This document shows, one piece after another, positions 1-64,000 of a stretch of DNA of 64,000 nt (its first letter is position 1; each line of letters begins with the position of its first letter). Both the position numbers and the translations under genes were made by a program. The DNA is from Haliotis rubra (taxonomy: Eukaryota). Under the pieces are notes generated by a model. It was not told the DNA's origin. It saw nothing but the letters and a program-made list of their open reading frames with translations, and searched no databases. The stretch is taken from contig NW_025764968.1 in assembly GCF_003918875.1 (NCBI RefSeq), forward strand, positions 62,001 to 126,000. The letters run 5' to 3'.

Positions 1-125
1 AACCTCACCATCCCTTCATCATTTTACTATCTAATCTCACCATCCTATGTTTATTCTACCGTCCAATCTCACCATCCCTTCATCATTCTACCATTTTATC
101 CTGCCATTCCATCATCATTCTTACA
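1..125. repeat. Tail of CATC-rich satellite array
   Basis: CTCACCATCCCTTCATCATT units, as in the longer arrays. Confidence 0.8.
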
Positions 126-552
126 TGTCGATTGAAACCTTTGCGGTTGTTACCTTTGACAAAATGGATTGTGTGGTCAGTCTTTGTGACCAGGTTGATA
201 GTAATTATACCTCACAGTATCCATCATTAGATTGTCTGGTCCTGACTCTGCCTCATCAACAGCTCTTAACTCTGTTGACATGTCCAGGTATTCACCAAAC
301 CAACAGTGATTTGACTGTTTTATGTATATGGAGCTTTTAGTGGGCACTGGATGTCATCACAGTTTGTGGACAGGATGTGGAAGTGAAGCCACTTGGCTCT
401 GTAATTTACCTGAACTTTGTTATTTACCTCGTAATGGATCAATGTCATACTAATGGAGAAATTATGCACATCAAGATTCTCGTGTAATGATTTCCACAAT
501 TCTATGTGTGCAGAACTCTATTGTGAAAGGAGAAAAACACAGGATCAATGAA

Positions 553-575
553 CAATCAATAAATTTAATTTAAAC
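553..575 (-). terminator. Candidate poly(A) signal ATTAAA followed by a U/GU-rich tract, conserved in all seven 3' flanks
   Basis: Plus strand CAATCAATA(A/C)ATTTAATTTA at ~553, 7980, 22115, 29360, 44740, 49600, 55355 = minus strand ATTAAA then a T/GT-rich run. Confidence 0.35.
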
Positions 576-1523
576 ACAGACATTTAGACTTACAACAGAA
601 AATACATTGGGTAAAATAACTGACATCAGCAATAAGTAACAGGCAATGTGATTTTTCTAAGTGCACTCACGACTGTCCAGTATTTGGTCACTACCAAATG
701 TCTTGTAACAGGCATCTGTCTGTTCTTGTCTCCAGTGTATGAAGCTGGCACTAATTTAATGTGTTTCCAGACACGCATCACAGGTTTGTGATGTCAGGAA
801 CAAATGTCCTTCAAATCCAGTGATAGTTGAATTGCCAGTGTGTGCAAAAAGATCTAATGGCAACATCCACATGTAGAACATCCCTGGATATATCAGTATG
901 TTAAGTAAATAAAGCAGTAAACTTGACATTAATATATAACATCTGAAGATATTCAAACAGTTATTCCGCGATAAAAATAAATGCTAATGATAAGTATGCA
1001 ATAAAACTAGATTTATGTAAAACAAACATATGTGCTCGTGCAAACCATGACTTTTTACATTTTCAAGTGCAATTATGCAACATTTGCTTGCCAACAGTGT
1101 TGAGATCTTGATGTCATAACATGGAAAACTAATTCCATTTAAAACCATCATCTACAACACGAAATGTCATGTCAGTTCTACCAAAGCTCAAGAGTTAAAA
1201 ACACATCCAAACTTCAATCACTTTAGAGTCAAATTGTAGCTAAAACTGCTAACAGTACAATTGTCAGAGGTGTTTGGGATGTCAACGAATACACAGTCAT
1301 TGACAGATATCTGGATATTCAATTCTCCCGCTCCCTGAATGACATTAGAGGACTTACTTGCCACACTCTATCCAATTGCCAAATTTTTATGTGGAACATC
1401 TCCAGGCATATCAAGATATCCAAAACATCTCCAGATATCCAAAATGTTTTTCCTTGACAAAAACAAGTGCAAAACATACATAAATAACCTTCCAACTACA
1501 GTTAAGCTGCTCATAGACATGAG

Positions 1524-2636
1524 TTAGGCAACAATAACTACAGTGTTGATGATGGCCGCTGATAGAAATACGACAAAGAGGATGTTATCCAACTTCTGAG
1601 CATCCAAGTTGTGGAGTCTGTCTTTCATCTTGGACACCTCTGTGGAGGTGTCCCCCTCTGTCTTGTCTGCCACAGATGAAGCTGTCTTGTGATCTCCCTG
1701 GAGTTGGTTGTTCCTGATCCTGAGGGTTGTTGTGACAGCCAGGAGTGCCAGGAAGCTTTGAAGCAGGATACAGATGAGATAGATCATGATCTTTGGAACT
1801 CTAGTGGATGTCCTTGGCATGATGTCATAGACAAAGTTGAGGAACACAGCATGCGACACAAAGATGGAAATCAGAAAGGATACTTTCTCTCCTGAATCAG
1901 CGGGAAGGATGAAGACAAAAGCATTCATGATGGAGGTCAAAGCCATTGGTACAATGATACTTAACACGTAGAATAGGCTTTGTCTCTCAAGTGTAAATGT
2001 CAATGATTGGAAAGTAATTCCAATAAATGATACATCTCCACTTGTCGTTTGTATTAATGTCCATTCAGACTCCTTCTTTATGTATGAGGTGTATTCGTAA
2101 CTGGATATAGGGTTGACATGCAAGTTGATATAGTCTCGATAGGTATGAAATATTAACTCACGTTTCTGTTCATCAAAAGGAAACTGAAAGGCATCAGTCA
2201 CACATATGGTCTTGAACATGTCAGATGTGTATGCCAAAACATGGCCATCATTATTTAGACTCATTGTGAAAGATCTGGATGAGAATAGAGACGCGTCACT
2301 CACAGCATTTAATAAATTAACTTGTGGTAGCCATACTTGATGAGGCTCAATGTCAATGCTACCATTATAAAGTGACTTGTTCCAGGACAGACTGGGATCA
2401 GTCCAGTTAACTGTAATGACTCCAGTGAATGTAAGAAGTTGTTCCACAGAATTGAGGTCCAATATAGCTCCAAGTACAAAGTAAATAGAAACATTTACTT
2501 TTGAATGTCCAGGAGGAAATGGTGGCTTCTTAGCTCTTGTGTAGTTGATGGAATTGTGTATTTGAGTCCATGTCTCCCTCAGCAGAAGGCATGTCACGAG
2601 ATATGTGAGAAATATCCAGGACAGATGGGAATACAT
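1524..2636 (-). CDS. Cys-loop ligand-gated ion channel subunit, copy 1 (370 aa, single coding exon; second Cys-loop cysteine mutated to Arg)
   Basis: True start is probably Met46 of the 415-aa ORF (MYSHLSWIF.., hydrophobic signal peptide), giving the same 1113 nt as copies 4 and 5. Motifs: WTDPSLSW, VWLP, CVTDAFQFPFDEQKR (Cys-loop, TGT->CGT), SEW, M1 with Pro, DSGEKVS M2, MPRTS, M3, LD..LF M4. Confidence 0.9.
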   Translation of the reverse strand: MYSHLSWIFLTYLVTCLLLRETWTQIHNSINYTRAKKPPFPPGHSKVNVSIYFVLGAILDLNSVEQLLTFTGVITVNWTDPSLSWNKSLYNGSIDIEPHQVWLPQVNLLNAVSDASLFSSRSFTMSLNNDGHVLAYTSDMFKTICVTDAFQFPFDEQKRELIFHTYRDYINLHVNPISSYEYTSYIKKESEWTLIQTTSGDVSFIGITFQSLTFTLERQSLFYVLSIIVPMALTSIMNAFVFILPADSGEKVSFLISIFVSHAVFLNFVYDIMPRTSTRVPKIMIYLICILLQSFLALLAVTTTLRIRNNQLQGDHKTASSVADKTEGDTSTEVSKMKDRLHNLDAQKLDNILFVVFLSAAIINTVVIVA

Positions 2637-2893
2637 TGTCACTGTCAGTTGAAACAAGCTATAAGTTTCTGTGGAGGCTAGACTCTCAAATGTTGTTGTT
2701 GATACTGTGGTCACAAATACTATCTGTTCTGAATTCTTACTGTAGGCATTCATCCAGTGAAAAACATCCACACCAAACCATGAGATTGTGTTTCTGATTG
2801 CTGTACATGATGAATTTGTTTAATAAAGAGAATGGTTTACAATGTTTGAACAGACATAATGTGGAAGAATGGTTAACACAGTTGTTAGCTTAC

Positions 2894-2935
2894 CTGTTCC
2901 CTGATGTGAGTGCCTCAGATAAATGACAAGTCAAT
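2894..2935 (-). other. Putative non-coding 5'-UTR micro-exon of copy 1 (homologues: 11788-11833, 24542-24592, 33243-33288, 48246-48291, 52644-52694, 57968-58009)
   Basis: On the minus strand every copy has an AG acceptor (e.g. GCTTTTCTTACAG|), 42-51 nt, then ACAG|GTGAGC or ACAG|GTAAGC. The copy 1 exon has no ATG. Confidence 0.65.
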
Positions 2936-3234
2936 CTATATACAAATTTACACACAAAGGTGCCAAGGAACTTTAATTAAAAAGGATAATTCATCTCCTG
3001 GAATGTGACCAAAATGTCTTTAAAGGGGCCATTGTTAAACAAAAGAATGGTATCTCCACACAAAGAATGGTTTCATAGGTTACTTTCCAGAACATTGAAA
3101 ATGGAAAACAGTTTCCTGACAACTGATGTGTTTACAGGAACATTGATTAACCAAGTGAATAGTCGCCTGACTATGAGCTCGAGGTTTCAGAGGTTGGTTT
3201 CAGATGTAAGCACAGCTCTGACATCGCTTTGTTG

Positions 3235-3680
3235 TCCAGGTGAGCTATAAATTCCATTTGTGCTTTTTGCGCAGAACATGTGAGTGTATATTTGTATTGA
3301 TAATGGCAGTATGTGATTGTATTTGCCCGAACCTTTTTTAGAATTCTGAAATAACACACAAAACCTCTCTCATGTTTGCTTGAACATTCATAGTCCTAAA
3401 TCACAACTAAACTTAATGACTCATTATCGTTAAATGTGTTTCACATCATAAATAAGCAGAATGTAATGGAAGGCATACAGTCACATATTGATTATAGGTG
3501 TGGTTGGGAATAACAGGAAATGGACTCGGGTTTGCATACTGATGTCATCTATAAGGAGGAGATTATGATCAAACAGCCTTAATATAAGTAAATACAACAA
3601 ATGGGATGATTATGGAAATGAGCTGAGTGTGTGCTGTACACATAATGGTTAAATGCTGATGTTGTGAATTTGTTTATACA
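3235..3680. promoter_or_regulatory. Conserved upstream non-coding block with AP-1-type palindrome TAATGACTCATTA (also ~12243-12680, 26783-27225, 34010-34440, 52925-53310, partial 59060-59340)
   Basis: ~400 bp of near-identical sequence upstream of six of seven copies; TGACTCA at 3417-3423 and CRE-like TGATGTCA. A regulatory role is inferred. Confidence 0.45.
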
Positions 3681-4127
3681 TATCATGCACATGCTTTTGA
3701 GGAATGTTTTTGTGTTTTCCAATTTTTGCCTTTGTAATTCAGATCATTTTTCAGTTGAGGACAGGGTTTGTCTTTTGAGCTGTCCAGTATTTCTATGTTA
3801 AACCTTGTAAGGCCATCAAGTTCAGATGAGAACATTCTTTCTTTTGCCAAACTCATTCCTGTTTGCTTACTTATCACATGTTTAATGCATCAATGGAATC
3901 GGGAGTGTCTATCAAATATCTTGAAGAAAAATCTTTCAAGAATGGTTTTGAGGATAATGTTTTAATGGTTTTCTGTTATTTTAGAAAAGGTTTTGTTATA
4001 AATTGGACTGGAATTCAGGATCCTATAAAGTATTCTTTTGTTTTCAGTAATACTCTGAATATATACAACACAGTTCACATGTACTCTATTTATATAAATA
4101 CAACTAGACTGTTGTAGCTAGTTTCTT

Positions 4128-7100
4128 GGTCATTCTGTCATCCTATCTCACCATCCCTTCATCATTCTGTCATCCTATCTCACCATCCCTTCATCATTCT
4201 GTTACCCTACCTCACCATTTCATCATCTTTCTGCAATTTCATTCTACCCTTCTGTCTCAATATCCAGTCATCACTCTATAATCCTATCTGAACATCCCAT
4301 CATCTTTCTTCTATCTTATTTGAACATCCCATCATCTTTCTACTATCCTATCTGAACATCCCATCATCTTTCTATTATCCTATTTGAACATCCCATTATC
4401 TTTCTATAATCCTATCTGAACATCCCATCATCTTTGTACCATCCTATCTGAAGATCCCATCATCTTTCTACTATCCTATAGTACAATGTGTGAAGCCCAT
4501 TTCTGGTGTCCCCCACCGTGATGTTGCTGAAATATTGCTAAAAGCGGCGTAAAACTAAACTCAGTCAGTCAGTCAGTCTACTATCCTATCACACCATTCC
4601 ATCACAATTCTACCATTGTATCTCCATTCTGCTATCCTTTCTCACCATCCCACCAATGTACCATTCTATCCCAAAACCACACAATCAGTTCACCATCCCA
4701 CATCATTCTACCATCCTATCTCACCATCCCACATCATTCTACTATCCAATCTCACCATCCAATCACACCATCCCCCATCATTCTTCTATCCAATCTCACC
4801 ATCCAATCACATCCTCCCACATAATTCTACCATCCTATCTCACCATCCCACATCATTCTACCATCCAATCTCACCATCCAATCACACCATCCAACATTCT
4901 ACCACCCAATCACACCATCCCACATCATTCTACCATCCAATCCCACCATCCCACATCATTCTACCATCCAATCACACATCCCACATCATTCTACCATCCA
5001 ATCACATCATCCCACATCATTCTACCATCCAATCACACCATCCCACATCATTCTACCATCCAATCCCACCATCCCACATCATTCTACCATCCAATCACAC
5101 CATCCAACATTCTACCACCCAATCACACCATCCCACATCATTCTACCACCCAATCACATCATTCTACCATCCAATCCCACCATCCCACATCATTCTACCA
5201 TCCAATCACACCATCCCACATCATTCTACCATCTAATCACATCATCCCACATCATTCTATCATCCAATCACACCATTCTACATCATTCTACCATCCAATC
5301 ACATCATCCCACATCATTCTACAATCCAATCACACCATCCCACATTCTACCATCCAATCCCACCATCCCACCATCATTCTACCATCCAATCACACCATCC
5401 ACCATCATTCTACCATCCAATCCCACCATCCCACCATCATTCTACCATCCTATCACACCATTCATTAGCATTCTACAATCGAATGATCTTTCTACCATCC
5501 TATCACACCATCTATCAGCATTCTACCATCAAATGATCTTTCTACCATCCTATCTCACCATCGCAGCAGTACCCTACCATCCTATCTTCATTCTACCATC
5601 TAATCTCACTGTTCCTTCATTATTCTACCATCCAATTTCACCACCTCTTCATTTTCCTATTCAACCTCACCATCCTTCATCATTCTATCCAATCTCAACA
5701 TCCTATTTTCATTCTTCCATCCAATCTCAGCATCACTTCATCATTTTACTTTCCAATCTCACCATCCCATCATTCTACTATCCTATCTCACCATCCCACC
5801 ATCATTCTACTATCCAATCTCACCATCACTTCATCATTTTACTATTCTATTTCACCATCCCTCATCATTCTACTATCCAACCTCATGTCCCTTCATCATT
5901 TTACTATCCAACCTCACCATCCTATTTTCATTCTTCCATCCAATCTCACCATCATTTCATCATTTTACTGTCCTATCTCACCATCCCATCATCATTCTAC
6001 TATCCAACCTTGCCATCCTTCATCATTCTACTATCTTATCTCACCATCCCACCATCATTCTACTATCCAATCTCACCATCACTTCATCATTCTACCATAC
6101 AATCTCATCGTCACTTTATCATTTTACTATCCAATCTCACCATCCCATCATTCTACTATCCTATCTCACCATCCCACCATCATTCTACTATCCAATCTCA
6201 CCATCACTTCATCATTTTACTATTCTATTTCACCATCCCTCATTCTACTATCCAACCTCATGTCCCTTCATCATTCTACTATCCAACCTCACCATCCCTT
6301 CATCATTCTACCATCCAATCTCACCATCATTTCATCATTTTACTGTCCTATCTCACCATCCCATCATCATTCTACTATCCAACCTTGCCATCCTTCATCA
6401 TTCTACTATCCAACCTCACCATCCTATTTCCATTCTTCCATCCAATCTCACCATCACTTCATCATTCTACCATCAAATCTCGTCACTTTATCATTTTACT
6501 ATCCAATCTCATCATCCCTTAATCATTCTACCATCCAATCTCACCATCTCTTCATCATTCTTCCATCCAATCTCACCATCACTTCATGATTTTGCTGTCA
6601 AATCTCACCATCCCTTCATACTTCTACTATCCAATCTCACCATCCTATCTTCATTCTACCATCCAATCTCACAGTTCCTTCATTATTCTACCATCCAATC
6701 TCACCATACGTTCATCATTCTACCATCCAATCTCACCATTCCTTCATCATTTTACTATCTAATCTCATCATCCCTTCATCATGCTTCTATCCAATTTCAC
6801 CATCCTTTCATACTTTTACTATCCAATCTCACCATCCCATCATTTTACTATCTAATCTCACCATCCCTTCATCATTCTACCATCCAATCTCACCATCCCT
6901 TCATTATTCTACCATCCAATCTCACCATCCCTTCATCGTTCTACTATCCAATCTCACCATCCCATCATCATTTTACTATCTAATCTCACCATCCCTTCAT
7001 CATTCTACCATCCAATCTCACCATCCCCTCATTATTCTACCATCCAATCTCATCATCCCCTCATCGTTCTACCATCCTATCTCACCTTCCCATCATTCTA

Positions 7101-7797
7101 CCATCCAATCTCACCATCCCATCATCATTTTACTATCCAATCTCACCATCCCTTCATTCTACCATCTAATCTCACCATCCTATTTTCATTCTACCATCCA
7201 ATCTCACCATCCCATCATTCTTCTTCCAGCCAATCTCACCATCCCATCATCATTTTACTATCTAATCTCACCATCCCATCATCATTCTACCATCCAATCT
7301 CACCAGGCTATTTTCATTCTACCATCCAATCTCACCATCACTTCATCATTTTGTTGTCCAATCTCACCATCCATTAATCATTCTACCATCCACCCTCACC
7401 ATCACTTCATCATTCTACTATCCAATCTCACCATCACTTCATCATTTTACTATCCTATCTGACCATACCATCATCATTCTACTATCCAACCTTGCATACT
7501 TCATCATTCTACTATCCAAACTCACCATCTTATTTCTATTCTTCCATCCAATCTCACCATCCCATCATTATTCTACTATCCAATCTCACCATCCCATCAT
7601 TTTACTATCAAATCTCACCATCCTACCTTTGAATCTGACCATCCCTTCCTCATTCTACTATCCAATCTCACCATCCCTTCCTCATTCTATCATCCAATCT
7701 CACCATCCTTTCATCAGTCTACCATCCAATCTCACCATCCCTTCATACTTCTACCATCCAATCTCACCATCCCTTCATACTTCTTCCATCCAATCAC
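4128..7797. repeat. G-poor CATC-rich minisatellite (~31-32 bp unit, CCATCCCTTCATCATTCTACCATCCAATCTCA)
   Basis: Roughly a hundred degenerate units; source of the spurious His/Pro/Ser/Ile ORFs. Confidence 0.95.
4481..4576 (+). mobile_element. 3' half of a tRNA-derived SINE (near-identical copy at 28024-28119)
   Basis: TGTGTGAAGCCCATTTCTGGTGTCCCC..AAAACTAAACTCA(GTCA)n matches the 3' part of the full SINE at 39110-39271; flanked by TCTACTATCCTA. Confidence 0.75.
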
Positions 7798-8489
7798 ATG
7801 ATGTGGAAATGAAGCCACTTAGCTCTGTAATTTACCTGAACTTTGTTATTTACCTCGTAATGGATCAATGTCATATTAATGGAGAAATTATGCACATCAA
7901 GATTCTCTTGTAATGATTTCCACAATTCTATGTGTGCAGAACTCTATTGTGAAAGGAGAAAAACACAGGATCAATGAACAATCAATAAATTTAATTTAAA
8001 CACAGACATTTAGACTTACAACAGAAAATACATTGGGTAAAATAACTGACATCAGCAATAAGTAACAGGCACTGTGATTTTTCTAAGTGCACTCACAACT
8101 GTCCAGAATTTGGTCACTGCCAAATGTCTTGTGACAGGCATACGCGTTCTTGACTTCAGTGTAGTTTATGAAGCTGGCACTAATTTAATGTGTTTCCAGA
8201 CACGCATCACAGGTTTGTGATCTCAGGAAAAAAATGTCCTTCAAGTCCAGTGATAGTTGAATTGCCATTAGTTGCAAATGTATCTAATTGAAAAATCCAC
8301 ATGTAGAACATCCCTGGATATATCAGTAAATTAAGTAAATATATCAGTAAACTTGACATTAATATATGACATCTGAAGATATTCAAACAGTTATTCTGTG
8401 ATGAAAATAAGTGCTAATGATAAGTATGCAATAAAGCTTATTTTCTAACTAGAATTATGTAAAACAAACACATGCAACTATTTACATTT

Positions 8490-9556
8490 CAGATATAATT
8501 TAGATTTATTTTCTTTTGGGATACATGTTATCAATCCCTGCCTTTGTGTTATAGAAAAAGATCCATTATCAAATGCATAGTTTAATGCATTTATAAGGTA
8601 TCTGTGCAGATTTAACCAAAACAACTTGTGAATCCATCAGGGCCAGGACTTTTTTCATTTTTCATATTTTTTTAGTGCATTAAGTACTTCATCATAACTC
8701 AATTTACCTTCAAGAGATTTGGAAGTGATATCATCTAGTCATGGAATTGGCGTCTCTGTAAAAAGGTTTTCTAAGTCGATTTGTGTACAGTCTTCTCTTG
8801 TATATAAATGTTCGTAATACCTTTTTACTTCTTGGATAATACCATCTTGTGTGTTTAATACAATTCCATCTCTATTTTCAAATTTTGATATGGATTTATT
8901 AAGAAAATATCTGGCTTCTAATTGTAAAAAATATTTGGATGGTTTTTTCCCCTTGCTGTATCCATTTGGCTTTAGATCTTATAAAGGAGCCTTCAGTCTT
9001 TATTTTTTTAGATTTTCTAATTCGAATTTAGTTTCCTAAATTTTTTCCATTAATATGGGTTTTTTCAATTTCATCATTTACTTTGCCTAATTAAATTTCC
9101 TAACCATTTAAATCTTCTAATTTGGCTTCTAGAGCTAGATTTTTCTTTTTACGTGTTTATGAATAATATATTGTACTTCCCCCATATGTTCAACAGTAAC
9201 ATTTCCCATAGCAGTTGATCATTTAGGGTAAAACTATTATCTTCTTTGTTTGTATTATCTTTATATTGTTCTAGGGTATCACTGATAGTTTTGTTTTACA
9301 AGATCTACATACTCTTTGTCTTTGAAAAGAGAATTGTTTAATTTCCAGAACCCTTTTCTTCTCTGCACATCAGATAATGATATAGTAAGTGATATTATGG
9401 AATGGTCAGAATGTATGCTTGGAACATTGTGCAAAACAATGTCACCATGTACATCTTCTAGCTGATGGTTTATCTCTAGCCATGGGTTTTAAAAGCTAAA
9501 GCATCTATGGTCTCTAACAATTTTTGTCTCGCTTTTGGATTATTTATATGTTTATA
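8490..9556 (-). mobile_element. L1/Tx1-type LINE ORF2 internal fragment (degenerate)
   Basis: Minus-strand motifs SDHS, RKGFWKLNNS, KSPGPDG, ITCIPK; broken frames; no poly(A). Confidence 0.75.
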
Positions 9557-10791
9557 GTGATGTGAAAATAAGTGCTAATGATAAGCATGCAATAAAGCTT
9601 ATTTTCTAACAAGAATTCTGTAAACCAAACATGTGCAACTATTTACATTTTAAACTTCCATTATGCAACATATGGTTGTAATCGTGATAAATCCAACCTT
9701 ATTACCTTCTTTTGACATTGATATAACTTGATATAACAAAATTAATTACTTGCGAGAAGAATGTCAGAAACTTCATATGACAACATTGAAATGTCATAAT
9801 TCATGGAAAACTAATTCAATTTAAAACCATCATCTACAACATCTTAAGATATTCAATAAAAACAAGTGCTAAAGATAAGTATTCAAATAAAGCTTAATTT
9901 CTAGATATATGTTAACCAAACACATGTGCATGCAAACCAAAAGTATTACATTTTCAGGTGCAATATGCAGGTTGTGCAACAACAGTGTTGAGATCTTGAT
10001 AAATCCATTTCAAACCATCATCTACAACATCTGCAGATATTCAAACAGTTATTCCATGATAAAAACAAGTGCTAAAGATAAGTATTCAAATAAAGCTTAA
10101 TTTCTAACTAGAATTATGTTAAACAAACATGTGCATGCAAACCTAAAGTATTTACATTTTTAAGTGCAATTATGGAACATATATATGTAGGTTGTGTGAC
10201 AACAATGTTGATACCTTGATAAATCCAAAATTATTACCTTCCTATAACATTGATATAACTTGATATAACACTGTAATGATGTGAGTCATAACACGTCATA
10301 CAGTTGCCAATTCTAAGGATATAACATCCCAAGGTACAACAGTGAATTGATGCCTTGATAAATCCAACATGATAACTTTCATATAACATTTATAACTTGA
10401 TATAACAAAATTAATTACTTGCTAGAACAATGTCAATAACTTCATATGACAACATGTGAATGTCATATAACATGGAAAACTAGTTCCATTTAAAACCATC
10501 ATCTACAACACGAAATGTCATGTCAGTTCTAACAGAACTCAAGAAAAAAAACTATAACAGGTTGAGTTAAAAACACATCCAAACTTCAATCTTTTTTCTT
10601 CTGAGTTGTTAATTCAAATTGTAGCTAAATCTTCTGACAGTCAAATTGTCAGAGGTGTTTGGGATGTCATGGTCATTGACAGAAAGCTGGGTGTTTAATT
10701 CTCCCGCTCCCTGGACACAGTCGCCACACACCATCCAATTGCCAAACTTGTATGTGAAACATCTCTTGGCATAATGGGTAATTAAAATCTC

Positions 10792-11610
10792 TTAAAAATT
10801 GACATAAACAAAACATCTCCAGATATCCAAAATGTTTTCCCATGGCACAAACAAGTGCAAAACATACTTAAACAACTTTCCAACTGCAGTTATGCTGCAC
10901 ATAGATGTGAGTTTGGCAACAAAAACAACAGTGTTGATGATGGCGATGGATAGCAATACCACAAAAAGGATGTTATCCATCTTCTGAGCATCCAAGTTGT
11001 GGAGTCTACCTTTCATCTTGGACACCTCTGAGGCGTTATCCCCCTCTGTCTTGTCTGCCACAGTTGAAACTCTCTCGTGATCTCCCTGGAGTTGGTTGTT
11101 CCTGATCCTGAGGGTTGTTGTGACAGCCAGGAGCGCCAGGAAGCTTTGAAGGAGGATACAGATGAGATAGATCATGATCTTTGGAACTCTGGTGGATGTC
11201 CTTGGCATGATGTCGTAGACAAAGTTGAGGAACACAGCATGTGACACAAAGATGGAAACAAGAAAGGATACTTTCTCTCCGGAATCTGCAGGAAGGATGA
11301 AGACAAACGCATTCATGATGGAGGTCAAGGCCATTGGAATAATGATGCTTAACACATAGAAGTGACTCTGTCTCTTCAGGGTCAAGGTCACTGATTGGAA
11401 AGGATATCCCTTAAAGAATGCAACTCCACTTGTCATTTGTATCACTGTCCATTCAGAATCGTTCTTTACAAGTGACATGTATTCAAAACTTGGCAATGGG
11501 ATTTCATTCAATTTGATATAATTCCGATACGAATCAAAGACAAGTTGACATTTCTGTTCATCAAAAGGAAACTGAAAGGCATCAGTTACACATATGGTCT
11601 TGAACTTGCC
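10792..11610 (-). pseudogene. Cys-loop receptor copy 2: N-terminal half deleted, stop codon lost
   Basis: FKTICVTDAFQFPFDEQKC through M4 is present. At ~11610 the sequence joins directly to what is intronic sequence in copy 6 (~537 bp missing, including ATG and signal peptide). The ancestral TAA is AAA at 10912-10914, reading through to 10792. Confidence 0.85.
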
Positions 11611-11786
11611 TGTGTTTGTGACCGAACACCAAGTTGTCTGTTGTAAATTACTACTGTTGGCCTTCATCCAATGAAAAGCATCCACACAAAACCATGAGGT
11701 TTTGTGTGTGACTGCTGAAAAGGATGGATATTTAACTTTATATAGAGACTGGTTTAGAGTGTTTGAACAAACTTAATGTTAGCTCA

Positions 11787-12154
11787 CCTGTTCCTCTACA
11801 CTTTGTGCCTCAGAAAAATGAAGATTTCACCTTCTATAAGAAAAGCCTGTCAGTCTTATAGAGATTTTATTCCTTTTGTCAGTTTTATTCATTCTTCATC
11901 AGTTTTTGTGTGTAGACAAAAGTGAAAGTACATTTATGAGTATCTGTTCCACTCCTGATTCTGAATTAACCCTGTTCCTCTACACTTTGTGCCTCAGAAA
12001 AATGAAGATTTCACCTTCTATAAGAAAAGCCTGTCAGTCTTATAGAGATTTTATTCCTTTTGTCAGTTTTATTCATTCTTCATCAGTTTTTGTGTGTAGA
12101 CAAAAGTGAAAGTACATTTATGAGTATCTGTTCCACTCCAGATTCTGAATTAAC
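11787..12154. repeat. 184-bp tandem duplication containing the 5'-UTR micro-exon of copy 2
   Basis: CCTGTTCCTCTACACTTTGTG starts at 11787 and 11971; near-perfect copies. Confidence 0.9.
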
Positions 12155-13605
12155 CCTTGATGATCAATACTTGTGAATCTGATTTGCTGGTGGATTTTAC
12201 TGCTGATGCTTTAGACATAGGCACAGGTGGGATATCATTAACCAGGTGAGCTATAAATTTCTATTTGTGCTTGTTACCCAGAGCATGTGAGTGTATATTT
12301 GTATTGATAATGGCAGTATGTGATTGCATTTGCTTGGTACTTGTTAGAATTCTGAAATAACACACAAAACCTCTCTCATGTTTGCTTGAACATTCATAGT
12401 CCTAAGTCTGAACTAAACTTAATGACTCATTATCGTTAAATGTGTTTCACATCATAAATAAGCAGAATGTAATGGAAGGCATACAGTCACATATTGATTA
12501 TAGGTGTGGTTGGGAATAACAGGAAATGGACTCAGGTTTACATACTGATGTCATCTATAACGAGGGGGATTATGATCAAACAACCTTAATATAAGTAAAT
12601 ACTACAAATGGGATGATGATGGAAACGGGCTGAGTCTGTTCTGTACACATAATGGTTAAATGCTGATGTGAAATTGTTTATATACATAAAGACAAAAGTA
12701 AAGCACCCCTAGTATTTTTTCAGAAGTTTTATGAACTGGCTACAATTGAGTTTTTTTTTTAAGAAGCAATGTTTAAAAACGTTCGTAATTTAAGCATGAC
12801 TTTGCAAAACAACTGATTTTGTGATAGGAAAGTATACCCTTCACAAGTATGGTCCTGCAAAGAAAAACAGACAACAAAGTGTGTTAAATTAGTCTGAAAA
12901 GTGTACTTTCACCCATTTGCTTCACAACTGAACTGTTTAAAGTCAATATCTTGTGTATCCACCTTGTGCACTGATGACATCTTCCATCGTGTGTTGCATA
13001 CCACCAGTATACCTCCTTATGTCTTGTATGGTCACATTCCCCATTCCTGGTGTAAGGCAGCTTCCAACTGTTGAATCATTTGCAAAGGAGGATCATAGGG
13101 TTGTACTCGACGACCAATGAGGTCTCAAATGTGCTCCAAATGGTTGATGTGAGGACTCATGGCAGGCCATGATAACCTCAGTCCACAGCATTGGTCTCAA
13201 GAAAAGCTGTCACAGCACGAGCTCGGTGAGGTCTAACGTTGTCATCCATAGAGAACAGTCTCATTGCAAGGGGATGGTTGTCGATATGAGGCACAACAAC
13301 TGGATCAAGCACCTCCTGCTTGTAGCAATCGCCTGTTAGGTGACCACAAATTGTCACCAAATCTAGTCATGTGACAAACAACCCCAGATCATAATCGAAC
13401 CACCACCACCAAAAACAACTGTTGGCAGGATGTTCCTATGTGCCAATGCTGTATTTAGCCGCGGCCATACTCTCACCCAACCATCAGTAACATGCAGTAA
13501 AAATCTGCATTCATCCGACCAATGAACCTTGCACCATGTCCTTAGATTTTACCCTCTATGCGCAAAGCACCATGCTAATCTGAGTCTCTTGTGGTGATCT
13601 TGCAG

Positions 13606-13913
13606 TAGGGGTGAAACGGTGTTCGTAGAACCGACTACTCAGTAGAACCGAAGTACGCTGCCATCAGTTCGAGTATGCCTTAGTACAATAAAAAAAATTG
13701 GTATTTTTCGTTTTCGGACCGTCATTTTATGAACCTTTTAAAACCTTTTCTAAAATGTCTAAAAATCGAATCATATTGTCAAAATCTATCTAGGTTTGGC
13801 TCTTGTCAATTTTCTGCATTATCATCATATCTCATATACCCAACTGAAATGGACCGAACCGAAGCTTTGTACCGCAATATGTACCGTGGTAAGAGCATAC
13901 CGTTTCAACCCTA
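13606..13913. mobile_element. hAT-like MITE nested in the Tc1 transposase
   Basis: TIRs TAGGGGTGAAACGGT / ACCGTTTCAACCCTA; perfect 8-bp TSD TCTTGCAG (13598-13605, 13914-13921). Confidence 0.88.
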
Positions 13914-14319
13914 TCTTGCAGTAAGGACCTTGTGATAGGTCATCTGGATCTCAATCCAGCACGTCTCAGGTGATTTCGAACAGTCATGGATGACAAACGA
14001 CGGTTGGGTAAACAGATACCCTTTAAAACTGTACTTGAGGCAAATGGATTAAGTCTTACCAATGCTCTGTCCTCGCGCTTATTAGTCTTAGACGGTCTCC
14101 TGGGTCGTGGTCTGTCCTTCACATGGATTGTTTGCAGGAATTTCCTCACCAAACGGCTGATTGCAGTGAAGTGAATGTTCATTTCACGCCCTATTGCTTT
14201 GTGAGACAAACCAGCATTACGCATTCCAGTCACTTGCCAACTTTGTGCTTCTGTCATCCTTCTTCGAGCCATGGTCTCATAGAAATAATGTACACATGAA
14301 AACACAAAGTGGAACCTCA

Positions 14320-14513
14320 AATCATTTGGCTACAGATCTTACCAGAACATGGCATCGGTCAATTGGAATTCCCTCCCTGATGAACTTAAGCTGTCTCCAA
14401 CCCTTGAAAACTTTAAGCGTCTACAAAAAGTTCTATGGACTTCAATAATGCCTTATTGATTGTTAGTGCTATGAACATACCTAGTGTGGAGTTTGGCGCT
14501 ATATAAATGGACA

Positions 14514-14544
<31 letters not shown>

Positions 14545-14546
14545 TA
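14320..14546 (+). mobile_element. L2/CR1-type LINE 3' end with (ATT)n tail, nested in the Tc1
   Basis: WNSLPDELKLSPTLENFKRL, then GCGCTATATAAAT and (ATT)n. Confidence 0.7.
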
Positions 14547-15249
14547 TTAAAACTTTCAGAATAAATACTGATTTCTGGCATGTGCGCATACTGCATTTTG
14601 AGAAAATCATGCATTGCTTTCTTGCGATCACTCTCCGGATGTTTTTGAGCGACAAACCTGACTAACTGTCACAGAATCCTATAGCAATCGTACCATTTTA
14701 GACACAACATGAACCTTACAGCACTATTATTTACCATTGCAAACCTTTTGTCAGTTACAAAAGGGGGTGCTTAACTTTTTTCCTTATGTATACATATCAT
14801 GCACATGCTTTTGAGGAATGTTTTTGTGTTTTCTAATTTTTGCCTTTATAATTCAGATTATGTTTCAGTTGAGGACAGGGTTTGTCTTTTGAGCTGTCAA
14901 CTGTGACCTGTCCAATATTTCTATCTGAAACTTTGAAAGCCCATCAAGTTCAAATGAGGGAAAATGTTCTTTCTTTTGCCAAACACATGCCTGCTTGCTT
15001 ACTTATCACATGTTTAATCTGGAGTGTCTGTGAAATATCTTGAAGATATATCTTTCAAGAAGCATTTTGAGGATAATGTATTAATGACATTTTTCTGTTA
15101 TTGTAGAAAAATGTCTTTTATGAATTGGATTGCAATTCAGTATCCTATAAAATATTCTTTTCTTTTCAGTAATACACTGAATATATACAACATAGTTCAC
15201 TTGTACTCTATTTATAAAAATACAACAAGACTATTGTACCTAGTTTCTT

Positions 15250-15629
15250 GGTCATTCTGTCATCCTATCTCACCATCCCATAATCTTTCTACCATCCTAG
15301 CTCACCATCCCTTCATCATTCTGTCATCCTATCTCACCATTCCTTCATCATTCTGTCATCCTATCTCACCATCCCTTCATCATTCTGTCATCCTATCTCA
15401 CCATTCCATCATCATTCTGTCATCCTATCTCACCATCCCATCATCATTCTGTCATCCTAGCTCACCATCCTTCATCATTCTGTCATCCTATCTCACCATT
15501 CCTTCATCATTCTGTCATCCTATCTCACCATCCCTTCATCATTCTGTCATCCTATCTCACCATCCCCTCATCTTTCTACCATCCTAGCTCACCATTCCAT
15601 CATTCTAACATTCTATGTCAACATCCCAT
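15250..15629. repeat. CATC-rich satellite (continues at 20605-21100 after the Gypsy insertion)
   Basis: TCATCATTCTGTCATCCTATCTCACCATCC units. Confidence 0.9.
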
Positions 15630-18600
15630 TGTTGCATAATGAATACTCCCTAAGAGTCTGTACACAATGACTGGTCCATGGGCAACGTGCGTCTGTGTAG
15701 GCCAAAACCAACATGGAGTAAAGTGTTCGTCTCCCACCACAGTTTCATGTTTTCTGAGTCTTCCTAGGACATCTCCAGACATGACATATAACTTAACATG
15801 GTGTCAGAAGTGAGTACGCCTGACAAACTTTACAAATTGTTGTGCATTACTGACTGAATATCTTTTGATTGAAAGAGCCGAGACGCATGTGGTTCAGTGT
15901 CACCTAAATTCGATAGTGGAGAGCATGCGATGTTTTGTGTGACAATATTGAATCTGTGACTAACGGAGTTTCTGTGAATCGGATTATATTGCTAGTCGTG
16001 AGTAATATATGGATAAGCGAAACTACTGCTACTACTACTCAATCATGGCTGATGAAAGTGGAAATATTCCTTCACCTCAAGTGAATCATGTACCTATGAA
16101 CATTCCTTTGCCTCCTAAGCTTGATCTGAAGGGTGATTTGACGAGAAATTTCATAAAGTTCAAATGAATGTGGGGAAACTATGAGCTTGCTTCTCGAACA
16201 AAGACAGATTCTGATGAAGGCAGATCAGCTACACTGTTAACTTGTATTGGTTCTGAAACTCTAGACATATTGGATGGGTTGCAGTTCGACAGTGAAAATG
16301 ATAGGAGGAAAGTCGAGAAAATATTGGACAAACTAGAAGCTTACTGCATTGGCGAGACCAATGAAACATGGGAACGGTTCAATTTCAACAAGCGGAATCA
16401 AGAACACTTTGAATCTGTTGATACTTATGTAGCAACACTTAGAACTCTAGCTAAAACATGCAATTATGGAACACTTGAAGATAGTCTCATCAGGGATCGA
16501 ATGGTGATGGGCATTTGTGATAACTCCACTCGCAAGAGGCTGCTGCAGTCTTCGAACCTATCACTGAAAGATTGTATTGACATCTGTAGGTCCCATGAGA
16601 GAGCAGCTGCTAGACTAAAATCTCTATCAAACACTGAGGATGTGCAAGCTATCAGTAAAACTAGAGGTTACAAAAAACCCAAAGGAAAGGAAACTAAACC
16701 TGGATTGACTACCAGAAGTGATCAGTCTCTACAGTGCAAATTTTGTGGACGCAGTCATGTGTTCAACAGGAAGGAATGTCCAGCATGGGGAAGAATTTGC
16801 AACAAATGTAAACGACCAAATCATTTTGCTTATGTGTGCCAGTCGAGTCAAGCCAATGTTCAACTACTGAGTGATGAGGATACTGAGGATGAATATATTT
16901 TATCAGTGGATGTTGAAAATGTGAACAGTGTTCAATTACACGGTGAAAGTCAACAGTATTTACGGAAGATTTTTGCTGTCCTCCTCATCAAGGAAACTGA
17001 GGTCAAATTTCAGTTAGATTGTGGATCTACTGTCAATGTGTTGCCAGAGACTATCTACGCTAATGTGTTTCAGGATCCCCACCTGGAAAAGTTGGAAACA
17101 CAGGTCAATACTACTCTTCGAATGTACAATGGAGTGAAATCTCAAACTGTTGGCAAGTGTGAAGTGACTGTCAAAAATCCCAGGAATGAGGGTGAATACA
17201 CCATTGCATTCTTGATAACGAGGGACAGAGGCTCACCACCAATACTTGGTGCAATAGCTGTTCAACAAATGCAGCTAATCACTGTGAACTTTGAGAACAT
17301 TTTCCAGATCTCAGGTAGTGGAGATGTTTCTACAGAGTTAGCAAGATTGGATCTGACGGACATAATCCATCGTTACAAGGATGTATTTGAGGGAGAGGGC
17401 ACACTTGATGGTTTGTTGCGTTTTGAAGTAGATGAGACTGTGACACCAGTCCAGCTACCATGTCGTAAGGTTCCATTTGCCTTACAACAGAAACTCAAGG
17501 CTGAACTTGAAAGACTGGCTGATCTGAAGATCATCACCCCTGTGAATGTTCCTACTGACTGGATCTCTGCCCTACTTGTTGTGGTCAAGAAACAGGGTAC
17601 TGACAAGATAAGGATTTGCATAGATCCTAAACCACTGAATCAAGCTCTCAAGAGGAATCATTATCCAATAAAGACAATTGATGACATTCTGCCGGAATTA
17701 TCAAATGCTAAGTGCTTTACTTTAGCAGATGCTAAAAATGGATTTTGGCATATCCAACTGGAGGAGAAAAGCAGTTTCTTGACAACATTTGAAACACCTT
17801 GGGGCCGTTACCGTTGGCTACGAATGCCATTCGGGTTGTCACCAGCACCTGAGGAGTTTCAGCGCCGTTTGAATGAGGCAATATGTGGCTTGGATGGAGT
17901 ACGTGCTGTACATGATGATGTTCTGATCTATGGTGTTGGAGACACTTATGAAGTGGCTGAAGCTGATCATGATGAGAAGTTGTCCAAGTTCCTTGATCGA
18001 TGCAGAAACAGAACTATCAAATTGAACAGATCCAAACTGAAACTGACCGAGGTGCCTTATCTGGGACATGTCGTAACCTCGGATGGATTAAAGATTGATC
18101 ACATGAAAGTTGAAGCAATCACAAACATGCCCACACCAACGGATAAGCAGGGTATTAAGCGCATTTTAGGGATGGTGAACTTTGTTCAGAAATTTGTACC
18201 CAACTTGTCTGAAGTGACTGCACCTCTGAGGGATCTGTTGAAAAGTGATGTGAACTTCAGGTGGGATGAGCAAGTTCATGGCAAGTGTTTGGAAAAAAAT
18301 CAAACATATTCTGTCTGAACCACCTGTACTGAAGTACTTTGACAATGACGCTGAGACAAGCCTTCAGTGTGATGCATCACAAAATGGACTGGGTGTTTGT
18401 CTGATCCAAAATGGTCAGCCTGTAGCATATGCATCTCGATCTTTGACCAGCACTGAGAAACAATATGCTCAGATAGAGAAAGAAATGTTGGCGATTGTCT
18501 TCGGGCATGGAACGATTTGAACAGTATGTCTATGGATGGAAGGTCGTCGTGGAATCGGACCACAAGCCATTGGAGTCAATACTGCGCAAAAGTCTGTTGT

Positions 18601-20604
18601 GTGCTCCGAAGCGTCCCCAACGCATGATGTTACGACTTCAGAAGTACGATTTTGAGGTCATCTACAAGAGGGGATCTCAAATGTTCTTTGCTGACACTCT
18701 GAGTAGAGCATATCTTCCACATGTGAAACATACTGAGACTGATGACGGAGATGTGTTTGCTGTTGATGTTCGATGTCAGATAGCGCTTGACGTTGAATCC
18801 ATCAACATGGTTGAGTATGTGCCAATATCTGAGGAACGAATTGACCAGTTACAAAAAAGCAGCTGTGGAAGACAAATCAATGACGATACTGAAGGATCTG
18901 ATTCAGGACGGCTGGCCAACGTCGTCAGATGATGTGCCATGGTGTGCCAGGGTCTTTTTCCCCTTTTGCGATGAGCTCTCTGTTCAAAACAGCATAGTGT
19001 TCAAGGGTGAACGTGTTGTTGTGCCAGTCAGTATCCGCCCTGGCATCATGGAAAGAATTCACTACAGTCACTTGGGGATACAAGGTTGTATCAGAAGAGC
19101 CAGAGAGTCTGTGTATTGGCCCAATATGGCCGCTGACCTCGCAGATTTCATCAGCAAGTGTGATACTTGCAATACGCTGCAACAGGATCAAAGTCGAGAG
19201 CCATTGGTCAGTCATGAAATACCTAGTCGTCCATGGGAGAAACTAGGGTGTGTTCTTTTTTAGTTTGATCAAAAAGATGTTTTGATCACTGTTGACTACT
19301 ACTCGGACTATTTTGAGGTTGACAGACTGCATGATAAAAGGGCACCTGAAATCATTAAAAAGTTGAAATCCCATTTGGCGAGGCATGGACTTCCCAATCA
19401 GATTGTGTCAGACAATGGACCTCCCTTTCATTCTGAAGCTTTCCATACATTTGCAACAGAGTATGAGTTTGATCATATCACTTCATCACCCAGGTACCCA
19501 CAGTCGAATGGGAAAGTGGAGAGTGCTGTGAAGATCGTCAAGAGACTCATGAGTAAGTCTCAGCATGCACAGTCAGACCCCTTTCTGGCCCTATTGGACT
19601 TAAGAAATGTGCCGACTGGACGGTGTAGGCAGCTCGCCAGTTCAAAGGTTGTTTGGGGCAGAGCGAGAACGGCTACCAACGTCAAGTCGATTGCTGCAGC
19701 CAAAACTATTGAAAACGCCCCTGCCGCACTTTCCAGCAAGAGGTCCAAACAAGCTTACTACTACAATCGTGGTGCAGCTGAACTGTCAGAACTGAGAGAT
19801 GGAGATGTAGTTCGGGTGAAGCCATTCAGTCGTGACAAAAAGAAATGGAAGAAAGCTGTCAGAGAGAACAGCAAGTGGATGTAATGATCGTATGACATGC
19901 GTACAGAAGATGGAAGATCTCTTGAGGAGAAATAGACGCCATCTAAGAAAATCTCAAGAGGCTGCCCCTGAGACTAAAGATGTCGAACTGGATTTGGAAG
20001 AGCAGAGAATGGATGAAAGGTCAATGAAAGAGTTTCAGTCAACTGTGAACTCTCACGGTAACACTCCTGTGAAAACCCCTGTGAAAACTCCTGTGAAAAT
20101 TTTGAAAACTCCTGTAGACTTTGATGTGAACACTCCTGTGAACACTCCTAGGATCATGGACAGTTCTGTTCATGGCACAGCACCTGGTCATGAGATCAGA
20201 ACGAGGAGAGGCAGGGTGCTCAGACCACCACCCGGATACAGGGACTTTGTGCCTTAAAAAGAAAAAAAGGGAGGAAGATATGACGTGTGGTCCTGCTTAT
20301 CAGCAAAGACTTTTAATTTCTCAAGAAAGAGAGATAGACTTTAATTTGTTCATTTTAACTTGTTTAGCATTTGTTTAAATTGTTTGCTGGGATAGTGTGT
20401 TAATTGCTATCTTTACTTTTCTAAAGAAAGGGAGATGTTGCATAATGATTACTCCCTAATAGTCTGTACACAATGACTGGTCCATGGGCAACGTGCGTCT
20501 GTGTAGGCCAAAATTAACATGGAGTAAAGTGTTCGTCTCCCACCACAGTTTCATGTTATCTGAGTCTTCCTAGGACATCTCCAGACATGACATATAACTT
20601 AACA
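15630..20604 (+). mobile_element. Full-length Ty3/Gypsy LTR retrotransposon (Mag-like), inactivated
   Basis: 169-bp LTRs (15630-15798, 20436-20604), TG..CA, 5 mismatches. 5-bp TSD CCCAT. PBS TGGTGTCAGAAGTG (tRNA-Leu type). PPT AAAGAAAGGGAGA. Order gag-PR-RT-RH-INT. Confidence 0.97.
16045..20257 (+). pseudogene. Gypsy gag-pol polyprotein with premature stops and frameshifts
   Basis: ATG at 16045; in-frame TGA at 16165. Two Zn knuckles (CKFCGRSH..C, CNKCKRPNHFAYVC), protease LDCGS, RT RMPFGL..VHDD, RNase H CDAS/DHKPL, integrase H..H..CDTC, VDYYS, SDNGP, SNGKVE. Frameshifts at ~18300, 18500, 18860, 19615; TAG at 19261. Confidence 0.92.
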
Positions 20605-21345
20605 CCCATCATCTTTCTACCATCCTATTACATGATTCCATCAGCATTCTGCTCCATTCTACAATCTTTTCTCACCATCCAATCAATGTACCATTCTATC
20701 CCATCACCCCACCATCATATTACATCTAATCGCACCATCCCACCATCAGTCTACCATCCTATCTCACCATCCCACTATCATTCTACCATCCTATCCCACT
20801 ATCATTCTACCATCCTATATCACCATCTTTCTACCATCCTATCACTCATCATCATCATTCTACCATCCTACCTCACCATCCCATTATTCTACTATCCTAC
20901 CTCACCATCCCATCATTCTACCATTCTATATCACATCCCAGCAGTATCCTACCATCCCCACATCATTCTACCATCCAATCTCACCATCCCATCATCATTC
21001 TACCATCCAATCTCACCATCCCATCATCATTCTACTATCCAATCTCACCATCACATCATTATTCTACCATCTTATACCACCATTCCACCATCATTGTAAC
21101 ATGTCCATTGAAAGCTTTGCTGGTGTTACCATTGGCAGAATGGATTGTCTGGTCAGGCTTTGTGACCAGGTTGATAGTGAGTAATTATACCTCACAGTAG
21201 CCATCCTGACTCTGCCTCATCAACAGCTCTTAACTCTGTTGACATGTCCCGGTATTCACCATTATTATTATTATATGTAAGGAGCTTTCAGTGGGCACCG
21301 CATGTCATCACAGTTTGTTGACAGGAGGTGGAAATGAAGCCACTA

Positions 21346-21982
21346 ATTCTAGGGCTACACTATGTTCCGGGCATTCCAGGCATGTGTGTTCTCCGGCATC
21401 TCACGGCCCTTTCAAGTTTTGCCATGTTCGGCCTTGTTTGTTTGGCATTTTGGCATAGTTGTTTCACCCTTGCCTCCCAATTTGACCCGGTTCTCACAGG
21501 AAGCTAGAGTGTGCGGTAGCCGATTCATCCCGTTCCATCACGACGCATCCAGGCGTATGACCGTTTACAGGGCCAGCGAGATACGGCCTGTTGCGTTCTC
21601 TGGCTTTCCCTGATCACTGCAGCTGATGCTGGCCTTCTTGCTGACGCAAGGACTTGATGTACGCCCCCAGCAAACATACATACACAAAATCTTCTTCATG
21701 CTGCTCTTGTGTCTCAGGATACAATGGCTGCCATTGCTTGGAAGGCCTTATTTTCATACCATGGGCACAAACCTGCTCCAAAGCCGGCGTCTATGTTTCA
21801 TCTGTAGAAAGCCCGTTTTTCCCAACAGTCCATCACGGATACCGTGATAGACCGTGAGCAAACTTAACTGGACCAAGCAAAACTTCACTTTGGATGGAAA
21901 AAATGACTCAAATCCCTTGGCGCACTATGTTTCAGGGAAACGGGTCTGCCATGGCCACTGGAACAAAGTGTAACCCCAGCAT
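21346..21982. mobile_element. Unclassified non-autonomous TIR element
   Basis: TIRs ATTCTAGGGCTACACTATGTTCC / GGAACAAAGTGTAACCCCAGCAT with TA on both sides; empty site CCACTTAGCT in other units. Confidence 0.7.
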
Positions 21983-23224
21983 TAGCTCTTTGTGCCATAT
22001 AATGGAGCATGTCATACTGATGGAGAAATTATACACATCAAGATTGTTAGGTGATGATTTCCACAATTCTATGTGTGCAGAACTCTGCAAAAGACCGGAG
22101 AGGATCAATGAACAATCAATACATTTAATTTAAACACAGACATTTAGACTTACAACATACAGAGTTAAAATACATTGGGTAAAATAACTGACATCAGCAA
22201 TAAGTAACAGGCACTGTGATTTTTCTAAGTGCACTCACGACTGTCCAGTATTTGGTCACTACCAAATGTCATGTAACAGGCATCTGCCTGTTCTTGTCTC
22301 CACTGTAGTGTATGAAGCTGGCACTGATTTAATGTGTTTCCAGACACGTATCACATGTTTGTGATGTTAGGAAATGTCCTTCAAATCCAATGATAGTTGA
22401 ATTGCCAATGGGTGCAAAACTATCTAATTGCAAAATCCATATGTAGAACATCCCTGATATATCAGTAAATTAAGTAAATATATCAGTAAACATGACACTA
22501 ATATATAACATCTGAAGATATTCAAACAGTTATTCTATGATGAAAATAAGTGCTAATGATAAGTATGCAATAAAGCTTATTTTCTAACTAGAATTATGTA
22601 AAACAAACATGTGCTCGTGCAAACCATAACTATTTACATTTTCAAGTGCCATTATGCAACATATGGTTGCTTGCAGACAGTGTTGAGATCTTGATAAATC
22701 CAATATTATTGCCTTCATATGACATGGATATAACTTGATATATCAAACTTAATTACTTGCTTGAACAATGTCAATAACTTCATATGACAACATGTAAATG
22801 TCATATAACATGGAAAACTAATTCCATTTAAAACCATCATCTACAACACGAAATGTCATGTCAGTTCTACCAAAGCTCAAGAGTTAAAAAACACATCCAA
22901 ACTTCAATCTTTTTTTCCCTCTGAGTCAAATTGTAGCTAAATCTGCTAACAGTCAAATTGTCAGAGGTGTTTGGGATGCCAACGAATACATGGCCATTGA
23001 CTATCAGATAGCTGGATATTCAATTCTCTCGCTCCCTGGACGACATTAGAGGATTTGATCGCCACACTCGATCCAATTGCCAAACCTGTATGTGGAACAT
23101 CTCCAGGCATATCAAGATATCCAAAACATCTCCTGATATCCAAAATGTTTTTCCTTGACACAAACAAATGCACAACATGCATGAACAACTTTCCAACTGA
23201 AATTATGCTGCACATAGATGTGAG

Positions 23225-24213
23225 TTAGGCAACAAAAACAACAGTGTTGATGATGGCGACAGATAGAAATACCACAAAAAAGGATGTTATCCATCTTCTG
23301 AGCATCCAAGTTGTGGAGTCTGCCTTTCATCTTGGACACCTCTGAGGCGTTATCCCCCTCTGTCTTGTCTGCCACAGATGAAACTCACTTGTGATCTCCC
23401 TGGTGTTGGTTGTTCCTGATCCTGAGGAGTGTGACAGCCAGGAGTGCCAGGAAGCTTTGAAGGAGGATACAGATGAGATAGATCATGATCTTTGGAACTC
23501 TAGTGGATGTCCTTGGCATGATGTCGTAGACAAAGTTGAGGAACACAGCATGCGACACAAAGATGGAAACAAGAAAGGATACTTTCTCTCCGCGGAATCG
23601 GCAGGGAGGATGAATACAAAAGCATTCATGATGGAGGTCATTCAGATTCTTTCTTTATATATGACCCATATTCATAACTGGATATTGGGAGAACATGCAA
23701 GGTGATATAATTGCGATAAGTATTGAAGATCAACTCACATTTCTGTTCATCAAAAGGAAACTGAAAGGCATCAGTCACACATATGGTCTTGAACATGTCG
23801 CTTGTGTGTGCCAAAACATGGCCATCATGTTGTCGACTCATAATGAAAGATTTGGATGAGAATAGAGACACGTCACTCACAGAATTTAATAAGTTAATTT
23901 GTGGGAGCCATACTTGATGAGGCTGAATATCAATGCTACCATTATAAAGTGACTTGTTCCAGGACAGACTAGGATCAGTCCAGTTTACTGTAATCACTCC
24001 AGTGAATGTTAGAAGTTGTTCCACAGAATTGAGGTCCAATATAGCTCCAGGTGAAAACCTAATAGTAACGTTAACCGTTGAATGTCCAGGAGGAAATGGT
24101 GGATCTTTAGCTCTTGTGTAGTTGATGGAATTCCGTATTTCAGTCAATGTCTCTCCCATCTGTAGGCATGCCACGAGATTTGTGAGAAATATCCAGGACA
24201 GATAGAAATACAT
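23225..24213 (-). pseudogene. Cys-loop receptor copy 3: 124-bp deletion after KKESE plus indels in the TM region; open ECD-only ORF 23638-24213
   Basis: Signal peptide and extracellular domain are open to ..KKESE*. The junction GAGGTCA|TTCAGA at 23640 removes loop C and most of M1. Downstream lesions relative to copy 4: +2 (~23592), -3 (~23428), +1 A (~23280). Confidence 0.85.
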
Positions 24214-24702
24214 TGTCACTGTCAACTGGCTTTGTTTCTGAACAAACGAGCAGTTAGTGTGAAGGTCAGACACTCAACTGTAGTGTCGTTGGTAATTTGG
24301 TGTTAAATGTACAAGAGTTACTGTCTTCAACTTCTCTGTGTTTGTGACCGAACCCAAGTTTTCTGTTATAGCTTCCTACAGTAGGTATGTCTCCAGTGAA
24401 ACCATCAACATAGAATCAAGATATCCTGTTTGTGACTGCTGAAAAGCATGGATATTTAACTTTATATAGAGACTGGTATAGAATGTTTGAACAAATGTAA
24501 TGTAAAAAAATATAATCAAGTCATCTTGGTTGTTAGCTCACCTGTTCCTCTAAACTTTGTGCCTCAAATAAATGACAAGAAGATTGCACCTTCTGTAAGA
24601 AAAGCCTGTTAGTCTTATTGACATTGAAATCCAGTTTTAATGTTTAGACAAAACTGAAAATGCTTTCGTGAGTATCAATTCAGCTTCCATTTCTCCAACT
24701 AA

Positions 24703-26642
24703 CAGGCCTACCAAAAAACAAATTCCCACTGTGCAGAAAAACGCAGAAAAGCCAACATTAATCGTTGAAATAGCAACGTAAACATATTACCTCACTACTG
24801 AAACCGTGATAACAGCAACGAAAGACTATGAAACTGCAACATTTTTATGTCAGCGAACTTTGACCTCTACTGCGCAGGCGCATTACGCTCCGCACTTCTT
24901 TCCAATTTCCGAGCAAGCGTGAATCGCCTCGCACAGAAAAAGTGTTAAATATGTCAAAATTATTGCTGTCAATCATTTCATATGAATGGAAAGTAAACTT
25001 AACAAGTGTGCACACAAGCATCATGATGATAAATGCCAAAAAACACAACAGAAATACTTAAAGGTCACATGCAACCAAAACAACAAACATAAATAAAATC
25101 ATAATTATCACTTATTCCTGACATATAATATACATTGCTGATTATGAAAAAAACAAATAAACAAAATTATAAGCGTACAATCGCAAATCAAAAGTGCAAT
25201 ATTTGGTACTTGGGTTTACTTCCCTCAAAACTAGGCAACCGGGAGACCAAACCCAGTCAGAGCGGGTGGGTGTGCACTCAAGTGTAACGAAGACTCTTAT
25301 TGGCTGGTTCATTTGCCGATACACTGAGGGCTCATCGTGTGTGTGTATATAGAGATGTTGGGTTTTGTAAATACATGCTCATTTTTTCTGCATTTGCGTT
25401 CGATCCAATCAACAAATACTGAGATGGTGAACTACTGCGTAACTGGAAACTGTCGTTCATTCAAGTACAAAGCAGGACTTGAAACTGACAATCTGAGTTT
25501 CCACTGGTTTCCGTCCGATCCAGTCATCCGAGAAAAATGGATGCAGTTTGTTTCCACCCCCCAGACATAATAACATGTCATGTGTACAAGTATCACACCT
25601 GCCTGTCTGTGTAATTACATAATGTGACACAGACAGAACTCAGGTGCACGAGCCATAAATCAATGTATTTTGTTTTTGGTGTATAGCCTGATACGTTTCA
25701 AGTTCAAATTGCATGTGGTCAATGATTGAAGTTGTGTATTGCATATTGTCATTAGCAGACAAGCAGCCAAACACATAGGTGTCAATAAAACAGACATTGA
25801 GTCTTGTCTGTGACAGAGACTGCTTACCACAATCAACATATTTTTCTATGTTTCCATGGACATGTATTAAAACATTTCAGTTTTCAAGCTGAGCAATTTT
25901 TAACAAAGAAATTAGTATTTCTAATGCTACACTTTTTTGAAAACTTGGTTTGCAAATCTGCCTCCCCCCAAAAAGGAAAATGTGAAAATATATAAGAAAA
26001 AGTATGGGACCAGCGTATTTTTATTACTGCAGACCAAAGATTCTTGTAATCACAAGAAACATCTTTTGTTCTCCAACTTCGACCACAGCGATAATCCTTG
26101 CACGCATCACTTGCGGTGTTTTTACGAGTCGCCTTCCCAGTTCAAGCCGAGCGAACCTCACTGTGCATGCGCTATGGGAGCAACGCAGCACAGCTGTTGG
26201 AACCACTTTTCACCCCAGTGCTGGAGTGAAATTAGCGAATCGTTTTAACTCCGATTTCGGTGGTGTGTGTGTGTGTGTTTCATCGCATTATTTTTCAACT
26301 TTATAAGCTCAATTTTCATCTTTGATAATTTGTTACTGTAGGTCCATACCGAAAGACATCAGAATCTGCAAAGTTGTGTTTTGTGTTGCATGTGACCTTT
26401 AAAAAGGGAATGTAACTTTTGTCCCAGCTGGAAAATGTCAACATGCGGTCAAGACTTCCCATTCCATGCTCCAAAATCGAAGTTACAGACTTTTTGGTTT
26501 TTTTATGCAGTTTAGGCGATTTAAATTTGCCGTTTTTCCTGTTTCAGTAGCGAGGTATTATGTTTATGTTGCTATTTCCAGGATTAATGTGGGCTTTTCT
26601 GCGTTTTTTCTGCACAGTGACAAGTTTCCTTTGGTAGGCCTG
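24703..26642. mobile_element. Non-autonomous DNA transposon with ~100-bp TIRs (CAGGCCTACCAAA..) and 5-bp TSD ACTAA
   Basis: TSD at 24698-24702 and 26643-26647; empty site CTCCAACTAATGTGAG at ~52821 in unit 6. Confidence 0.85.
25062..26398 (+). mobile_element. Kolobok-like element with THAP-domain remnant, nested in the previous element
   Basis: TTAA TSD; TIR AGGTCACATGCAAC; 25424-25570 encodes MVNYCVTGNC..SFHWFPSDPVIREKW (THAP zinc-finger N-terminus). Confidence 0.8.
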
Positions 26643-27671
26643 ACTAATGTGAGTAAAATGTACAGGGTTTTAACACAGCAGACACATGAATCGGTCCTTG
26701 ATGATCAATACTTGTGAATCTGTTTGGCTGGTGTTATTTACTGCTGATGCTTTAGACATAGGCACAGGTGGGATATCATTAACCAGGTGAGCTACACATT
26801 TGTGCTTGTTACCCAGAGCATGTGAGTGTATATTTGTATTGATAATGACAGTATGTGATTGTATTTGCCCGAACCTTTTTTTAGAATTCTGAAATAACAC
26901 ACAAAACCTCTCTCATGTTTGCTTGAACATTCATAGTCCTAAATCACAACTAAACTTAATGACTCATTATCGTTAAATGTGTTTCACATCATAAATAAGC
27001 AGAATGTAATGGAAGGCATACAGTCACATATTGATTATAGGTGTGGTTGGGAATAACAGGAAATGGACTCAGGTTTACATACTGATGTCGTCTATAAGGA
27101 GGAGATTATGATCAAACAGCCTTAATATAAGTAAATACAACAAATGGGATGATTATGGAAATGAGCTGAGTGTGTGCTGTACACATAATGGTTAAATGCT
27201 GATGTTGTGAATTTGTTTATACATATCATGCACATGCTTTTGAGGAATGTTTTTGTGTTTTCCAATTTTTGCCTTTGTAATTCAGATCATTTTTCAGTTG
27301 AGGACAGGGTTTGTCTTTTGAGCTGTCCAGTATTTCTATGTTAAACCTTGTAAGGCCATCAAGTTCAAATGAGAACATTCTTTCTTTTGCCAAACTCATT
27401 CCTGTTTGCTTACTTATCACATGTTTAATGCATCAATGGAATCTGGAGTGTCTATCAAATATCTTGAAGAAAAATCTTTCAAGAATGGTTTTGAGGATAA
27501 TGTTTTAATGGTTTTCTGTTATTTTAGAAAAGGTTTTGTTATAAATTGGACTGGAATTCAGGATCCTATAAAGTATTCTTTTGTTTTCAGTAATACTCTG
27601 AATATATACAACACAGTTCACATGTACTCTATTTATATAAATACAACTAGACTGTTGTAGCTAGTTTCTTG

Positions 27672-28860
27672 GTCATTCTGTCATCCTATCTCACCATCCC
27701 TTCATCATTCTGTCATCCTATCTCACCATCTCTTCATCATTCTGTTACCCTACCTCACCATTTCATCATCTTTCTGCAATTCCATTCTACCCTTCTGTCT
27801 CAATATCCAGTCATCACTCTATAATCCTATCTGAACATCCCATCATCTTTCTACTATCTTATTTGAACATCCCATCATCTTTCTACTATCCTATCTGAAC
27901 ATCCCATCATCTTTCTATTATCCTATCTGAACATCCCTTTATCTTTCTATAATCCTATCTGAACATCCCATCATCTTTGTACCATCCTATCTGAACATCC
28001 CATCATCTTTCTACTATCCTATAGTACAATGTGTGAAGCCCATTTCTGGTGTCCCCCACCGTGATGTTGCTGAAATATTGCTAAAAGCGGCGTAAAACTA
28101 AACTCAGTCAGTCAGTCAGTCTACTATCCTATCACACCATTCCATCACAATTCTAACATTGTATCTCCATTCTGCTATCCTTTCTCACCATCCCACCAAT
28201 GTACCATTCTATCCCAAAACCACACAATCAGTTCACCATCCCACATCATTCTACCATCCAATCACACTATCCCACATCATTCTACCATCCAATCACATCA
28301 TCCCACCATCATTCTACAATCCAATCACACCATCCAACATCATTCCACCATCCAATTACACCATCCCATCATCATTCTACAATCCAATCCCACCATCCAA
28401 CATCATTCTACCATCCAATCACATCATCCCACCATCATTCTTCAATCCAATCACACCACCCAACATCATTCTACAATCCAATCACACCATCCCACCACCA
28501 TCATTCTACAGTCCAATCACACCATCCCACCATCATTCTACCATCCAATTACACCATCCCATCATCATTCTACAATCCAATCACACCATCCCACATCATT
28601 CTACCATCCAATCTCATCATCCCACCATCATTCTACAATCCAATCACAACATCCAACATCATTCTACAATCCAATCACACCATCCCACATCATTCTACTG
28701 TCCTATCTCACCATCCCATCATCACTCTACCATCCAATCACATCATCCCACCATCATTCTACAATCCAATCACACCATCCAACATCATTCTACCATCCAA
28801 TCTCACCATCCCTTCATTATTTTACATTCTTATTCCCACCATCCTACCATTATTCTAACA
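27672..28860. repeat. CATC-rich satellite
   Basis: Same unit family as 4128-7797; its first ~580 bp are nearly identical to 4128-4710. Confidence 0.92.
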
Positions 28861-29429
28861 TGTCCATTGACAGCTTTGCTGGTGTTACCATCGATAGAAT
28901 GGATTATGTGGTCAGGCTTTGTGACCAGGTTGATAGTGAGTAATTATACCTCACAGTATCCATCACTGGATTGTCTTGTCCTGACTGACTCAATTAGCGA
29001 TCACCAGCTTATGGTCTGAATATTGCTTAGTGCTGCATCAAACAGCAAGACTCATCAACAGCTCTTACCTCTGTTGACATGTCCAGGTATTCACCAAACC
29101 AGCAGTGATTTGACTGTTTTATGTGTAAGGAGCTTTTACTGGGCACTGGATGTCATCACAGTTTGTTGACAGGAGGTGGAAATGAAACCACTTGGCTCTG
29201 TAATTTACCTGAAGTTTGTTATTTACCTCGTAATGGATCAATGTGATACTAATGGCGAAACTATACACATCAAGATTGTCATGTAATGATTTCCACAAAT
29301 CTATGTGTGCAGAACTCTATTGTGAAATGAGCACAAGACCGGACTTGATCTATGAACAATCAATAAATTTAATTTAAACACAAGTTTAGATGTACAGTGA
29401 CAACAGAAAATGCATTGTGTGAAATAAGT

Positions 29430-30377
29430 ACTTTATATTAACTAGGATTAACAAAAAAAGCAGTCTGCAGAAGGGGGTCGGCTTATCTACAGGTTACACT
29501 TTCGTCAAACGTTTTTTAGGGGGTAAGAAAACGACATCGTATTACTTCTCGTAAACAAACAAGAGAAGACAACTTTGTCAGTAAAGACGTCAAATTTGCA
29601 ATTAAACATCACTAAACAAGATTTTCAGTTCTTATTTGTTTTTGGTGGTGTTGTATCAAATGCAGGTATTATGATTACCGTGTGTATTTGTCTCATATAC
29701 AGGACCGGAAATAGCAATCAACTGTACACACATTTCCCCGATCTACCAATGATTTAGTTAAAACATACCCAATAATGTAAGGAGATGAATTCTGATGCAG
29801 TGATCCAGAAAATATAGTATCTGAAACTGTTGTTTTATAAAGAGAAATATATTCCAGCATTGTGTCATTTTAATTGCAGGTTTTGCACTGTAAATGTAAA
29901 TTATTTATAATCATAACTAGGGTTATATGCGACAGCACTTTGGTGTATTGCCGGATAGTTTTTATGTATGGAACAATTTGACCTGTTACCGAGGACGTTT
30001 CGTGCGATCTCGCTATTTCCACCGCGAAAACAGTTTGTTGACTTGCAATCGTCCAACAACAACAAATATGACTTTTAGCGAAACAAAACATGTATACATA
30101 TCCATTTTCTGTCAACTGCACTTCATTTCGAAGCATGAGTAGATGCAATAATATAATAAGATAGTGATTGCTGTGAATATTGTGGACCGAAGTTGTAAAT
30201 ATCAGAGGATAAACTTGTGTAACTCAGTATTGCTTTATTGACACTATTCCCAATGACTGATCACGACGAAAAGATGAGCGTGGGTTTTCGGGGTCGGCTT
30301 ATCTATGGAACATACCATTTTGATACTGATTTGAAGGGTCAAGTTAAGGTGTCATCTTATCTGCGGTAATATACAGC
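29430..30377. mobile_element. Degenerate pogo/Tc-mariner-type non-autonomous element
   Basis: Insertion absent from other units; repeated GGGGTCGGCTTATCTA subterminal motifs and a ..CTTATCTGCGGTAATATACAG end. Confidence 0.4.
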
Positions 30378-30781
30378 ATATATGGAATGTTCCATACATA
30401 AGCCGATACTGATGTCATCTATAAACATGATTCCCCTTGACTTTTACTTCAATTGATCTAATTTTACCCTAACCATGTGCAGGAAGTACCCTTCTTTTAA
30501 TGCCACAAGAAATTATGTTGCAATACATTTCCAAACGTGACCCCAAGTATTAAACTGTAAATCTGAGCTCAGACCTTTTATAATGTTCAAAAACATTATT
30601 TCAGTGATAAAGTATACAATATAAAGCATTATTTGATGATAATATATATTTGTGAACAATATGAAAAGATACTCTCCACTAAATTCTCCACATTATTATT
30701 CAATGCATAGAAAATTCATGGCCCCAACATGTATTATACTGGATTTACATATATCCCTCACTATTTTTGTCCAGGATGTTT

Positions 30782-31027
30782 GATCCATGAAGGTCCGGGT
30801 TAGAATATTGATCTTCAGTAACCTATGCTTGTCATAAGAGGCGACTAACGGGATCGGGTGGTCAGGCTCGCTGACTTGGTTGACACATGTCAGCATATCA
30901 ATTGCATAGATCGAATACTCCTGCTGTTGATCACTGGATTGTCTGGTCCAGTCTCGATTATTTAAAGTCTGCCTCCATATAGCTGTAATATTGCTGAGCG
31001 TGGTGCAAAACTAAACTCACTCACTCA
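30782..31027 (+). mobile_element. Meta/MESC-domain SINE with (ACTC)n tail
   Basis: CCGGGTTAGAAT..TGCTTGTCATAAGAGGCGACTAACGGGATCGGGTGGTCAGG..AAAACTAAACTCACTCAC; second copy at 63691-63880. Confidence 0.75.
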
Positions 31028-31990
31028 CATGCTATATTTACCAACTAAAACATCCATAGGTACAACAGTAAGTATTTTCATTTTCAAGTGCTGAGTGAAT
31101 CATGCAACATAGATATGTATGTTTTGCAACAACAGTGTTGATATCTTGATATATTCAACATTATTACCTTCATATAACATTGATATAACTTCATATTACA
31201 ACATGATAACACAACTCATGACGCATCTTATGATTGCCAATTCTAAGGATATAACATCCCAAGGTACAATAGTAAATTGATATCTTGATAAATCCTACAT
31301 CATTACCATCATATGATATTGATAACTTGATTTATCAACATGGTGACGAGAATCATTACACGTCATGTAATTTCCAATTCTTAGGATAAAACATCCATAG
31401 GTACAACAATGAATTGATATCTTGATACATCCAACATGATTACTTTCACATAACATTTATAACTTGATATAACAATATAAATTACTTGCTAGAACAATGC
31501 CAATAACTTCATATGACAACATTTAAATGTAATAACATGGAAATCTAATTCAATTTAACACCATCATCTACAACACGAAATGTCATGTCAATTCTAACAG
31601 AACTAGAGACAAAATATATAACGGGTTGAGTTTAAAAATACATCCAAACTTCAATAATGTTTTTCTCCTGAGTTGTTGAGTCAAACTGTAGATAAATCTT
31701 CTGACAGTCAAATTGTCAGAGGTGTTCGGGATGTCAACAAATACAGACAGTCATTGACAGAAAGCTGGGTATTCAATTCTCCTGCTCCCTGGACCATGTT
31801 GGAGGACATCATCGCCACACACTATCCAAATCCCAAACGTTTATGTGGAACATCTCTTGGCATATTAGTTAATCAAAACCTCTTAAAACTTAACATTAAC
31901 AGAACAGCTTAAGATATCCACAATGTTTTTACATGTCAAAAACAAGTGTAAAACATACAGAAAAAAACTCCAACTGCACATAGATGTGAG

Positions 31991-33103
31991 TTAGGCAACA
32001 AAAACAATAGTGTTGATGATGGCCACCGATAGAAATACCACAAAGAGGATGTTATCCAACTTCTGAGCATCCAAGTTTTGAAGTCTGCCTTTCATCTTGG
32101 ACACCTCTGAGGCGTTATCCCCCTCTGTCTTGTCTGCCACAGTTGAAACTCTCTTGTGATCTCCCTGGAGTTGGTTGTTCCTGATCCTGAGGGTTGTTGT
32201 GACAGCCAGGAGTGCCAGGAAGCTTTGAAGGAGGATACAGATGAGATAGATCATGATCTTTGGAACTCTAGTGGATGTCCTTGGCATGATGTCGTAGACA
32301 AAGTTGAGGAACACAGCATGTGACACATAGATGGAAACCAGAAAGGATACTTTCTCTCCGGAATCGGCAGGAAGGATGAAGACAAAAGTATTCATGATGG
32401 AGGTCAAGGCCATTGGAATAATGATGCTTAACACATAGAAGAGACTTTGTCTTTTCAGGGTCAAGGTCACTGATTGGAGAGCAATTTCACTTAAGCTTGC
32501 ATCTCCACTTGTCATTTGTATTAATGTCCATTCAGACTCCTTCTTTATATATGAGCTGTATTCATTACGGGGTATAGGGTTGACATGCAAGTTGATATAG
32601 TCTCGATAGGTATGAAATGTTATTTCACATTTCTGTTCATCAAAAGGAAACTGAAAGGCATCAGTCACACATATGGTCTTGAACATGTCGGATGTGAATG
32701 CGAAAACACTGCCATCATGATTTAGACTCATAATGAGAGATCTGAATGAGAATAGAGAGGTGTCACTCACAGCATTTAATATATTAACTTGTGGTAGCCA
32801 TACTTGATGAGGCTCAATGTCAATGCTACCATTATAAAGTGACTTGTTCCAGGACAGACTGGGATCTTTCCAGTTAACTGTAATAACTCCAGTGAATGTT
32901 AGAAGTTGTTCCACAGAATTGAGGTCCAATATAGCTCCAAGTACAAAGTAAATAGAAACATTTACTTTCGAATGTCCAGGAGGAAATGGTGGCTTGTTAG
33001 CTCTTGTGTAGTTCATGGAATCCAGTATTTCAGTCCATGTCTCCCTTAACTGCTGGCAAGCCACGAGATTTGTGAGAAATATCCAGGACAAATGGAAATA
33101 CAT
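31991..33103 (-). CDS. Cys-loop ligand-gated ion channel subunit, copy 4 (intact, 370 aa)
   Basis: Complete ORF: signal peptide, C-x13-C (CVTDAFQFPFDEQKC), GEK, four TM segments, TAA. Confidence 0.93.
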   Translation of the reverse strand: MYFHLSWIFLTNLVACQQLRETWTEILDSMNYTRANKPPFPPGHSKVNVSIYFVLGAILDLNSVEQLLTFTGVITVNWKDPSLSWNKSLYNGSIDIEPHQVWLPQVNILNAVSDTSLFSFRSLIMSLNHDGSVFAFTSDMFKTICVTDAFQFPFDEQKCEITFHTYRDYINLHVNPIPRNEYSSYIKKESEWTLIQMTSGDASLSEIALQSVTLTLKRQSLFYVLSIIIPMALTSIMNTFVFILPADSGEKVSFLVSIYVSHAVFLNFVYDIMPRTSTRVPKIMIYLICILLQSFLALLAVTTTLRIRNNQLQGDHKRVSTVADKTEGDNASEVSKMKGRLQNLDAQKLDNILFVVFLSVAIINTIVFVA

Positions 33104-33384
33104 TGTTACGGTCAGTCCTCACTTAACCATGAGATTGTGTTTGTGATTGCAGTATATGATGGATTTCCTTGATATAGAGAATGGTTTAGAATGTTTGTAC
33201 AGCCATAATGTGGAAGAATTGTCAAGACACTTCTTAGCTCACCTGTTGCTCTGACGTGAATGCTTCAGATAAATGACAAGAAGACAGTCTATAGGTACAC
33301 ACATAGGTGCTCAGGAACCTGGAATGTGACCAAAATGGCTTTAAAGAGAACATTGTTAAACCAAAGAATGGTATCTCCACACAA

Positions 33385-33895
33385 AGTACGGTTTCATAGG
33401 TTACTTCTCAGGAACATTGTTGATCAAAGAAAGGTTTCATAGGCTTCTTCACGGGAACATTGTTGATCAAAGAAAGGTTTCATAAGTTACTTCACAGGAA
33501 CATTGTGGAACAAAGAAAGGTTTCATAGGTTACTTCACAGGAACATTGTGGAACAAAGAAAGGTTTCATAGGTTACTTCACAGGAACATTATGGAGCAAA
33601 GAAAGGTTTCATAGGTTACTTCACAGGAACATTGTGGAACAAAGAAAGGATTCATAGGTTACTTCACAGGAACATTATGGAGCAAAGAAAGGTTTCATAA
33701 GTTACTTTACAGGAACATTGTGGAACAAAGAAAGGTTTCATAGGTTACTTTACAGGAACATTGTTGAACAAAGAAAGGTTTCATAGGTTACTTCACAGGA
33801 ACATTGTTGATCAAAGAAAGGTTTCATAGGTTACTTTACAGGAACATTGTGGAACAAAGAAAGGTTTCATAGGTTACTTCACAGGAACATTGAAC
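33385..33895. repeat. 43-bp minisatellite (AAGAAAGGTTTCATAGGTTACTTCACAGGAACATTGTGGAACA), ~12 copies
   Basis: Period 43 measured directly (33541 to 33584). Confidence 0.95.
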
Positions 33896-35176
33896 ACAGG
33901 AAACTGATGGATTTACAGGAACATTGATTCACAAAGCAAACAGTCTCCTGACTGTCAAGTTTCAGAGGTTGGGTTCAGACTGAAGCATCTCTGACATCGC
34001 TTTGTTATCCATGTGAGCTATAAATTCCATTTGTGCTCCTTACGCAGAACATGTGAGTGTATATTTGTATTGATAATGGCAGCATGTGATTGTATTTGGT
34101 CAACATCGATAGGTATTGTTATAGGTTAGAATTCACACACAAAACCTCGCTCATGTTTGCTTGAACATTCATAGTCCTAAATCACAACTAAACTTAATGA
34201 CTCATTATTGTTAAATGTGTTTCACATCATAAATAAGCAGAATGTAATGGAAGGCATACAGTCACATATTGATTATAGGTGTGGTTGGGAATAACAGGAA
34301 TGGACTCAGGTTTACATACTGATGTCAAATATAATTAGGGGATAATGATCAAACAGCCTTAATACAAATAAATACTACAAATGGGATCATTATGGAAACC
34401 GGTTGAGTTTGTTCTGTACACATAATGGTTAAATGCTGATATTTTTTTCAATTGATCAAATATATTGTACCAGTGCCAAATCAACTGCCTCATTAAGGAA
34501 TGTTTTCATGTATTCCGTTTCTTCAGATAAGTCAGATTATGTTTCAATTGCGGACTGTGATTGTGTTTGGAGCATGACTATGATCTGTCCAATATTTCTC
34601 TGTGCAGTTTTGTAAACAAGTGCTATATTGTATCTTTTACCATTCCGAAATGTTTGTCATTTTGTGTGTTAGGTCACATGAGTGTAAGTTTTATTTCCAC
34701 TGCTGAGCTCATAAACATTTGATTATTGTATGTCAGTGGTTTTCAGATTATGAAGAAGATCTTCAGAGAGACTGATTGAAAATATAGATTGCATTCCCCT
34801 GTAATCATCACTGTATCATTGTTGCTATGACTCAGGGACTTGTAACTGCATTGAAAATATAGTTAGTCGTATTCTCTTTTATCATATAGTGATGTTCATG
34901 ATCCTGAGTCAAAACTTTGAAGCTTGAATGAGTACAGGTGTAAAATGTTGAGTTGATAGTCATTAGTTTCATTACAAATTGGAAGTGAATTCTTGTTTTT
35001 CACAAGTTATGGTTGAATTGTTGTTATCATTGCTCATAACGAACATCTTGCTGTGTTGCTGTTTGAAGGGGAAGGATATTTGTGATGGGCTTTTGTTTTT
35101 TCTTACAATGTATTTAGTTTGCTTCATGTATCTGCAGAAATCAATTTCTGAGATTAAATAAAGATATGTCAATAAC

Positions 35177-35450
35177 CAGTGTTGTAAATTCCCAAAAACT
35201 TCAGCCAGACCGGCTGGAAAGTTGCCAGTCCAGAATTTTATGGATTAAGAAAAATAAAAAGAAGTTTACTAATAAGAGGAGGGCACTGTTTAACATCAGG
35301 TTATTGTCACAATAACACGTTTTCAAATGTTTTTCAGTCAAGGCTTTAGTCATTATATACATTACAAAATTACACTGATTTAACAGCCAGACCATCGGGC
35401 GTGCAACTTTGTAAAACTGACCGTCGGGCAGGTGGGAGTTTGCAACGCTG
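35177..35450. mobile_element. MITE with CAG(T/C)GTTG TIRs and 7-bp TSD CAATAAC
   Basis: CAGTGTTGTAAATTCCC / GGGAGTTTGCAACGCTG, flanked by CAATAAC on both sides. Confidence 0.7.
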
Positions 35451-35894
35451 CAATAACCCTGCCATGAGACCAAATATTTTAAATTTTGATTATGATTTCG
35501 CTTTTGTTTTGATTACACTTCAGTGAGTTCAATGCATTTTTAAGAAAGACAAAACATTACACCCACCCATCAAAATATTCACTTTAAGGACTGAATGAAA
35601 ACTAAGTCTGACTTGTGCAGTGGAATTGATTCAAGTCTACTTTACTGCAATAGACTATAGTTAATCCCCCATTGTTTACCTATCTTACCATTGCCGACTG
35701 AATGGTTCAAGCCCTGGAAGTCGACAAATGAAGATTTACCACCCAAACTTAGTGTTGACTTTGGGGGCATCACAGACTATTGGTGCGCTTTGCTGGTTTC
35801 ACGCCCCACTGACTTAATCCCCAAGGCAAACAGTGAACACAACAAGGATTAGCACTGGTATAAACATTTAATGGAATCAGAATATGTGAAATAT

Positions 35895-36780
35895 TTTGCT
35901 GGGGGTATTAAAATGGACTCCGTCCGTCCGTGCACATTTGTCTTTTCCGGAGCAAAACTCTAAAACAGTTCACTATTTCTTCACCAAACTTGGCACAAAG
36001 ATAGATCTGGTGGTGTACCGGTGCCTTTTGGTAGTTTTGAAATTTCTGAATAAAATATTTTTGGCTTTTCCGTGTCAACAAGTTTGACTTAGCCTGAAAT
36101 TGGTGGTAGTGCTCTTTTCCGGAGCACAACTCTAAAACCGTACACTATTTCTTCACCAAACTTAGCACATGATAGATCTGGTGGTGTACTGGTGCCTTTC
36201 GGTAGTTTTGAAATTTCTGAATAAAATAGTTTTGGCTTTTCCGTGTCAACAAGTTTGACTTAGCCTGAAATTGGTGGTAGTGCTCTTTTCCGGAGCACAA
36301 CTCTAAAACCGTTCACTATTTCTTCACCAAACGCGACACATAGATTGGTCTGGTGGTGTACTGGTTCCTTTTTGGTAGTTTTGGAATTCTGAATAAAATA
36401 TGTTTGGCGTTTCCATGGCAACAAGTTTGACTAAAACAGAAATTAGTGGTAGTGCACTTTTCCGGAGCAGAACTGTAAAACCGTTCAATGTTTCTTCACC
36501 AAACTTGGCACATACATAGATCTGGTGGTGTACTGGTGCCTTTTAGTAGTTTTGGATTTCTGAATAAAATATTTTTGGCATTTCCATGGCAACAAGTTTG
36601 ACATAGACTGAAATTGGTGATAGTGCTCCTTTCTGGAGCAGAACTTTAAAAACCTTTCAATACTCTCCTTCCACTTTTCTATATACACACCTAAATATTT
36701 GACATAATCATAACTCGTAGACATAATCATAAAGAGTATTTTGCCATTGCGGGGGGATATTGATGACTTTGTCTTCTTGT
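35895..36780 (+). mobile_element. Helentron-associated (HINE/DINE-1-like) element with ~171-bp internal tandem repeats
   Basis: 5' (GTCC)n microsatellite, ~4.3 repeats of 171-172 bp, 3' G-rich segment and CTTGTT end in a T-run. Confidence 0.7.
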
Positions 36781-36999
36781 TTTTTTTTAAGATTTAACAA
36801 GCACTACCAGCTTTGCCGATTTCGCATTTTGTGATGAGTTCATTCTGCAACTGACTTATATTCACTAACAACACTAATTGCTTTTAGCTCAGTAACCGAA
36901 TTACTAAGACATGAGGTATGAGGAAAGGATTATCATTGAATTTGTTCTTTTGTTCTTAGAATGTGAAAAAAATGATATCTAAATACTAAAGATGTACTC

Positions 37000-38105
37000 A
37001 CTAGATTACAGAATAAACATCTAATCTATGGCAGACATTTTCTTCAAGCACATCTTGTTGACCTGTTCAACAGCATGCTCAGGTCACAACACTCATCCAT
37101 GCAAAGCAGGAATCATTCTTCCAATCCATAAAGTTGGCATAAACCTAATAGTGACCTGGCTATAGGCCTATGACACTGCATCCAGTTATATACAAACTGT
37201 TGGAGAAGCTACTCTACAACAGACTCACAATAAGTGGATCAAGCAAAACAACATTCCCCTTCTGAGCCAGTAGCAACAAGGTTACCAAAGTGGAATTGGC
37301 TGCAGAACTACGGCATTAAACCTTACAGAGTCCATCCACTACAGCAATGAATTGAGCAGCAAAGTGTATGAAGCATTCAAACACTGTCTGGTACTGTGGA
37401 CTGTTTTAAAGTTACACCAGCTCGGGATCACAGGACTCTCATGGAAGCTTCTATTCAATGCCTATGCAGATCTGTGAAGCTCAGTTGTAGTGAATACAAC
37501 CCAATCAAGATCATTCGCAGTGCAACAAAGGGTATGACAGGGAGGAGTCCCATCTATAACCCTCTATCTCATATTCATAGACAAACTTCTTGGTCAACTC
37601 GAATCTTCAAACTATGGTGTCAGTGTCATGGATCTGAGTCTTGGTAATCCTACCTTAGCCAATGACGTCACCTTGTTAGCCTTATCCCCAAGTGCCCTCC
37701 AGTCAATGCTAGATATTGTCTCTAAATATGCTAGGAAGTGGAGGTATGAACTCAATCCTTCAAAGTGTCATGTTATCGTCTTTGGCCCTAAAGCTGGATC
37801 TTCTACAGTATAATGGCACATCACTGATGAAAATATATCCACAATATCCTCCACACGCCACTTATGGATGCAAGTCAACAATCAACTGAAGAATGATGAC
37901 TCTGTGACTCACTCTTTCAAGAAAGCTAAAGCCTGCTTCCATGCCCTGATGGGAATAGGATTGAAACCCAAAGGAGTCAACCCGTTGATTTCTGCAAGGA
38001 CTGTTCACAATAACATATTGCCATACATGTTGTATGGATGTGAACTCTGGACTCAACTTTCCCGACAAGATATCAGACACCTTTCTTCAACATGGCATTA
38101 CATGG
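37000..38105 (+). mobile_element. Degenerate non-LTR retrotransposon RT fragment (a possible 3' part lies at ~40530-40920)
   Basis: PTLANDVTLLALSPSALQSMLD..WRYELNPSKC, LYGCELW motifs; many frameshifts. Confidence 0.65.
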
Positions 38106-38109
38106 CAAA

Positions 38110-39965
38110 ATCATATATTCATATTGATGAGGAGTTTTTATCCTATACTAAAGATTTCATAGTAAATCATGATGTGCAAGAATCTGTCTGTGAAATCTGT
38201 GATGATGATGGCATAAATAACATTGTGAAAGGGGACATAAGTATTGAAGAGGTGGATTTTGCTCTTGGTAATTTACGGCCTAATAAAAGTCCTGGTCCAG
38301 ATGGCATTCCACCTGAGATGTTTAAGGGTAATAAAATTGTTTTGCAGTCATATTTATGTACTTTGTTTAATGGCGATTTTATGTCAGCTATATTTCCAGA
38401 TCAGTGGTCACTTAGTATTATATTTCCATTGCATAAAAGAGGGAGGATTCACCAAGTAAATAATTATCGTGGTATCTCTGTTATGGATATTTGTGGCAAA
38501 GTTTTTACTATCATTTTGAACAGGGGCTTAAAAGAAGGTTGTTGAGGTGTTAGATCTGTACCCTGAGTGTCAAGATGGATTCCGTAAAGCCTATTCTACA
38601 GTCAATAACATTTTTACACTCCAAAGAGCTATACAGAAATATTTGTCAAAAACAGGAGGTAGATTTTATTGTTTATTTGTTGATTTCCGTAAGGCGTTCG
38701 ATTCAGTTAATAGAGATCTTCTTTGGTTTGTTCTGTTATCTAATAGTGTCCATGGTTCTATGTTCAATATCATTAGAGATATGTATTCAAAGACTAGTGT
38801 TAAGTTAAATAAATTAAACGATTTGGAATATTTTGATTTTTTTGAGTGGGGTTCGACAAGGCTGCATTTTAAGTCCTCTTTTATTTGCGTCTTTTGTTAA
38901 TCAGTTGTATATGGAAATGATTATTGCGGTGACATAATTACTTATGTTTGTTTGCAGATTCTGCCATTAGTCTTCAGGTATTTAGTCTTTAGAAATGGTG
39001 GTAAATTAAGGCAGTATGAATCATGGCATTTGGGTGATCTTTAGTTAAACGTTTCTACATATTTTAACTATTTGGGTTTACTGTTTTCAAATAGACTTTC
39101 ATGGTCTAATGGGTGGTGGGGTAGCCTAGTGGTTAAAGCATTTGCTTATCGTCACACTGAAGACCCGGGCTCGTATTCTCCACATGGGTACTATGTGTGA
39201 AGCCTATTTCTGGTGTCCCCCGCCATGATATTGCAGGAATATTGCTAACAGCAATGTAAAACTGAACTCACTCATGGTCTAAATCGGTTCAAAATTTAGA
39301 AAATAAAGCGAATAGCGCCTTATCCTCAGTGAAGGTTTTTGGTAGGAGACTTACAAACTATTCTGTTCAAAATGTTTGACGTTCAGATAAAGCTGATAAT
39401 TTTGTATGCTTCGGAAATATGGGGTTTTCAGAAATGGCATGTTATTGAACAGTTTCATATTAGGGTTTGTAAGTATGTTGACTTTTCCACATGCCCAAGG
39501 ATAGAAATCCAAACCGGTGCTATATTATGTTGCACAATTTAGACAAAGCTGGTAGGAAACCATGGGTATATTTTGGCTGAAATACTTTGTTCAATTATGG
39601 GGGTTTTTTTGTGTGGGAAGCTCAAGGAACTGGCAACGAGGAACAGTTTTTGAAAGATTTTCATGTCAGTGATTGTCAAAAGCAGCTCATTTTTTCAGAA
39701 ATGCACAAATGTTCATCTCTTGATGTTTATTCCAGTAACAAAAATGTATTTTGCATTGAAACATATTTAACATGATTGAAATCTAAAGATGCGAGGCGTA
39801 GAATAACAATGTTACGAATTTGTGCACTTCCAATATATAAAATACAGGTAGATTTGATGGAGTTTTGAGGCACCAAAGAGTTTGTAATATTTGTAATGAT
39901 AATTTTGTAGAAAATGAATTTCATTTCCTATTTGAATGTAAAATTTATCATGATTTGTGCTGCAA
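38110..39965 (+). mobile_element. Second degenerate LINE ORF2 fragment
   Basis: KSPGPDG, NYRGIS, QDGFRK, VDFRKAFD, GVRQG, LYASEIWG, terminal C..C..ENEFHFLFEC. Confidence 0.8.
39110..39271 (+). mobile_element. tRNA-derived SINE inserted in the LINE
   Basis: A-box TAGCCTAGTGG, degenerate B-box, (ACTC) tail, 11-bp TSD TCATGGTCTAA. Confidence 0.8.
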
Positions 39966-40036
39966 GTATAAATACACCTTTTATTCTGTACTGTACGTAG
40001 GCCTAAAGCTTTATTATGAATAAACTTGCTGATGAT

Positions 40037-40527
40037 CAGAGCTCAAGATAAGATTTAGCTCATGTGGGTACTGTACCCACTGTATTTTTTTGGAGTGGGT
40101 ATTATGAATGTTGAGTGGGTATTTCATTTTCCGTTACCCACTGCTTTCAAATATGTACATATTTCAGTCATTTTACTCACCTAAGTATTATGTGACTTAG
40201 TAAGTTTACTAAGCAGGTATGTTCTGCCTTATGTCATACCTAATCAAAACCAACTTAAATATAATGGAAATGATTTCATAAAAAATCACTCATCCTATAC
40301 TGACAGTACAACACTTGTCCTATACTAACAGTACAACTTGATAGCAATCGATGTCTCTTTCATTAGCAAGCGATTTTTATAAATATATTCCATACGCATT
40401 TGTTTTAAACTTTTTGCGTATCTAACATTTTATATGCGTAGTTGGTACGCAACAATTATTTTTCAATGCGTAATTGGAAATTTTATATGCATATTTTACC
40501 CGGATACGCAGTTTATCTGGGCCTCTG
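40037..40527. mobile_element. Degenerate MITE with CAGAG..CAGATAA termini
   Basis: CAGAGCTCAAGATAAG / TTTATCTGGGCCTCTG, flanked by GATGAT. Confidence 0.5.
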
Positions 40528-41131
40528 GATGATGATGATCAGTATTATACCTTTTGGACAACAGTGACAGATACAGTTCCGGTGGAACTATCAGTGAGCC
40601 TCTACAGCACCGATGACGAAACGCTGCTGCAGTATCTGATGGGAAGGCCTTGTCCTATAAACATAGACTGTGATACTGTTGATGAATTTAGAGACTTATG
40701 CTCAATGTTTGCCATGAACATAATGGCCGTCTACCAGAGAACTTATTGTGCAGGGACGTTAGTTGTCCCTGGAAACGACATTACCAACAGATGAAATCCA
40801 GCAGCCTACTGGCGTCTACTTACAGTCCTCTATTCCATCCATCTAACAATGCTCCCACCTTCAACAATATTGTAACTTATCTGTTCCTAATTTATGTATT
40901 AATAATTCCAAAAGAAGGAAATATAGTAGACTAACAACTAGTCTCTGAAATGAACATATTTTACTGAATAAAGTTCATAGTAAACAAAATATACAATATA
41001 ATGAAAAGGAGCCCTTAGACTTTCTTCATTTTCAGAAACTGAGGAAATCTAGACTTGCCACATTTTCTAGACTTCTGTGGGCTTTCTTGGATATATTTGC
41101 TTCAGGGTCTGTACGACAGACTAGAAATATA

Positions 41132-41171
<40 letters not shown>
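41132..41171. repeat. (GAT)n microsatellite
   Basis: ~13 perfect units; explains the poly-Met ORF start. Confidence 0.95.
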
Positions 41172-41172
<1 letters not shown>

Positions 41173-41221
41173 GTTGTGAAATGAGTAAAAGACCAGGCAA
41201 GATTAGTGAACAATCAATAAA

Positions 41222-42262
41222 TTCCGCCATCATTTTGCCATCCTATCTCGCATTCCGCCATCATTTTACCATACTATCTCAAATTCTGCCATCATTTTAC
41301 CATCCTTTCTCACATCCCACCATCATTTTGCCATCCTATCTCACATTCTGCCATCATTTTACCATCCTATCGCACATTCTGCCATCATTTTGCCATCCTT
41401 TCTCACAACAACCATCATTTTACCATCCTATCTCACATTCCGCCATCATTTTGCCATCTTATCTCACATTCCGCCATCATTTTACCATCCTATCTCACAT
41501 TCTGCCATCATTTTACCATCCTTTCTCACATCCCACCATCATTTTGCCATCCTATCTCACATCACACCATCATTTTACCAGCCTATCTCACATTCTGCCA
41601 TCATTTTACCATCCTATCTCACATCCCACCATCATTTTACCATCCTATCTCATCATTTTATTCTGCCATCATTTTACCTCACTCTCTCATTTTACATCAC
41701 ATTCACCATCATTTTACCACCCTATCTCACATTCCGCCATCATTTTACCATCCTATCTCACATTCCGCCATCATTTTGCCATCCTATCTCACATCCCACC
41801 ATCATTTTGCCATCCTATCTCACATCCCACCATCATTTTACCATCCTATCTCACCATCCCACCATCATTTTACCATCCTATCTCACATTCAGCCATCATT
41901 TTGCCATCCTATCTCACATTCCGCCATCATTTTGCCATCCTATCTCACATTCTGTCATCATTTTACCATCCTATCTCACATCCCATCATTATTTTACCAT
42001 CCTATCTCACATCCCATCATTATTCTACCATCCTACCTCACATCCCATCATTATTTTACCATCCAATCTCACTTCCCACCATCATTTTACCATCCTATCT
42101 CACATTCTGCCATCATTTTACCATCCTATATTACATCCCACCATCATTTTGCCATCCTATCTCATGTCTCACAATCCTTTTATCTCACATCCCACCCTCA
42201 TTCTAGCATCCTATCTCACCATCCAATCATTATTCTACCATCGTATCTCACATTCCACATCA
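41222..42262. repeat. CATC-rich satellite (resumes at 43097-43300)
   Basis: CCATCATTTTACCATCCTATCTCACATTC units. Confidence 0.92.
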
Positions 42263-43096
42263 TTATCCACCGCCTCGCGTTTAGTACGAAGCGGGGGATA
42301 TAGTATTAGGCTCCGTCTGTCCGTACGTCCATCCGTACGTACGAATTGGAATATCTTAAGGTCTGTTTACTAGATTATTTTCATATTAGGTCCCTAGGTT
42401 CATCACAGATCAGAAAGGTCCCAGTCAGGTTTGGTGACCTTGACCTTCATTTCAAGGTCACAAAGGGACTTTAATGTTTTAGTCTTGTCAGCGAGATACC
42501 TCAAGAACCATTCCCTGGATTTTCTTCATATTTGACGCCAAGCTTCAACCAGGGAAGGCGCAGAGCCCAGTTAATTTTGGTGACCTTCACTTACTTGTAA
42601 AGGTCACAGCGACACTTTCAAGATTTCAGTATGTTAACCTGCATGTTACGATGGTCAGCGAGATATCTCAAGAACCATTCACTGAACTTTCTTCATATTT
42701 GACACCATGCTTCATCTAGGGAAAGTGCAAGGTCCAGTCGATTTTGGTGACCTTCACTTAATTTTCAAGGTCACAAAGACAATTTGAAGATTTCAGCATG
42801 TTAACCTGAATTCACTGGATTTTCTTCATAGACTTTCAAGACTTCCCTTCAATGTTTTGCAATAAGCAATTTCTTTAGTACCACTTTTGCATATTTCATT
42901 CACTATGACATGTCAAGGTCAAATTCTGTCTAGAAAATATTTGTGTGTTTGAACAACTAAAGAGCAAGATATCAAGAGAGGTTGACTGGTCATGTTTTTG
43001 TTGACTTTTAACTTTAAATTAAACTTTCATTACTTTTTAAGTTTGATTTGGTAATTTGTGGTTGGGGATTATGTCACCTTAGTGACAATGCTTGTT
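42263..43096 (+). mobile_element. Helentron-associated (HINE) element inserted in the satellite
   Basis: 5' inverted segment plus (GTCC)-type microsatellite; internal ~166-bp repeats with TGACCTT..AAGGTCA palindromes; 3' hairpin TGTCAC..GTGACA and CTTGTT. Confidence 0.7.
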
Positions 43097-43335
43097 CTAC
43101 CCATCCTTATTACTATCACATCAACATTTGACCATCCTATCTCACCATCATTCTACTATCCAGTTTCACTATCCAAGCAGTATCCTACCATCCATCTTTA
43201 TTCTACCATCCAACCTCACCATCCCCTCATCATTCTACTATCCAATCTCACCATCTTATCATTGTTCTACCATCTTATACCGAAATTCCACCATCATGTC
43301 CATTGAAAGCTTTGCTGGCGTTTCCATTGACAGAA

Positions 43336-44012
43336 TGGATTGTGTGGTCAGGCTTTGTGACCAGGTTGATAGTGAGTAATTATACCTCATAGCATCCATC
43401 ACTGGATTGTGTGGTCAGGTTTTGTGACCAGGTTGATAGTAATTATACCTCATAGCATCCATCACTGGATTATTTGGCCAGGCTTTGTGACCAGGTTGAT
43501 AGTGAGTAATTATACCTCACAGTATCCATCACTGGATTGTGTGGTCAGTCTTTGTGACCAGGTTGATAGTAATTATACTTCACAGTATCCATCACTGGAT
43601 TGTCTGGTCAGGTTTTGTGACCAGGTTGATAGTGAGTAATTATACCACACAGCATCCATCACTGGATTGTGTGGTCAGGTTTTGTGACCAGGTTGATAGT
43701 GAGTAATTATACCTCACAGTATCCATCACTGGATTGTGTGGTCAGGTTTTGTGACCAGGTTGATAGTGAGTAATTATACCTCACAGTATCCATCACTGGA
43801 TTGTGTGGTCAGGTTTTGTGACCAGGTTGATAGTGAGTAATTATACCTCACAGTATCCATCACTGGAATGTCTGGTCAGGCTTTGTGACCAGGTTGATAG
43901 TGAGTAATTATACCTCACAGTATCCATCACTAGATTGTGTGGTCAAGTTTTGTGACCAGGTTGATAGTGAGTAATTATACCTCACAGTATCCATCACTGG
44001 ATTGTCTTGTCC
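43336..44012. repeat. 63/67-bp minisatellite, ~10 copies (single copy in several other units)
   Basis: GGATTGTGTGGTCAGGTTTTGTGACCAGGTTGATAGTGAGTAATTATACCTCACAGTATCCATCACT; period 67 (43731 to 43798). Confidence 0.95.
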
Positions 44013-44109
44013 TGACTGACTCAATTAAAGATCACCAGCTTATGGTCTGAATATTGCTTAGTGCTTCATCATGCAGCAGGACTCATCAACAGCTCTTACC
44101 TCTGTTGAC

Positions 44110-44458
44110 CGCCTCCGTGGTGTAGTGGTTAGAGCGTCCGCCCGGAGAGCGGAAGGTCGCGGGTTCGATCCCCGACCGCGTCATACCAAAAGACATTAAA
44201 ATATGGTACTTGTTGGTCCCTGCCTGGCGTTCGGCATTAATGGGTACAACAAGGACTGGTCGGCTCGGAGTCAGTATAATGTGTCTGAGTGGGGTATTCA
44301 TGCTTCACTGCGGCATGGTATCACAGTGGGCTAGCACTATAAAAGCTTCAGTCTGGGCTAGTACAAGCAGCCGCGCATACACTTACACACACATGCACGT
44401 CGTCATATGAGCGAAATATTCTCAAGCACAACGTAAAACCCAATTTCACCTCACCTCA
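44110..44458 (+). mobile_element. tRNA-derived V-domain SINE, young
   Basis: A-box TGGTGTAGTGG, B-box GGTTCGATCC, V-like GTCATACCAAAAGAC..TGGTAC..CCTGCCTGGC, CpG-rich; 16-bp TSD TCTTACCTCTGTTGAC. Confidence 0.85.
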
Positions 44459-45289
44459 TCTTACCTCTGTTGACATGTCCAAGTATTCACCAAACCAACA
44501 GTGATTTGACTGTTTTATGTGTAAGGAGCTTTCAGTGGGCACTGGATGTCTTTACAGTTTTTTGACAGGAGGTGGAATGAAGCCACTTAGCTTTGTAATT
44601 TACCTGAACTTTTACCACATAATGAATCATTGTCATATTAATGAAGAATTTATACACATCAAGATTGTCATGTAATAATTTCCACAATTCTATGTGTGCA
44701 GAACTCTATTGTGAAAGGAGCAAAATACAGGATCAATGAACAATCAATAAATTTAATTTAAACGCAGACATTTAGACTTACAACAGAAAATACATTGGGT
44801 AAAATAACTGACATCAGCAATAAGTAACAGGCACTTCGATTTTTCTAAGTGCACTCAAGACTGTCCAGAATTTGGTCACTACCAAATGTCTTGTAACAGG
44901 CATCTGTCTGTTCTTGTCTTCAGTGTAGTGTATGAAGCTGGCACTGATTTAATGTGTTTCCAGACAGGCATCACAGGTTTGTGATCTCAGGAAAAAATGT
45001 CCTTCAAATCCAGTGATAGTTGAATTGCCATTAGTTGCAAATGTATCTAATTGTAAAATCCACATGTAGAACATCCCTGGATATATCAGTATATTAAGTA
45101 AATATATCAGTAAACATGACCTTACTATACAACATATGAAGATATTCAAACAGTTATTCCATGATAAAAATAAGTGCTAAAGATAAGGATTCAAATAAAA
45201 CTTAATTCTCACTAGAATTATGTTAAACAGTCATGTGCAAGTGCAAACCTAAAGTGTTTACATTTTCAAGTGCAATTATACAACATATA

Positions 45290-46355
45290 CAGTCATCCCT
45301 CTTTGTGATGCCGCGGAATCGGTTATACTGCTGGGTAATTCCATAAAAAATGTTGCCCAGCGATCACACATCTTCACGCCATCGAAAATAGCATATCAAC
45401 GAATCCGCTGTTGAGCTGAGGTTAATCACATTGTTTACTTGGGAAATTCAGTGCGGATTGCAATGAACAGTGTTCATCGTACATAGCCAGGATTTTTCAG
45501 ATGTTCAAAAACATTCAGTGTTTTCTTGAATAATCAGACGAAAAGTGGAACATCGTAATAACTTATAAAACACAACTTTATCATAAAGACAATTGCCATC
45601 AGCCGAGTACTTACGATGCTATCTGTAATGCAAATGCAGCACACCGTGTTATAGCGCGGGTAGACACTGCTGTCCGCAAATTTATGATATCAGAAAACAC
45701 ATGATAAAACACACTTCCTTGATTTCATTATATTTGATGATGTCTAATTTCACATTATTCTCAGCAATCACGAATTGATTACCACCTCATCATCCATGGA
45801 CCCCTAGCACCGCGTTATTGGCTCATTGAAGTCATATTTGACAATTAATTGCCAACATTTTGTTCTGACAATCAAAGTACCTGGAAAGTCAACATTGACT
45901 AGTCAAACTTTTCCACATGTAAAATGTATCCAGCCATGTAACGCAAAGTGCTGAGCCTGTTAATTATTTTGTTAAATATGTTCCTTGAAAACATACATTA
46001 TACTAAATGCGATACCAATATATATTGTCTCTGTTAAAATAACTGTTTAAGATGTAAATTATTTTGATAATGGAATAGAATTTCGTTGATGTTATATTTT
46101 CGGATCATTTCTAACTGAATCACTTATACATTGGACCAAACCATGTGTAGACAGCAGATTGCTACTTCCACCTTAATTGAATAAAAGGTAGCATAACAGT
46201 AACAACAAATAAACTATCATGTCTAGTGATGTTGGATTGCAAGTTTGCTGTACATTAATCTATTTCCATTCACAAAGTGTTTTCACCTCCGATGGTACAA
46301 TATACAATTTGGTACAATTTGACTGGGCAAATAAAATAGCAGTTCTGTTATAATA
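45290..46355. mobile_element. Unit-5-specific insertion, probable DNA-transposon remnant
   Basis: Begins TA|CAGTCATCCCTC; absent from homologous flanks; right end not resolved. Confidence 0.35.
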
Positions 46356-46866
46356 AATCCTGATAAATCCAACTTTATACCTTCATATAACATTGGTATT
46401 ACTTGATATAACAAAAATACTTTCTTACTAGAACAATGTCATTAACTTCATATGAAAACATAGAAATGTCATATAACATGGAAAACTAATTCACCATCAT
46501 CTACAACACAAAATGTTATGTCAGTTCTACCAAAATGCAAGAAAAATCGGTAATGAGTTGAGTTAAAAACACATCCAAACTTCCATCAATTGTTCTTCTG
46601 AGTTGTTGAATAAAATTGTAAACAAATCTTCTAACAGTCAAACTGTCAGAGGTATTTGGGAGATCAACAAACTACATGGCCATTGACAGATAGCTGGGTA
46701 TTCAATTCTCCTGCTCCCTGGATGACATTAGAGGACATCGTTGCCACACACCATCCAGTTCGGCAGCTAGTATGTGGAACATCTCTTGGCATATCAGTGC
46801 ATTAAAATCTCTGCAAAATTAACATCAACAAAATCTCCAAAGAGTTATGCTGCACATAGATGTGAG

Positions 46867-47979
46867 TTAGGCAACAAAAACAACAGTGTTGATGATGGCG
46901 ATGGATAGAAATACCACAAAGAGGATGTTGTCCATCTTCTGAGCATCCAAGTTTTGAAGTCTGCCTTTCATCTTGGACACCTCTGTAGAGTTATCCCCCT
47001 CTGTCTTGTCTGCCACAGTTGAAACTCTCTTGTGATCTCCCTGGAGTTGGTTGTTCCTGATCCTGAGGGTTGTTGTGACAGCCAGGAGTGCCAGGAAGCT
47101 TTGAAGGAGGATACAGATGAGATAGATCATGATCTTTGGAACTCTAGTGGATGTCCTTGGCATGATGTCATAGACAAAGTTGAGGAATACAGCATGTGAC
47201 ACAAAGATGGAAATCAGAAAGGATACTTTCTCTCCGGAATCGGCAGGAAAGATGAAGACAAAAGCATTCATTATGGAGGTCAAGGCCATTGGAATAATGA
47301 TGCTTAACACATAGAAGAGACTTTGTCTCTCAAGGGTTAAGATCACTGATTGGAGAGCAATTTCACTGAAGTTTGCTTCTCCACTTGTCATTTGTATTAA
47401 TGTCCATTCAGACTCCTTCTTTATATATGAGGTGTATTCATTACGGGGTATAGCGTTAACATGCAAGTTGATATAGTCTCGATAGGTATGAAATGTTATT
47501 TCACATTTCTGTTCATCAAAAGGAAACTGAAAGGCATCAGTCACACATATGGTCTTGAACATGTCGGATGTGAATGCGAAAACAATGCCATCATGTTGTA
47601 GACTCATTATGAAAGATCTGGATGAGAGCAGAGACGCGTCACTCACAGCATTTAATAAATTAACTTGCGGTAGCCATACTTGATGAGGCTCAATGTCAAT
47701 GCTACCATTATAAAGTGCCTTGTTCCAGGACAGACTGGGATCAGTCCAGTTAACTGTAATGACTCCAGTGAATGTTAGAAGCTGTTCCACAGAATTGAGG
47801 TCCAATATAGCTCCAAGTATAAAGTAAATAGAAACATTTACTTTCGAATGTCCATGAGGAAATGGTGGCTTCCTGGCTCTTGTGTAGTTGATGGAATCCA
47901 GGATTTCAGTCCATGTCTCTCTCAGCTGTTGGCATGCCACGAGATTTGTGAGAGATATCCAGAAGAGATGGAAAAACAT
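46867..47979 (-). CDS. Cys-loop ligand-gated ion channel subunit, copy 5 (intact, 370 aa)
   Basis: Start at Met21 of the 390-aa ORF (MFFHLFWIS..); all motifs intact; 1113 nt. Confidence 0.92.
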   Translation of the reverse strand: MFFHLFWISLTNLVACQQLRETWTEILDSINYTRARKPPFPHGHSKVNVSIYFILGAILDLNSVEQLLTFTGVITVNWTDPSLSWNKALYNGSIDIEPHQVWLPQVNLLNAVSDASLLSSRSFIMSLQHDGIVFAFTSDMFKTICVTDAFQFPFDEQKCEITFHTYRDYINLHVNAIPRNEYTSYIKKESEWTLIQMTSGEANFSEIALQSVILTLERQSLFYVLSIIIPMALTSIMNAFVFIFPADSGEKVSFLISIFVSHAVFLNFVYDIMPRTSTRVPKIMIYLICILLQSFLALLAVTTTLRIRNNQLQGDHKRVSTVADKTEGDNSTEVSKMKGRLQNLDAQKMDNILFVVFLSIAIINTVVFVA

Positions 47980-48349
47980 TGTCACTGTCAGTTGTGTTGT
48001 GAAACAAACTGTTAGTTTCTGTGAAGGCCAGACTCTCAAATGTAGTGTCGTTGGTAATATGGTAAGAAATATTTTCTGTTATATAATACTACTGTAGGCA
48101 TTCATCCAGTGAAAAACATCCACACCGAACCATGAGGTTGTGTTTCTAATTGCTGTAAATGATTGATTTGTTTAATGTGCAGAATGGTTTAGAATGTTTG
48201 AACAGGCATAATGTGGAAGAATTGTCAACACAGTTCTTAGCTCACCTGTTCCTCTGGCGTGAGTGCCTCTGATAAATGACAAGAAGTCAATCTATAGGTA
48301 CACACATAGGTGCCCAGGAACTTTGATTAACAATGGTACCTCCACAGAA

Positions 48350-48693
48350 AGTTACGTTACAGGAACATTGTGGAACAAAGAAGGATTTCATAGGTTACTT
48401 CACAGGAACATTGTGTTACAAAGAAAGGTTTCATAGGTTACTTCACAGGAACATTGTGTTACAAAGAAAGGTTTCATAGGTTACTTCACAGGTGCATTGT
48501 GGAACAAAAGAAGATTTCACAGATGTTTTCACAGGAACATTGTGGAACAAAGAAAGATTTCATAGGTTACTTCACAGGAACATTGTTGATCAAAGAAAGG
48601 TTTCATAGGTTACTTCACATGAACATTGTGGAACAAAGAAAGATTTCACAGGTTACTTCACAGGAACATTGTGGAACAAAGAAAGATTTCATA
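48350..48693. repeat. 43-bp minisatellite, ~8 copies
   Basis: Same unit as 33385-33895. Confidence 0.92.
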
Positions 48694-50093
48694 GTCTGGC
48701 CAGACTTTATGATTACATTGATAACGTGTCATGAAATTCCATTTCCTTATTCCTGCAGTATCCATCACTGGATTGTCTGGTCCTGACTTACTTAAGGGTA
48801 GTCCATATATGGCTGTAATACTGCTTATTGCAGCATCAAACAAGACTCCAGCTAAGACTGGTCAACAGCTCACTGTGCGTTGACATGCCCAGGTCATCAC
48901 CAAACCAACAGCGATTTGTTTTATGTGTAAGGAGCTTTTAGTGGGCACTGGATGTCATCACAGTTTATTGACAGCATGTGGAATCGAAGCCATATAGCTC
49001 TATTACTGATGTTGTTTACCACATAATGGATCAGGATGTGATTTCACTATTTACATCGCTGGTGAAAAAAATGGCTGGTGCAGGTTATCTTTACTCACAG
49101 TTGCACAAGGTGCAGAGAACAAAAAGTCCTCCAACATCTTAAAGCTGTCATGTGTTTTAATTGAGAAGTGAGCGAATGGAAGTCATACGTTTCACTCCAC
49201 ATGACTTGTTACAAGGAGAAACATTTGTGTACTCATAAATCTGTTACGTAGCAGTGATCATATTTGAGATTTGTAAATAAAGGTAATGCAAACTTGAAAC
49301 ACAATCATTCATCATTTATCATTATGGGATCAGGTTCTGTTGAATGTATCTGAGTACTTGTTATGAAAAGTGCTAAACAAGTATTTATGTTACTCTTTAG
49401 AACCAGTGACATTATTTTTTGCTGCAACCAAATCTGTAAGTCAGGTACTGAATAAAAACGATTTTGCACCCCTGACTGGATCAATGTCATACTGATGGAG
49501 AACTTGAACACATCAAGAGTGTTACTTAGTGAATCCCAAAATCTATGTGTGCAGAACTCTGTTGTGAAATGAGTAATAGACCAGACAGGATCAATCAATA
49601 ATCAATACATTTAATTTACACACACACACATTTACGTTTACAGTGACAACAGAAACTACATTGGGTAAACTGACATCAGCAATAAGTAACAGGCACTGTG
49701 ATTTATCTAAGTGCACTCACGACTGTCCAGAATGTTGTCACTGCCAAATGTCTTGTAACAGGCATCTGTCTATTCTTGTCTCCAGTTAAGTGTAGTTACA
49801 ACAAGTATATTCACAACATCTACTGCCGCACAACAATCCCCTTGTTCATGAAAAGAAAGTTTTTAACACAAGGGAAAACACCTATGAGCGTTAAAGTTTC
49901 AGAAAAAACCAGGTAAGCTTACATTTGGCCTTGCTTGGCTCTGGCATCAAAATCAAAACACTTACAGCTCTCTAACTGTCAAATTATCAAAGAAGTTTGT
50001 AATGTCAGGAAAAGATGTCTTTCATATCCAATGATAGTTAATTTGCTAAAATGTGGTATGCAGTTTTCCTGCCAATAGTTGCAAACAGATCTA

Positions 50094-50418
50094 CAGTAGA
50101 ACACGGATATAACGAACTCCAAGGGACCAAGAAATTTAGTTCGCTACATCCGTTGTTCGTTATTCACATTTGACCGCCATCTTGGATTGTAGAGATGTAG
50201 ACATTCACAGACATTACATATATCATGTTGATAAATATGAAGTTTATATTTATAATAATATTGAAATAATACAACTGCAACTTAAATAAATTTATTTTTT
50301 AATGAAAATGCAAGCTTACATTTATAATGTCCAGATAAACCACGAAAGAAGCAAAAACTGTAGCGATCTTTTTTCCATTTGTGACATGTCATAACATGCC
50401 CGTGCCTTTTCTTCTTTC
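50094..50418 (+). mobile_element. Truncated pogo/Tigger-like end
   Basis: TA|CAGTAGAACACGGATATAACGAA terminus; empty site GATCTAATTG at ~55843. Confidence 0.6.
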
Positions 50419-51207
50419 TAATTGTAAAATCCATATGTAGAACATCCCCAGGTATATCAGTATGTTAAGTATATATATCAGTGAACATGACATGAATATA
50501 TTTACATAACATCTGATGATATCAAAACAGTTATATCATGACAAAAATAAGTGCTATAGATAAGTATGCAATTAAGCTCCATTTCCAACTGGAATTATGT
50601 AAATATGTAAATCGCCTAGTGCGGTTATGCGACAACAGAGTTGAGATCTTGATATATATCTACATATGACATTGATAGCTTGATACAGAAGTATCAATTA
50701 TTTGCTAGAACAATGTCAATAACTTGATATGACAATATTCAAAAGTCATATAACATGGAAAACTAATTCCATTAACACTATCATCTACAACACAGAAATA
50801 CATGTTAATTTTGCCAAAACTAGAGCAAAAAAACTATAGTTGGTTCAGTTAAAAAACACATGCAAACACCAATCCATTTTGTCTGTTGTTTTCTTGAGTC
50901 AACTTGTAAACAAATCTTCTGACAGTCAAATTGTCAGAGGTGCTTTGGATGTGAAGAAATACATGGTCATTGACAGATAGCTGGGTATTCAATTCTCCTG
51001 CTCCCTGGACACAGTCACCACAAAGCATCTGATAGCTTCCCTACCTTATGTGGCACATATCTTGGCATATCAGTGCATTAAAATCTCTGCCAAATTGACA
51101 TTAACAACATATCTGAAGATATCCAAAATGTTTTACCATGACACAAACAAGTGCACAACATACATAAACAACTTTCCAACTGCGGTTATGCTGCACATAG
51201 ATGTGAG

Positions 51208-52315
51208 TTAGGCAACAAAAACAACAGTGTTGATGATGGCCACCAATAGAAATACCACAAAGAGGATGTTACTCATCTTCTGAGCATCCAAGTTGTGGAG
51301 TCTACCTTTCATCTTGGACACCTCTGAAGAGTTATCCCCCCCTGTCTTGTCTGCCACAGTTGAAACTCTCTTGTGATCTCCCTGCAGTTGGTTGTTCCTG
51401 AGGGGTTGTTGTGACAGCCAGGAGTGCCAGGAAGCTTTGAAGGAGGATACAGATGAGATAGATCATGATCTTTGGAACTCTGGTGGATGTCCTTGGCATG
51501 ATGTCGTAGACAAAGTTGAGGAACACAGCATGTGACACAAAGATGGAAACCAGAAAGGATACTTTCTCTCCGGAATCTGCAGGAAGGATGAATACAAAAG
51601 CATTCATGATGGAGGTCAAGGCCATTGGAATAATGATGCTTAACACATAGAAGAGACTTTGTCTCTCAAGGGTAAAGGTCACTGATTGTAAAGAAATTCC
51701 CTTAAAGAATGCAACTCCACTTGTCATTTGTATCACTGTCCATTCAGAATCGTTTTTTAGAAATGGCATGTATTCAAAACTTGGCAATGGGATATCATTC
51801 AATTTGATATAATTCCGATACGAATCAAAGACAAGTTGACATTTCTGTTTATCAAAAGGAAACTGAAAGGCATCAGTCACACATATGGTCTTGAACTTGC
51901 CATAGATCTCAGCGAGGAGAGTACCATCATGCTTTAAATTCATTATCAATGGTCTAGTTGTAAGAAGAAGTGCTTCACTTTCAGCATTTATAAGATTAAT
52001 TTGTGGGAGCCATACTTGATGAGGCTGAATATCAATGCTACCATTATAAAGTGACTTGTTCCAAGACAGACTAGGATCAGTCCAATTCACTTTAATCAAT
52101 GCAGTGAATGTTAGAAGCTGTTCCACAGAATCAAGGTCCAATATAGCTCCAGGTGAAAAGTTAATAGTAACGTTAATCTTTGAATGTCCAGAGGGAAATG
52201 GCGGATCTTTAGCTCTTGTGTAGTTGATGGAATTCCGTATTTCAGTCCATGTCTCTCTCATCTGTAGGCATGCCACGATATTTGTGAGAAATATCCAGGA
52301 CAGATGGAAATACAT
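51208..52315 (-). pseudogene. Cys-loop receptor copy 6 (divergent B-type ECD), net -5 frameshift just after M3, loses M4
   Basis: ORF open from MYFHLSW to LAVTTT. CCTGATCCTGAGGG reads CCTGAGGGG at ~51397-51405. M4 and the ancestral TAA (51208-51210) survive in another frame. Could partly be an assembly indel. Confidence 0.8.
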
Positions 52316-53599
52316 TGTCACTGTCAACTGGCTTTGTTTCTGAACAAATGAGCAGTTAGTATGAATGTCAGACACTCAACTGGAGTGTCATTGGTAATTT
52401 GGTGAGAAATGTACAATAGTCACTGTCTTCAACTTCTCTGTGTTTGTGGCCGAACCCCAAGTTTTCTGTCAAAAATTCCTACAGTAGGTATTTCTCCAGT
52501 GAAACCATCCACACAGAACCATGAGATTGTGTTTGTGACTGCTGAAGATCATGGATTTTTAACTTTATATAGAGACTAGTATAGAATGTTTGAACAAATG
52601 TAATGTAAAATATATAGTCAAGTCATCATGGTTGTTAGCTCACCTGTACCACTAAACTTTGTGCCTCAGATCAATGACAAGAAGATTGCACCTTCTGTAA
52701 GAAAAGCCTGTCAGTCTTATGGAGGTTGAATTCCTCTTGTCTGTTTCATTCATTCTTCATCTGTTTAAATGTGTAGACAAAACTGAAATGCATTCATGAG
52801 TATCAATTCAGCTTTCATTTCTCCAACTAATGTGAGTTAAATGTACAGGGTTTTAACACAGCAGACACAGGAATTGGCCCTTGATGATCAATACTTGTGA
52901 ATCTGTTTGGCTGGTGTTATTTACTGGCAGTATGTGATTGTATTTGGCTGACACTTGTTAGAAATGTGAAATAACACACAAAACCGTCTCTCATGTTTGC
53001 TTGACCATTCATAGTCCTAAATCACAACTAAACTTAATGACTCATTATCGTTAAATGTGTTTCACATCATAAATAAGCAGAATGTAATGGAAGGCATACA
53101 GTCACATATTGATTATAGGTGTGGTTGGGAATAACAGGAAATGGACTCAGGTTTACATACTGATGTCATCTATAAAGAGAGGATTATGATCAAACAGCGT
53201 TAATATAAAATGGGATCATTATACTACAAATGGGATCATTATGGAAACAGGCTGAGTCTGTACTGTACACATAATGGTTAAGTGCTGATGTTGTGAAATT
53301 GTTTATACATATCATGCACATGCTTTTAAGGAAATTGTTTTATTGTTTCCATATTTGCCTTGTTAGTCAGATTATGTTTCAGTTGAGGACAGGGTTTGTC
53401 TTTGGGCATGTCTATGAGCTGTCCAGTATTTCTATGTGAAACCTTGTCTGCACATGAAGTCAAATGACTGGAAGTCATGTTTCTTTTTCCAAAGTCATAC
53501 CTTGTTGCTTACTTTGCAAATGTTTTACTGCCACAATAGACACTGGAGTGTATGTCAAATGTCTTTAAGGAATATCTTTCAAGTATTGTTCACTTGAGG

Positions 53600-54182
53600 A
53601 ACATGATTGACACCACAATACAAAGGCGTGTATTACAAGTGAGCTGTTTTGTGATTGGTTAATGTACTTAGACAGATGCGGTCACATGGACTTAAAGTGA
53701 TTGTGCTTCTCGACAACGCTGCAAGTCACAAGTGTGCTTCACTAACTTTGCGAAATGTGACCAAATACCAGGTCTCATATTCAACCGATGGATGCAGGAA
53801 TAATTCGGACATTCAAGGCATACTACAATAGATCGCTTGTTAGACATTACCTCACCTGTGCTGAGGAAGGACGTGATCAGACACGTCGGATCAACATGCG
53901 GATGTCACTCGGTAAAATTATTGATGTGATAAATTCAATGAGGAAGGTTAAATGAACACAAACAACTATGAAAAACATTTTGCTATGACTATAATTTATT
54001 GTTGTGCTTGCTATTCATCGTGTTTTATAAGCTTTACATTAAATGCTTATTTGTTTTATCCAGATTCGTGTCGTTTTTGTAATAGTAAGGGAAGCAACTC
54101 TTGCTTGAACTTAGGTCTTGATTCAGTAGTCCGGACGAATTTGCTGAGAAACGCAACCGTCCGGATTAACGAGGCTTCTCTG
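53600..54182 (+). mobile_element. pogo/Tigger (DDE_1) transposase fragment with right TIR
   Basis: NTKACITSELFCDWL, VLLDNAASH, PNTRSHIQPMDAGIIRTFKAYY; end GTCCGGATTAACGAGGCTTCTCTG|TA. Confidence 0.8.
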
Positions 54183-54354
54183 TATTGTCTTGAGGAAAAT
54201 GCTTTTCTCCTATTACAGAAAAAACATCTTTTAGATATGCTGGATTTCAGGATCTCTTAAAAGTCATCTTTTGTTTTCATAGATACACAACACAGTTCAC
54301 TTGGAACACAACACAACACAACTAGAACTTTGTACCTAGTTTCTTGAACATTTA

Positions 54355-54815
54355 TTCATCCTATCTCACCATCCCATCATCATTCTACCATCCTATCTCA
54401 CCATCCCATCATCATTCTACTATCCTATCTCACCATCCCATCATCATTCTACCATCCTATCTCAACATCCCATCATCATTCTACCATCCTATCTTACCAT
54501 CCCATCATTATTTTACCATCCAGTCTCACCATCCATCATCATTCTACTATCCTATCTCACCATCCCTTCATCATTCTACTATCCTATCTCACCATCCCAT
54601 CAGCATCTACTATCCAATCTCACCACCCCATCCTCTTTCTACCATCCAATCTCACTACCCTACCATTCCACAATTCTATTTCACCATCCCATCATCATTC
54701 TACCGTCATGTCTCACTACCCCATCATTCTGCCATCCTGTCTCACCATCAGTCATCAATCTATGATGCTGTATCACCATTCCATCATCAGTCTACCATCC
54801 CAACTGATCATTCCA
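54355..54815. repeat. CATC-rich satellite
   Basis: Same unit family. Confidence 0.9.
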
Positions 54816-56637
54816 TTGTCATTCTTGTATGTATGGGACAGCAAGCTATGCTCTCCTAAACACTGACATAACAGATGGTGTGGCCAGACTTCATGATTAC
54901 ATTGATAACGTGTCATGAAATTCCATTTCCTTATTCCTGCAGTATCCATCACTGGCTGTCTGGCCCTGACTTACTTAAAGGTAGTCCATATATGGCTGTA
55001 ATACTTCTTATTGCAGCATCAAACAAGATCCGTCAACAGCTCACTGTGCGTTGACATGCCCAGGTCATCACCAAACCAAAAAGCGATTTGTTTTATGTGA
55101 AAATGCTAAACAAGTATTTATGTTACTCTTTAGAACCAGTGACATTATTTTCAGGTGCAATGGAAATTGTTTTGCTGCAACCAAACCTGTAAACCAGGTA
55201 CTAAATAAAAACGATTTTCCACCCCTGACTTAATCAATGTCATACTGGTGGAGAACTTGAACACCTCAAGAGTGTAACTTAGTGATTCCCAAAATCTATG
55301 TGTGCAGAACTCTGTTGTGAAATTGATAAAAGACCAGACAGGATCTATCAATAATCAATACATTTAATTTACACACACACATTAATGTTTACAGTGACAA
55401 CAGAAAATAGATTGGGTAAAATAACTGACATCAGCAATAAGTAACAGGCACTGTGATTTATCTAAGTGCACTCACGACTGTCCAGAATGTTGTCACTGCC
55501 AAATGTCTTGTAACAGGCGTCTGTCTATTCTTGTCTCCAGTTAAGTGTAGTTACTACAAGTATATTCACAACATCTACTGCCTCACAACAATCCCCTTGT
55601 TCATGAAAAGAAAGTTTTTAACACAAGGGACAACACCTATGAGTGTTAAAGTTTCAGAAAAAAACAGGTAAGCTTACAATTGGCATTGCTTGGCTTGGGC
55701 ATCAAAATCAAAACACTTACAGCTCTCTAACTGTCAAATTATCAAAGAAGTTTGTGATGTCAGGAAAAGATGTCTTTCAAATCCAATGATATTTGAATTG
55801 CTAAAATGTGGTATGCAGTTTTCCTGCCAATAGTTGCAAACAGATCTAATTGTAAAATCCATATGTAGAACATCCCCAGGTATATCGGTATGTTAAGTGT
55901 ATATATCAGTGAACGTGACATGAATATATTTACATAGCATCTGATGATATCAAAACAGTTATATCATGACAAAAATAAGTGCTATAGATAAGTATGCAAA
56001 TTAAGCTCCATTTCCAACTGGAATTATGTAAATATGTAAATCGCCTAGTGCGGTTATGCGACAACATTGTTGAGATCTTGATATATATCTACATATGACA
56101 TTGATAGCTTGATACAGAAGTATCAATTATTTGCTAGAACAATGTCAATAACTTGATATGACAATATTCAAAAGTCATATAACATGGAAAACTAATTCCA
56201 TTTAACACTATCATCTACAACACAAAATACATGTTAATTTTGCCAAAACTAGAGCAAAAAAACTATAGTTGGTTCAGTTAAAAACCACATCCAAAGTCGA
56301 ATCCATTTTGTCTCCTGTTTTTTTTTTAGTCAACTTGTAAACAAATCTTCTGACAGTCAAATTGTCAGAGGCGCTTTGGATGTGAAGAAATACATGGTCA
56401 TTGACAGGTAGCTGGATATTCAATTCTCCTGCTCCCTGGACACAGTCACCACAAAGCATCTAATAGCTTCCCTACCTTATGTGGCACATCTCTTGACATA
56501 TCAGTGCATTAAAACTCTGACAAATTGACATTAACAAAATATCTGAAGATATCCAAAATGTTTTACCATGACACAAACAAGTGCACAACATACATAAACC
56601 ACTTTCCAACTGCAGTTATGCTGCACATAGATGTGAG

Positions 56638-57748
56638 TTAGGCAACAAAAACAACAGTGTTGATGATGGCCACCAATAGAAATACCACAAAGAGGATGTT
56701 ACTCATCTTCTGAGCATCCAAGTTGTGGAGTCTCTCTCATCTTGGACACGTCTAAAGCGTTATCCCCCTCTGTCTTGTCTGCCACAGATGAAGCTCTCTT
56801 GTGATCTCCCTGGAGTTGGTTGTTCCTGATCCTGAGGGTTGTTGTGACAGCCAGGAGTGCCAGGAAGCTTTGAAGCAGGATACAGATGAGATAGATCATG
56901 ATCTTTGGAACTCTGGTGGATGTCCTTGGCATGATGTCATAGACAAAGTTGAGGAACACAGCATGTGACACAAAGATGGAAATCAGAAAGGATACTTTCT
57001 CTCCTGAATCGGCAGGAAGGATGAAGACAAACGCATTCATGATGGAGGTCAAGGCCATTGGAATAATGATGCTTAACACATAGAAAAGACTTTGTCTCTC
57101 AAGGGTCAAGATCACTGATTGGAGAGCAATTCCACTAAATGATGCAACTCCACTTGTCATTTGTATTAATGTCCATTCAGACTCCTTCTTTATATATGAG
57201 CTGTATTCATTATCGCGTATGGGGTTAACATGCAGGTTGATATAGTCTCGATAGGTATGAAAGATTAACTCACATTTCTGTTCATCGAAAGGAAACAGAA
57301 AGGCATCAGTCACACATATGGTCTTGAACATGTCGTTTGTTTGTGCGAAAATAGTGCCATTATGATTTAGACTCGTAATGAAGGATCTAGATGAGAATAG
57401 AGACGTGTCACTCACAGCGTTGAATAAATTAACTTGCGGTAGCCATACTTGATTAGGCTCAATGTCAATGTTACCATTGTAAAGTGACTTGTTCCAGGAC
57501 AGACTAGGATCAGTCCAGAAAATGCTAATGTATGCAGTAAATGTTAGAAGTTGTTCCACATAATCAAGGTCCAATACAGCCCCAAGTACAAAGTAAGTAG
57601 AAACATTTACTTTCGAATGTCCAGGAGGAAATGGTGCCTTCTTGGCCCTTGTGTAATTAATGGAATCCAGGATTTCTGTCAACGTCTCCCTTAGCTGTTG
57701 GCAAGCCACGAGATTTGTGAGAAATATCCAATACAGGCGAAAAGACAT
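56638..57748 (-). pseudogene. Cys-loop receptor copy 7, -2 frameshift in the M3-M4 loop, loses M4
   Basis: ORF open from MSFRLYWIF to VSKM. 2-nt loss at ~56733. M4 and TAA (56638-56640) persist out of frame; length 1111 vs 1113. Confidence 0.8.
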
Positions 57749-58129
57749 TGTCACTGTCAGTTGTGTTTTGAAAGAAACTATCAGTTTCTATGAAGGCCAG
57801 ACTCTCAACTGTAGTGTCATTGGTAGGCATTCATCCAGTGAGAAACATGATCACTGAGATTGTTTTACAAACTGCTGTAAGAGATGAATTTGCTTAATAT
57901 AGAGAATGGTTTAGAATGTTTGGACAGACATAATGTGGAAGAATTGTCAACACAGTTGTTAGCTTACCTGTTCCCTGATGCGAGTGCCTCAGATGAGTGA
58001 CAAGGCAATCTATATTTGCACACATAGGTGCCCAGGAACTTTCATTAGCAAGGATAATTCATCTCCTGGAATTGACTGAAATGGCTTTAAAGAGAACATT
58101 GTTAAACAAAAGAATGGTATCTCCACACA

Positions 58130-58597
58130 AAGTAAGGTTTCATAGGTTACTTCACAGGAACATTGTGCAACAAAGAAAGGTTTCATAGGTTACTTCACAG
58201 GCACATTGTGGAACAAAGAAAGGTTTCATAGGTTACTTCACGTGAACATTGTGCAACAAAGAAAGGTTTCATAGGTTACTTCACGTGAACATTGTGCAAC
58301 AAAGAAAGATTTCATTGGTTACTTCTCAGGAACATGTTGAACAAAGAAAGGTTTGATAGGTAAGTTCACAGGAACATTGTTGAACAAAGAAAGGTTTGAT
58401 AGGTTACTTCACAGGAACATTGTTGAACAAAGAAAGGTTTCATAGGTTTCTTCACAAGAACAGTGTGTAACAAAGAATGGTTTCATAGGTTATTTGACAG
58501 GAACATTGTTTAACAAAGAAAGGTTTCATAAGTTACTTCTCAGGAACATTGTTGAACAAAGAAAGGTTTCATAGGTTATTTCACAGGAACATTGATC
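58130..58597. repeat. 43-bp minisatellite, ~11 copies
   Basis: Same unit as 33385-33895. Confidence 0.92.
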
Positions 58598-60084
58598 AAC
58601 AAATAGAATAGTCTACTGATTATCAAGTTTTTGAGCTGTGTTACCAGTTATATGAATGAGCAAAGAAAATGATCTTTTAACACATGTCAAAGGTTATGTT
58701 GAACTATATGTTTACATGCTAGATTTTCCAGAGACGTGTATGGTTGTCTATATAGACACATTCGCTGCCATATCCTCCAATCCAATTTAGGGGCCATACT
58801 TGTGCAGAATGTCTCATTTAAAGGAATGAATTTTGCATCTGTCTATTTGAATCAGACTCCAAACAAGGTTCTGATGACAAATTGGTTCAGTGTGTTTAGC
58901 ATTACAGATTGGGGATATATCACATATATTTGAGTTTAACATGCATGCTGTCATGACACATGACACGTCAAAAGTTTCGATGGTCACACAGGTAACTAGA
59001 ATGGTGTTTTTGGTGCTGTTGCTTCAGACATAGGCACATCGGGGGATATCGCTTTGTTATCCAGGCGAGCTATAAATTCCATTTGCTCTTGTTATTCAGA
59101 ACATGTGAGTGTATATTTGTATTGATAATGGCAGTATGTGATTGTATTTGGCTGGCACTTAGAAATATTAGAAATGTGAAATAACACACTAAATTATAAC
59201 AGGAAATGGACTCAGGTTTACATACTGATGTCAGAGGGGATTCTGATCAAACAGCCTTCATATAAGTAAACACTACAAATGGGATAATTATGGAAACGCA
59301 CTGAGTCTGTGCTGTACTCGTAATGATTAAATGCTGATTTTTCTTTCAGTTGGTCAAATATATTGTGCCAGTACCAAACTCATTAACCTGCCTCATTAAG
59401 GAATGTTTAAGTGTTTTCCATTTGTTTGTTTGTTTTTCAGTTAGATCATGTTTCAATTGAGGACTGTGATTGTGTTTGGAGCGTGACTATGATCTGTCCA
59501 ATATTTTCTATGTTTGTAAGCAAATGTTGTATTATATCTTTTACCATTCTGAAATGTTTGTTATTTTGTATGTTTAGGTCAAATCAGTGTAAGCTATATT
59601 TCCTCTGTTGAGCTCATAAACTTTTGATTATTCTATATCAGTAGTTTTCAAATTATGAACAAGGTCTTCAGAGAGACTGATTGAAAGTAGATTGCATTCA
59701 GCTGAAATCATTGCTGTATCATTGTTGTTTCTACTTGGGGACTTGTAGCTGATAATTTAGTTAGTTGTATTCCCTTAGTGATGTTCATGATCACAAGACA
59801 AAACTTTGAAGCAGGTGTAAAATGTTTAGTTGATCATCATTAGATTCATAGCAAATTGTGGAGTGAATGAAGTTATAGTTGAATGGTAATGTTATCATTA
59901 CTAATGTAGAACAGTGTTGCTGTTTGAAGGGGAAGGATATTTGTGGTGGTGTTTTTGTTTAGCCTTACAGCGTATGTGCTGACTTTATAAATCAAAGAAA
60001 TCAGTCTGAATTTGTTATATTAAATTTATGATATCTGTCTGTAATCATGGTGTGAAACATTTCATTTTAATTACTTATTTTACT

Positions 60085-60685
60085 TGGAGTGAACACAACG
60101 AGAGGTTTCCAAGGTTAATGTCTGTGACTTGTGTTGTAAGAGGCAGTCTCAGTGAACACAATGAGGTGTTTCCAAGGTTAATGTCTATGACTTGTGTTGT
60201 AAGAGGCAGTCTCAGTGAACACAATGAGGGATTTCCAAGGTTAATGTCTGTGACTTGTGTTGTAGGAGGTGGAGTGAACACAATGAGGTGTTTCCAAGGT
60301 TAATGTCTGTGACTTGTGTTGTAGGAGATGGAATGAACACAATGAGGTGTTTCCAAGGTTAATGTCTGTGACTTGTGTTGTAGGAGATGGAATGAACACA
60401 ATGAGGTGTTTCCAAGGTTAATGTCTGTGACTTGTGTTGTAGGAGGTGGAGTGAACACAATGTGAGGTTTCCAAGGTTAATGTCTGTGACTTGTGTTGTA
60501 GGAGATGGAATGAACACAATGAGGTGTTTCCAAGGTTAATGTCTGTGACTTGTGTTGTAAGAGGCAGTCGCAGTGAACACAATGAGGTGTTTCCAAGGTT
60601 AATGTCTGTGCCTTGTGTTGTAGGAGATGGAATGAACACAATGAGAGGTTTCCAAGGTTAATGTCTGTGACTTGTGTTGTAGGAG
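60085..60685. repeat. 59/62-bp minisatellite, ~10 copies
   Basis: TGAACACAATGAGGTGTTTCCAAGGTTAATGTCTGTGACTTGTGTTGTAGGAG..; period 59 (60241 to 60300). Confidence 0.95.
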
Positions 60686-60856
60686 CTGGGATACACCTTG
60701 TGGAGAAACTGAAGCGGAGTGAACAGAGGCGTCAGAAACGTTTACGGTACTCCCCGAGTGACTCCCAGCTTGAGATCAACCGACATCATTACTTCCGATA
60801 CCGGCGCCTTAGTGGAGATGCAACCAAAGACACGTCTAAGACTGTGGAATGGGAAG
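60683..60856 (+). CDS. Putative internal coding exon (174 nt, phase 1-1) of an unidentified plus-strand gene
   Basis: TGTGTTGTAG| acceptor, GAAG|GTAC donor, locally GC-richer, open frame AGIHLVEKLKRSEQRRQKRLRYSPSDSQLE..WE. Confidence 0.55.
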
Positions 60857-61299
60857 GTACTTAATCAAGCAGTACGACTGCTGATCAAGTATACCGCTCA
60901 ATGTTTGATAAGAACAATCAGATCCTATATCATTCTATTTAAAAAATCACATATTTCTGGAAACATTCTGCGTTTCATTGAAAATTTAAAAAATATCCTT
61001 ATGAAAAGTTGAGTTGTATAGATGAAAACACACAAGCATTTTAAGAGTATAAAAATATCTTCACCTGATGAAATCTTATTTGGTCACGTGAAAATTTAAT
61101 TCATTTGGTGGTTTCAAATGAACTAGAAAACACCCTACCAATTTCTATCCTATATGATACCAGATCTGTCAGCATGTTTGAAAAACATTCAACCTGTTTT
61201 ATGTGTTTCTGTCCTTGATGTCTCATCAAAGAAGAATATTTCAAAAACTCTCTTGCTCGCTTTGATTGCCGACAGTAGGGCTTGTTGTTTGATTATGGT

Positions 61300-61738
61300 G
61301 TTACAGTATGACCTGGCCTTGAGAATGGGCAAAAGGTTATTACCGTTAACCTTATCTTCAAGGTCACCACGACAGTTTGAACACTGTTCAAACTCTTGTT
61401 AATACGATATCTCATGGACTGTGGAACCCAATGTCTTCAAATTTGGTGACAGCCTACATTGGGGGATTACCCAGACACCAGTTGATTTGGGTGACCTTGA
61501 CCTTATCTTCAGGGTCACCACGACACATTGACCACTTTCCGAACTGATTTAAACGCGGTATCTCATAAAACATGGCACCCAATGTTTCAATTATTTGACA
61601 GCCTACATTGGGCGATTTTGCAGACACCAGTCATTTCAGGCATCTTGTATTTGACCAAAAAATTAAAAGTAGTAAATGTAGATATTCCATTCTTTAGCGG
61701 TGGGGGACATTGCCATATATCAGTGGCAAACACTTGTT
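61300..61738 (+). mobile_element. HINE/Helentron-type fragment
   Basis: GACCTTGACCTT..GGTCAC repeats, 3' GCGGTGGGGGACATT..CTTGTT. Confidence 0.55.
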
Positions 61739-61769
61739 ATTTTGACTTGTACCTCTTAACATGAGTTTT

Positions 61770-62250
61770 TGCTAAGTGATTTATAAAATTTTATTGATAT
61801 GAATTGTTGACAATATTGGCTAGGTGATTTATAATTACTGATATGAATTGTTGACAATATTGGCTAGGTGATTTATAATTACTGATATGAATTGTTGACA
61901 ATATTGGCTAGGTTGTTTATGATTACTGATATGAATTGTTGACAATATTGGCTAGGTTATTTATAATTACTGATATGAATTGTTGACAATATTGGCTAGG
62001 TTATTTATAATTACTGATATGAATTGTTGACAATATTGACTAGGTTATTTATAATTACTGATATGAATTGTTGACAATATTGGCTAGGTTATTTATAATT
62101 ACTGATATGAATTGTTGACAATATTGGCAAGGTTATTTATGATTACTGATATATGACAATATTGGCTAGGTTATTTATAATTACTGATATGAATTGTTGA
62201 CAATATTGGCTAGGTTATTTATGATTACTGATATGAATTGTTGACAATTT
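61770..62250. repeat. 44-bp AT-rich minisatellite, ~10-11 copies
   Basis: GGCTAGGTTATTTATAATTACTGATATGAATTGTTGACAATATT; period 44. Confidence 0.95.
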
Positions 62251-62330
62251 GGGCAAAATAGTTGATGAACAGATGTATGAAACCATATGCAACTCGCTGG
62301 CATACCTAATCACAGGCTTTGTGTTCACAG

Positions 62331-62600
62331 AGGGCATCCACGAAATAAAAACCAAACGACCTCGTAGTTTGCCCAAAAACATCTTCCGAATCGCAAATGG
62401 CAAGCGAGTTTCCAGTCCTGGGAAGACACATGGACAGTCGACCAGCCCAGATCAGACATCTCCCACGAAGTCATCACCTCCAAAGTCTCTGCCAACCACT
62501 AAAGCTCAAAGCCAGGTCACAGACCAGTACAAGTCTCTACCCCCTGGTCTTGGAAATGATGCCTTAGTGCCAACTAGTCCTGGAAATGGAAATTTATTAG
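62331..62600 (+). CDS. Putative internal coding exon (270 nt, phase 1-1), Ser/Pro/Thr-rich, same gene as the previous exon
   Basis: Branch-like CTAAT plus TTTGTGTTCACAG| acceptor, TAG|GTAGG donor; GIHEIKTKRPRSLPK..SPTKSSPPKSLP; frame compatible with 60683-60856. Confidence 0.55.
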
Positions 62601-62908
62601 GTAGGACTTCTATAATTATTCTGATGTAAAACCTATTTGTATGATAATATCCAAATATCATAAGTTTATAACTAAATTTGTCCACATGTCACTCAGAGAA
62701 TATTGTTACTCTCTCTGCAGCGTTCACACTCACGACCAAAACAGTTATTTAATGAACACTAGTTCATACCAGCATCCAGTTGACTGTAGTTGTATGAGTT
62801 CCTGATTCTTGTGTTACACTCAGTGAGAAAAGGCAGGCTTGTTTATCTTAGCTGCAATTTTCACTTGAACTGAAAGACATGTATATTGGATGGACATTTC
62901 TGATTTGA

Positions 62909-63400
62909 ATGAGTGAGTGAGTGAGTATAGTTTTACACCGCTTTTAGCAATATTCTAGCAATATGGGCGGGAGACACCAGAAATGGGCTTCACACATTGT
63001 ACCCTTGTGAGGAATCGAACCCAGGGCCCCGTTCCTCAAAGCGATCGTAGCGCTATGTTGATCGTAACTCTTATACTTTAACATAGACTTGTGACTGTCG
63101 TAGCGTTATGTTGATCGTAACTCCTATACTTTAACATAGACTTGTGACTGTCGTAGCGCTATGTTGATCGTAACTCCTATACTTTAACATAGACTTACGA
63201 CTGTCGTAGCGCTATGTTGATCGTAACACCTATACTTTAACATAGAGTTACGACTGTCGTAGCGCTATGTTGATCGGAACTCCTATACTTTAACATAGAC
63301 TTACGACTGTCGTAGCTCTACGATCGCCTTGAGGAACGGGGCCCAGGTCTTACGCGGAATGAGCGAACACTTTAACCACTATAGGTTACCCCACCGCTCC
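62909..63400 (-). mobile_element. tRNA-derived SINE (family of 39110-39271) split by a MITE
   Basis: (GAGT)n tail, GACACCAGAAATGGGCTTCACACA, GGAATCGAACCC (B-box), AACCACTA (A-box); flanks TCTGAT(T/C)TGA. Confidence 0.8.
63025..63343. mobile_element. Harbinger-like MITE with five internal 53-bp repeats
   Basis: TIR GGCCCCGTTCCTCAA..CGATCGTAG; 3-bp TSD CAG; period 53 (63045 to 63098). Confidence 0.8.
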
Positions 63401-63690
63401 TCTGATCTGATGGTTGACAGATAACATATTAGGGAATATGGATAACAACATCTTAATTATGCTGTAATAACAACAGATCCTTATTCCGTTGTTAAGAAGG
63501 ACTGGACTTGCTTGCCAACAGTGTTAGGATGTATAGAAAAACATTGCTATTACAGTGAAACATGGGTGATATGCACTTTTTGTCTACTTTCTAAGGTATG
63601 TGTTGTGTACAGGAAAAGCCTGGACATGTGGGCCATCTGTTACTGTCATAAAGAATATTATTCTTCCCATATACATGTTCATTTTGTCCA

Positions 63691-63880
63691 TACCCATGAA
63701 GATCCGGGTTAGAAGTGATCTAGAAGGCGACTAACTGGATCGGGTGGTCAGACATGTCATCGTAGATCAATGCTTATGCTGTTGATCACTGGATTGTCTG
63801 GTCTAGACTCGATTATATACAGACAGCCGCCATATAGCTGGAATATTGCTGAGTGTGGTGTAAAACTAAACTCCTTCACT
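63691..63880 (+). mobile_element. Meta/MESC-domain SINE (internally deleted)
   Basis: CCCATGAAGATCCGGGTTAG..GGCGACTAAC..GATCACTGGATTGTCTGGTC..AAAACTAAACTC. Confidence 0.75.
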
Positions 63881-64000
63881 TTTTTTCACCAAGCGAAAAG
63901 TATTTTCCATTTCTGAAGAAATGTTTTCAATGACCTTCTCGATATAGTCTCAGCCAACACCTGACGTCACACAAGCCACTTTCATACTGTCCATCCTGTA

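Follow-up and report, generated by a model that had tools for sequence, protein, structure and literature searches.

The window analyzed, a 64,000-nucleotide stretch of Haliotis rubra contig QXJH01001068.1, contains seven copies of a single-exon Cys-loop receptor gene of 1,113 nt, all on the minus strand, as located by tblastn with copy 4 (c4) as the query. The first-pass annotation had rightly supposed a gastropod genome, and its description of seven co-oriented, intronless copies of about 1,113 nt was borne out by both tblastn and nucleotide alignment; no copy requires an intron, the signal peptide through M4 being readable straight through. According to the nucleotide alignment, three open reading frames are uninterrupted. 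c1 (positions 1524 to 2636) is an uninterrupted 370-codon frame in which CGT (Arg) replaces TGT at positions 2160 to 2162, so that the second Cys of the Cys-loop (residue 159) is lost. c4 (31991 to 33103), our reference copy, is intact and encodes 370 amino acids comprising a signal peptide, a ligand-binding domain, and M1 to M4, and c5 (46867 to 47979) is likewise an intact gene of 370 amino acids. The remaining four copies are broken, each by different lesions. c2 (10912 to 11608) is a 5′-truncated pseudogene with a type-B ligand-binding half, which lacks codons 1 to about 139 and keeps codons 140 (approximately) to 370, and c3 (23225 to 24213) is a pseudogene with a 124-nt deletion (codons 192 to 233), +2 and +1 frameshifts, and a TGA at codon 318. 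In c6 (51208 to 52315), which also has a type-B ligand-binding half, a 5-nt deletion at codon 305 puts the M3-M4 loop and M4 out of frame, and in c7 (56638 to 57748) a 2-nt deletion at codon 339 does so for M4. The mixture of intact copies and pseudogenes supports the birth-and-death turnover that had been proposed, but the count of two intact and five damaged copies has to be revised to three and four. Likewise, seven is the number for the window only: the array extends beyond it, with an eighth, intact copy (L006:9413-10525) some 10 kb ahead of the first position of the window, and the contig therefore carries at least eight copies of the family.

A 43-bp tandem repeat (11.9 copies at positions 33381 to 33892, without strand assignment) lies about 0.3 to 0.8 kb upstream of c4 and recurs upstream of c5 (48351 to 48694) and c7 (58127 to 58603); it is part of the duplicated unit. 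Between c2 and c3, the remnant of an LTR retrotransposon gag-pol region (RVT_1, Integrase_H2C2, and rve domains) is inserted on the plus strand (16168 to 19884). A separate 184-bp repeat, present twice, immediately precedes c2 on its upstream side. Scans for Rfam families and for tRNAs found none in the window.

The encoded protein matches the Pfam families Neur_chan_LBD (PF02931; 1.5e-26) and Neur_chan_memb (PF02932; 1e-13). Its AlphaFold2 model (pLDDT 88.2, pTM 0.80) consists of a beta-sandwich followed by M1 to M4, and the best Foldseek match of this model is human alpha7 (E value 4e-27, TM score 0.74). The Cys-loop, C145-x13-C159, is present in c2 and c4 to c7, is kept within the N-terminal reading frame of c3, and is disrupted only by the Arg of c1. 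All copies have G249-E250-K251 before M2, with the −1′ Glu of the cation-selective pore ring of nicotinic receptors. Both motifs had been noted from the sequence, as had a short M3-M4 segment, which measures 41 rather than about 45 amino acids. The alignment to human alpha7 with HMMER upheld the reported loss of the acetylcholine (ACh) agonist box: in c4, Leu stands at Tyr93, Tyr at Trp149, Val at Trp55, Ser at Tyr188, and Ile-Ala at Cys190-Cys191, and because loop C is about 6 amino acids shorter than in alpha7, without a YxCC motif, Tyr195 is gone as well. Thus, all five positions of the aromatic box (loops A, B, and D and two loop C Tyr residues) are replaced or lost. The remaining copies have Leu, Ile, or Phe in loop A, Tyr in loop B, and Val, Leu, or Tyr in loop D, and the vicinal Cys pair of loop C is absent from every family member. 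By sequence, these genes are predicted to be non-cholinergic. The likeness to alpha7, the best match of solved structure, comprises the fold, the domain order, the FPFD Cys-loop, the GEK ring, the pre-M1 Arg, and the M2-M3 Pro. However, the identity is only 24%, and the abalone genes differ from alpha7, in addition to the changes in the binding site, by having 9′ Val (not Leu), 11′ His, 16′ Asn, the 41-residue M3-M4 loop, and no introns.

So far, the family has been seen only in Haliotis, where it is monophyletic (support of 100). It nests in a clade of nicotinic-like sequences with 9′ Val and no vicinal Cys pair, whose 20 labelled members are all from gastropods (FastTree SH-like support of 100, IQ-TREE SH-aLRT of 91; the trees were built without cephalopod chemotactile receptor [CR] sequences). 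The relatives that we checked (P0002, P0093, and P0176) are also single-exon genes. Among the 191 nearest relatives, all of which lack the Tyr of loop A and the Trp of loop B, a vicinal Cys pair occurs in none of the 79 rows of the gastropod clade and in 3 of the other 112. The loss of the ACh box is therefore common to nearly all of them and not peculiar to the H. rubra array, and as a sign of a sensory function, for which it had been taken, it is less telling than it seemed. Irrespective of function, loss of the ACh site emerges as a clade-wide state in intronless nAChR-like genes of molluscs. Single-exon molluscan nAChR-like genes, presumed to have arisen by retroposition and then multiplied in tandem, have been described by Jiao et al. 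(BMC Genomics 20:937, 2019; PMC6896357), who treat bivalves in detail and include no abalone. Oyster and pearl oyster have arrays of 2 to 12 genes, the expansions are lineage specific, some members are without a Cys-loop or binding motifs, and expression is weak or nil in many that are poor in introns (PMC6896357). The abalone array, with its single coding exons, tandem arrangement, and paralogues that group by lineage, is a further case of this published pattern, and it differs from the genes of Jiao et al. in that the family is thus far confined to Haliotis, its database models are partial, and its pore cassette is homogenized across paralogues and loci.

This last feature is apparent from a comparison of the two halves of the gene. 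In its pore cassette, from pre-M1 to the stop codon (31991 to 32476, minus strand), c4 matches the genes of H. asinina and of a second locus in H. rubra at about 92 to 94% DNA identity, but its ligand-binding half can hardly be aligned to theirs. The breakpoint lies at codons 208 to 210 (chi-square of 145 to 207). For c4 and Hru1, the identity is 60.5% in the ligand-binding domain and 98.1% over codons 216 to 320. Three deep ligand-binding lineages exist (the window copies, Hru1, and Hru2 with Has1), separated by dS values of 1.3 to 2.0, and all three hold open frames of 369 to 371 codons with dN/dS of about 0.3. Among paralogues, these dS values compare with 0.05 in the pore, and the M1-M3 DNA is about 98% identical even where the ligand-binding halves are saturated. 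This combination points to gene conversion, a conclusion drawn from divergence contrasts over 66 to 110 silent sites rather than from a formal tract test. Most likely, conversion homogenizes the pore among paralogues, even across loci, together with strong purifying selection (M1-M3 dN/dS of 0.03 to 0.3), but the low pore dN/dS of single copies could also reflect conversion from one functional donor instead of selection on each copy. Whatever the function, a single exon clearly joins a homogenized pore to ligand-binding halves that are old and divergent, and the family lends itself to the study of receptor arrays in which conversion and diversification operate side by side.

Within the ligand-binding domain, the binding loops A to F have dN/dS of 0.98 to 1.32, versus 0.23 to 0.37 for the scaffold, and recent pairs have a ligand-binding dN/dS of 0.5 to 0.8. 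A loop dN/dS near 1 is the expectation under neutral drift and does not in itself demonstrate diversifying selection; fast-evolving loops fit a chemoreceptor and relaxed constraint equally. Between the orthologues Has1 and Hru2, both of which are intact, the dS of the ligand-binding domain is 0.31, in agreement with 0.27 for a control gene. Since M1-M3 has a lower dS in comparisons of H. rubra with H. asinina (0.08 to 0.17), silent-site constraint on the pore DNA or RNA was considered. It was dropped because L004/L005, a control pair of single-exon nAChR-like orthologues, has an M1-M3 dS of 0.22 and the difference (13 versus 5 to 10 silent changes) is not significant.

The explanation that best accounts as a whole for the demonstrated fold, cation-type pore motifs, loss of ACh contacts, long-term retention of reading frames, mosaic divergence, and pseudogenes is, in our judgment, probably that these genes encode orphan, non-cholinergic subunits of pentameric cation channels, single-exon and so far specific to Haliotis, whose two halves have had different histories. 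The family, most of which lies in the window, would trace back to an ancient expansion, in molluscs, of nicotinic-like genes without introns; its growth here would be due to local duplications, both tandem and segmental, and copies would often have died. Gene conversion and strong purifying selection would keep the pore half (pre-M1 to M3) nearly uniform, while the extracellular halves would represent old, deeply diverged lineages in which the loops of the agonist site evolve at roughly the silent-site rate. Intact members may assemble, on a pore scaffold that they share, into channels with a ligand other than ACh, and the specificity of the pocket presumably differs between paralogues. An orphan receptor of this kind is known from another lophotrochozoan, Alvinella pompejana: Alpo4 is also a nACh-like pentameric channel without a vicinal Cys pair, does not respond to ACh or serotonin, and has no known ligand (eLife 2023; PMC10338036). 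Alpo4 nevertheless keeps its aromatic cage (F103, W159, Y199, Y205, and W65), all five positions of which are lost in the abalone family.

If the copies were decaying retrogenes without present function, their intact frames would merely be young. We consider this unlikely, even though four of the seven copies are broken, c1 is short of a Cys-loop cysteine, the ligand-binding dN/dS of recent pairs reaches 0.5 to 0.8, and silent genes are more frequent among intron-poor molluscan nAChRs (PMC6896357). Expression is in keeping with decay as well: four public RNA runs (with coded tissues) yielded only trace signal, in the form of two short, low-depth contigs (220 nt at a depth of 2.7 and 284 nt at a depth of 3.3), both in the conserved pore and both possibly derived from genomic DNA carry-over. 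This result also counts against the orphan-channel reading, as does a collection of 15 billion proteins, transcriptome assemblies included, in which the NCBI gene models were the only family products; neither result supports the sensory role proposed in the first-pass annotation. However, full frames persist in all lineages that are 1.3 to 2.0 dS apart, in two species and at two loci; dN/dS is 0.23 to 0.37 in the scaffold and 0.03 to 0.3 in the pore; and Has1 and Hru2 have both stayed intact over a dS of 0.31. A different possibility, which appears distinctly unlikely to us, is that the products are silent accessory subunits of heteromeric channels, cholinergic or other, which contribute a pore but no agonist site and whose pocket loops drift. 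ACh contacts are indeed gone from both the principal (loops A, B, and C) and the complementary (loop D) faces, a loop dN/dS of about 1 stands beside a strictly kept pore, and a uniform pore cassette would suit coassembly. Yet each of the known accessory subunits comes from one conserved gene and not from a lineage-specific array with fast turnover, and the absence of the Cys pair across the gastropod clade would imply many accessory subunits without an obvious partner.

The first-pass annotation compared the array with the cephalopod CRs. Primary work on these receptors is reportedly that of van Giesen (2020), Allard (2023), and Kang (2023). CRs, such as octopus CRT1 and squid CRB1, are cation channels derived from nAChRs, intronless, clustered, and ACh incompetent by sequence, with a fast-changing pocket; they form a mainly cephalopod clade, and their sensory expression and ligands are proven (PMC11526382, PMC13174522). 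The abalone genes share their outward features (single exon, tandem arrangement, lost ACh residues, short cytoplasmic loop, and fast-changing pocket), and a “CR-like” clade with gastropod members has been reported in a 2026 preprint (PMC13174522). That the family consists of true CR or CR-like relatives and serves contact chemoreception in the tentacles, epipodium, or larvae of abalone is nonetheless improbable. Being intronless and clustered and having lost ACh contacts does not discriminate CRs, as nearly all 191 relatives are alike in this. With c4 as the query, HMMER scores CRB1 at 87.5 bits, below human alpha7 at 113.8 bits, and CRT1 is absent from the top 60 matches; a profile of 60 molluscan relatives finds alpha7 (314 bits) and 5-HT3A (278 bits) but no CR among its top 60 matches. 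No cephalopod occurs among the 30 labelled clusters that lie nearest, and the four RNA runs gave only the trace signal described above. The family is less similar to CRB1 than to alpha7 and sits in a clade with gastropod-only labelled members, so that the radiation looks independent of the cephalopod CRs, one of the two options (independent or related) in the first-pass annotation.

For the orphan subunits with two histories, varied external chemicals are the class of ligand that the pattern of evolution favors most, an assignment that we regard as tentative. If intact members are gated by such chemicals, this would be a second independent sensory recruitment of nicotinic-type channels, with relevance for larval settlement in a farmed and threatened group. 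It is conceivable, if unlikely, that abalone possess a chemoreceptor system of their own, independent of that of cephalopods, in which a shared, conversion-homogenized pore cassette is combined with many fast-diversifying pockets and is expressed by a small number of cells, in the tentacles, the epipodium, or competent larvae, to detect surface cues such as algal or biofilm compounds. In that case, the conversion of neurotransmitter receptors into chemoreceptors would be recurrent within molluscs.

Regardless of function, the public gene models of the family each cover only part of the gene. The RefSeq models of H. rubra are pore-only products of 174 and 166 amino acids (P0191 spans only residues 197 to 370 of c5), and the H. 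asinina model (335 amino acids) begins at an internal Met and misses the first 36 residues. RefSeq named these genes CHRFAM7A (dup-alpha7), and the pore-only models do resemble an N-terminally truncated alpha7. We reject this identity because the truncation is an annotation artifact, full 370-residue frames with a signal peptide and a ligand-binding domain being present; the human CHRFAM7A fusion gene is unrelated to the abalone genes. Public gene calls contained no exact match to the c4 sequence, look-alikes in the ESM Atlas were generic nAChR clusters only, and literature searches with the RefSeq name and with tentacle or chemosensory context found nothing relevant on the abalone members. 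The H. asinina copy sits inside an LRRK2-like gene model, on the opposite strand. Nesting in a host gene was discarded for the window, as tblastx of the H. asinina locus against it revealed no shared host exon; the H. rubra ortholog of the H. asinina locus lies elsewhere, at L003.

The window holds one gene in seven copies, all on the minus strand, as found in the ORF list and by tblastn with the reference copy, c4; the state of each copy was judged by pairwise nucleotide alignment against the 1113-nt c4. The seven-copy array described in the first-pass annotation stands, with small corrections. Uninterrupted frames of 370 codons exist in c1 (2636..1524), c4 (33103..31991), and c5 (47979..46867), and in c1 the second Cys-loop cysteine is encoded as Arg (CGT, not TGT). 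In the remaining four the frame is broken: the first ~139 codons are missing from c2 (11608..10912), c3 (24213..23225) combines two frameshifts and a stop with a deletion of 124 nt, and smaller deletions affect c6 (52315..51208; 5 nt, codon 305) and c7 (57748..56638; 2 nt, codon 339). The earlier count of two intact and five damaged copies therefore changes to four pseudogenes and three open frames, the signature loop being damaged in one of the three. The birth-and-death turnover proposed there is borne out. An eighth, co-oriented copy lies ~10 kb before window position 1 (L006:9413-10525; record QXJH01001068.1, 52143..51043). It has an intact 370-codon frame and is 78% identical to c4, and the array therefore reaches past the window. 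Two more genes, Hru1 and Hru2, both intact and of full length, occupy a second H. rubra locus (L003). In H. asinina the copies number at least two: Has1 is full length once extended upstream of its RefSeq start, and Has2 is cut by the end of the locus. The genome had been correctly read as that of a gastropod, the window being positions 62,001 to 126,000 of Haliotis rubra contig QXJH01001068.1.

The RefSeq models of the H. rubra family members are 174 or 166 amino acids long and are named “CHRNA7-FAM7A fusion protein-like.” One of them, P0191 (174 aa, pore only; window 46870-47391), matches residues 197 to 370 of c5 exactly, and P0192 is the model for the eighth copy (L006:10001-10525); the remaining pore-only models are located at L003:10001-10525 and 16664-17164. 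Each begins at an internal Met, while the genomic frames behind them comprise 369 to 371 codons, including a signal peptide and the ligand-binding domain. Consequently, the ligand-binding half is absent from the public models.

Pfam recognizes two domains of neurotransmitter-gated channels, one ligand-binding and one membrane domain. The AlphaFold2 model, for which 60 relatives were used, is of high confidence (pLDDT, 88.2; pTM, 0.80), and its best match among solved structures is the human nicotinic receptor alpha7. The Cys loop (C145-x13-C159) and the GEK motif with its −1' Glu are present, and the M3-M4 segment is 41 aa long. In a HMMER alignment with alpha7, Tyr93 is replaced by Leu, Trp149 by Tyr, Trp55 by Val, Tyr188 by Ser, and Cys190-Cys191 by Ile-Ala, and loop C is shorter, with Tyr195 gone. 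The residues of the agonist box had been called by eye as lost, and the alignment confirms these calls; by sequence, the receptors are non-cholinergic.

This loss is not limited to the array. The vicinal Cys pair occurs in none of the 79 rows of the surrounding gastropod clade and in only 3 of 112 further relatives, and neither the loop A Tyr nor the loop B Trp is kept anywhere in the set. The relatives that were checked are single-exon genes too. Thus, the features flagged in the first-pass annotation mark a large, old group rather than the array alone. Within M2, a 9' Val (64 of 79 rows) and a polar 16' residue are common to most of the gastropod clade, whereas the 9' Leu is retained in 98 of the 112 other relatives. 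An 11' His (M2 of c4, window 32290-32360) is shared by all family members and five other Haliotis genes. Single-exon, nAChR-like genes without an acetylcholine site agree with published accounts (PMC6896357; PMC13174522), and divergent nAChR-like genes in intronless tandem arrays are already a published feature of molluscs (PMC6896357). Our analysis corrects the gene models, enlarges the family, shows that the agonist site is lost across the clade, and reveals a pore, probably homogenized by conversion, joined to old ligand-binding halves with fast loops.

In a search of 15 billion proteins, identity above 50% was found only in Haliotis entries. The 150 best cluster representatives yielded 191 receptor units for a tree, in which the family has a long stem (0.87) and falls within the 79-row clade (support, 100). 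Taxon labels cover only 30 of the ~150 nearest clusters; all 20 labelled members of the clade are gastropods (Haliotis, Gigantopelta, Babylonia, Nucella, Batillaria, Bulinus, and Aplysia), and the ten labelled clusters outside it include Haliotis, Biomphalaria, and bivalves but no cephalopod. IQ-TREE analysis of 61 rows likewise recovers a monophyletic family (100) within a gastropod group (91), with a different immediate sister. A “CR-like” clade, named after the cephalopod chemotactile receptors (CRs), has been published (PMC13174522). Sequence scores rank alpha7 (113.8 bits) above 5-HT3A (96.8) and squid CRB1 (87.5), with octopus CRT1 absent from the top 60, and a profile of 60 relatives gives the same order. 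Because CRB1 scores below alpha7 and the labelled members of the clade are all gastropods, independence from the cephalopod receptors is probable.

The two halves of the gene have different histories. By the Nei-Gojobori method, with dS resting on 66 to 110 silent sites per segment, dN/dS within the array is 0.4 to 0.8 in the ligand-binding domain and 0.03 to 0.3 in M1-M3. Three deep ligand-binding lineages exist, namely, the window copies (types A and B), Hru1, and Hru2 with Has1. Between them dS is 1.3 to 2.0, whereas M1-M3 of the same genes differ by a dS of only ~0.05 to 0.10. A maximum chi-square scan places the switch at codons 208 to 210, just before M1 (chi-square, 145 to 207); c4 and Hru1, on different contigs of one genome, are 60.5% identical in the ligand-binding domain and 98.1% identical over codons 216 to 320. 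The orthologues Has1 and Hru2 have a ligand-binding dS of 0.31, in agreement with the 70 to 82% identity of their colinear flanks, and an unrelated orthologous pair of single-exon nAChR-like genes gives 0.27. The split between rubra and asinina is thus several times younger than the ligand-binding lineages, and homogenization of the pore halves has taken place since that split. Gene conversion with a boundary just before M1 is the simplest account. Extra silent-site constraint on the pore was also considered and dropped, since M1-M3 of that control pair has a dS of 0.22 (13 silent differences versus 5 to 10 in the family) and the effect is not significant.

Loops A to F were mapped via the alpha7 alignment (68 loop residues versus 104 other residues of the domain). 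Loop dN/dS is 1.32 (c4-c5), 1.29 (c4-c1), 1.05 (c4-c7), and 0.98 (Has1-Hru2), compared with 0.23 to 0.37 for the non-loop residues; the pocket thus evolves at roughly the silent-site rate on a conserved scaffold. Such values would fit diversifying ligand specificity and would equally fit a pocket under no constraint, and, being near 1, they are no proof of positive selection. For the genes as a whole, the retention of open frames in two species and three loci despite a dS exceeding 1.3, together with scaffold and pore dN/dS values well below 1, argues for function in at least some family members; the window itself shows heavy attrition of copies. Of the sampled words, RNA runs contained only 4 to 8%. 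Four RNA runs (run names and tissues coded) yielded just two short contigs against 4,001 letters around c4 (220 nt, depth 2.7, 4 mismatches; 284 nt, depth 3.3, 24 mismatches). Both lie in the conserved pore part and are indistinguishable from DNA carry-over, and no transcript-derived family proteins were found in large collections (15 billion proteins). Very low bulk expression is usual for chemoreceptors and likewise for dead genes. A chemosensory role may be hypothesized for the family.

Besides the gene, the duplicated unit includes ~1.5 kb upstream and ~0.5 to 0.7 kb downstream, with a 43-bp tandem repeat in the upstream part ahead of c4, c5, and c7. Larger blocks are duplicated as well (e.g., 3255-5294 and 26797-28861, 94% match), and a gag-pol retrotransposon remnant lies between c2 and c3. 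The ~100 nt directly 5' of the ATG are kept in most copies (upstream regions of c1, c3, c5, c6, and c7 compared with 33104-33270 of c4) and contain a pyrimidine-rich run with a terminal CAG 7 nt upstream of the start codon, a possible splice acceptor in the 5' UTR. In c4 this segment is replaced, and alignment to the other copies extends for only 14 nt before the ATG. The H. asinina locus (L001, CM074534.1 1-21008) is colinear with L003, not with the window, and an LRRK2-like gene model of 2587 aa, encoded on the other strand, spans its copies.

Sequence-related, C/T-rich satellite arrays of 31- to 32-bp units (up to 78) recur between the receptor copies (4242-7795, 15252-15603, 20951-21102, 27785-28861, 41221-42264, and 54357-54825); they show strong negative GC skew, and the long plus-strand ORFs that they create, with abundant His, Pro, Ser, and Thr, are spurious. 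A short interspersed repeat (30900-31033 and 63762-63866), without a match in Rfam and tRNA scans, also occurs at the loci of H. asinina and H. rubra. Its summed contig depth is very high (10^4 to 10^5) in each of the four RNA runs, and it probably represents a SINE-like or MITE-like element that is transcribed. A 225-aa plus-strand ORF (37868-38545), with no Pfam match, has an N-terminal motif resembling a LINE reverse transcriptase. Further intergenic tandem repeats have units of 171, 67, 59, and 44 bp (35941-36659, 43336-44005, and 60085-62252).

What the first reader, a model, noticed from the sequence alone, without database searches (positions are those of the whole stretch)
32440..33000. 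Hypervariable ligand-pocket loops on an almost invariant pore module
Seen: from FYVLSII to RNNQLQGDH the copies differ at only ~5 conservative positions, while pocket positions differ radically. The loop E residue (alpha7 L119 equivalent) is Y/H/F/F/E/Q in copies 1,3,4,5,6,7. Loop D is GVITVN/ALIKVN/AYISIF. Loop F is ISSYEY/IPRNEY/LPSFEY/IRDNEY. The loop C tip is DVSFIGIT/VAFFKGYP/DASLSEIA/EANFSEIA/VAFFKGIS/VASFSGIA. Structural motifs (WTDPSLSW, VWLPQ, Cys-loop) stay almost fixed. Inference: diversifying selection on ligand specificity with a shared pore that would permit combinatorial heteropentamers.
Basis: partly seen in the sequence, partly recalled or inferred. Interest (0 to 1): 0.75.

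Follow-up and report, generated by a model that had tools for sequence, protein, structure and literature searches.

The report
Abalone orphan nicotinic-like channels: shared pore, divergent pocket
A tandem array of intron-free nicotinic-receptor-like channel genes in blacklip abalone keeps its pore half almost identical, mainly because the copies overwrite each other there by gene conversion, while the ligand-pocket loops evolve about three times faster, with only moderate evidence of positive selection.

Summary
Only c1, c4 and c5 have intact reading frames. c1 has lost the second Cys-loop cysteine. c2, c3, c6 and c7 are truncated or frameshifted.

- **The invariant pore is largely gene conversion.** Synonymous divergence (dS) in TM1-3 is 0.04-0.29. 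In the extracellular domain it is 0.1-0.6 within the window and 1.3-2.7 against three further copies (two H. rubra, one H. asinina).
- **The block is sharp.** High identity starts at nt ~625 and stops at the stop codon.
- **The two halves have different histories.** Their trees conflict, frameshifted copies are homogenised too, and one exchange (c6-c7) runs into non-coding flank.
- **Purifying selection also acts** on TM1-3 (dN/dS about 0.05-0.15).
- **Pocket loops evolve faster.** Their omega is 0.74-1.0 against 0.29-0.40 elsewhere in the extracellular domain, but never above 1.
- **Site models give nominal support** for 1-7% of sites at omega 4-12, nearly all in loops D, E, F and C. With only the four intact window-clade genes the test is not significant.

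Heteropentamer assembly is untested. The scan has already described similar arrays elsewhere in this genome. Such arrays, and pocket diversification in cephalopod chemotactile receptors, are published. Pore-limited concerted evolution looks new for this superfamily.

The parts
1527..2636 (-). Copy c1: intact 370-codon ORF, but the second Cys-loop cysteine is Arg (TGT to CGT). Its TM1-3 carries about 10 private changes, so it has escaped recent homogenisation.
10915..11604 (-). Copy c2: pseudogene holding only codons 141-370. 5'-UTR-like sequence is joined directly upstream, which indicates an internal deletion.
23274..24213 (-). Copy c3: pseudogene with a 124-nt deletion (codons 192-233), a 2-nt insertion, an in-frame stop and a truncated 3' end. 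Mosaic: c6-like 5' of nt ~319, divergent from c6 after it.
31994..33103 (-). Copy c4: intact gene and the finding's locus. Signal peptide 33038-33103, extracellular domain 32471-33037, TM1-3 block 32150-32470, short intracellular loop plus TM4 31994-32149.
32873..32893 (-). Loop D (beta2) of c4. Codons 73 and 75 (alpha7 W55 and Q57 equivalents) are candidate positively selected sites.
32690..32737 (-). Loop E of c4. Codons 136 (alpha7 L119 equivalent) and 138 are candidate positively selected sites.
32471..32578 (-). Loop F (32531-32578) and a short loop C (32471-32512) of c4. Loop C has no vicinal Cys and no Tyr188/Tyr195 equivalents. Candidate sites are 178, 183 and 203.
32000..32479 (-). 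Homogenised pore block (c4 nt ~625-1104). It is 87-100% identical in nucleotides to paralogues and to H. asinina copies whose extracellular domain and 3' UTR cannot be aligned.
46870..47979 (-). Copy c5: intact gene and the closest relative of c4 (extracellular-domain dS 0.105).
51211..52315 (-). Copy c6: 5-nt deletion after TM3 causes a frameshift. Its extracellular domain is the most divergent in the window. Its 3' half and 3' flank are nearly identical to c7.
56641..57748 (-). Copy c7: 2-nt deletion before TM4 causes a frameshift. It shares a recent exchange tract with c6 from nt ~626 through at least 690 nt of 3' flank.

Best explanation
The window is part of a tandem birth-and-death array of single-exon, nicotinic-receptor-like pentameric channel genes in Haliotis rubra. 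At least 8 copies lie on contig QXJH01001068.1, 2 more on another contig, and relatives occur in H. asinina.

The proteins have the full Cys-loop-receptor fold and a cation-type pore (GEK at -2' to 0', Asp at 20'). They lack nearly all acetylcholine-binding aromatic residues and the loop C cysteine pair, so they are orphan receptors with an unknown ligand.

The two halves of the gene evolve in different ways:
- **Pore half.** Pre-M1 to the stop codon, and most strongly TM1-3, is under strong purifying selection. Because it therefore stays similar between copies, it is repeatedly overwritten among paralogues by non-allelic homologous recombination (gene conversion or unequal crossing-over). This erases synonymous differences as well and also drags broken copies along.
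- **Extracellular half.** This half has diverged past the point where conversion between distant copies can act, so it keeps its own history. Its pocket loops evolve at close to the neutral rate. A few complementary-face and loop C positions probably change under positive selection.

What is shown: family membership, gene integrity, the dS contrast, tree conflict, mosaic breakpoints and faster loop evolution.

What is inferred: the feedback between selection and conversion, positive selection at named sites, and any ligand or sensory role.
For: **Family and fold**
- Pfam PF02931 and PF02932 both score above threshold.
- The best solved relative is human alpha7, E about 1e-31.
- The AF2 model has pLDDT 90.2, and the top Foldseek hits are alpha7 and muscle nAChR.

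**Species**
- H. rubra.

**Synonymous divergence**
- Within the window, extracellular-domain dS is 0.10-0.58 and TM1-3 dS is 0.05-0.25. For c4-c6 the values are 0.459 against 0.065, Fisher P = 8e-6.
- Against Hr8, Hr9 and Ha1, extracellular-domain dS is 1.3-2.7 and TM1-3 dS is 0.04-0.29, with dN 0.004-0.04.
- By segment, nucleotide divergence is 0.16-0.22 in the flanks, 0.17-0.25 in the extracellular domain and 0.023 in TM2-3.

**Block boundaries**
- High identity to distant copies begins at nt ~625 and ends at the stop codon.

**Conflicting histories**
- Quartet site counts favour (Hr9,Ha1) by 72:9:8 in the extracellular domain, but (Hr8,Hr9) by 8:1:2 in the 3' half.
- AU tests reject each half's tree on the other half's data, p = 1e-4 and 0.044.

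**Breakpoints**
- Maximum chi-square puts the c6-c7 breakpoint at nt 626. Divergence is 23.4% before it and 3.7% after it, including non-coding flank. For c3-c6 the breakpoint is at nt 319. Both have P < 0.001.

**Broken copies**
- c3, c6 and c7 have TM1-3 dS of only 0.065-0.079 to c4.

**Loop evolution**
- Omega is 0.74-1.0 in the loops against 0.29-0.40 outside them, P from 1e-7 to 2e-13.
- M2a against M1a gives P = 0.025, 4e-5, 2.7e-4, 7e-4 (segment-specific trees) and 0.026 (intact genes only). Candidate sites are 73, 75, 77, 132, 136, 138, 178, 183 and 203.
- On beta2 (73, 75, 77) and beta6 (132, 136, 138) the candidates are spaced by even intervals, so they sit on one face of the strand.
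Against: **Positive selection**
- It is not robust. The four intact window-clade genes give M2a against M1a P = 0.145 and loop omega = 1.00.
- The identity of the candidate sites shifts between data sets.
- Recombination and multi-nucleotide codon changes inflate such tests.
- The likelihood code is my own and gives NEB (naive empirical Bayes) rather than BEB (Bayes empirical Bayes) posteriors.

**Gene conversion alone**
- It does not explain why TM1-3 differs between H. asinina and H. rubra by only 3 synonymous and 3 non-synonymous fixed changes, when the Hr9-Ha1 extracellular domain has dS 0.325 and their flanks are 70-80% identical.
- Either those two copies are old paralogues or synonymous sites in the block are constrained.

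**Composition**
- GC3 is 0.55-0.60 in the 3' half against 0.31-0.38 in the extracellular domain. This fits biased conversion, but there is no control gene. c1's private changes show no strong-to-weak bias.

**Gene integrity and expression**
- The frameshifts in c6 and c7 were not checked against reads.
- No run on record as RNA covers c4's extracellular domain.
Confidence: 0.7

Rival explanations
1. Selection only. The pore half is invariant simply because every residue is under strong purifying selection, the extracellular domain is free to vary, and no gene conversion is involved.
For: TM1-3 dN/dS is 0.03-0.15. The block ends exactly at the stop codon, which is a functional boundary. In c1 against c4 and c5, TM dS (0.167-0.187) matches extracellular-domain dS (0.143-0.157).
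Against: - Purifying selection on the protein cannot lower dS 10- to 30-fold.
- Frameshifted copies are homogenised too.
- The tree of the 3' half conflicts with the extracellular-domain tree.
- The c6-c7 tract continues about 700 nt into non-coding flank at 2-6% divergence, where other pairs show about 20%.
Confidence: 0.05
2. Conversion plus relaxation only. The contrast is produced by homogenisation of the 3' half. The loop variability is neutral drift in surface loops of orphan or dying genes, with no adaptive diversification of ligand specificity.
For: - Loop omega is 0.74-1.0 and never significantly above 1.
- Four of the seven window copies are broken.
- M2a is not significant with the four intact window-clade genes.
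- Extracellular-domain dS equals flank divergence.
- Gene-conversion mosaics that mimic selection have been noted elsewhere in this genome (unverified note).
Against: - M2a against M1a is nominally significant in five of six data sets, including with segment-specific trees and with seven intact genes.
- Candidate sites fall almost only in the loops defined beforehand, with even-interval spacing on beta2 and beta6 at the alpha7 W55, Q57 and L119 equivalents.
- The non-loop extracellular domain of c7 still shows omega 0.17-0.22, so c7 was selected for most of its history.
Confidence: 0.25
3. Nucleotide-level constraint. The TM1-3 coding block carries a second function in the DNA or RNA, such as a structure, a regulatory target or a recombination handle, which holds synonymous sites constant across the genus in addition to any conversion.
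For: - Between-species TM1-3 dS is 0.07-0.15 (only 3 fixed synonymous differences), against 0.325 in the extracellular domain and 0.24 in the intracellular loop plus TM4 of the nearest cross-species pair. Non-coding flanks are 70-80% identical.
- Contigs of putative RNA runs from four differently labelled organisms match only 32029-32543, with about 4-5% difference in TM1-3. All but one of the differences from the family consensus are synonymous.
- GC3 is elevated in the block.
Against: - c1's TM1-3 has accumulated synonymous changes at the extracellular-domain rate while staying under protein-level constraint, with 7 private synonymous and 3 private non-synonymous changes.
- The neutral divergence between the two species is not known here, and Hr9 and Ha1 may be old paralogues.
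- No overlapping ORF of 100 aa or more covers the block.
Confidence: 0.3

Closest known systems
Cephalopod chemotactile receptors (CRs; van Giesen 2020, Allard 2023, Kang 2023, as summarised in PMC11526382 and bioRxiv 10.1101/2025.10.28.685082)
   Same: - Both are nAChR-derived, intron-free, tandemly expanded pentameric cation channels that have lost the acetylcholine site.
- Both keep a conserved channel architecture while pocket residues vary.
- In octopus CRT1, Y39, W122 and L191 are reported under positive selection. Here the candidates lie in beta1, loops D, E and F, and loop C.
   Different: - This family is from a gastropod, not a cephalopod.
- By sequence it is closer to human alpha7 (E 1e-31) than to squid CRB1 (E 8.5e-24), so membership of the CR clade is not shown.
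- No ligand, tissue or heteromer data exist for it.
- Pore-restricted gene conversion was not mentioned in the cephalopod receptor texts I could read.
[quoted passage not shown]
   Same: The genes are single-exon (retrogene-like), lie in tandem arrays of up to 12, show high sequence diversity and include many low-expression or degenerate copies. Clades with substituted ligand-binding residues and a 'CR-like' clade that includes gastropods have been reported.
   Different: Neither paper's text matched Haliotis in my searches, and neither analyses dS by domain. Among other tandem models in the protein library, units typically show 48-66% identity in the extracellular domain against 52-85% in the TM region. 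Only P0009 (41% against 89-90%) resembles the extreme decoupling seen here.
Domain-restricted gene conversion in tandem receptor paralogues: mammalian TLR1/TLR6 (PMC2077338); clustered protocadherins (PMC1852091) and plant NLR clusters (PMC3113787), from search listings and own knowledge, not read
   Same: In TLR1/TLR6 the signalling and membrane half is kept alike between paralogues by repeated conversion, with paralogues more alike than orthologues there, while the ligand-recognition half diverges. Protocadherin and NLR clusters show the same general mode (own knowledge).
   Different: The protein superfamily is different. Here a multi-copy array is involved, conversion reaches pseudogenes, and the tract is bounded by the extracellular/TM junction and the stop codon.

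Membership tests
Pentameric ligand-gated ion channel (Cys-loop receptor) superfamily | Neur_chan_LBD and Neur_chan_memb domains above Pfam gathering scores | tested here: met
   PF02931 scores 86-96 bits (cut-off 26) and PF02932 scores 49-56 bits (cut-off 28.1) for c1, c4 and c5.
Pentameric ligand-gated ion channel (Cys-loop receptor) superfamily | Beta-sandwich extracellular domain followed by four TM helices | tested here: met
   The AF2 model has pLDDT 90.2 and pTM 0.81, with helices at 221-242, 250-272, 282-322 and 334-369. Foldseek top hits are alpha7 and muscle nAChR at E about 1e-26.
Pentameric ligand-gated ion channel (Cys-loop receptor) superfamily | Cys-x13-Cys signature loop | tested here: met
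   Present in c2-c7, Hr8, Hr9, Hr10 and Ha1. c1 has Arg at the second Cys.
Acetylcholine-gated nicotinic receptor (functional nAChR subunit) | Aromatic box residues (alpha7 W55, Y93, W149, Y188, Y195) | tested here: not met
   From the HMMER alignment to alpha7 and the copy alignments: W55 becomes V, L, Y or A. Y93 becomes L, I or F. W149 becomes Y. Loop C is several residues shorter and has no Y188 or Y195 equivalent.
Acetylcholine-gated nicotinic receptor (functional nAChR subunit) | Vicinal Cys pair in loop C (alpha-type subunit) | tested here: not met
   There is no cysteine in loop C of any copy.
Acetylcholine-gated nicotinic receptor (functional nAChR subunit) | Cation-selective M2 signature (Glu at -1', no Pro insertion at -2') | tested here: met
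   SGEK precedes M2 and aligns to alpha7 SGEK. Asp sits at 20'. The pore is unusual in having Val at 9' and His at 11' (alignment).
Cephalopod chemotactile receptor (CR) family | Intron-free genes in tandem arrays with a degenerate acetylcholine site | tested here: met
   Single 370-codon ORFs, with at least 8 copies on one contig. The acetylcholine-site residues are lost.
Cephalopod chemotactile receptor (CR) family | Phylogenetic placement inside the CR or CR-like clade | tested here: inconclusive
   Only a similarity ranking was possible: alpha7 at 1e-31 and beta subunits at about 1e-30, ahead of 5-HT3A at about 1e-26 and squid CRB1 (8eiz) at 8.5e-24. No tree with named CR sequences could be built with these tools.
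Cephalopod chemotactile receptor (CR) family | Pocket residues under diversifying selection | tested here: inconclusive
   M2a against M1a gives P from 4e-5 to 0.026 in five data sets and 0.145 in one. Loop omega is at most 1.
Cephalopod chemotactile receptor (CR) family | Expression in sensory epithelium and gating by poorly soluble environmental molecules | not testable with these tools
   Only short contigs from runs guessed to be RNA were found, and they cover the pore block alone.
Concerted evolution by interlocus gene conversion | Within the tract, paralogues of one species are more alike than orthologues, and the tract's tree conflicts with that of the rest of the gene | tested here: met
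   Quartet counts are 72:9:8 for (Hr9,Ha1) in the extracellular domain and 8:1:2 for (Hr8,Hr9) in the 3' half. AU tests give p = 1e-4 and 0.044.
Concerted evolution by interlocus gene conversion | Synonymous and non-coding differences are erased within tracts | tested here: met
   TM1-3 dS is 0.04-0.29 against 1.3-2.7 in the extracellular domain. The c6-c7 tract includes 3' flank at 2-6% divergence against about 20% in other pairs.

The most novel reading that the evidence does not exclude
The pore block is a genus-wide constant cassette, held nearly fixed even at synonymous sites. It serves as the homology handle through which new extracellular domains are shuffled and kept compatible with a common channel. 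On this reading, abalone have built a combinatorial, chemoreceptor-like repertoire of orphan nicotinic-type channels, in parallel with octopus chemotactile receptors, with positive selection on complementary-face pocket residues.
Probability: 0.15. Interest if true: 0.75.

Novelty: new variant of a known kind. Interest (0 to 1): 0.45.

Why it matters
If the reading holds, it shows that a 'conserved pore, variable pocket' picture in expanded receptor arrays can come largely from gene conversion rather than selection. Scans for diversifying selection in such arrays therefore have to partition by recombination first.

It also supplies a defined set of un-annotated abalone orphan channels for functional tests. 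NCBI models contain only the 174-residue pore half. The intact genes are c4, c5, Hr8, Hr9, Hr10 and Ha1, and a short list of candidate tuning residues is available (73, 75, 136, 138, 178, 183, 203). These genes could be candidate chemosensory receptors in a commercially important gastropod.

Tried and rejected
**Widening the family**
- The word-index protein search found one full-length relative (H. asinina, 62%) and otherwise only TM-only 174-aa models from H. rubra.
- The exhaustive representative search gave nothing above 38% identity apart from one TM fragment.

**Setting a neutral baseline between H. rubra and H. asinina**
- No single-copy orthologous sequence lies in the fetched loci. 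L001 against the window or L002 aligns only at the receptor units, their 70-80% identical flanks and some repeat-like stretches.
- The ORFs beside Hr10 look transposon-like.
- Three genome papers give no figure for this species pair.
- It therefore stays undecided whether TM1-3 synonymous sites are constrained between species.

**GC-biased conversion**
- GC3 is higher in the 3' half, but c1's private changes show no strong-to-weak excess. I treat this as suggestive only.

**Expression**
- No holder run is on record as RNA. The laid contigs cover only the pore block.

**Dual coding**
- No overlapping ORF of 100 aa or more covers the block.

**Prior art**
- A literature search for gene conversion in Cys-loop receptor arrays found none.
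- Kang 2023 (PMC10262778) is not held.

**Pentamer mapping**
- It was not possible, because only a monomer model without coordinates is returned.
Full report
**What is there**

The window has no N. It carries seven minus-strand copies of one single-exon gene:

| Copy | Coordinates | State |
|---|---|---|
| c1 | 1527-2636 | intact ORF; second Cys-loop cysteine is Arg |
| c2 | 10915-11604 | lacks codons 1-140 |
| c3 | 23274-24213 | 124-nt deletion, 2-nt insertion, in-frame stop, 3' truncation |
| c4 | 31994-33103 | intact |
| c5 | 46870-47979 | intact |
| c6 | 51211-52315 | 5-nt deletion after TM3 |
| c7 | 56641-57748 | 2-nt deletion before TM4 |

The finding's coordinates (32440-33000) are codons 35-221 of c4, its extracellular domain (ECD).

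The intact products (370 aa) match Pfam Neur_chan_LBD and Neur_chan_memb above threshold. Their best solved relative is human alpha7 nAChR, E about 1e-31. Squid chemotactile receptor CRB1 scores 8.5e-24. An AlphaFold2 model of c4 (pLDDT 90.2, pTM 0.81) has the beta-sandwich plus four-helix fold. Its best Foldseek matches are alpha7 and muscle nAChR chains.

The genome is Haliotis rubra, contig QXJH01001068.1. NCBI annotates only 174-residue pore-half models there, named 'CHRNA7-FAM7A fusion protein-like'.

**Observation check**

The HMMER alignment to alpha7 confirms that the Y/H/F/F/E/Q position is the L119 equivalent. From FYVLSII to RNNQLQGDH, the copies other than the degenerate c3 differ at five conservative positions.

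The frameshifts were not checked against reads.

**The receptor**

By alignment to alpha7:
- W55 becomes V, L, Y or A.
- Y93 becomes L, I or F.
- W149 becomes Y.
- Loop C is short, with no cysteine pair and no Y188 or Y195 equivalent.

These are therefore not acetylcholine-site subunits. The pore keeps the cationic SGEK motif and Asp at 20', but has Val at 9' and His at 11'.

**Pore half: selection plus gene conversion**

Nei-Gojobori estimates within the window:

| Region | dS | dN/dS |
|---|---|---|
| ECD | 0.10-0.58 | 0.3-0.7 |
| TM1-3 | 0.05-0.25 | 0.03-0.2 for most pairs (up to 0.4) |

For c4-c6, dS is 0.459 in the ECD against 0.065 in TM1-3 (P = 8e-6). Nucleotide divergence by segment is 0.16-0.22 in both flanks, 0.17-0.25 in the ECD and 0.023 in TM2-3. 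The ECD is therefore at the neutral level and the pore half is depressed.

I fetched further copies:
- Hr10 lies on the same contig (L003, intact).
- Hr8 and Hr9 lie on another H. rubra contig (L002, intact).
- Ha1 (intact) and the partial Ha0 come from H. asinina (L001). There the gene sits antisense inside an LRRK2-like gene model.

Against Hr8, Hr9 and Ha1, ECD dS is saturated at 1.3-2.7. TM1-3 dS is only 0.04-0.29 and dN is 0.004-0.04. Identity to these copies is about 40% (unalignable) before nt ~625, 87-100% from nt 625 to 1104, and about 40% again immediately after the stop codon.

Three tests show that the two halves have different histories:
- Quartet site counts favour (Hr9,Ha1) by 72:9:8 in the ECD, but (Hr8,Hr9) by 8:1:2 in the 3' half.
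- AU tests reject each half's tree on the other half's data, p = 1e-4 and 0.044.
- Maximum chi-square places a c6-c7 breakpoint at nt 626. Divergence is 23.4% before it and 3.7% after it, running about 700 nt into non-coding flank. A c3-c6 breakpoint lies at nt 319. Both have P < 0.001.

The broken copies c3, c6 and c7 have TM1-3 dS of only 0.065-0.079 to c4. These results cannot come from protein-level selection alone. They are the signature of non-allelic recombination.

c1 is the exception. Its TM1-3 has about 10 private changes, and its dS to c4 and c5 equals the ECD value. This is what a copy that has left the exchanging pool should look like.

My inferred model is a feedback. Strong purifying selection keeps the pore half similar enough to recombine, and recombination then erases even silent differences. 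The ECD and the 3' UTR have diverged too far for exchange between distant copies.

**Open point**

H. asinina and H. rubra copies differ in TM1-3 by only three synonymous and three non-synonymous fixed changes. The nearest cross-species pair, Hr9-Ha1, has these values:

| Region | Hr9-Ha1 |
|---|---|
| ECD dS | 0.325 |
| Intracellular loop plus TM4 dS | 0.24 |
| TM1-3 dS | 0.084 |
| Non-coding flanks | 70-80% identical |

Unbiased conversion does not slow between-species divergence. So either these copies are old paralogues and the true species divergence is small, or synonymous sites in the block are constrained. c1's neutral-looking behaviour favours the first option.

Contigs of runs guessed to be RNA, from four differently labelled organisms, match only 32029-32543. 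They differ by about 4-5% in TM1-3, and all but one of the differences from the family consensus are synonymous. That leaves the second option open.

GC3 is 0.55-0.60 in the 3' half against 0.31-0.38 in the ECD, with equal GC12. This is suggestive of biased conversion but has no control. I could not obtain a neutral baseline.

**Pocket loops**

I defined loops A-F in advance from the alpha7 alignment (68 codons).

Pairwise estimates:
- Among the younger copies, loop dN/dS is 1.0-1.6 against 0.17-0.37 outside the loops.
- Among the intact genes, loop dN/dS is 0.8-1.4 against 0.3-0.4.
- Deep pairs show no excess.

My own GY94/F3x4 likelihood code gave the following:

| Data set | Loop omega | Non-loop omega | P (loops differ) |
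|---|---|---|---|
| 5 taxa | 0.74 | 0.29 | 1e-7 |
| 6 taxa | 0.89 | 0.30 | 3e-12 |
| 4 intact window-clade genes | 1.00 | 0.40 | 9e-6 |
| 7 intact genes incl. Hr8, Hr9, Ha1 | 0.77 | 0.33 | 2e-13 |

Loop omega is never significantly above 1.

M2a against M1a gave:

| Data set | P |
|---|---|
| 5 taxa | 0.025 |
| 6 taxa | 4e-5 |
| 7 taxa | 2.7e-4 |
| Three segments, each with its own tree | 7e-4 |
| 7 intact genes | 0.026 |
| 4 intact window-clade genes | 0.145 |

The models put 1-7% of ECD sites at omega about 4-12. Candidate sites are:
- 73, 75, 77 in loop D, the alpha7 W55, Q57 and S59 equivalents.
- 132, 136, 138 in loop E, where 136 is the L119 equivalent.
- 178, 183 in loop F.
- 203 in loop C.
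- 168 in loop B, in one data set only.
- 52 and 54 on beta1, in one data set only.

Candidates on beta2 and beta6 are spaced by even intervals and so lie on one face of the strand. Almost all are on the complementary face.

Caveats: the sample is small, broken copies are included, recombination remains within segments, some codons differ at several nucleotides (136, 203), and the posteriors are NEB (naive empirical Bayes). I rate real positive selection at about even odds.

**Comparison with what is known**

- Tandem arrays of intron-free nAChR genes are a published feature of molluscs (PMC6896357).
- Clades with substituted binding residues, and a 'CR-like' clade reaching gastropods, are reported in a 2026 preprint (PMC13174522).
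- Cephalopod chemotactile receptors are nAChR-derived homo- or heteropentamers whose pocket residues are under diversifying selection (PMC11526382; bioRxiv 10.1101/2025.10.28.685082).
- Conversion limited to the signalling half of tandem receptor paralogues is known for TLR1/TLR6 (PMC2077338).
- I found no report of it for Cys-loop receptors.
- In fused tandem models from the protein library, units usually show 48-66% identity in the ECD against 52-85% in the TM region. Only P0009 (41% against 89-90%) approaches this family.
- The scan has already described similar orphan arrays elsewhere in this genome, and several gene-conversion mosaics (unverified notes).

**Verdict**

This is a further, partly decayed array of a known kind of mollusc orphan channel. 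Its distinctive point is a sharply bounded, concertedly evolving pore block. That block accounts for most of the 'invariant module' impression. Faster evolution of the pocket loops is real, but adaptive diversification is only moderately supported. Heteropentamer formation and any sensory role are untested.

Noticed in passing
33381-33892, 48351-48694, 58127-58603: A 43-bp minisatellite (8-12 copies, 87-92% matches) lies about 280-790 bp upstream of the start codons of c4, c5 and c7, so it is part of the duplicated unit's promoter-side flank.
   Followed up: no
4710-7623, 15252-15603, 28234-28861, 41221-42264, 54357-54825: C/A-rich minisatellites with periods of 31-32, 44 and 63 bp and strong negative GC skew recur between the receptor copies. 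The same repeat family fills several kb of L003 at 76-78% identity. They are possible substrates for unequal crossing-over.
   Followed up: partly
16168-20257 (+): A degenerate LTR-type retrotransposon lies between c2 and c3, with reverse transcriptase, integrase zinc-binding and integrase core domains in separate broken frames. A second reverse-transcriptase fragment is at 38547-38900.
   Followed up: partly
L001:1-21008 (H. asinina CM074534.1): The H. asinina family members Ha0 and Ha1 lie antisense inside an LRRK2-like gene model of 2587 aa that spans the whole locus. The array therefore appears nested in or beside that gene in both species.
   Followed up: partly
window copies and L002, L003: The public H. 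rubra annotation models only the last 174 residues (from Met197 in c4 numbering), under the name 'CHRNA7-FAM7A fusion protein-like'. The extracellular domains of this family are therefore un-annotated.
   Followed up: partly
32288-32356 (c4 M2): The pore-lining helix has Val at 9', His at 11' and Asn at 16', where related mollusc sequences have Leu at 9' in the 81-sequence alignment consensus.
   Followed up: no
11787-12157: A 184-bp unit repeated twice at 99% identity lies just upstream of the truncated copy c2.
   Followed up: no
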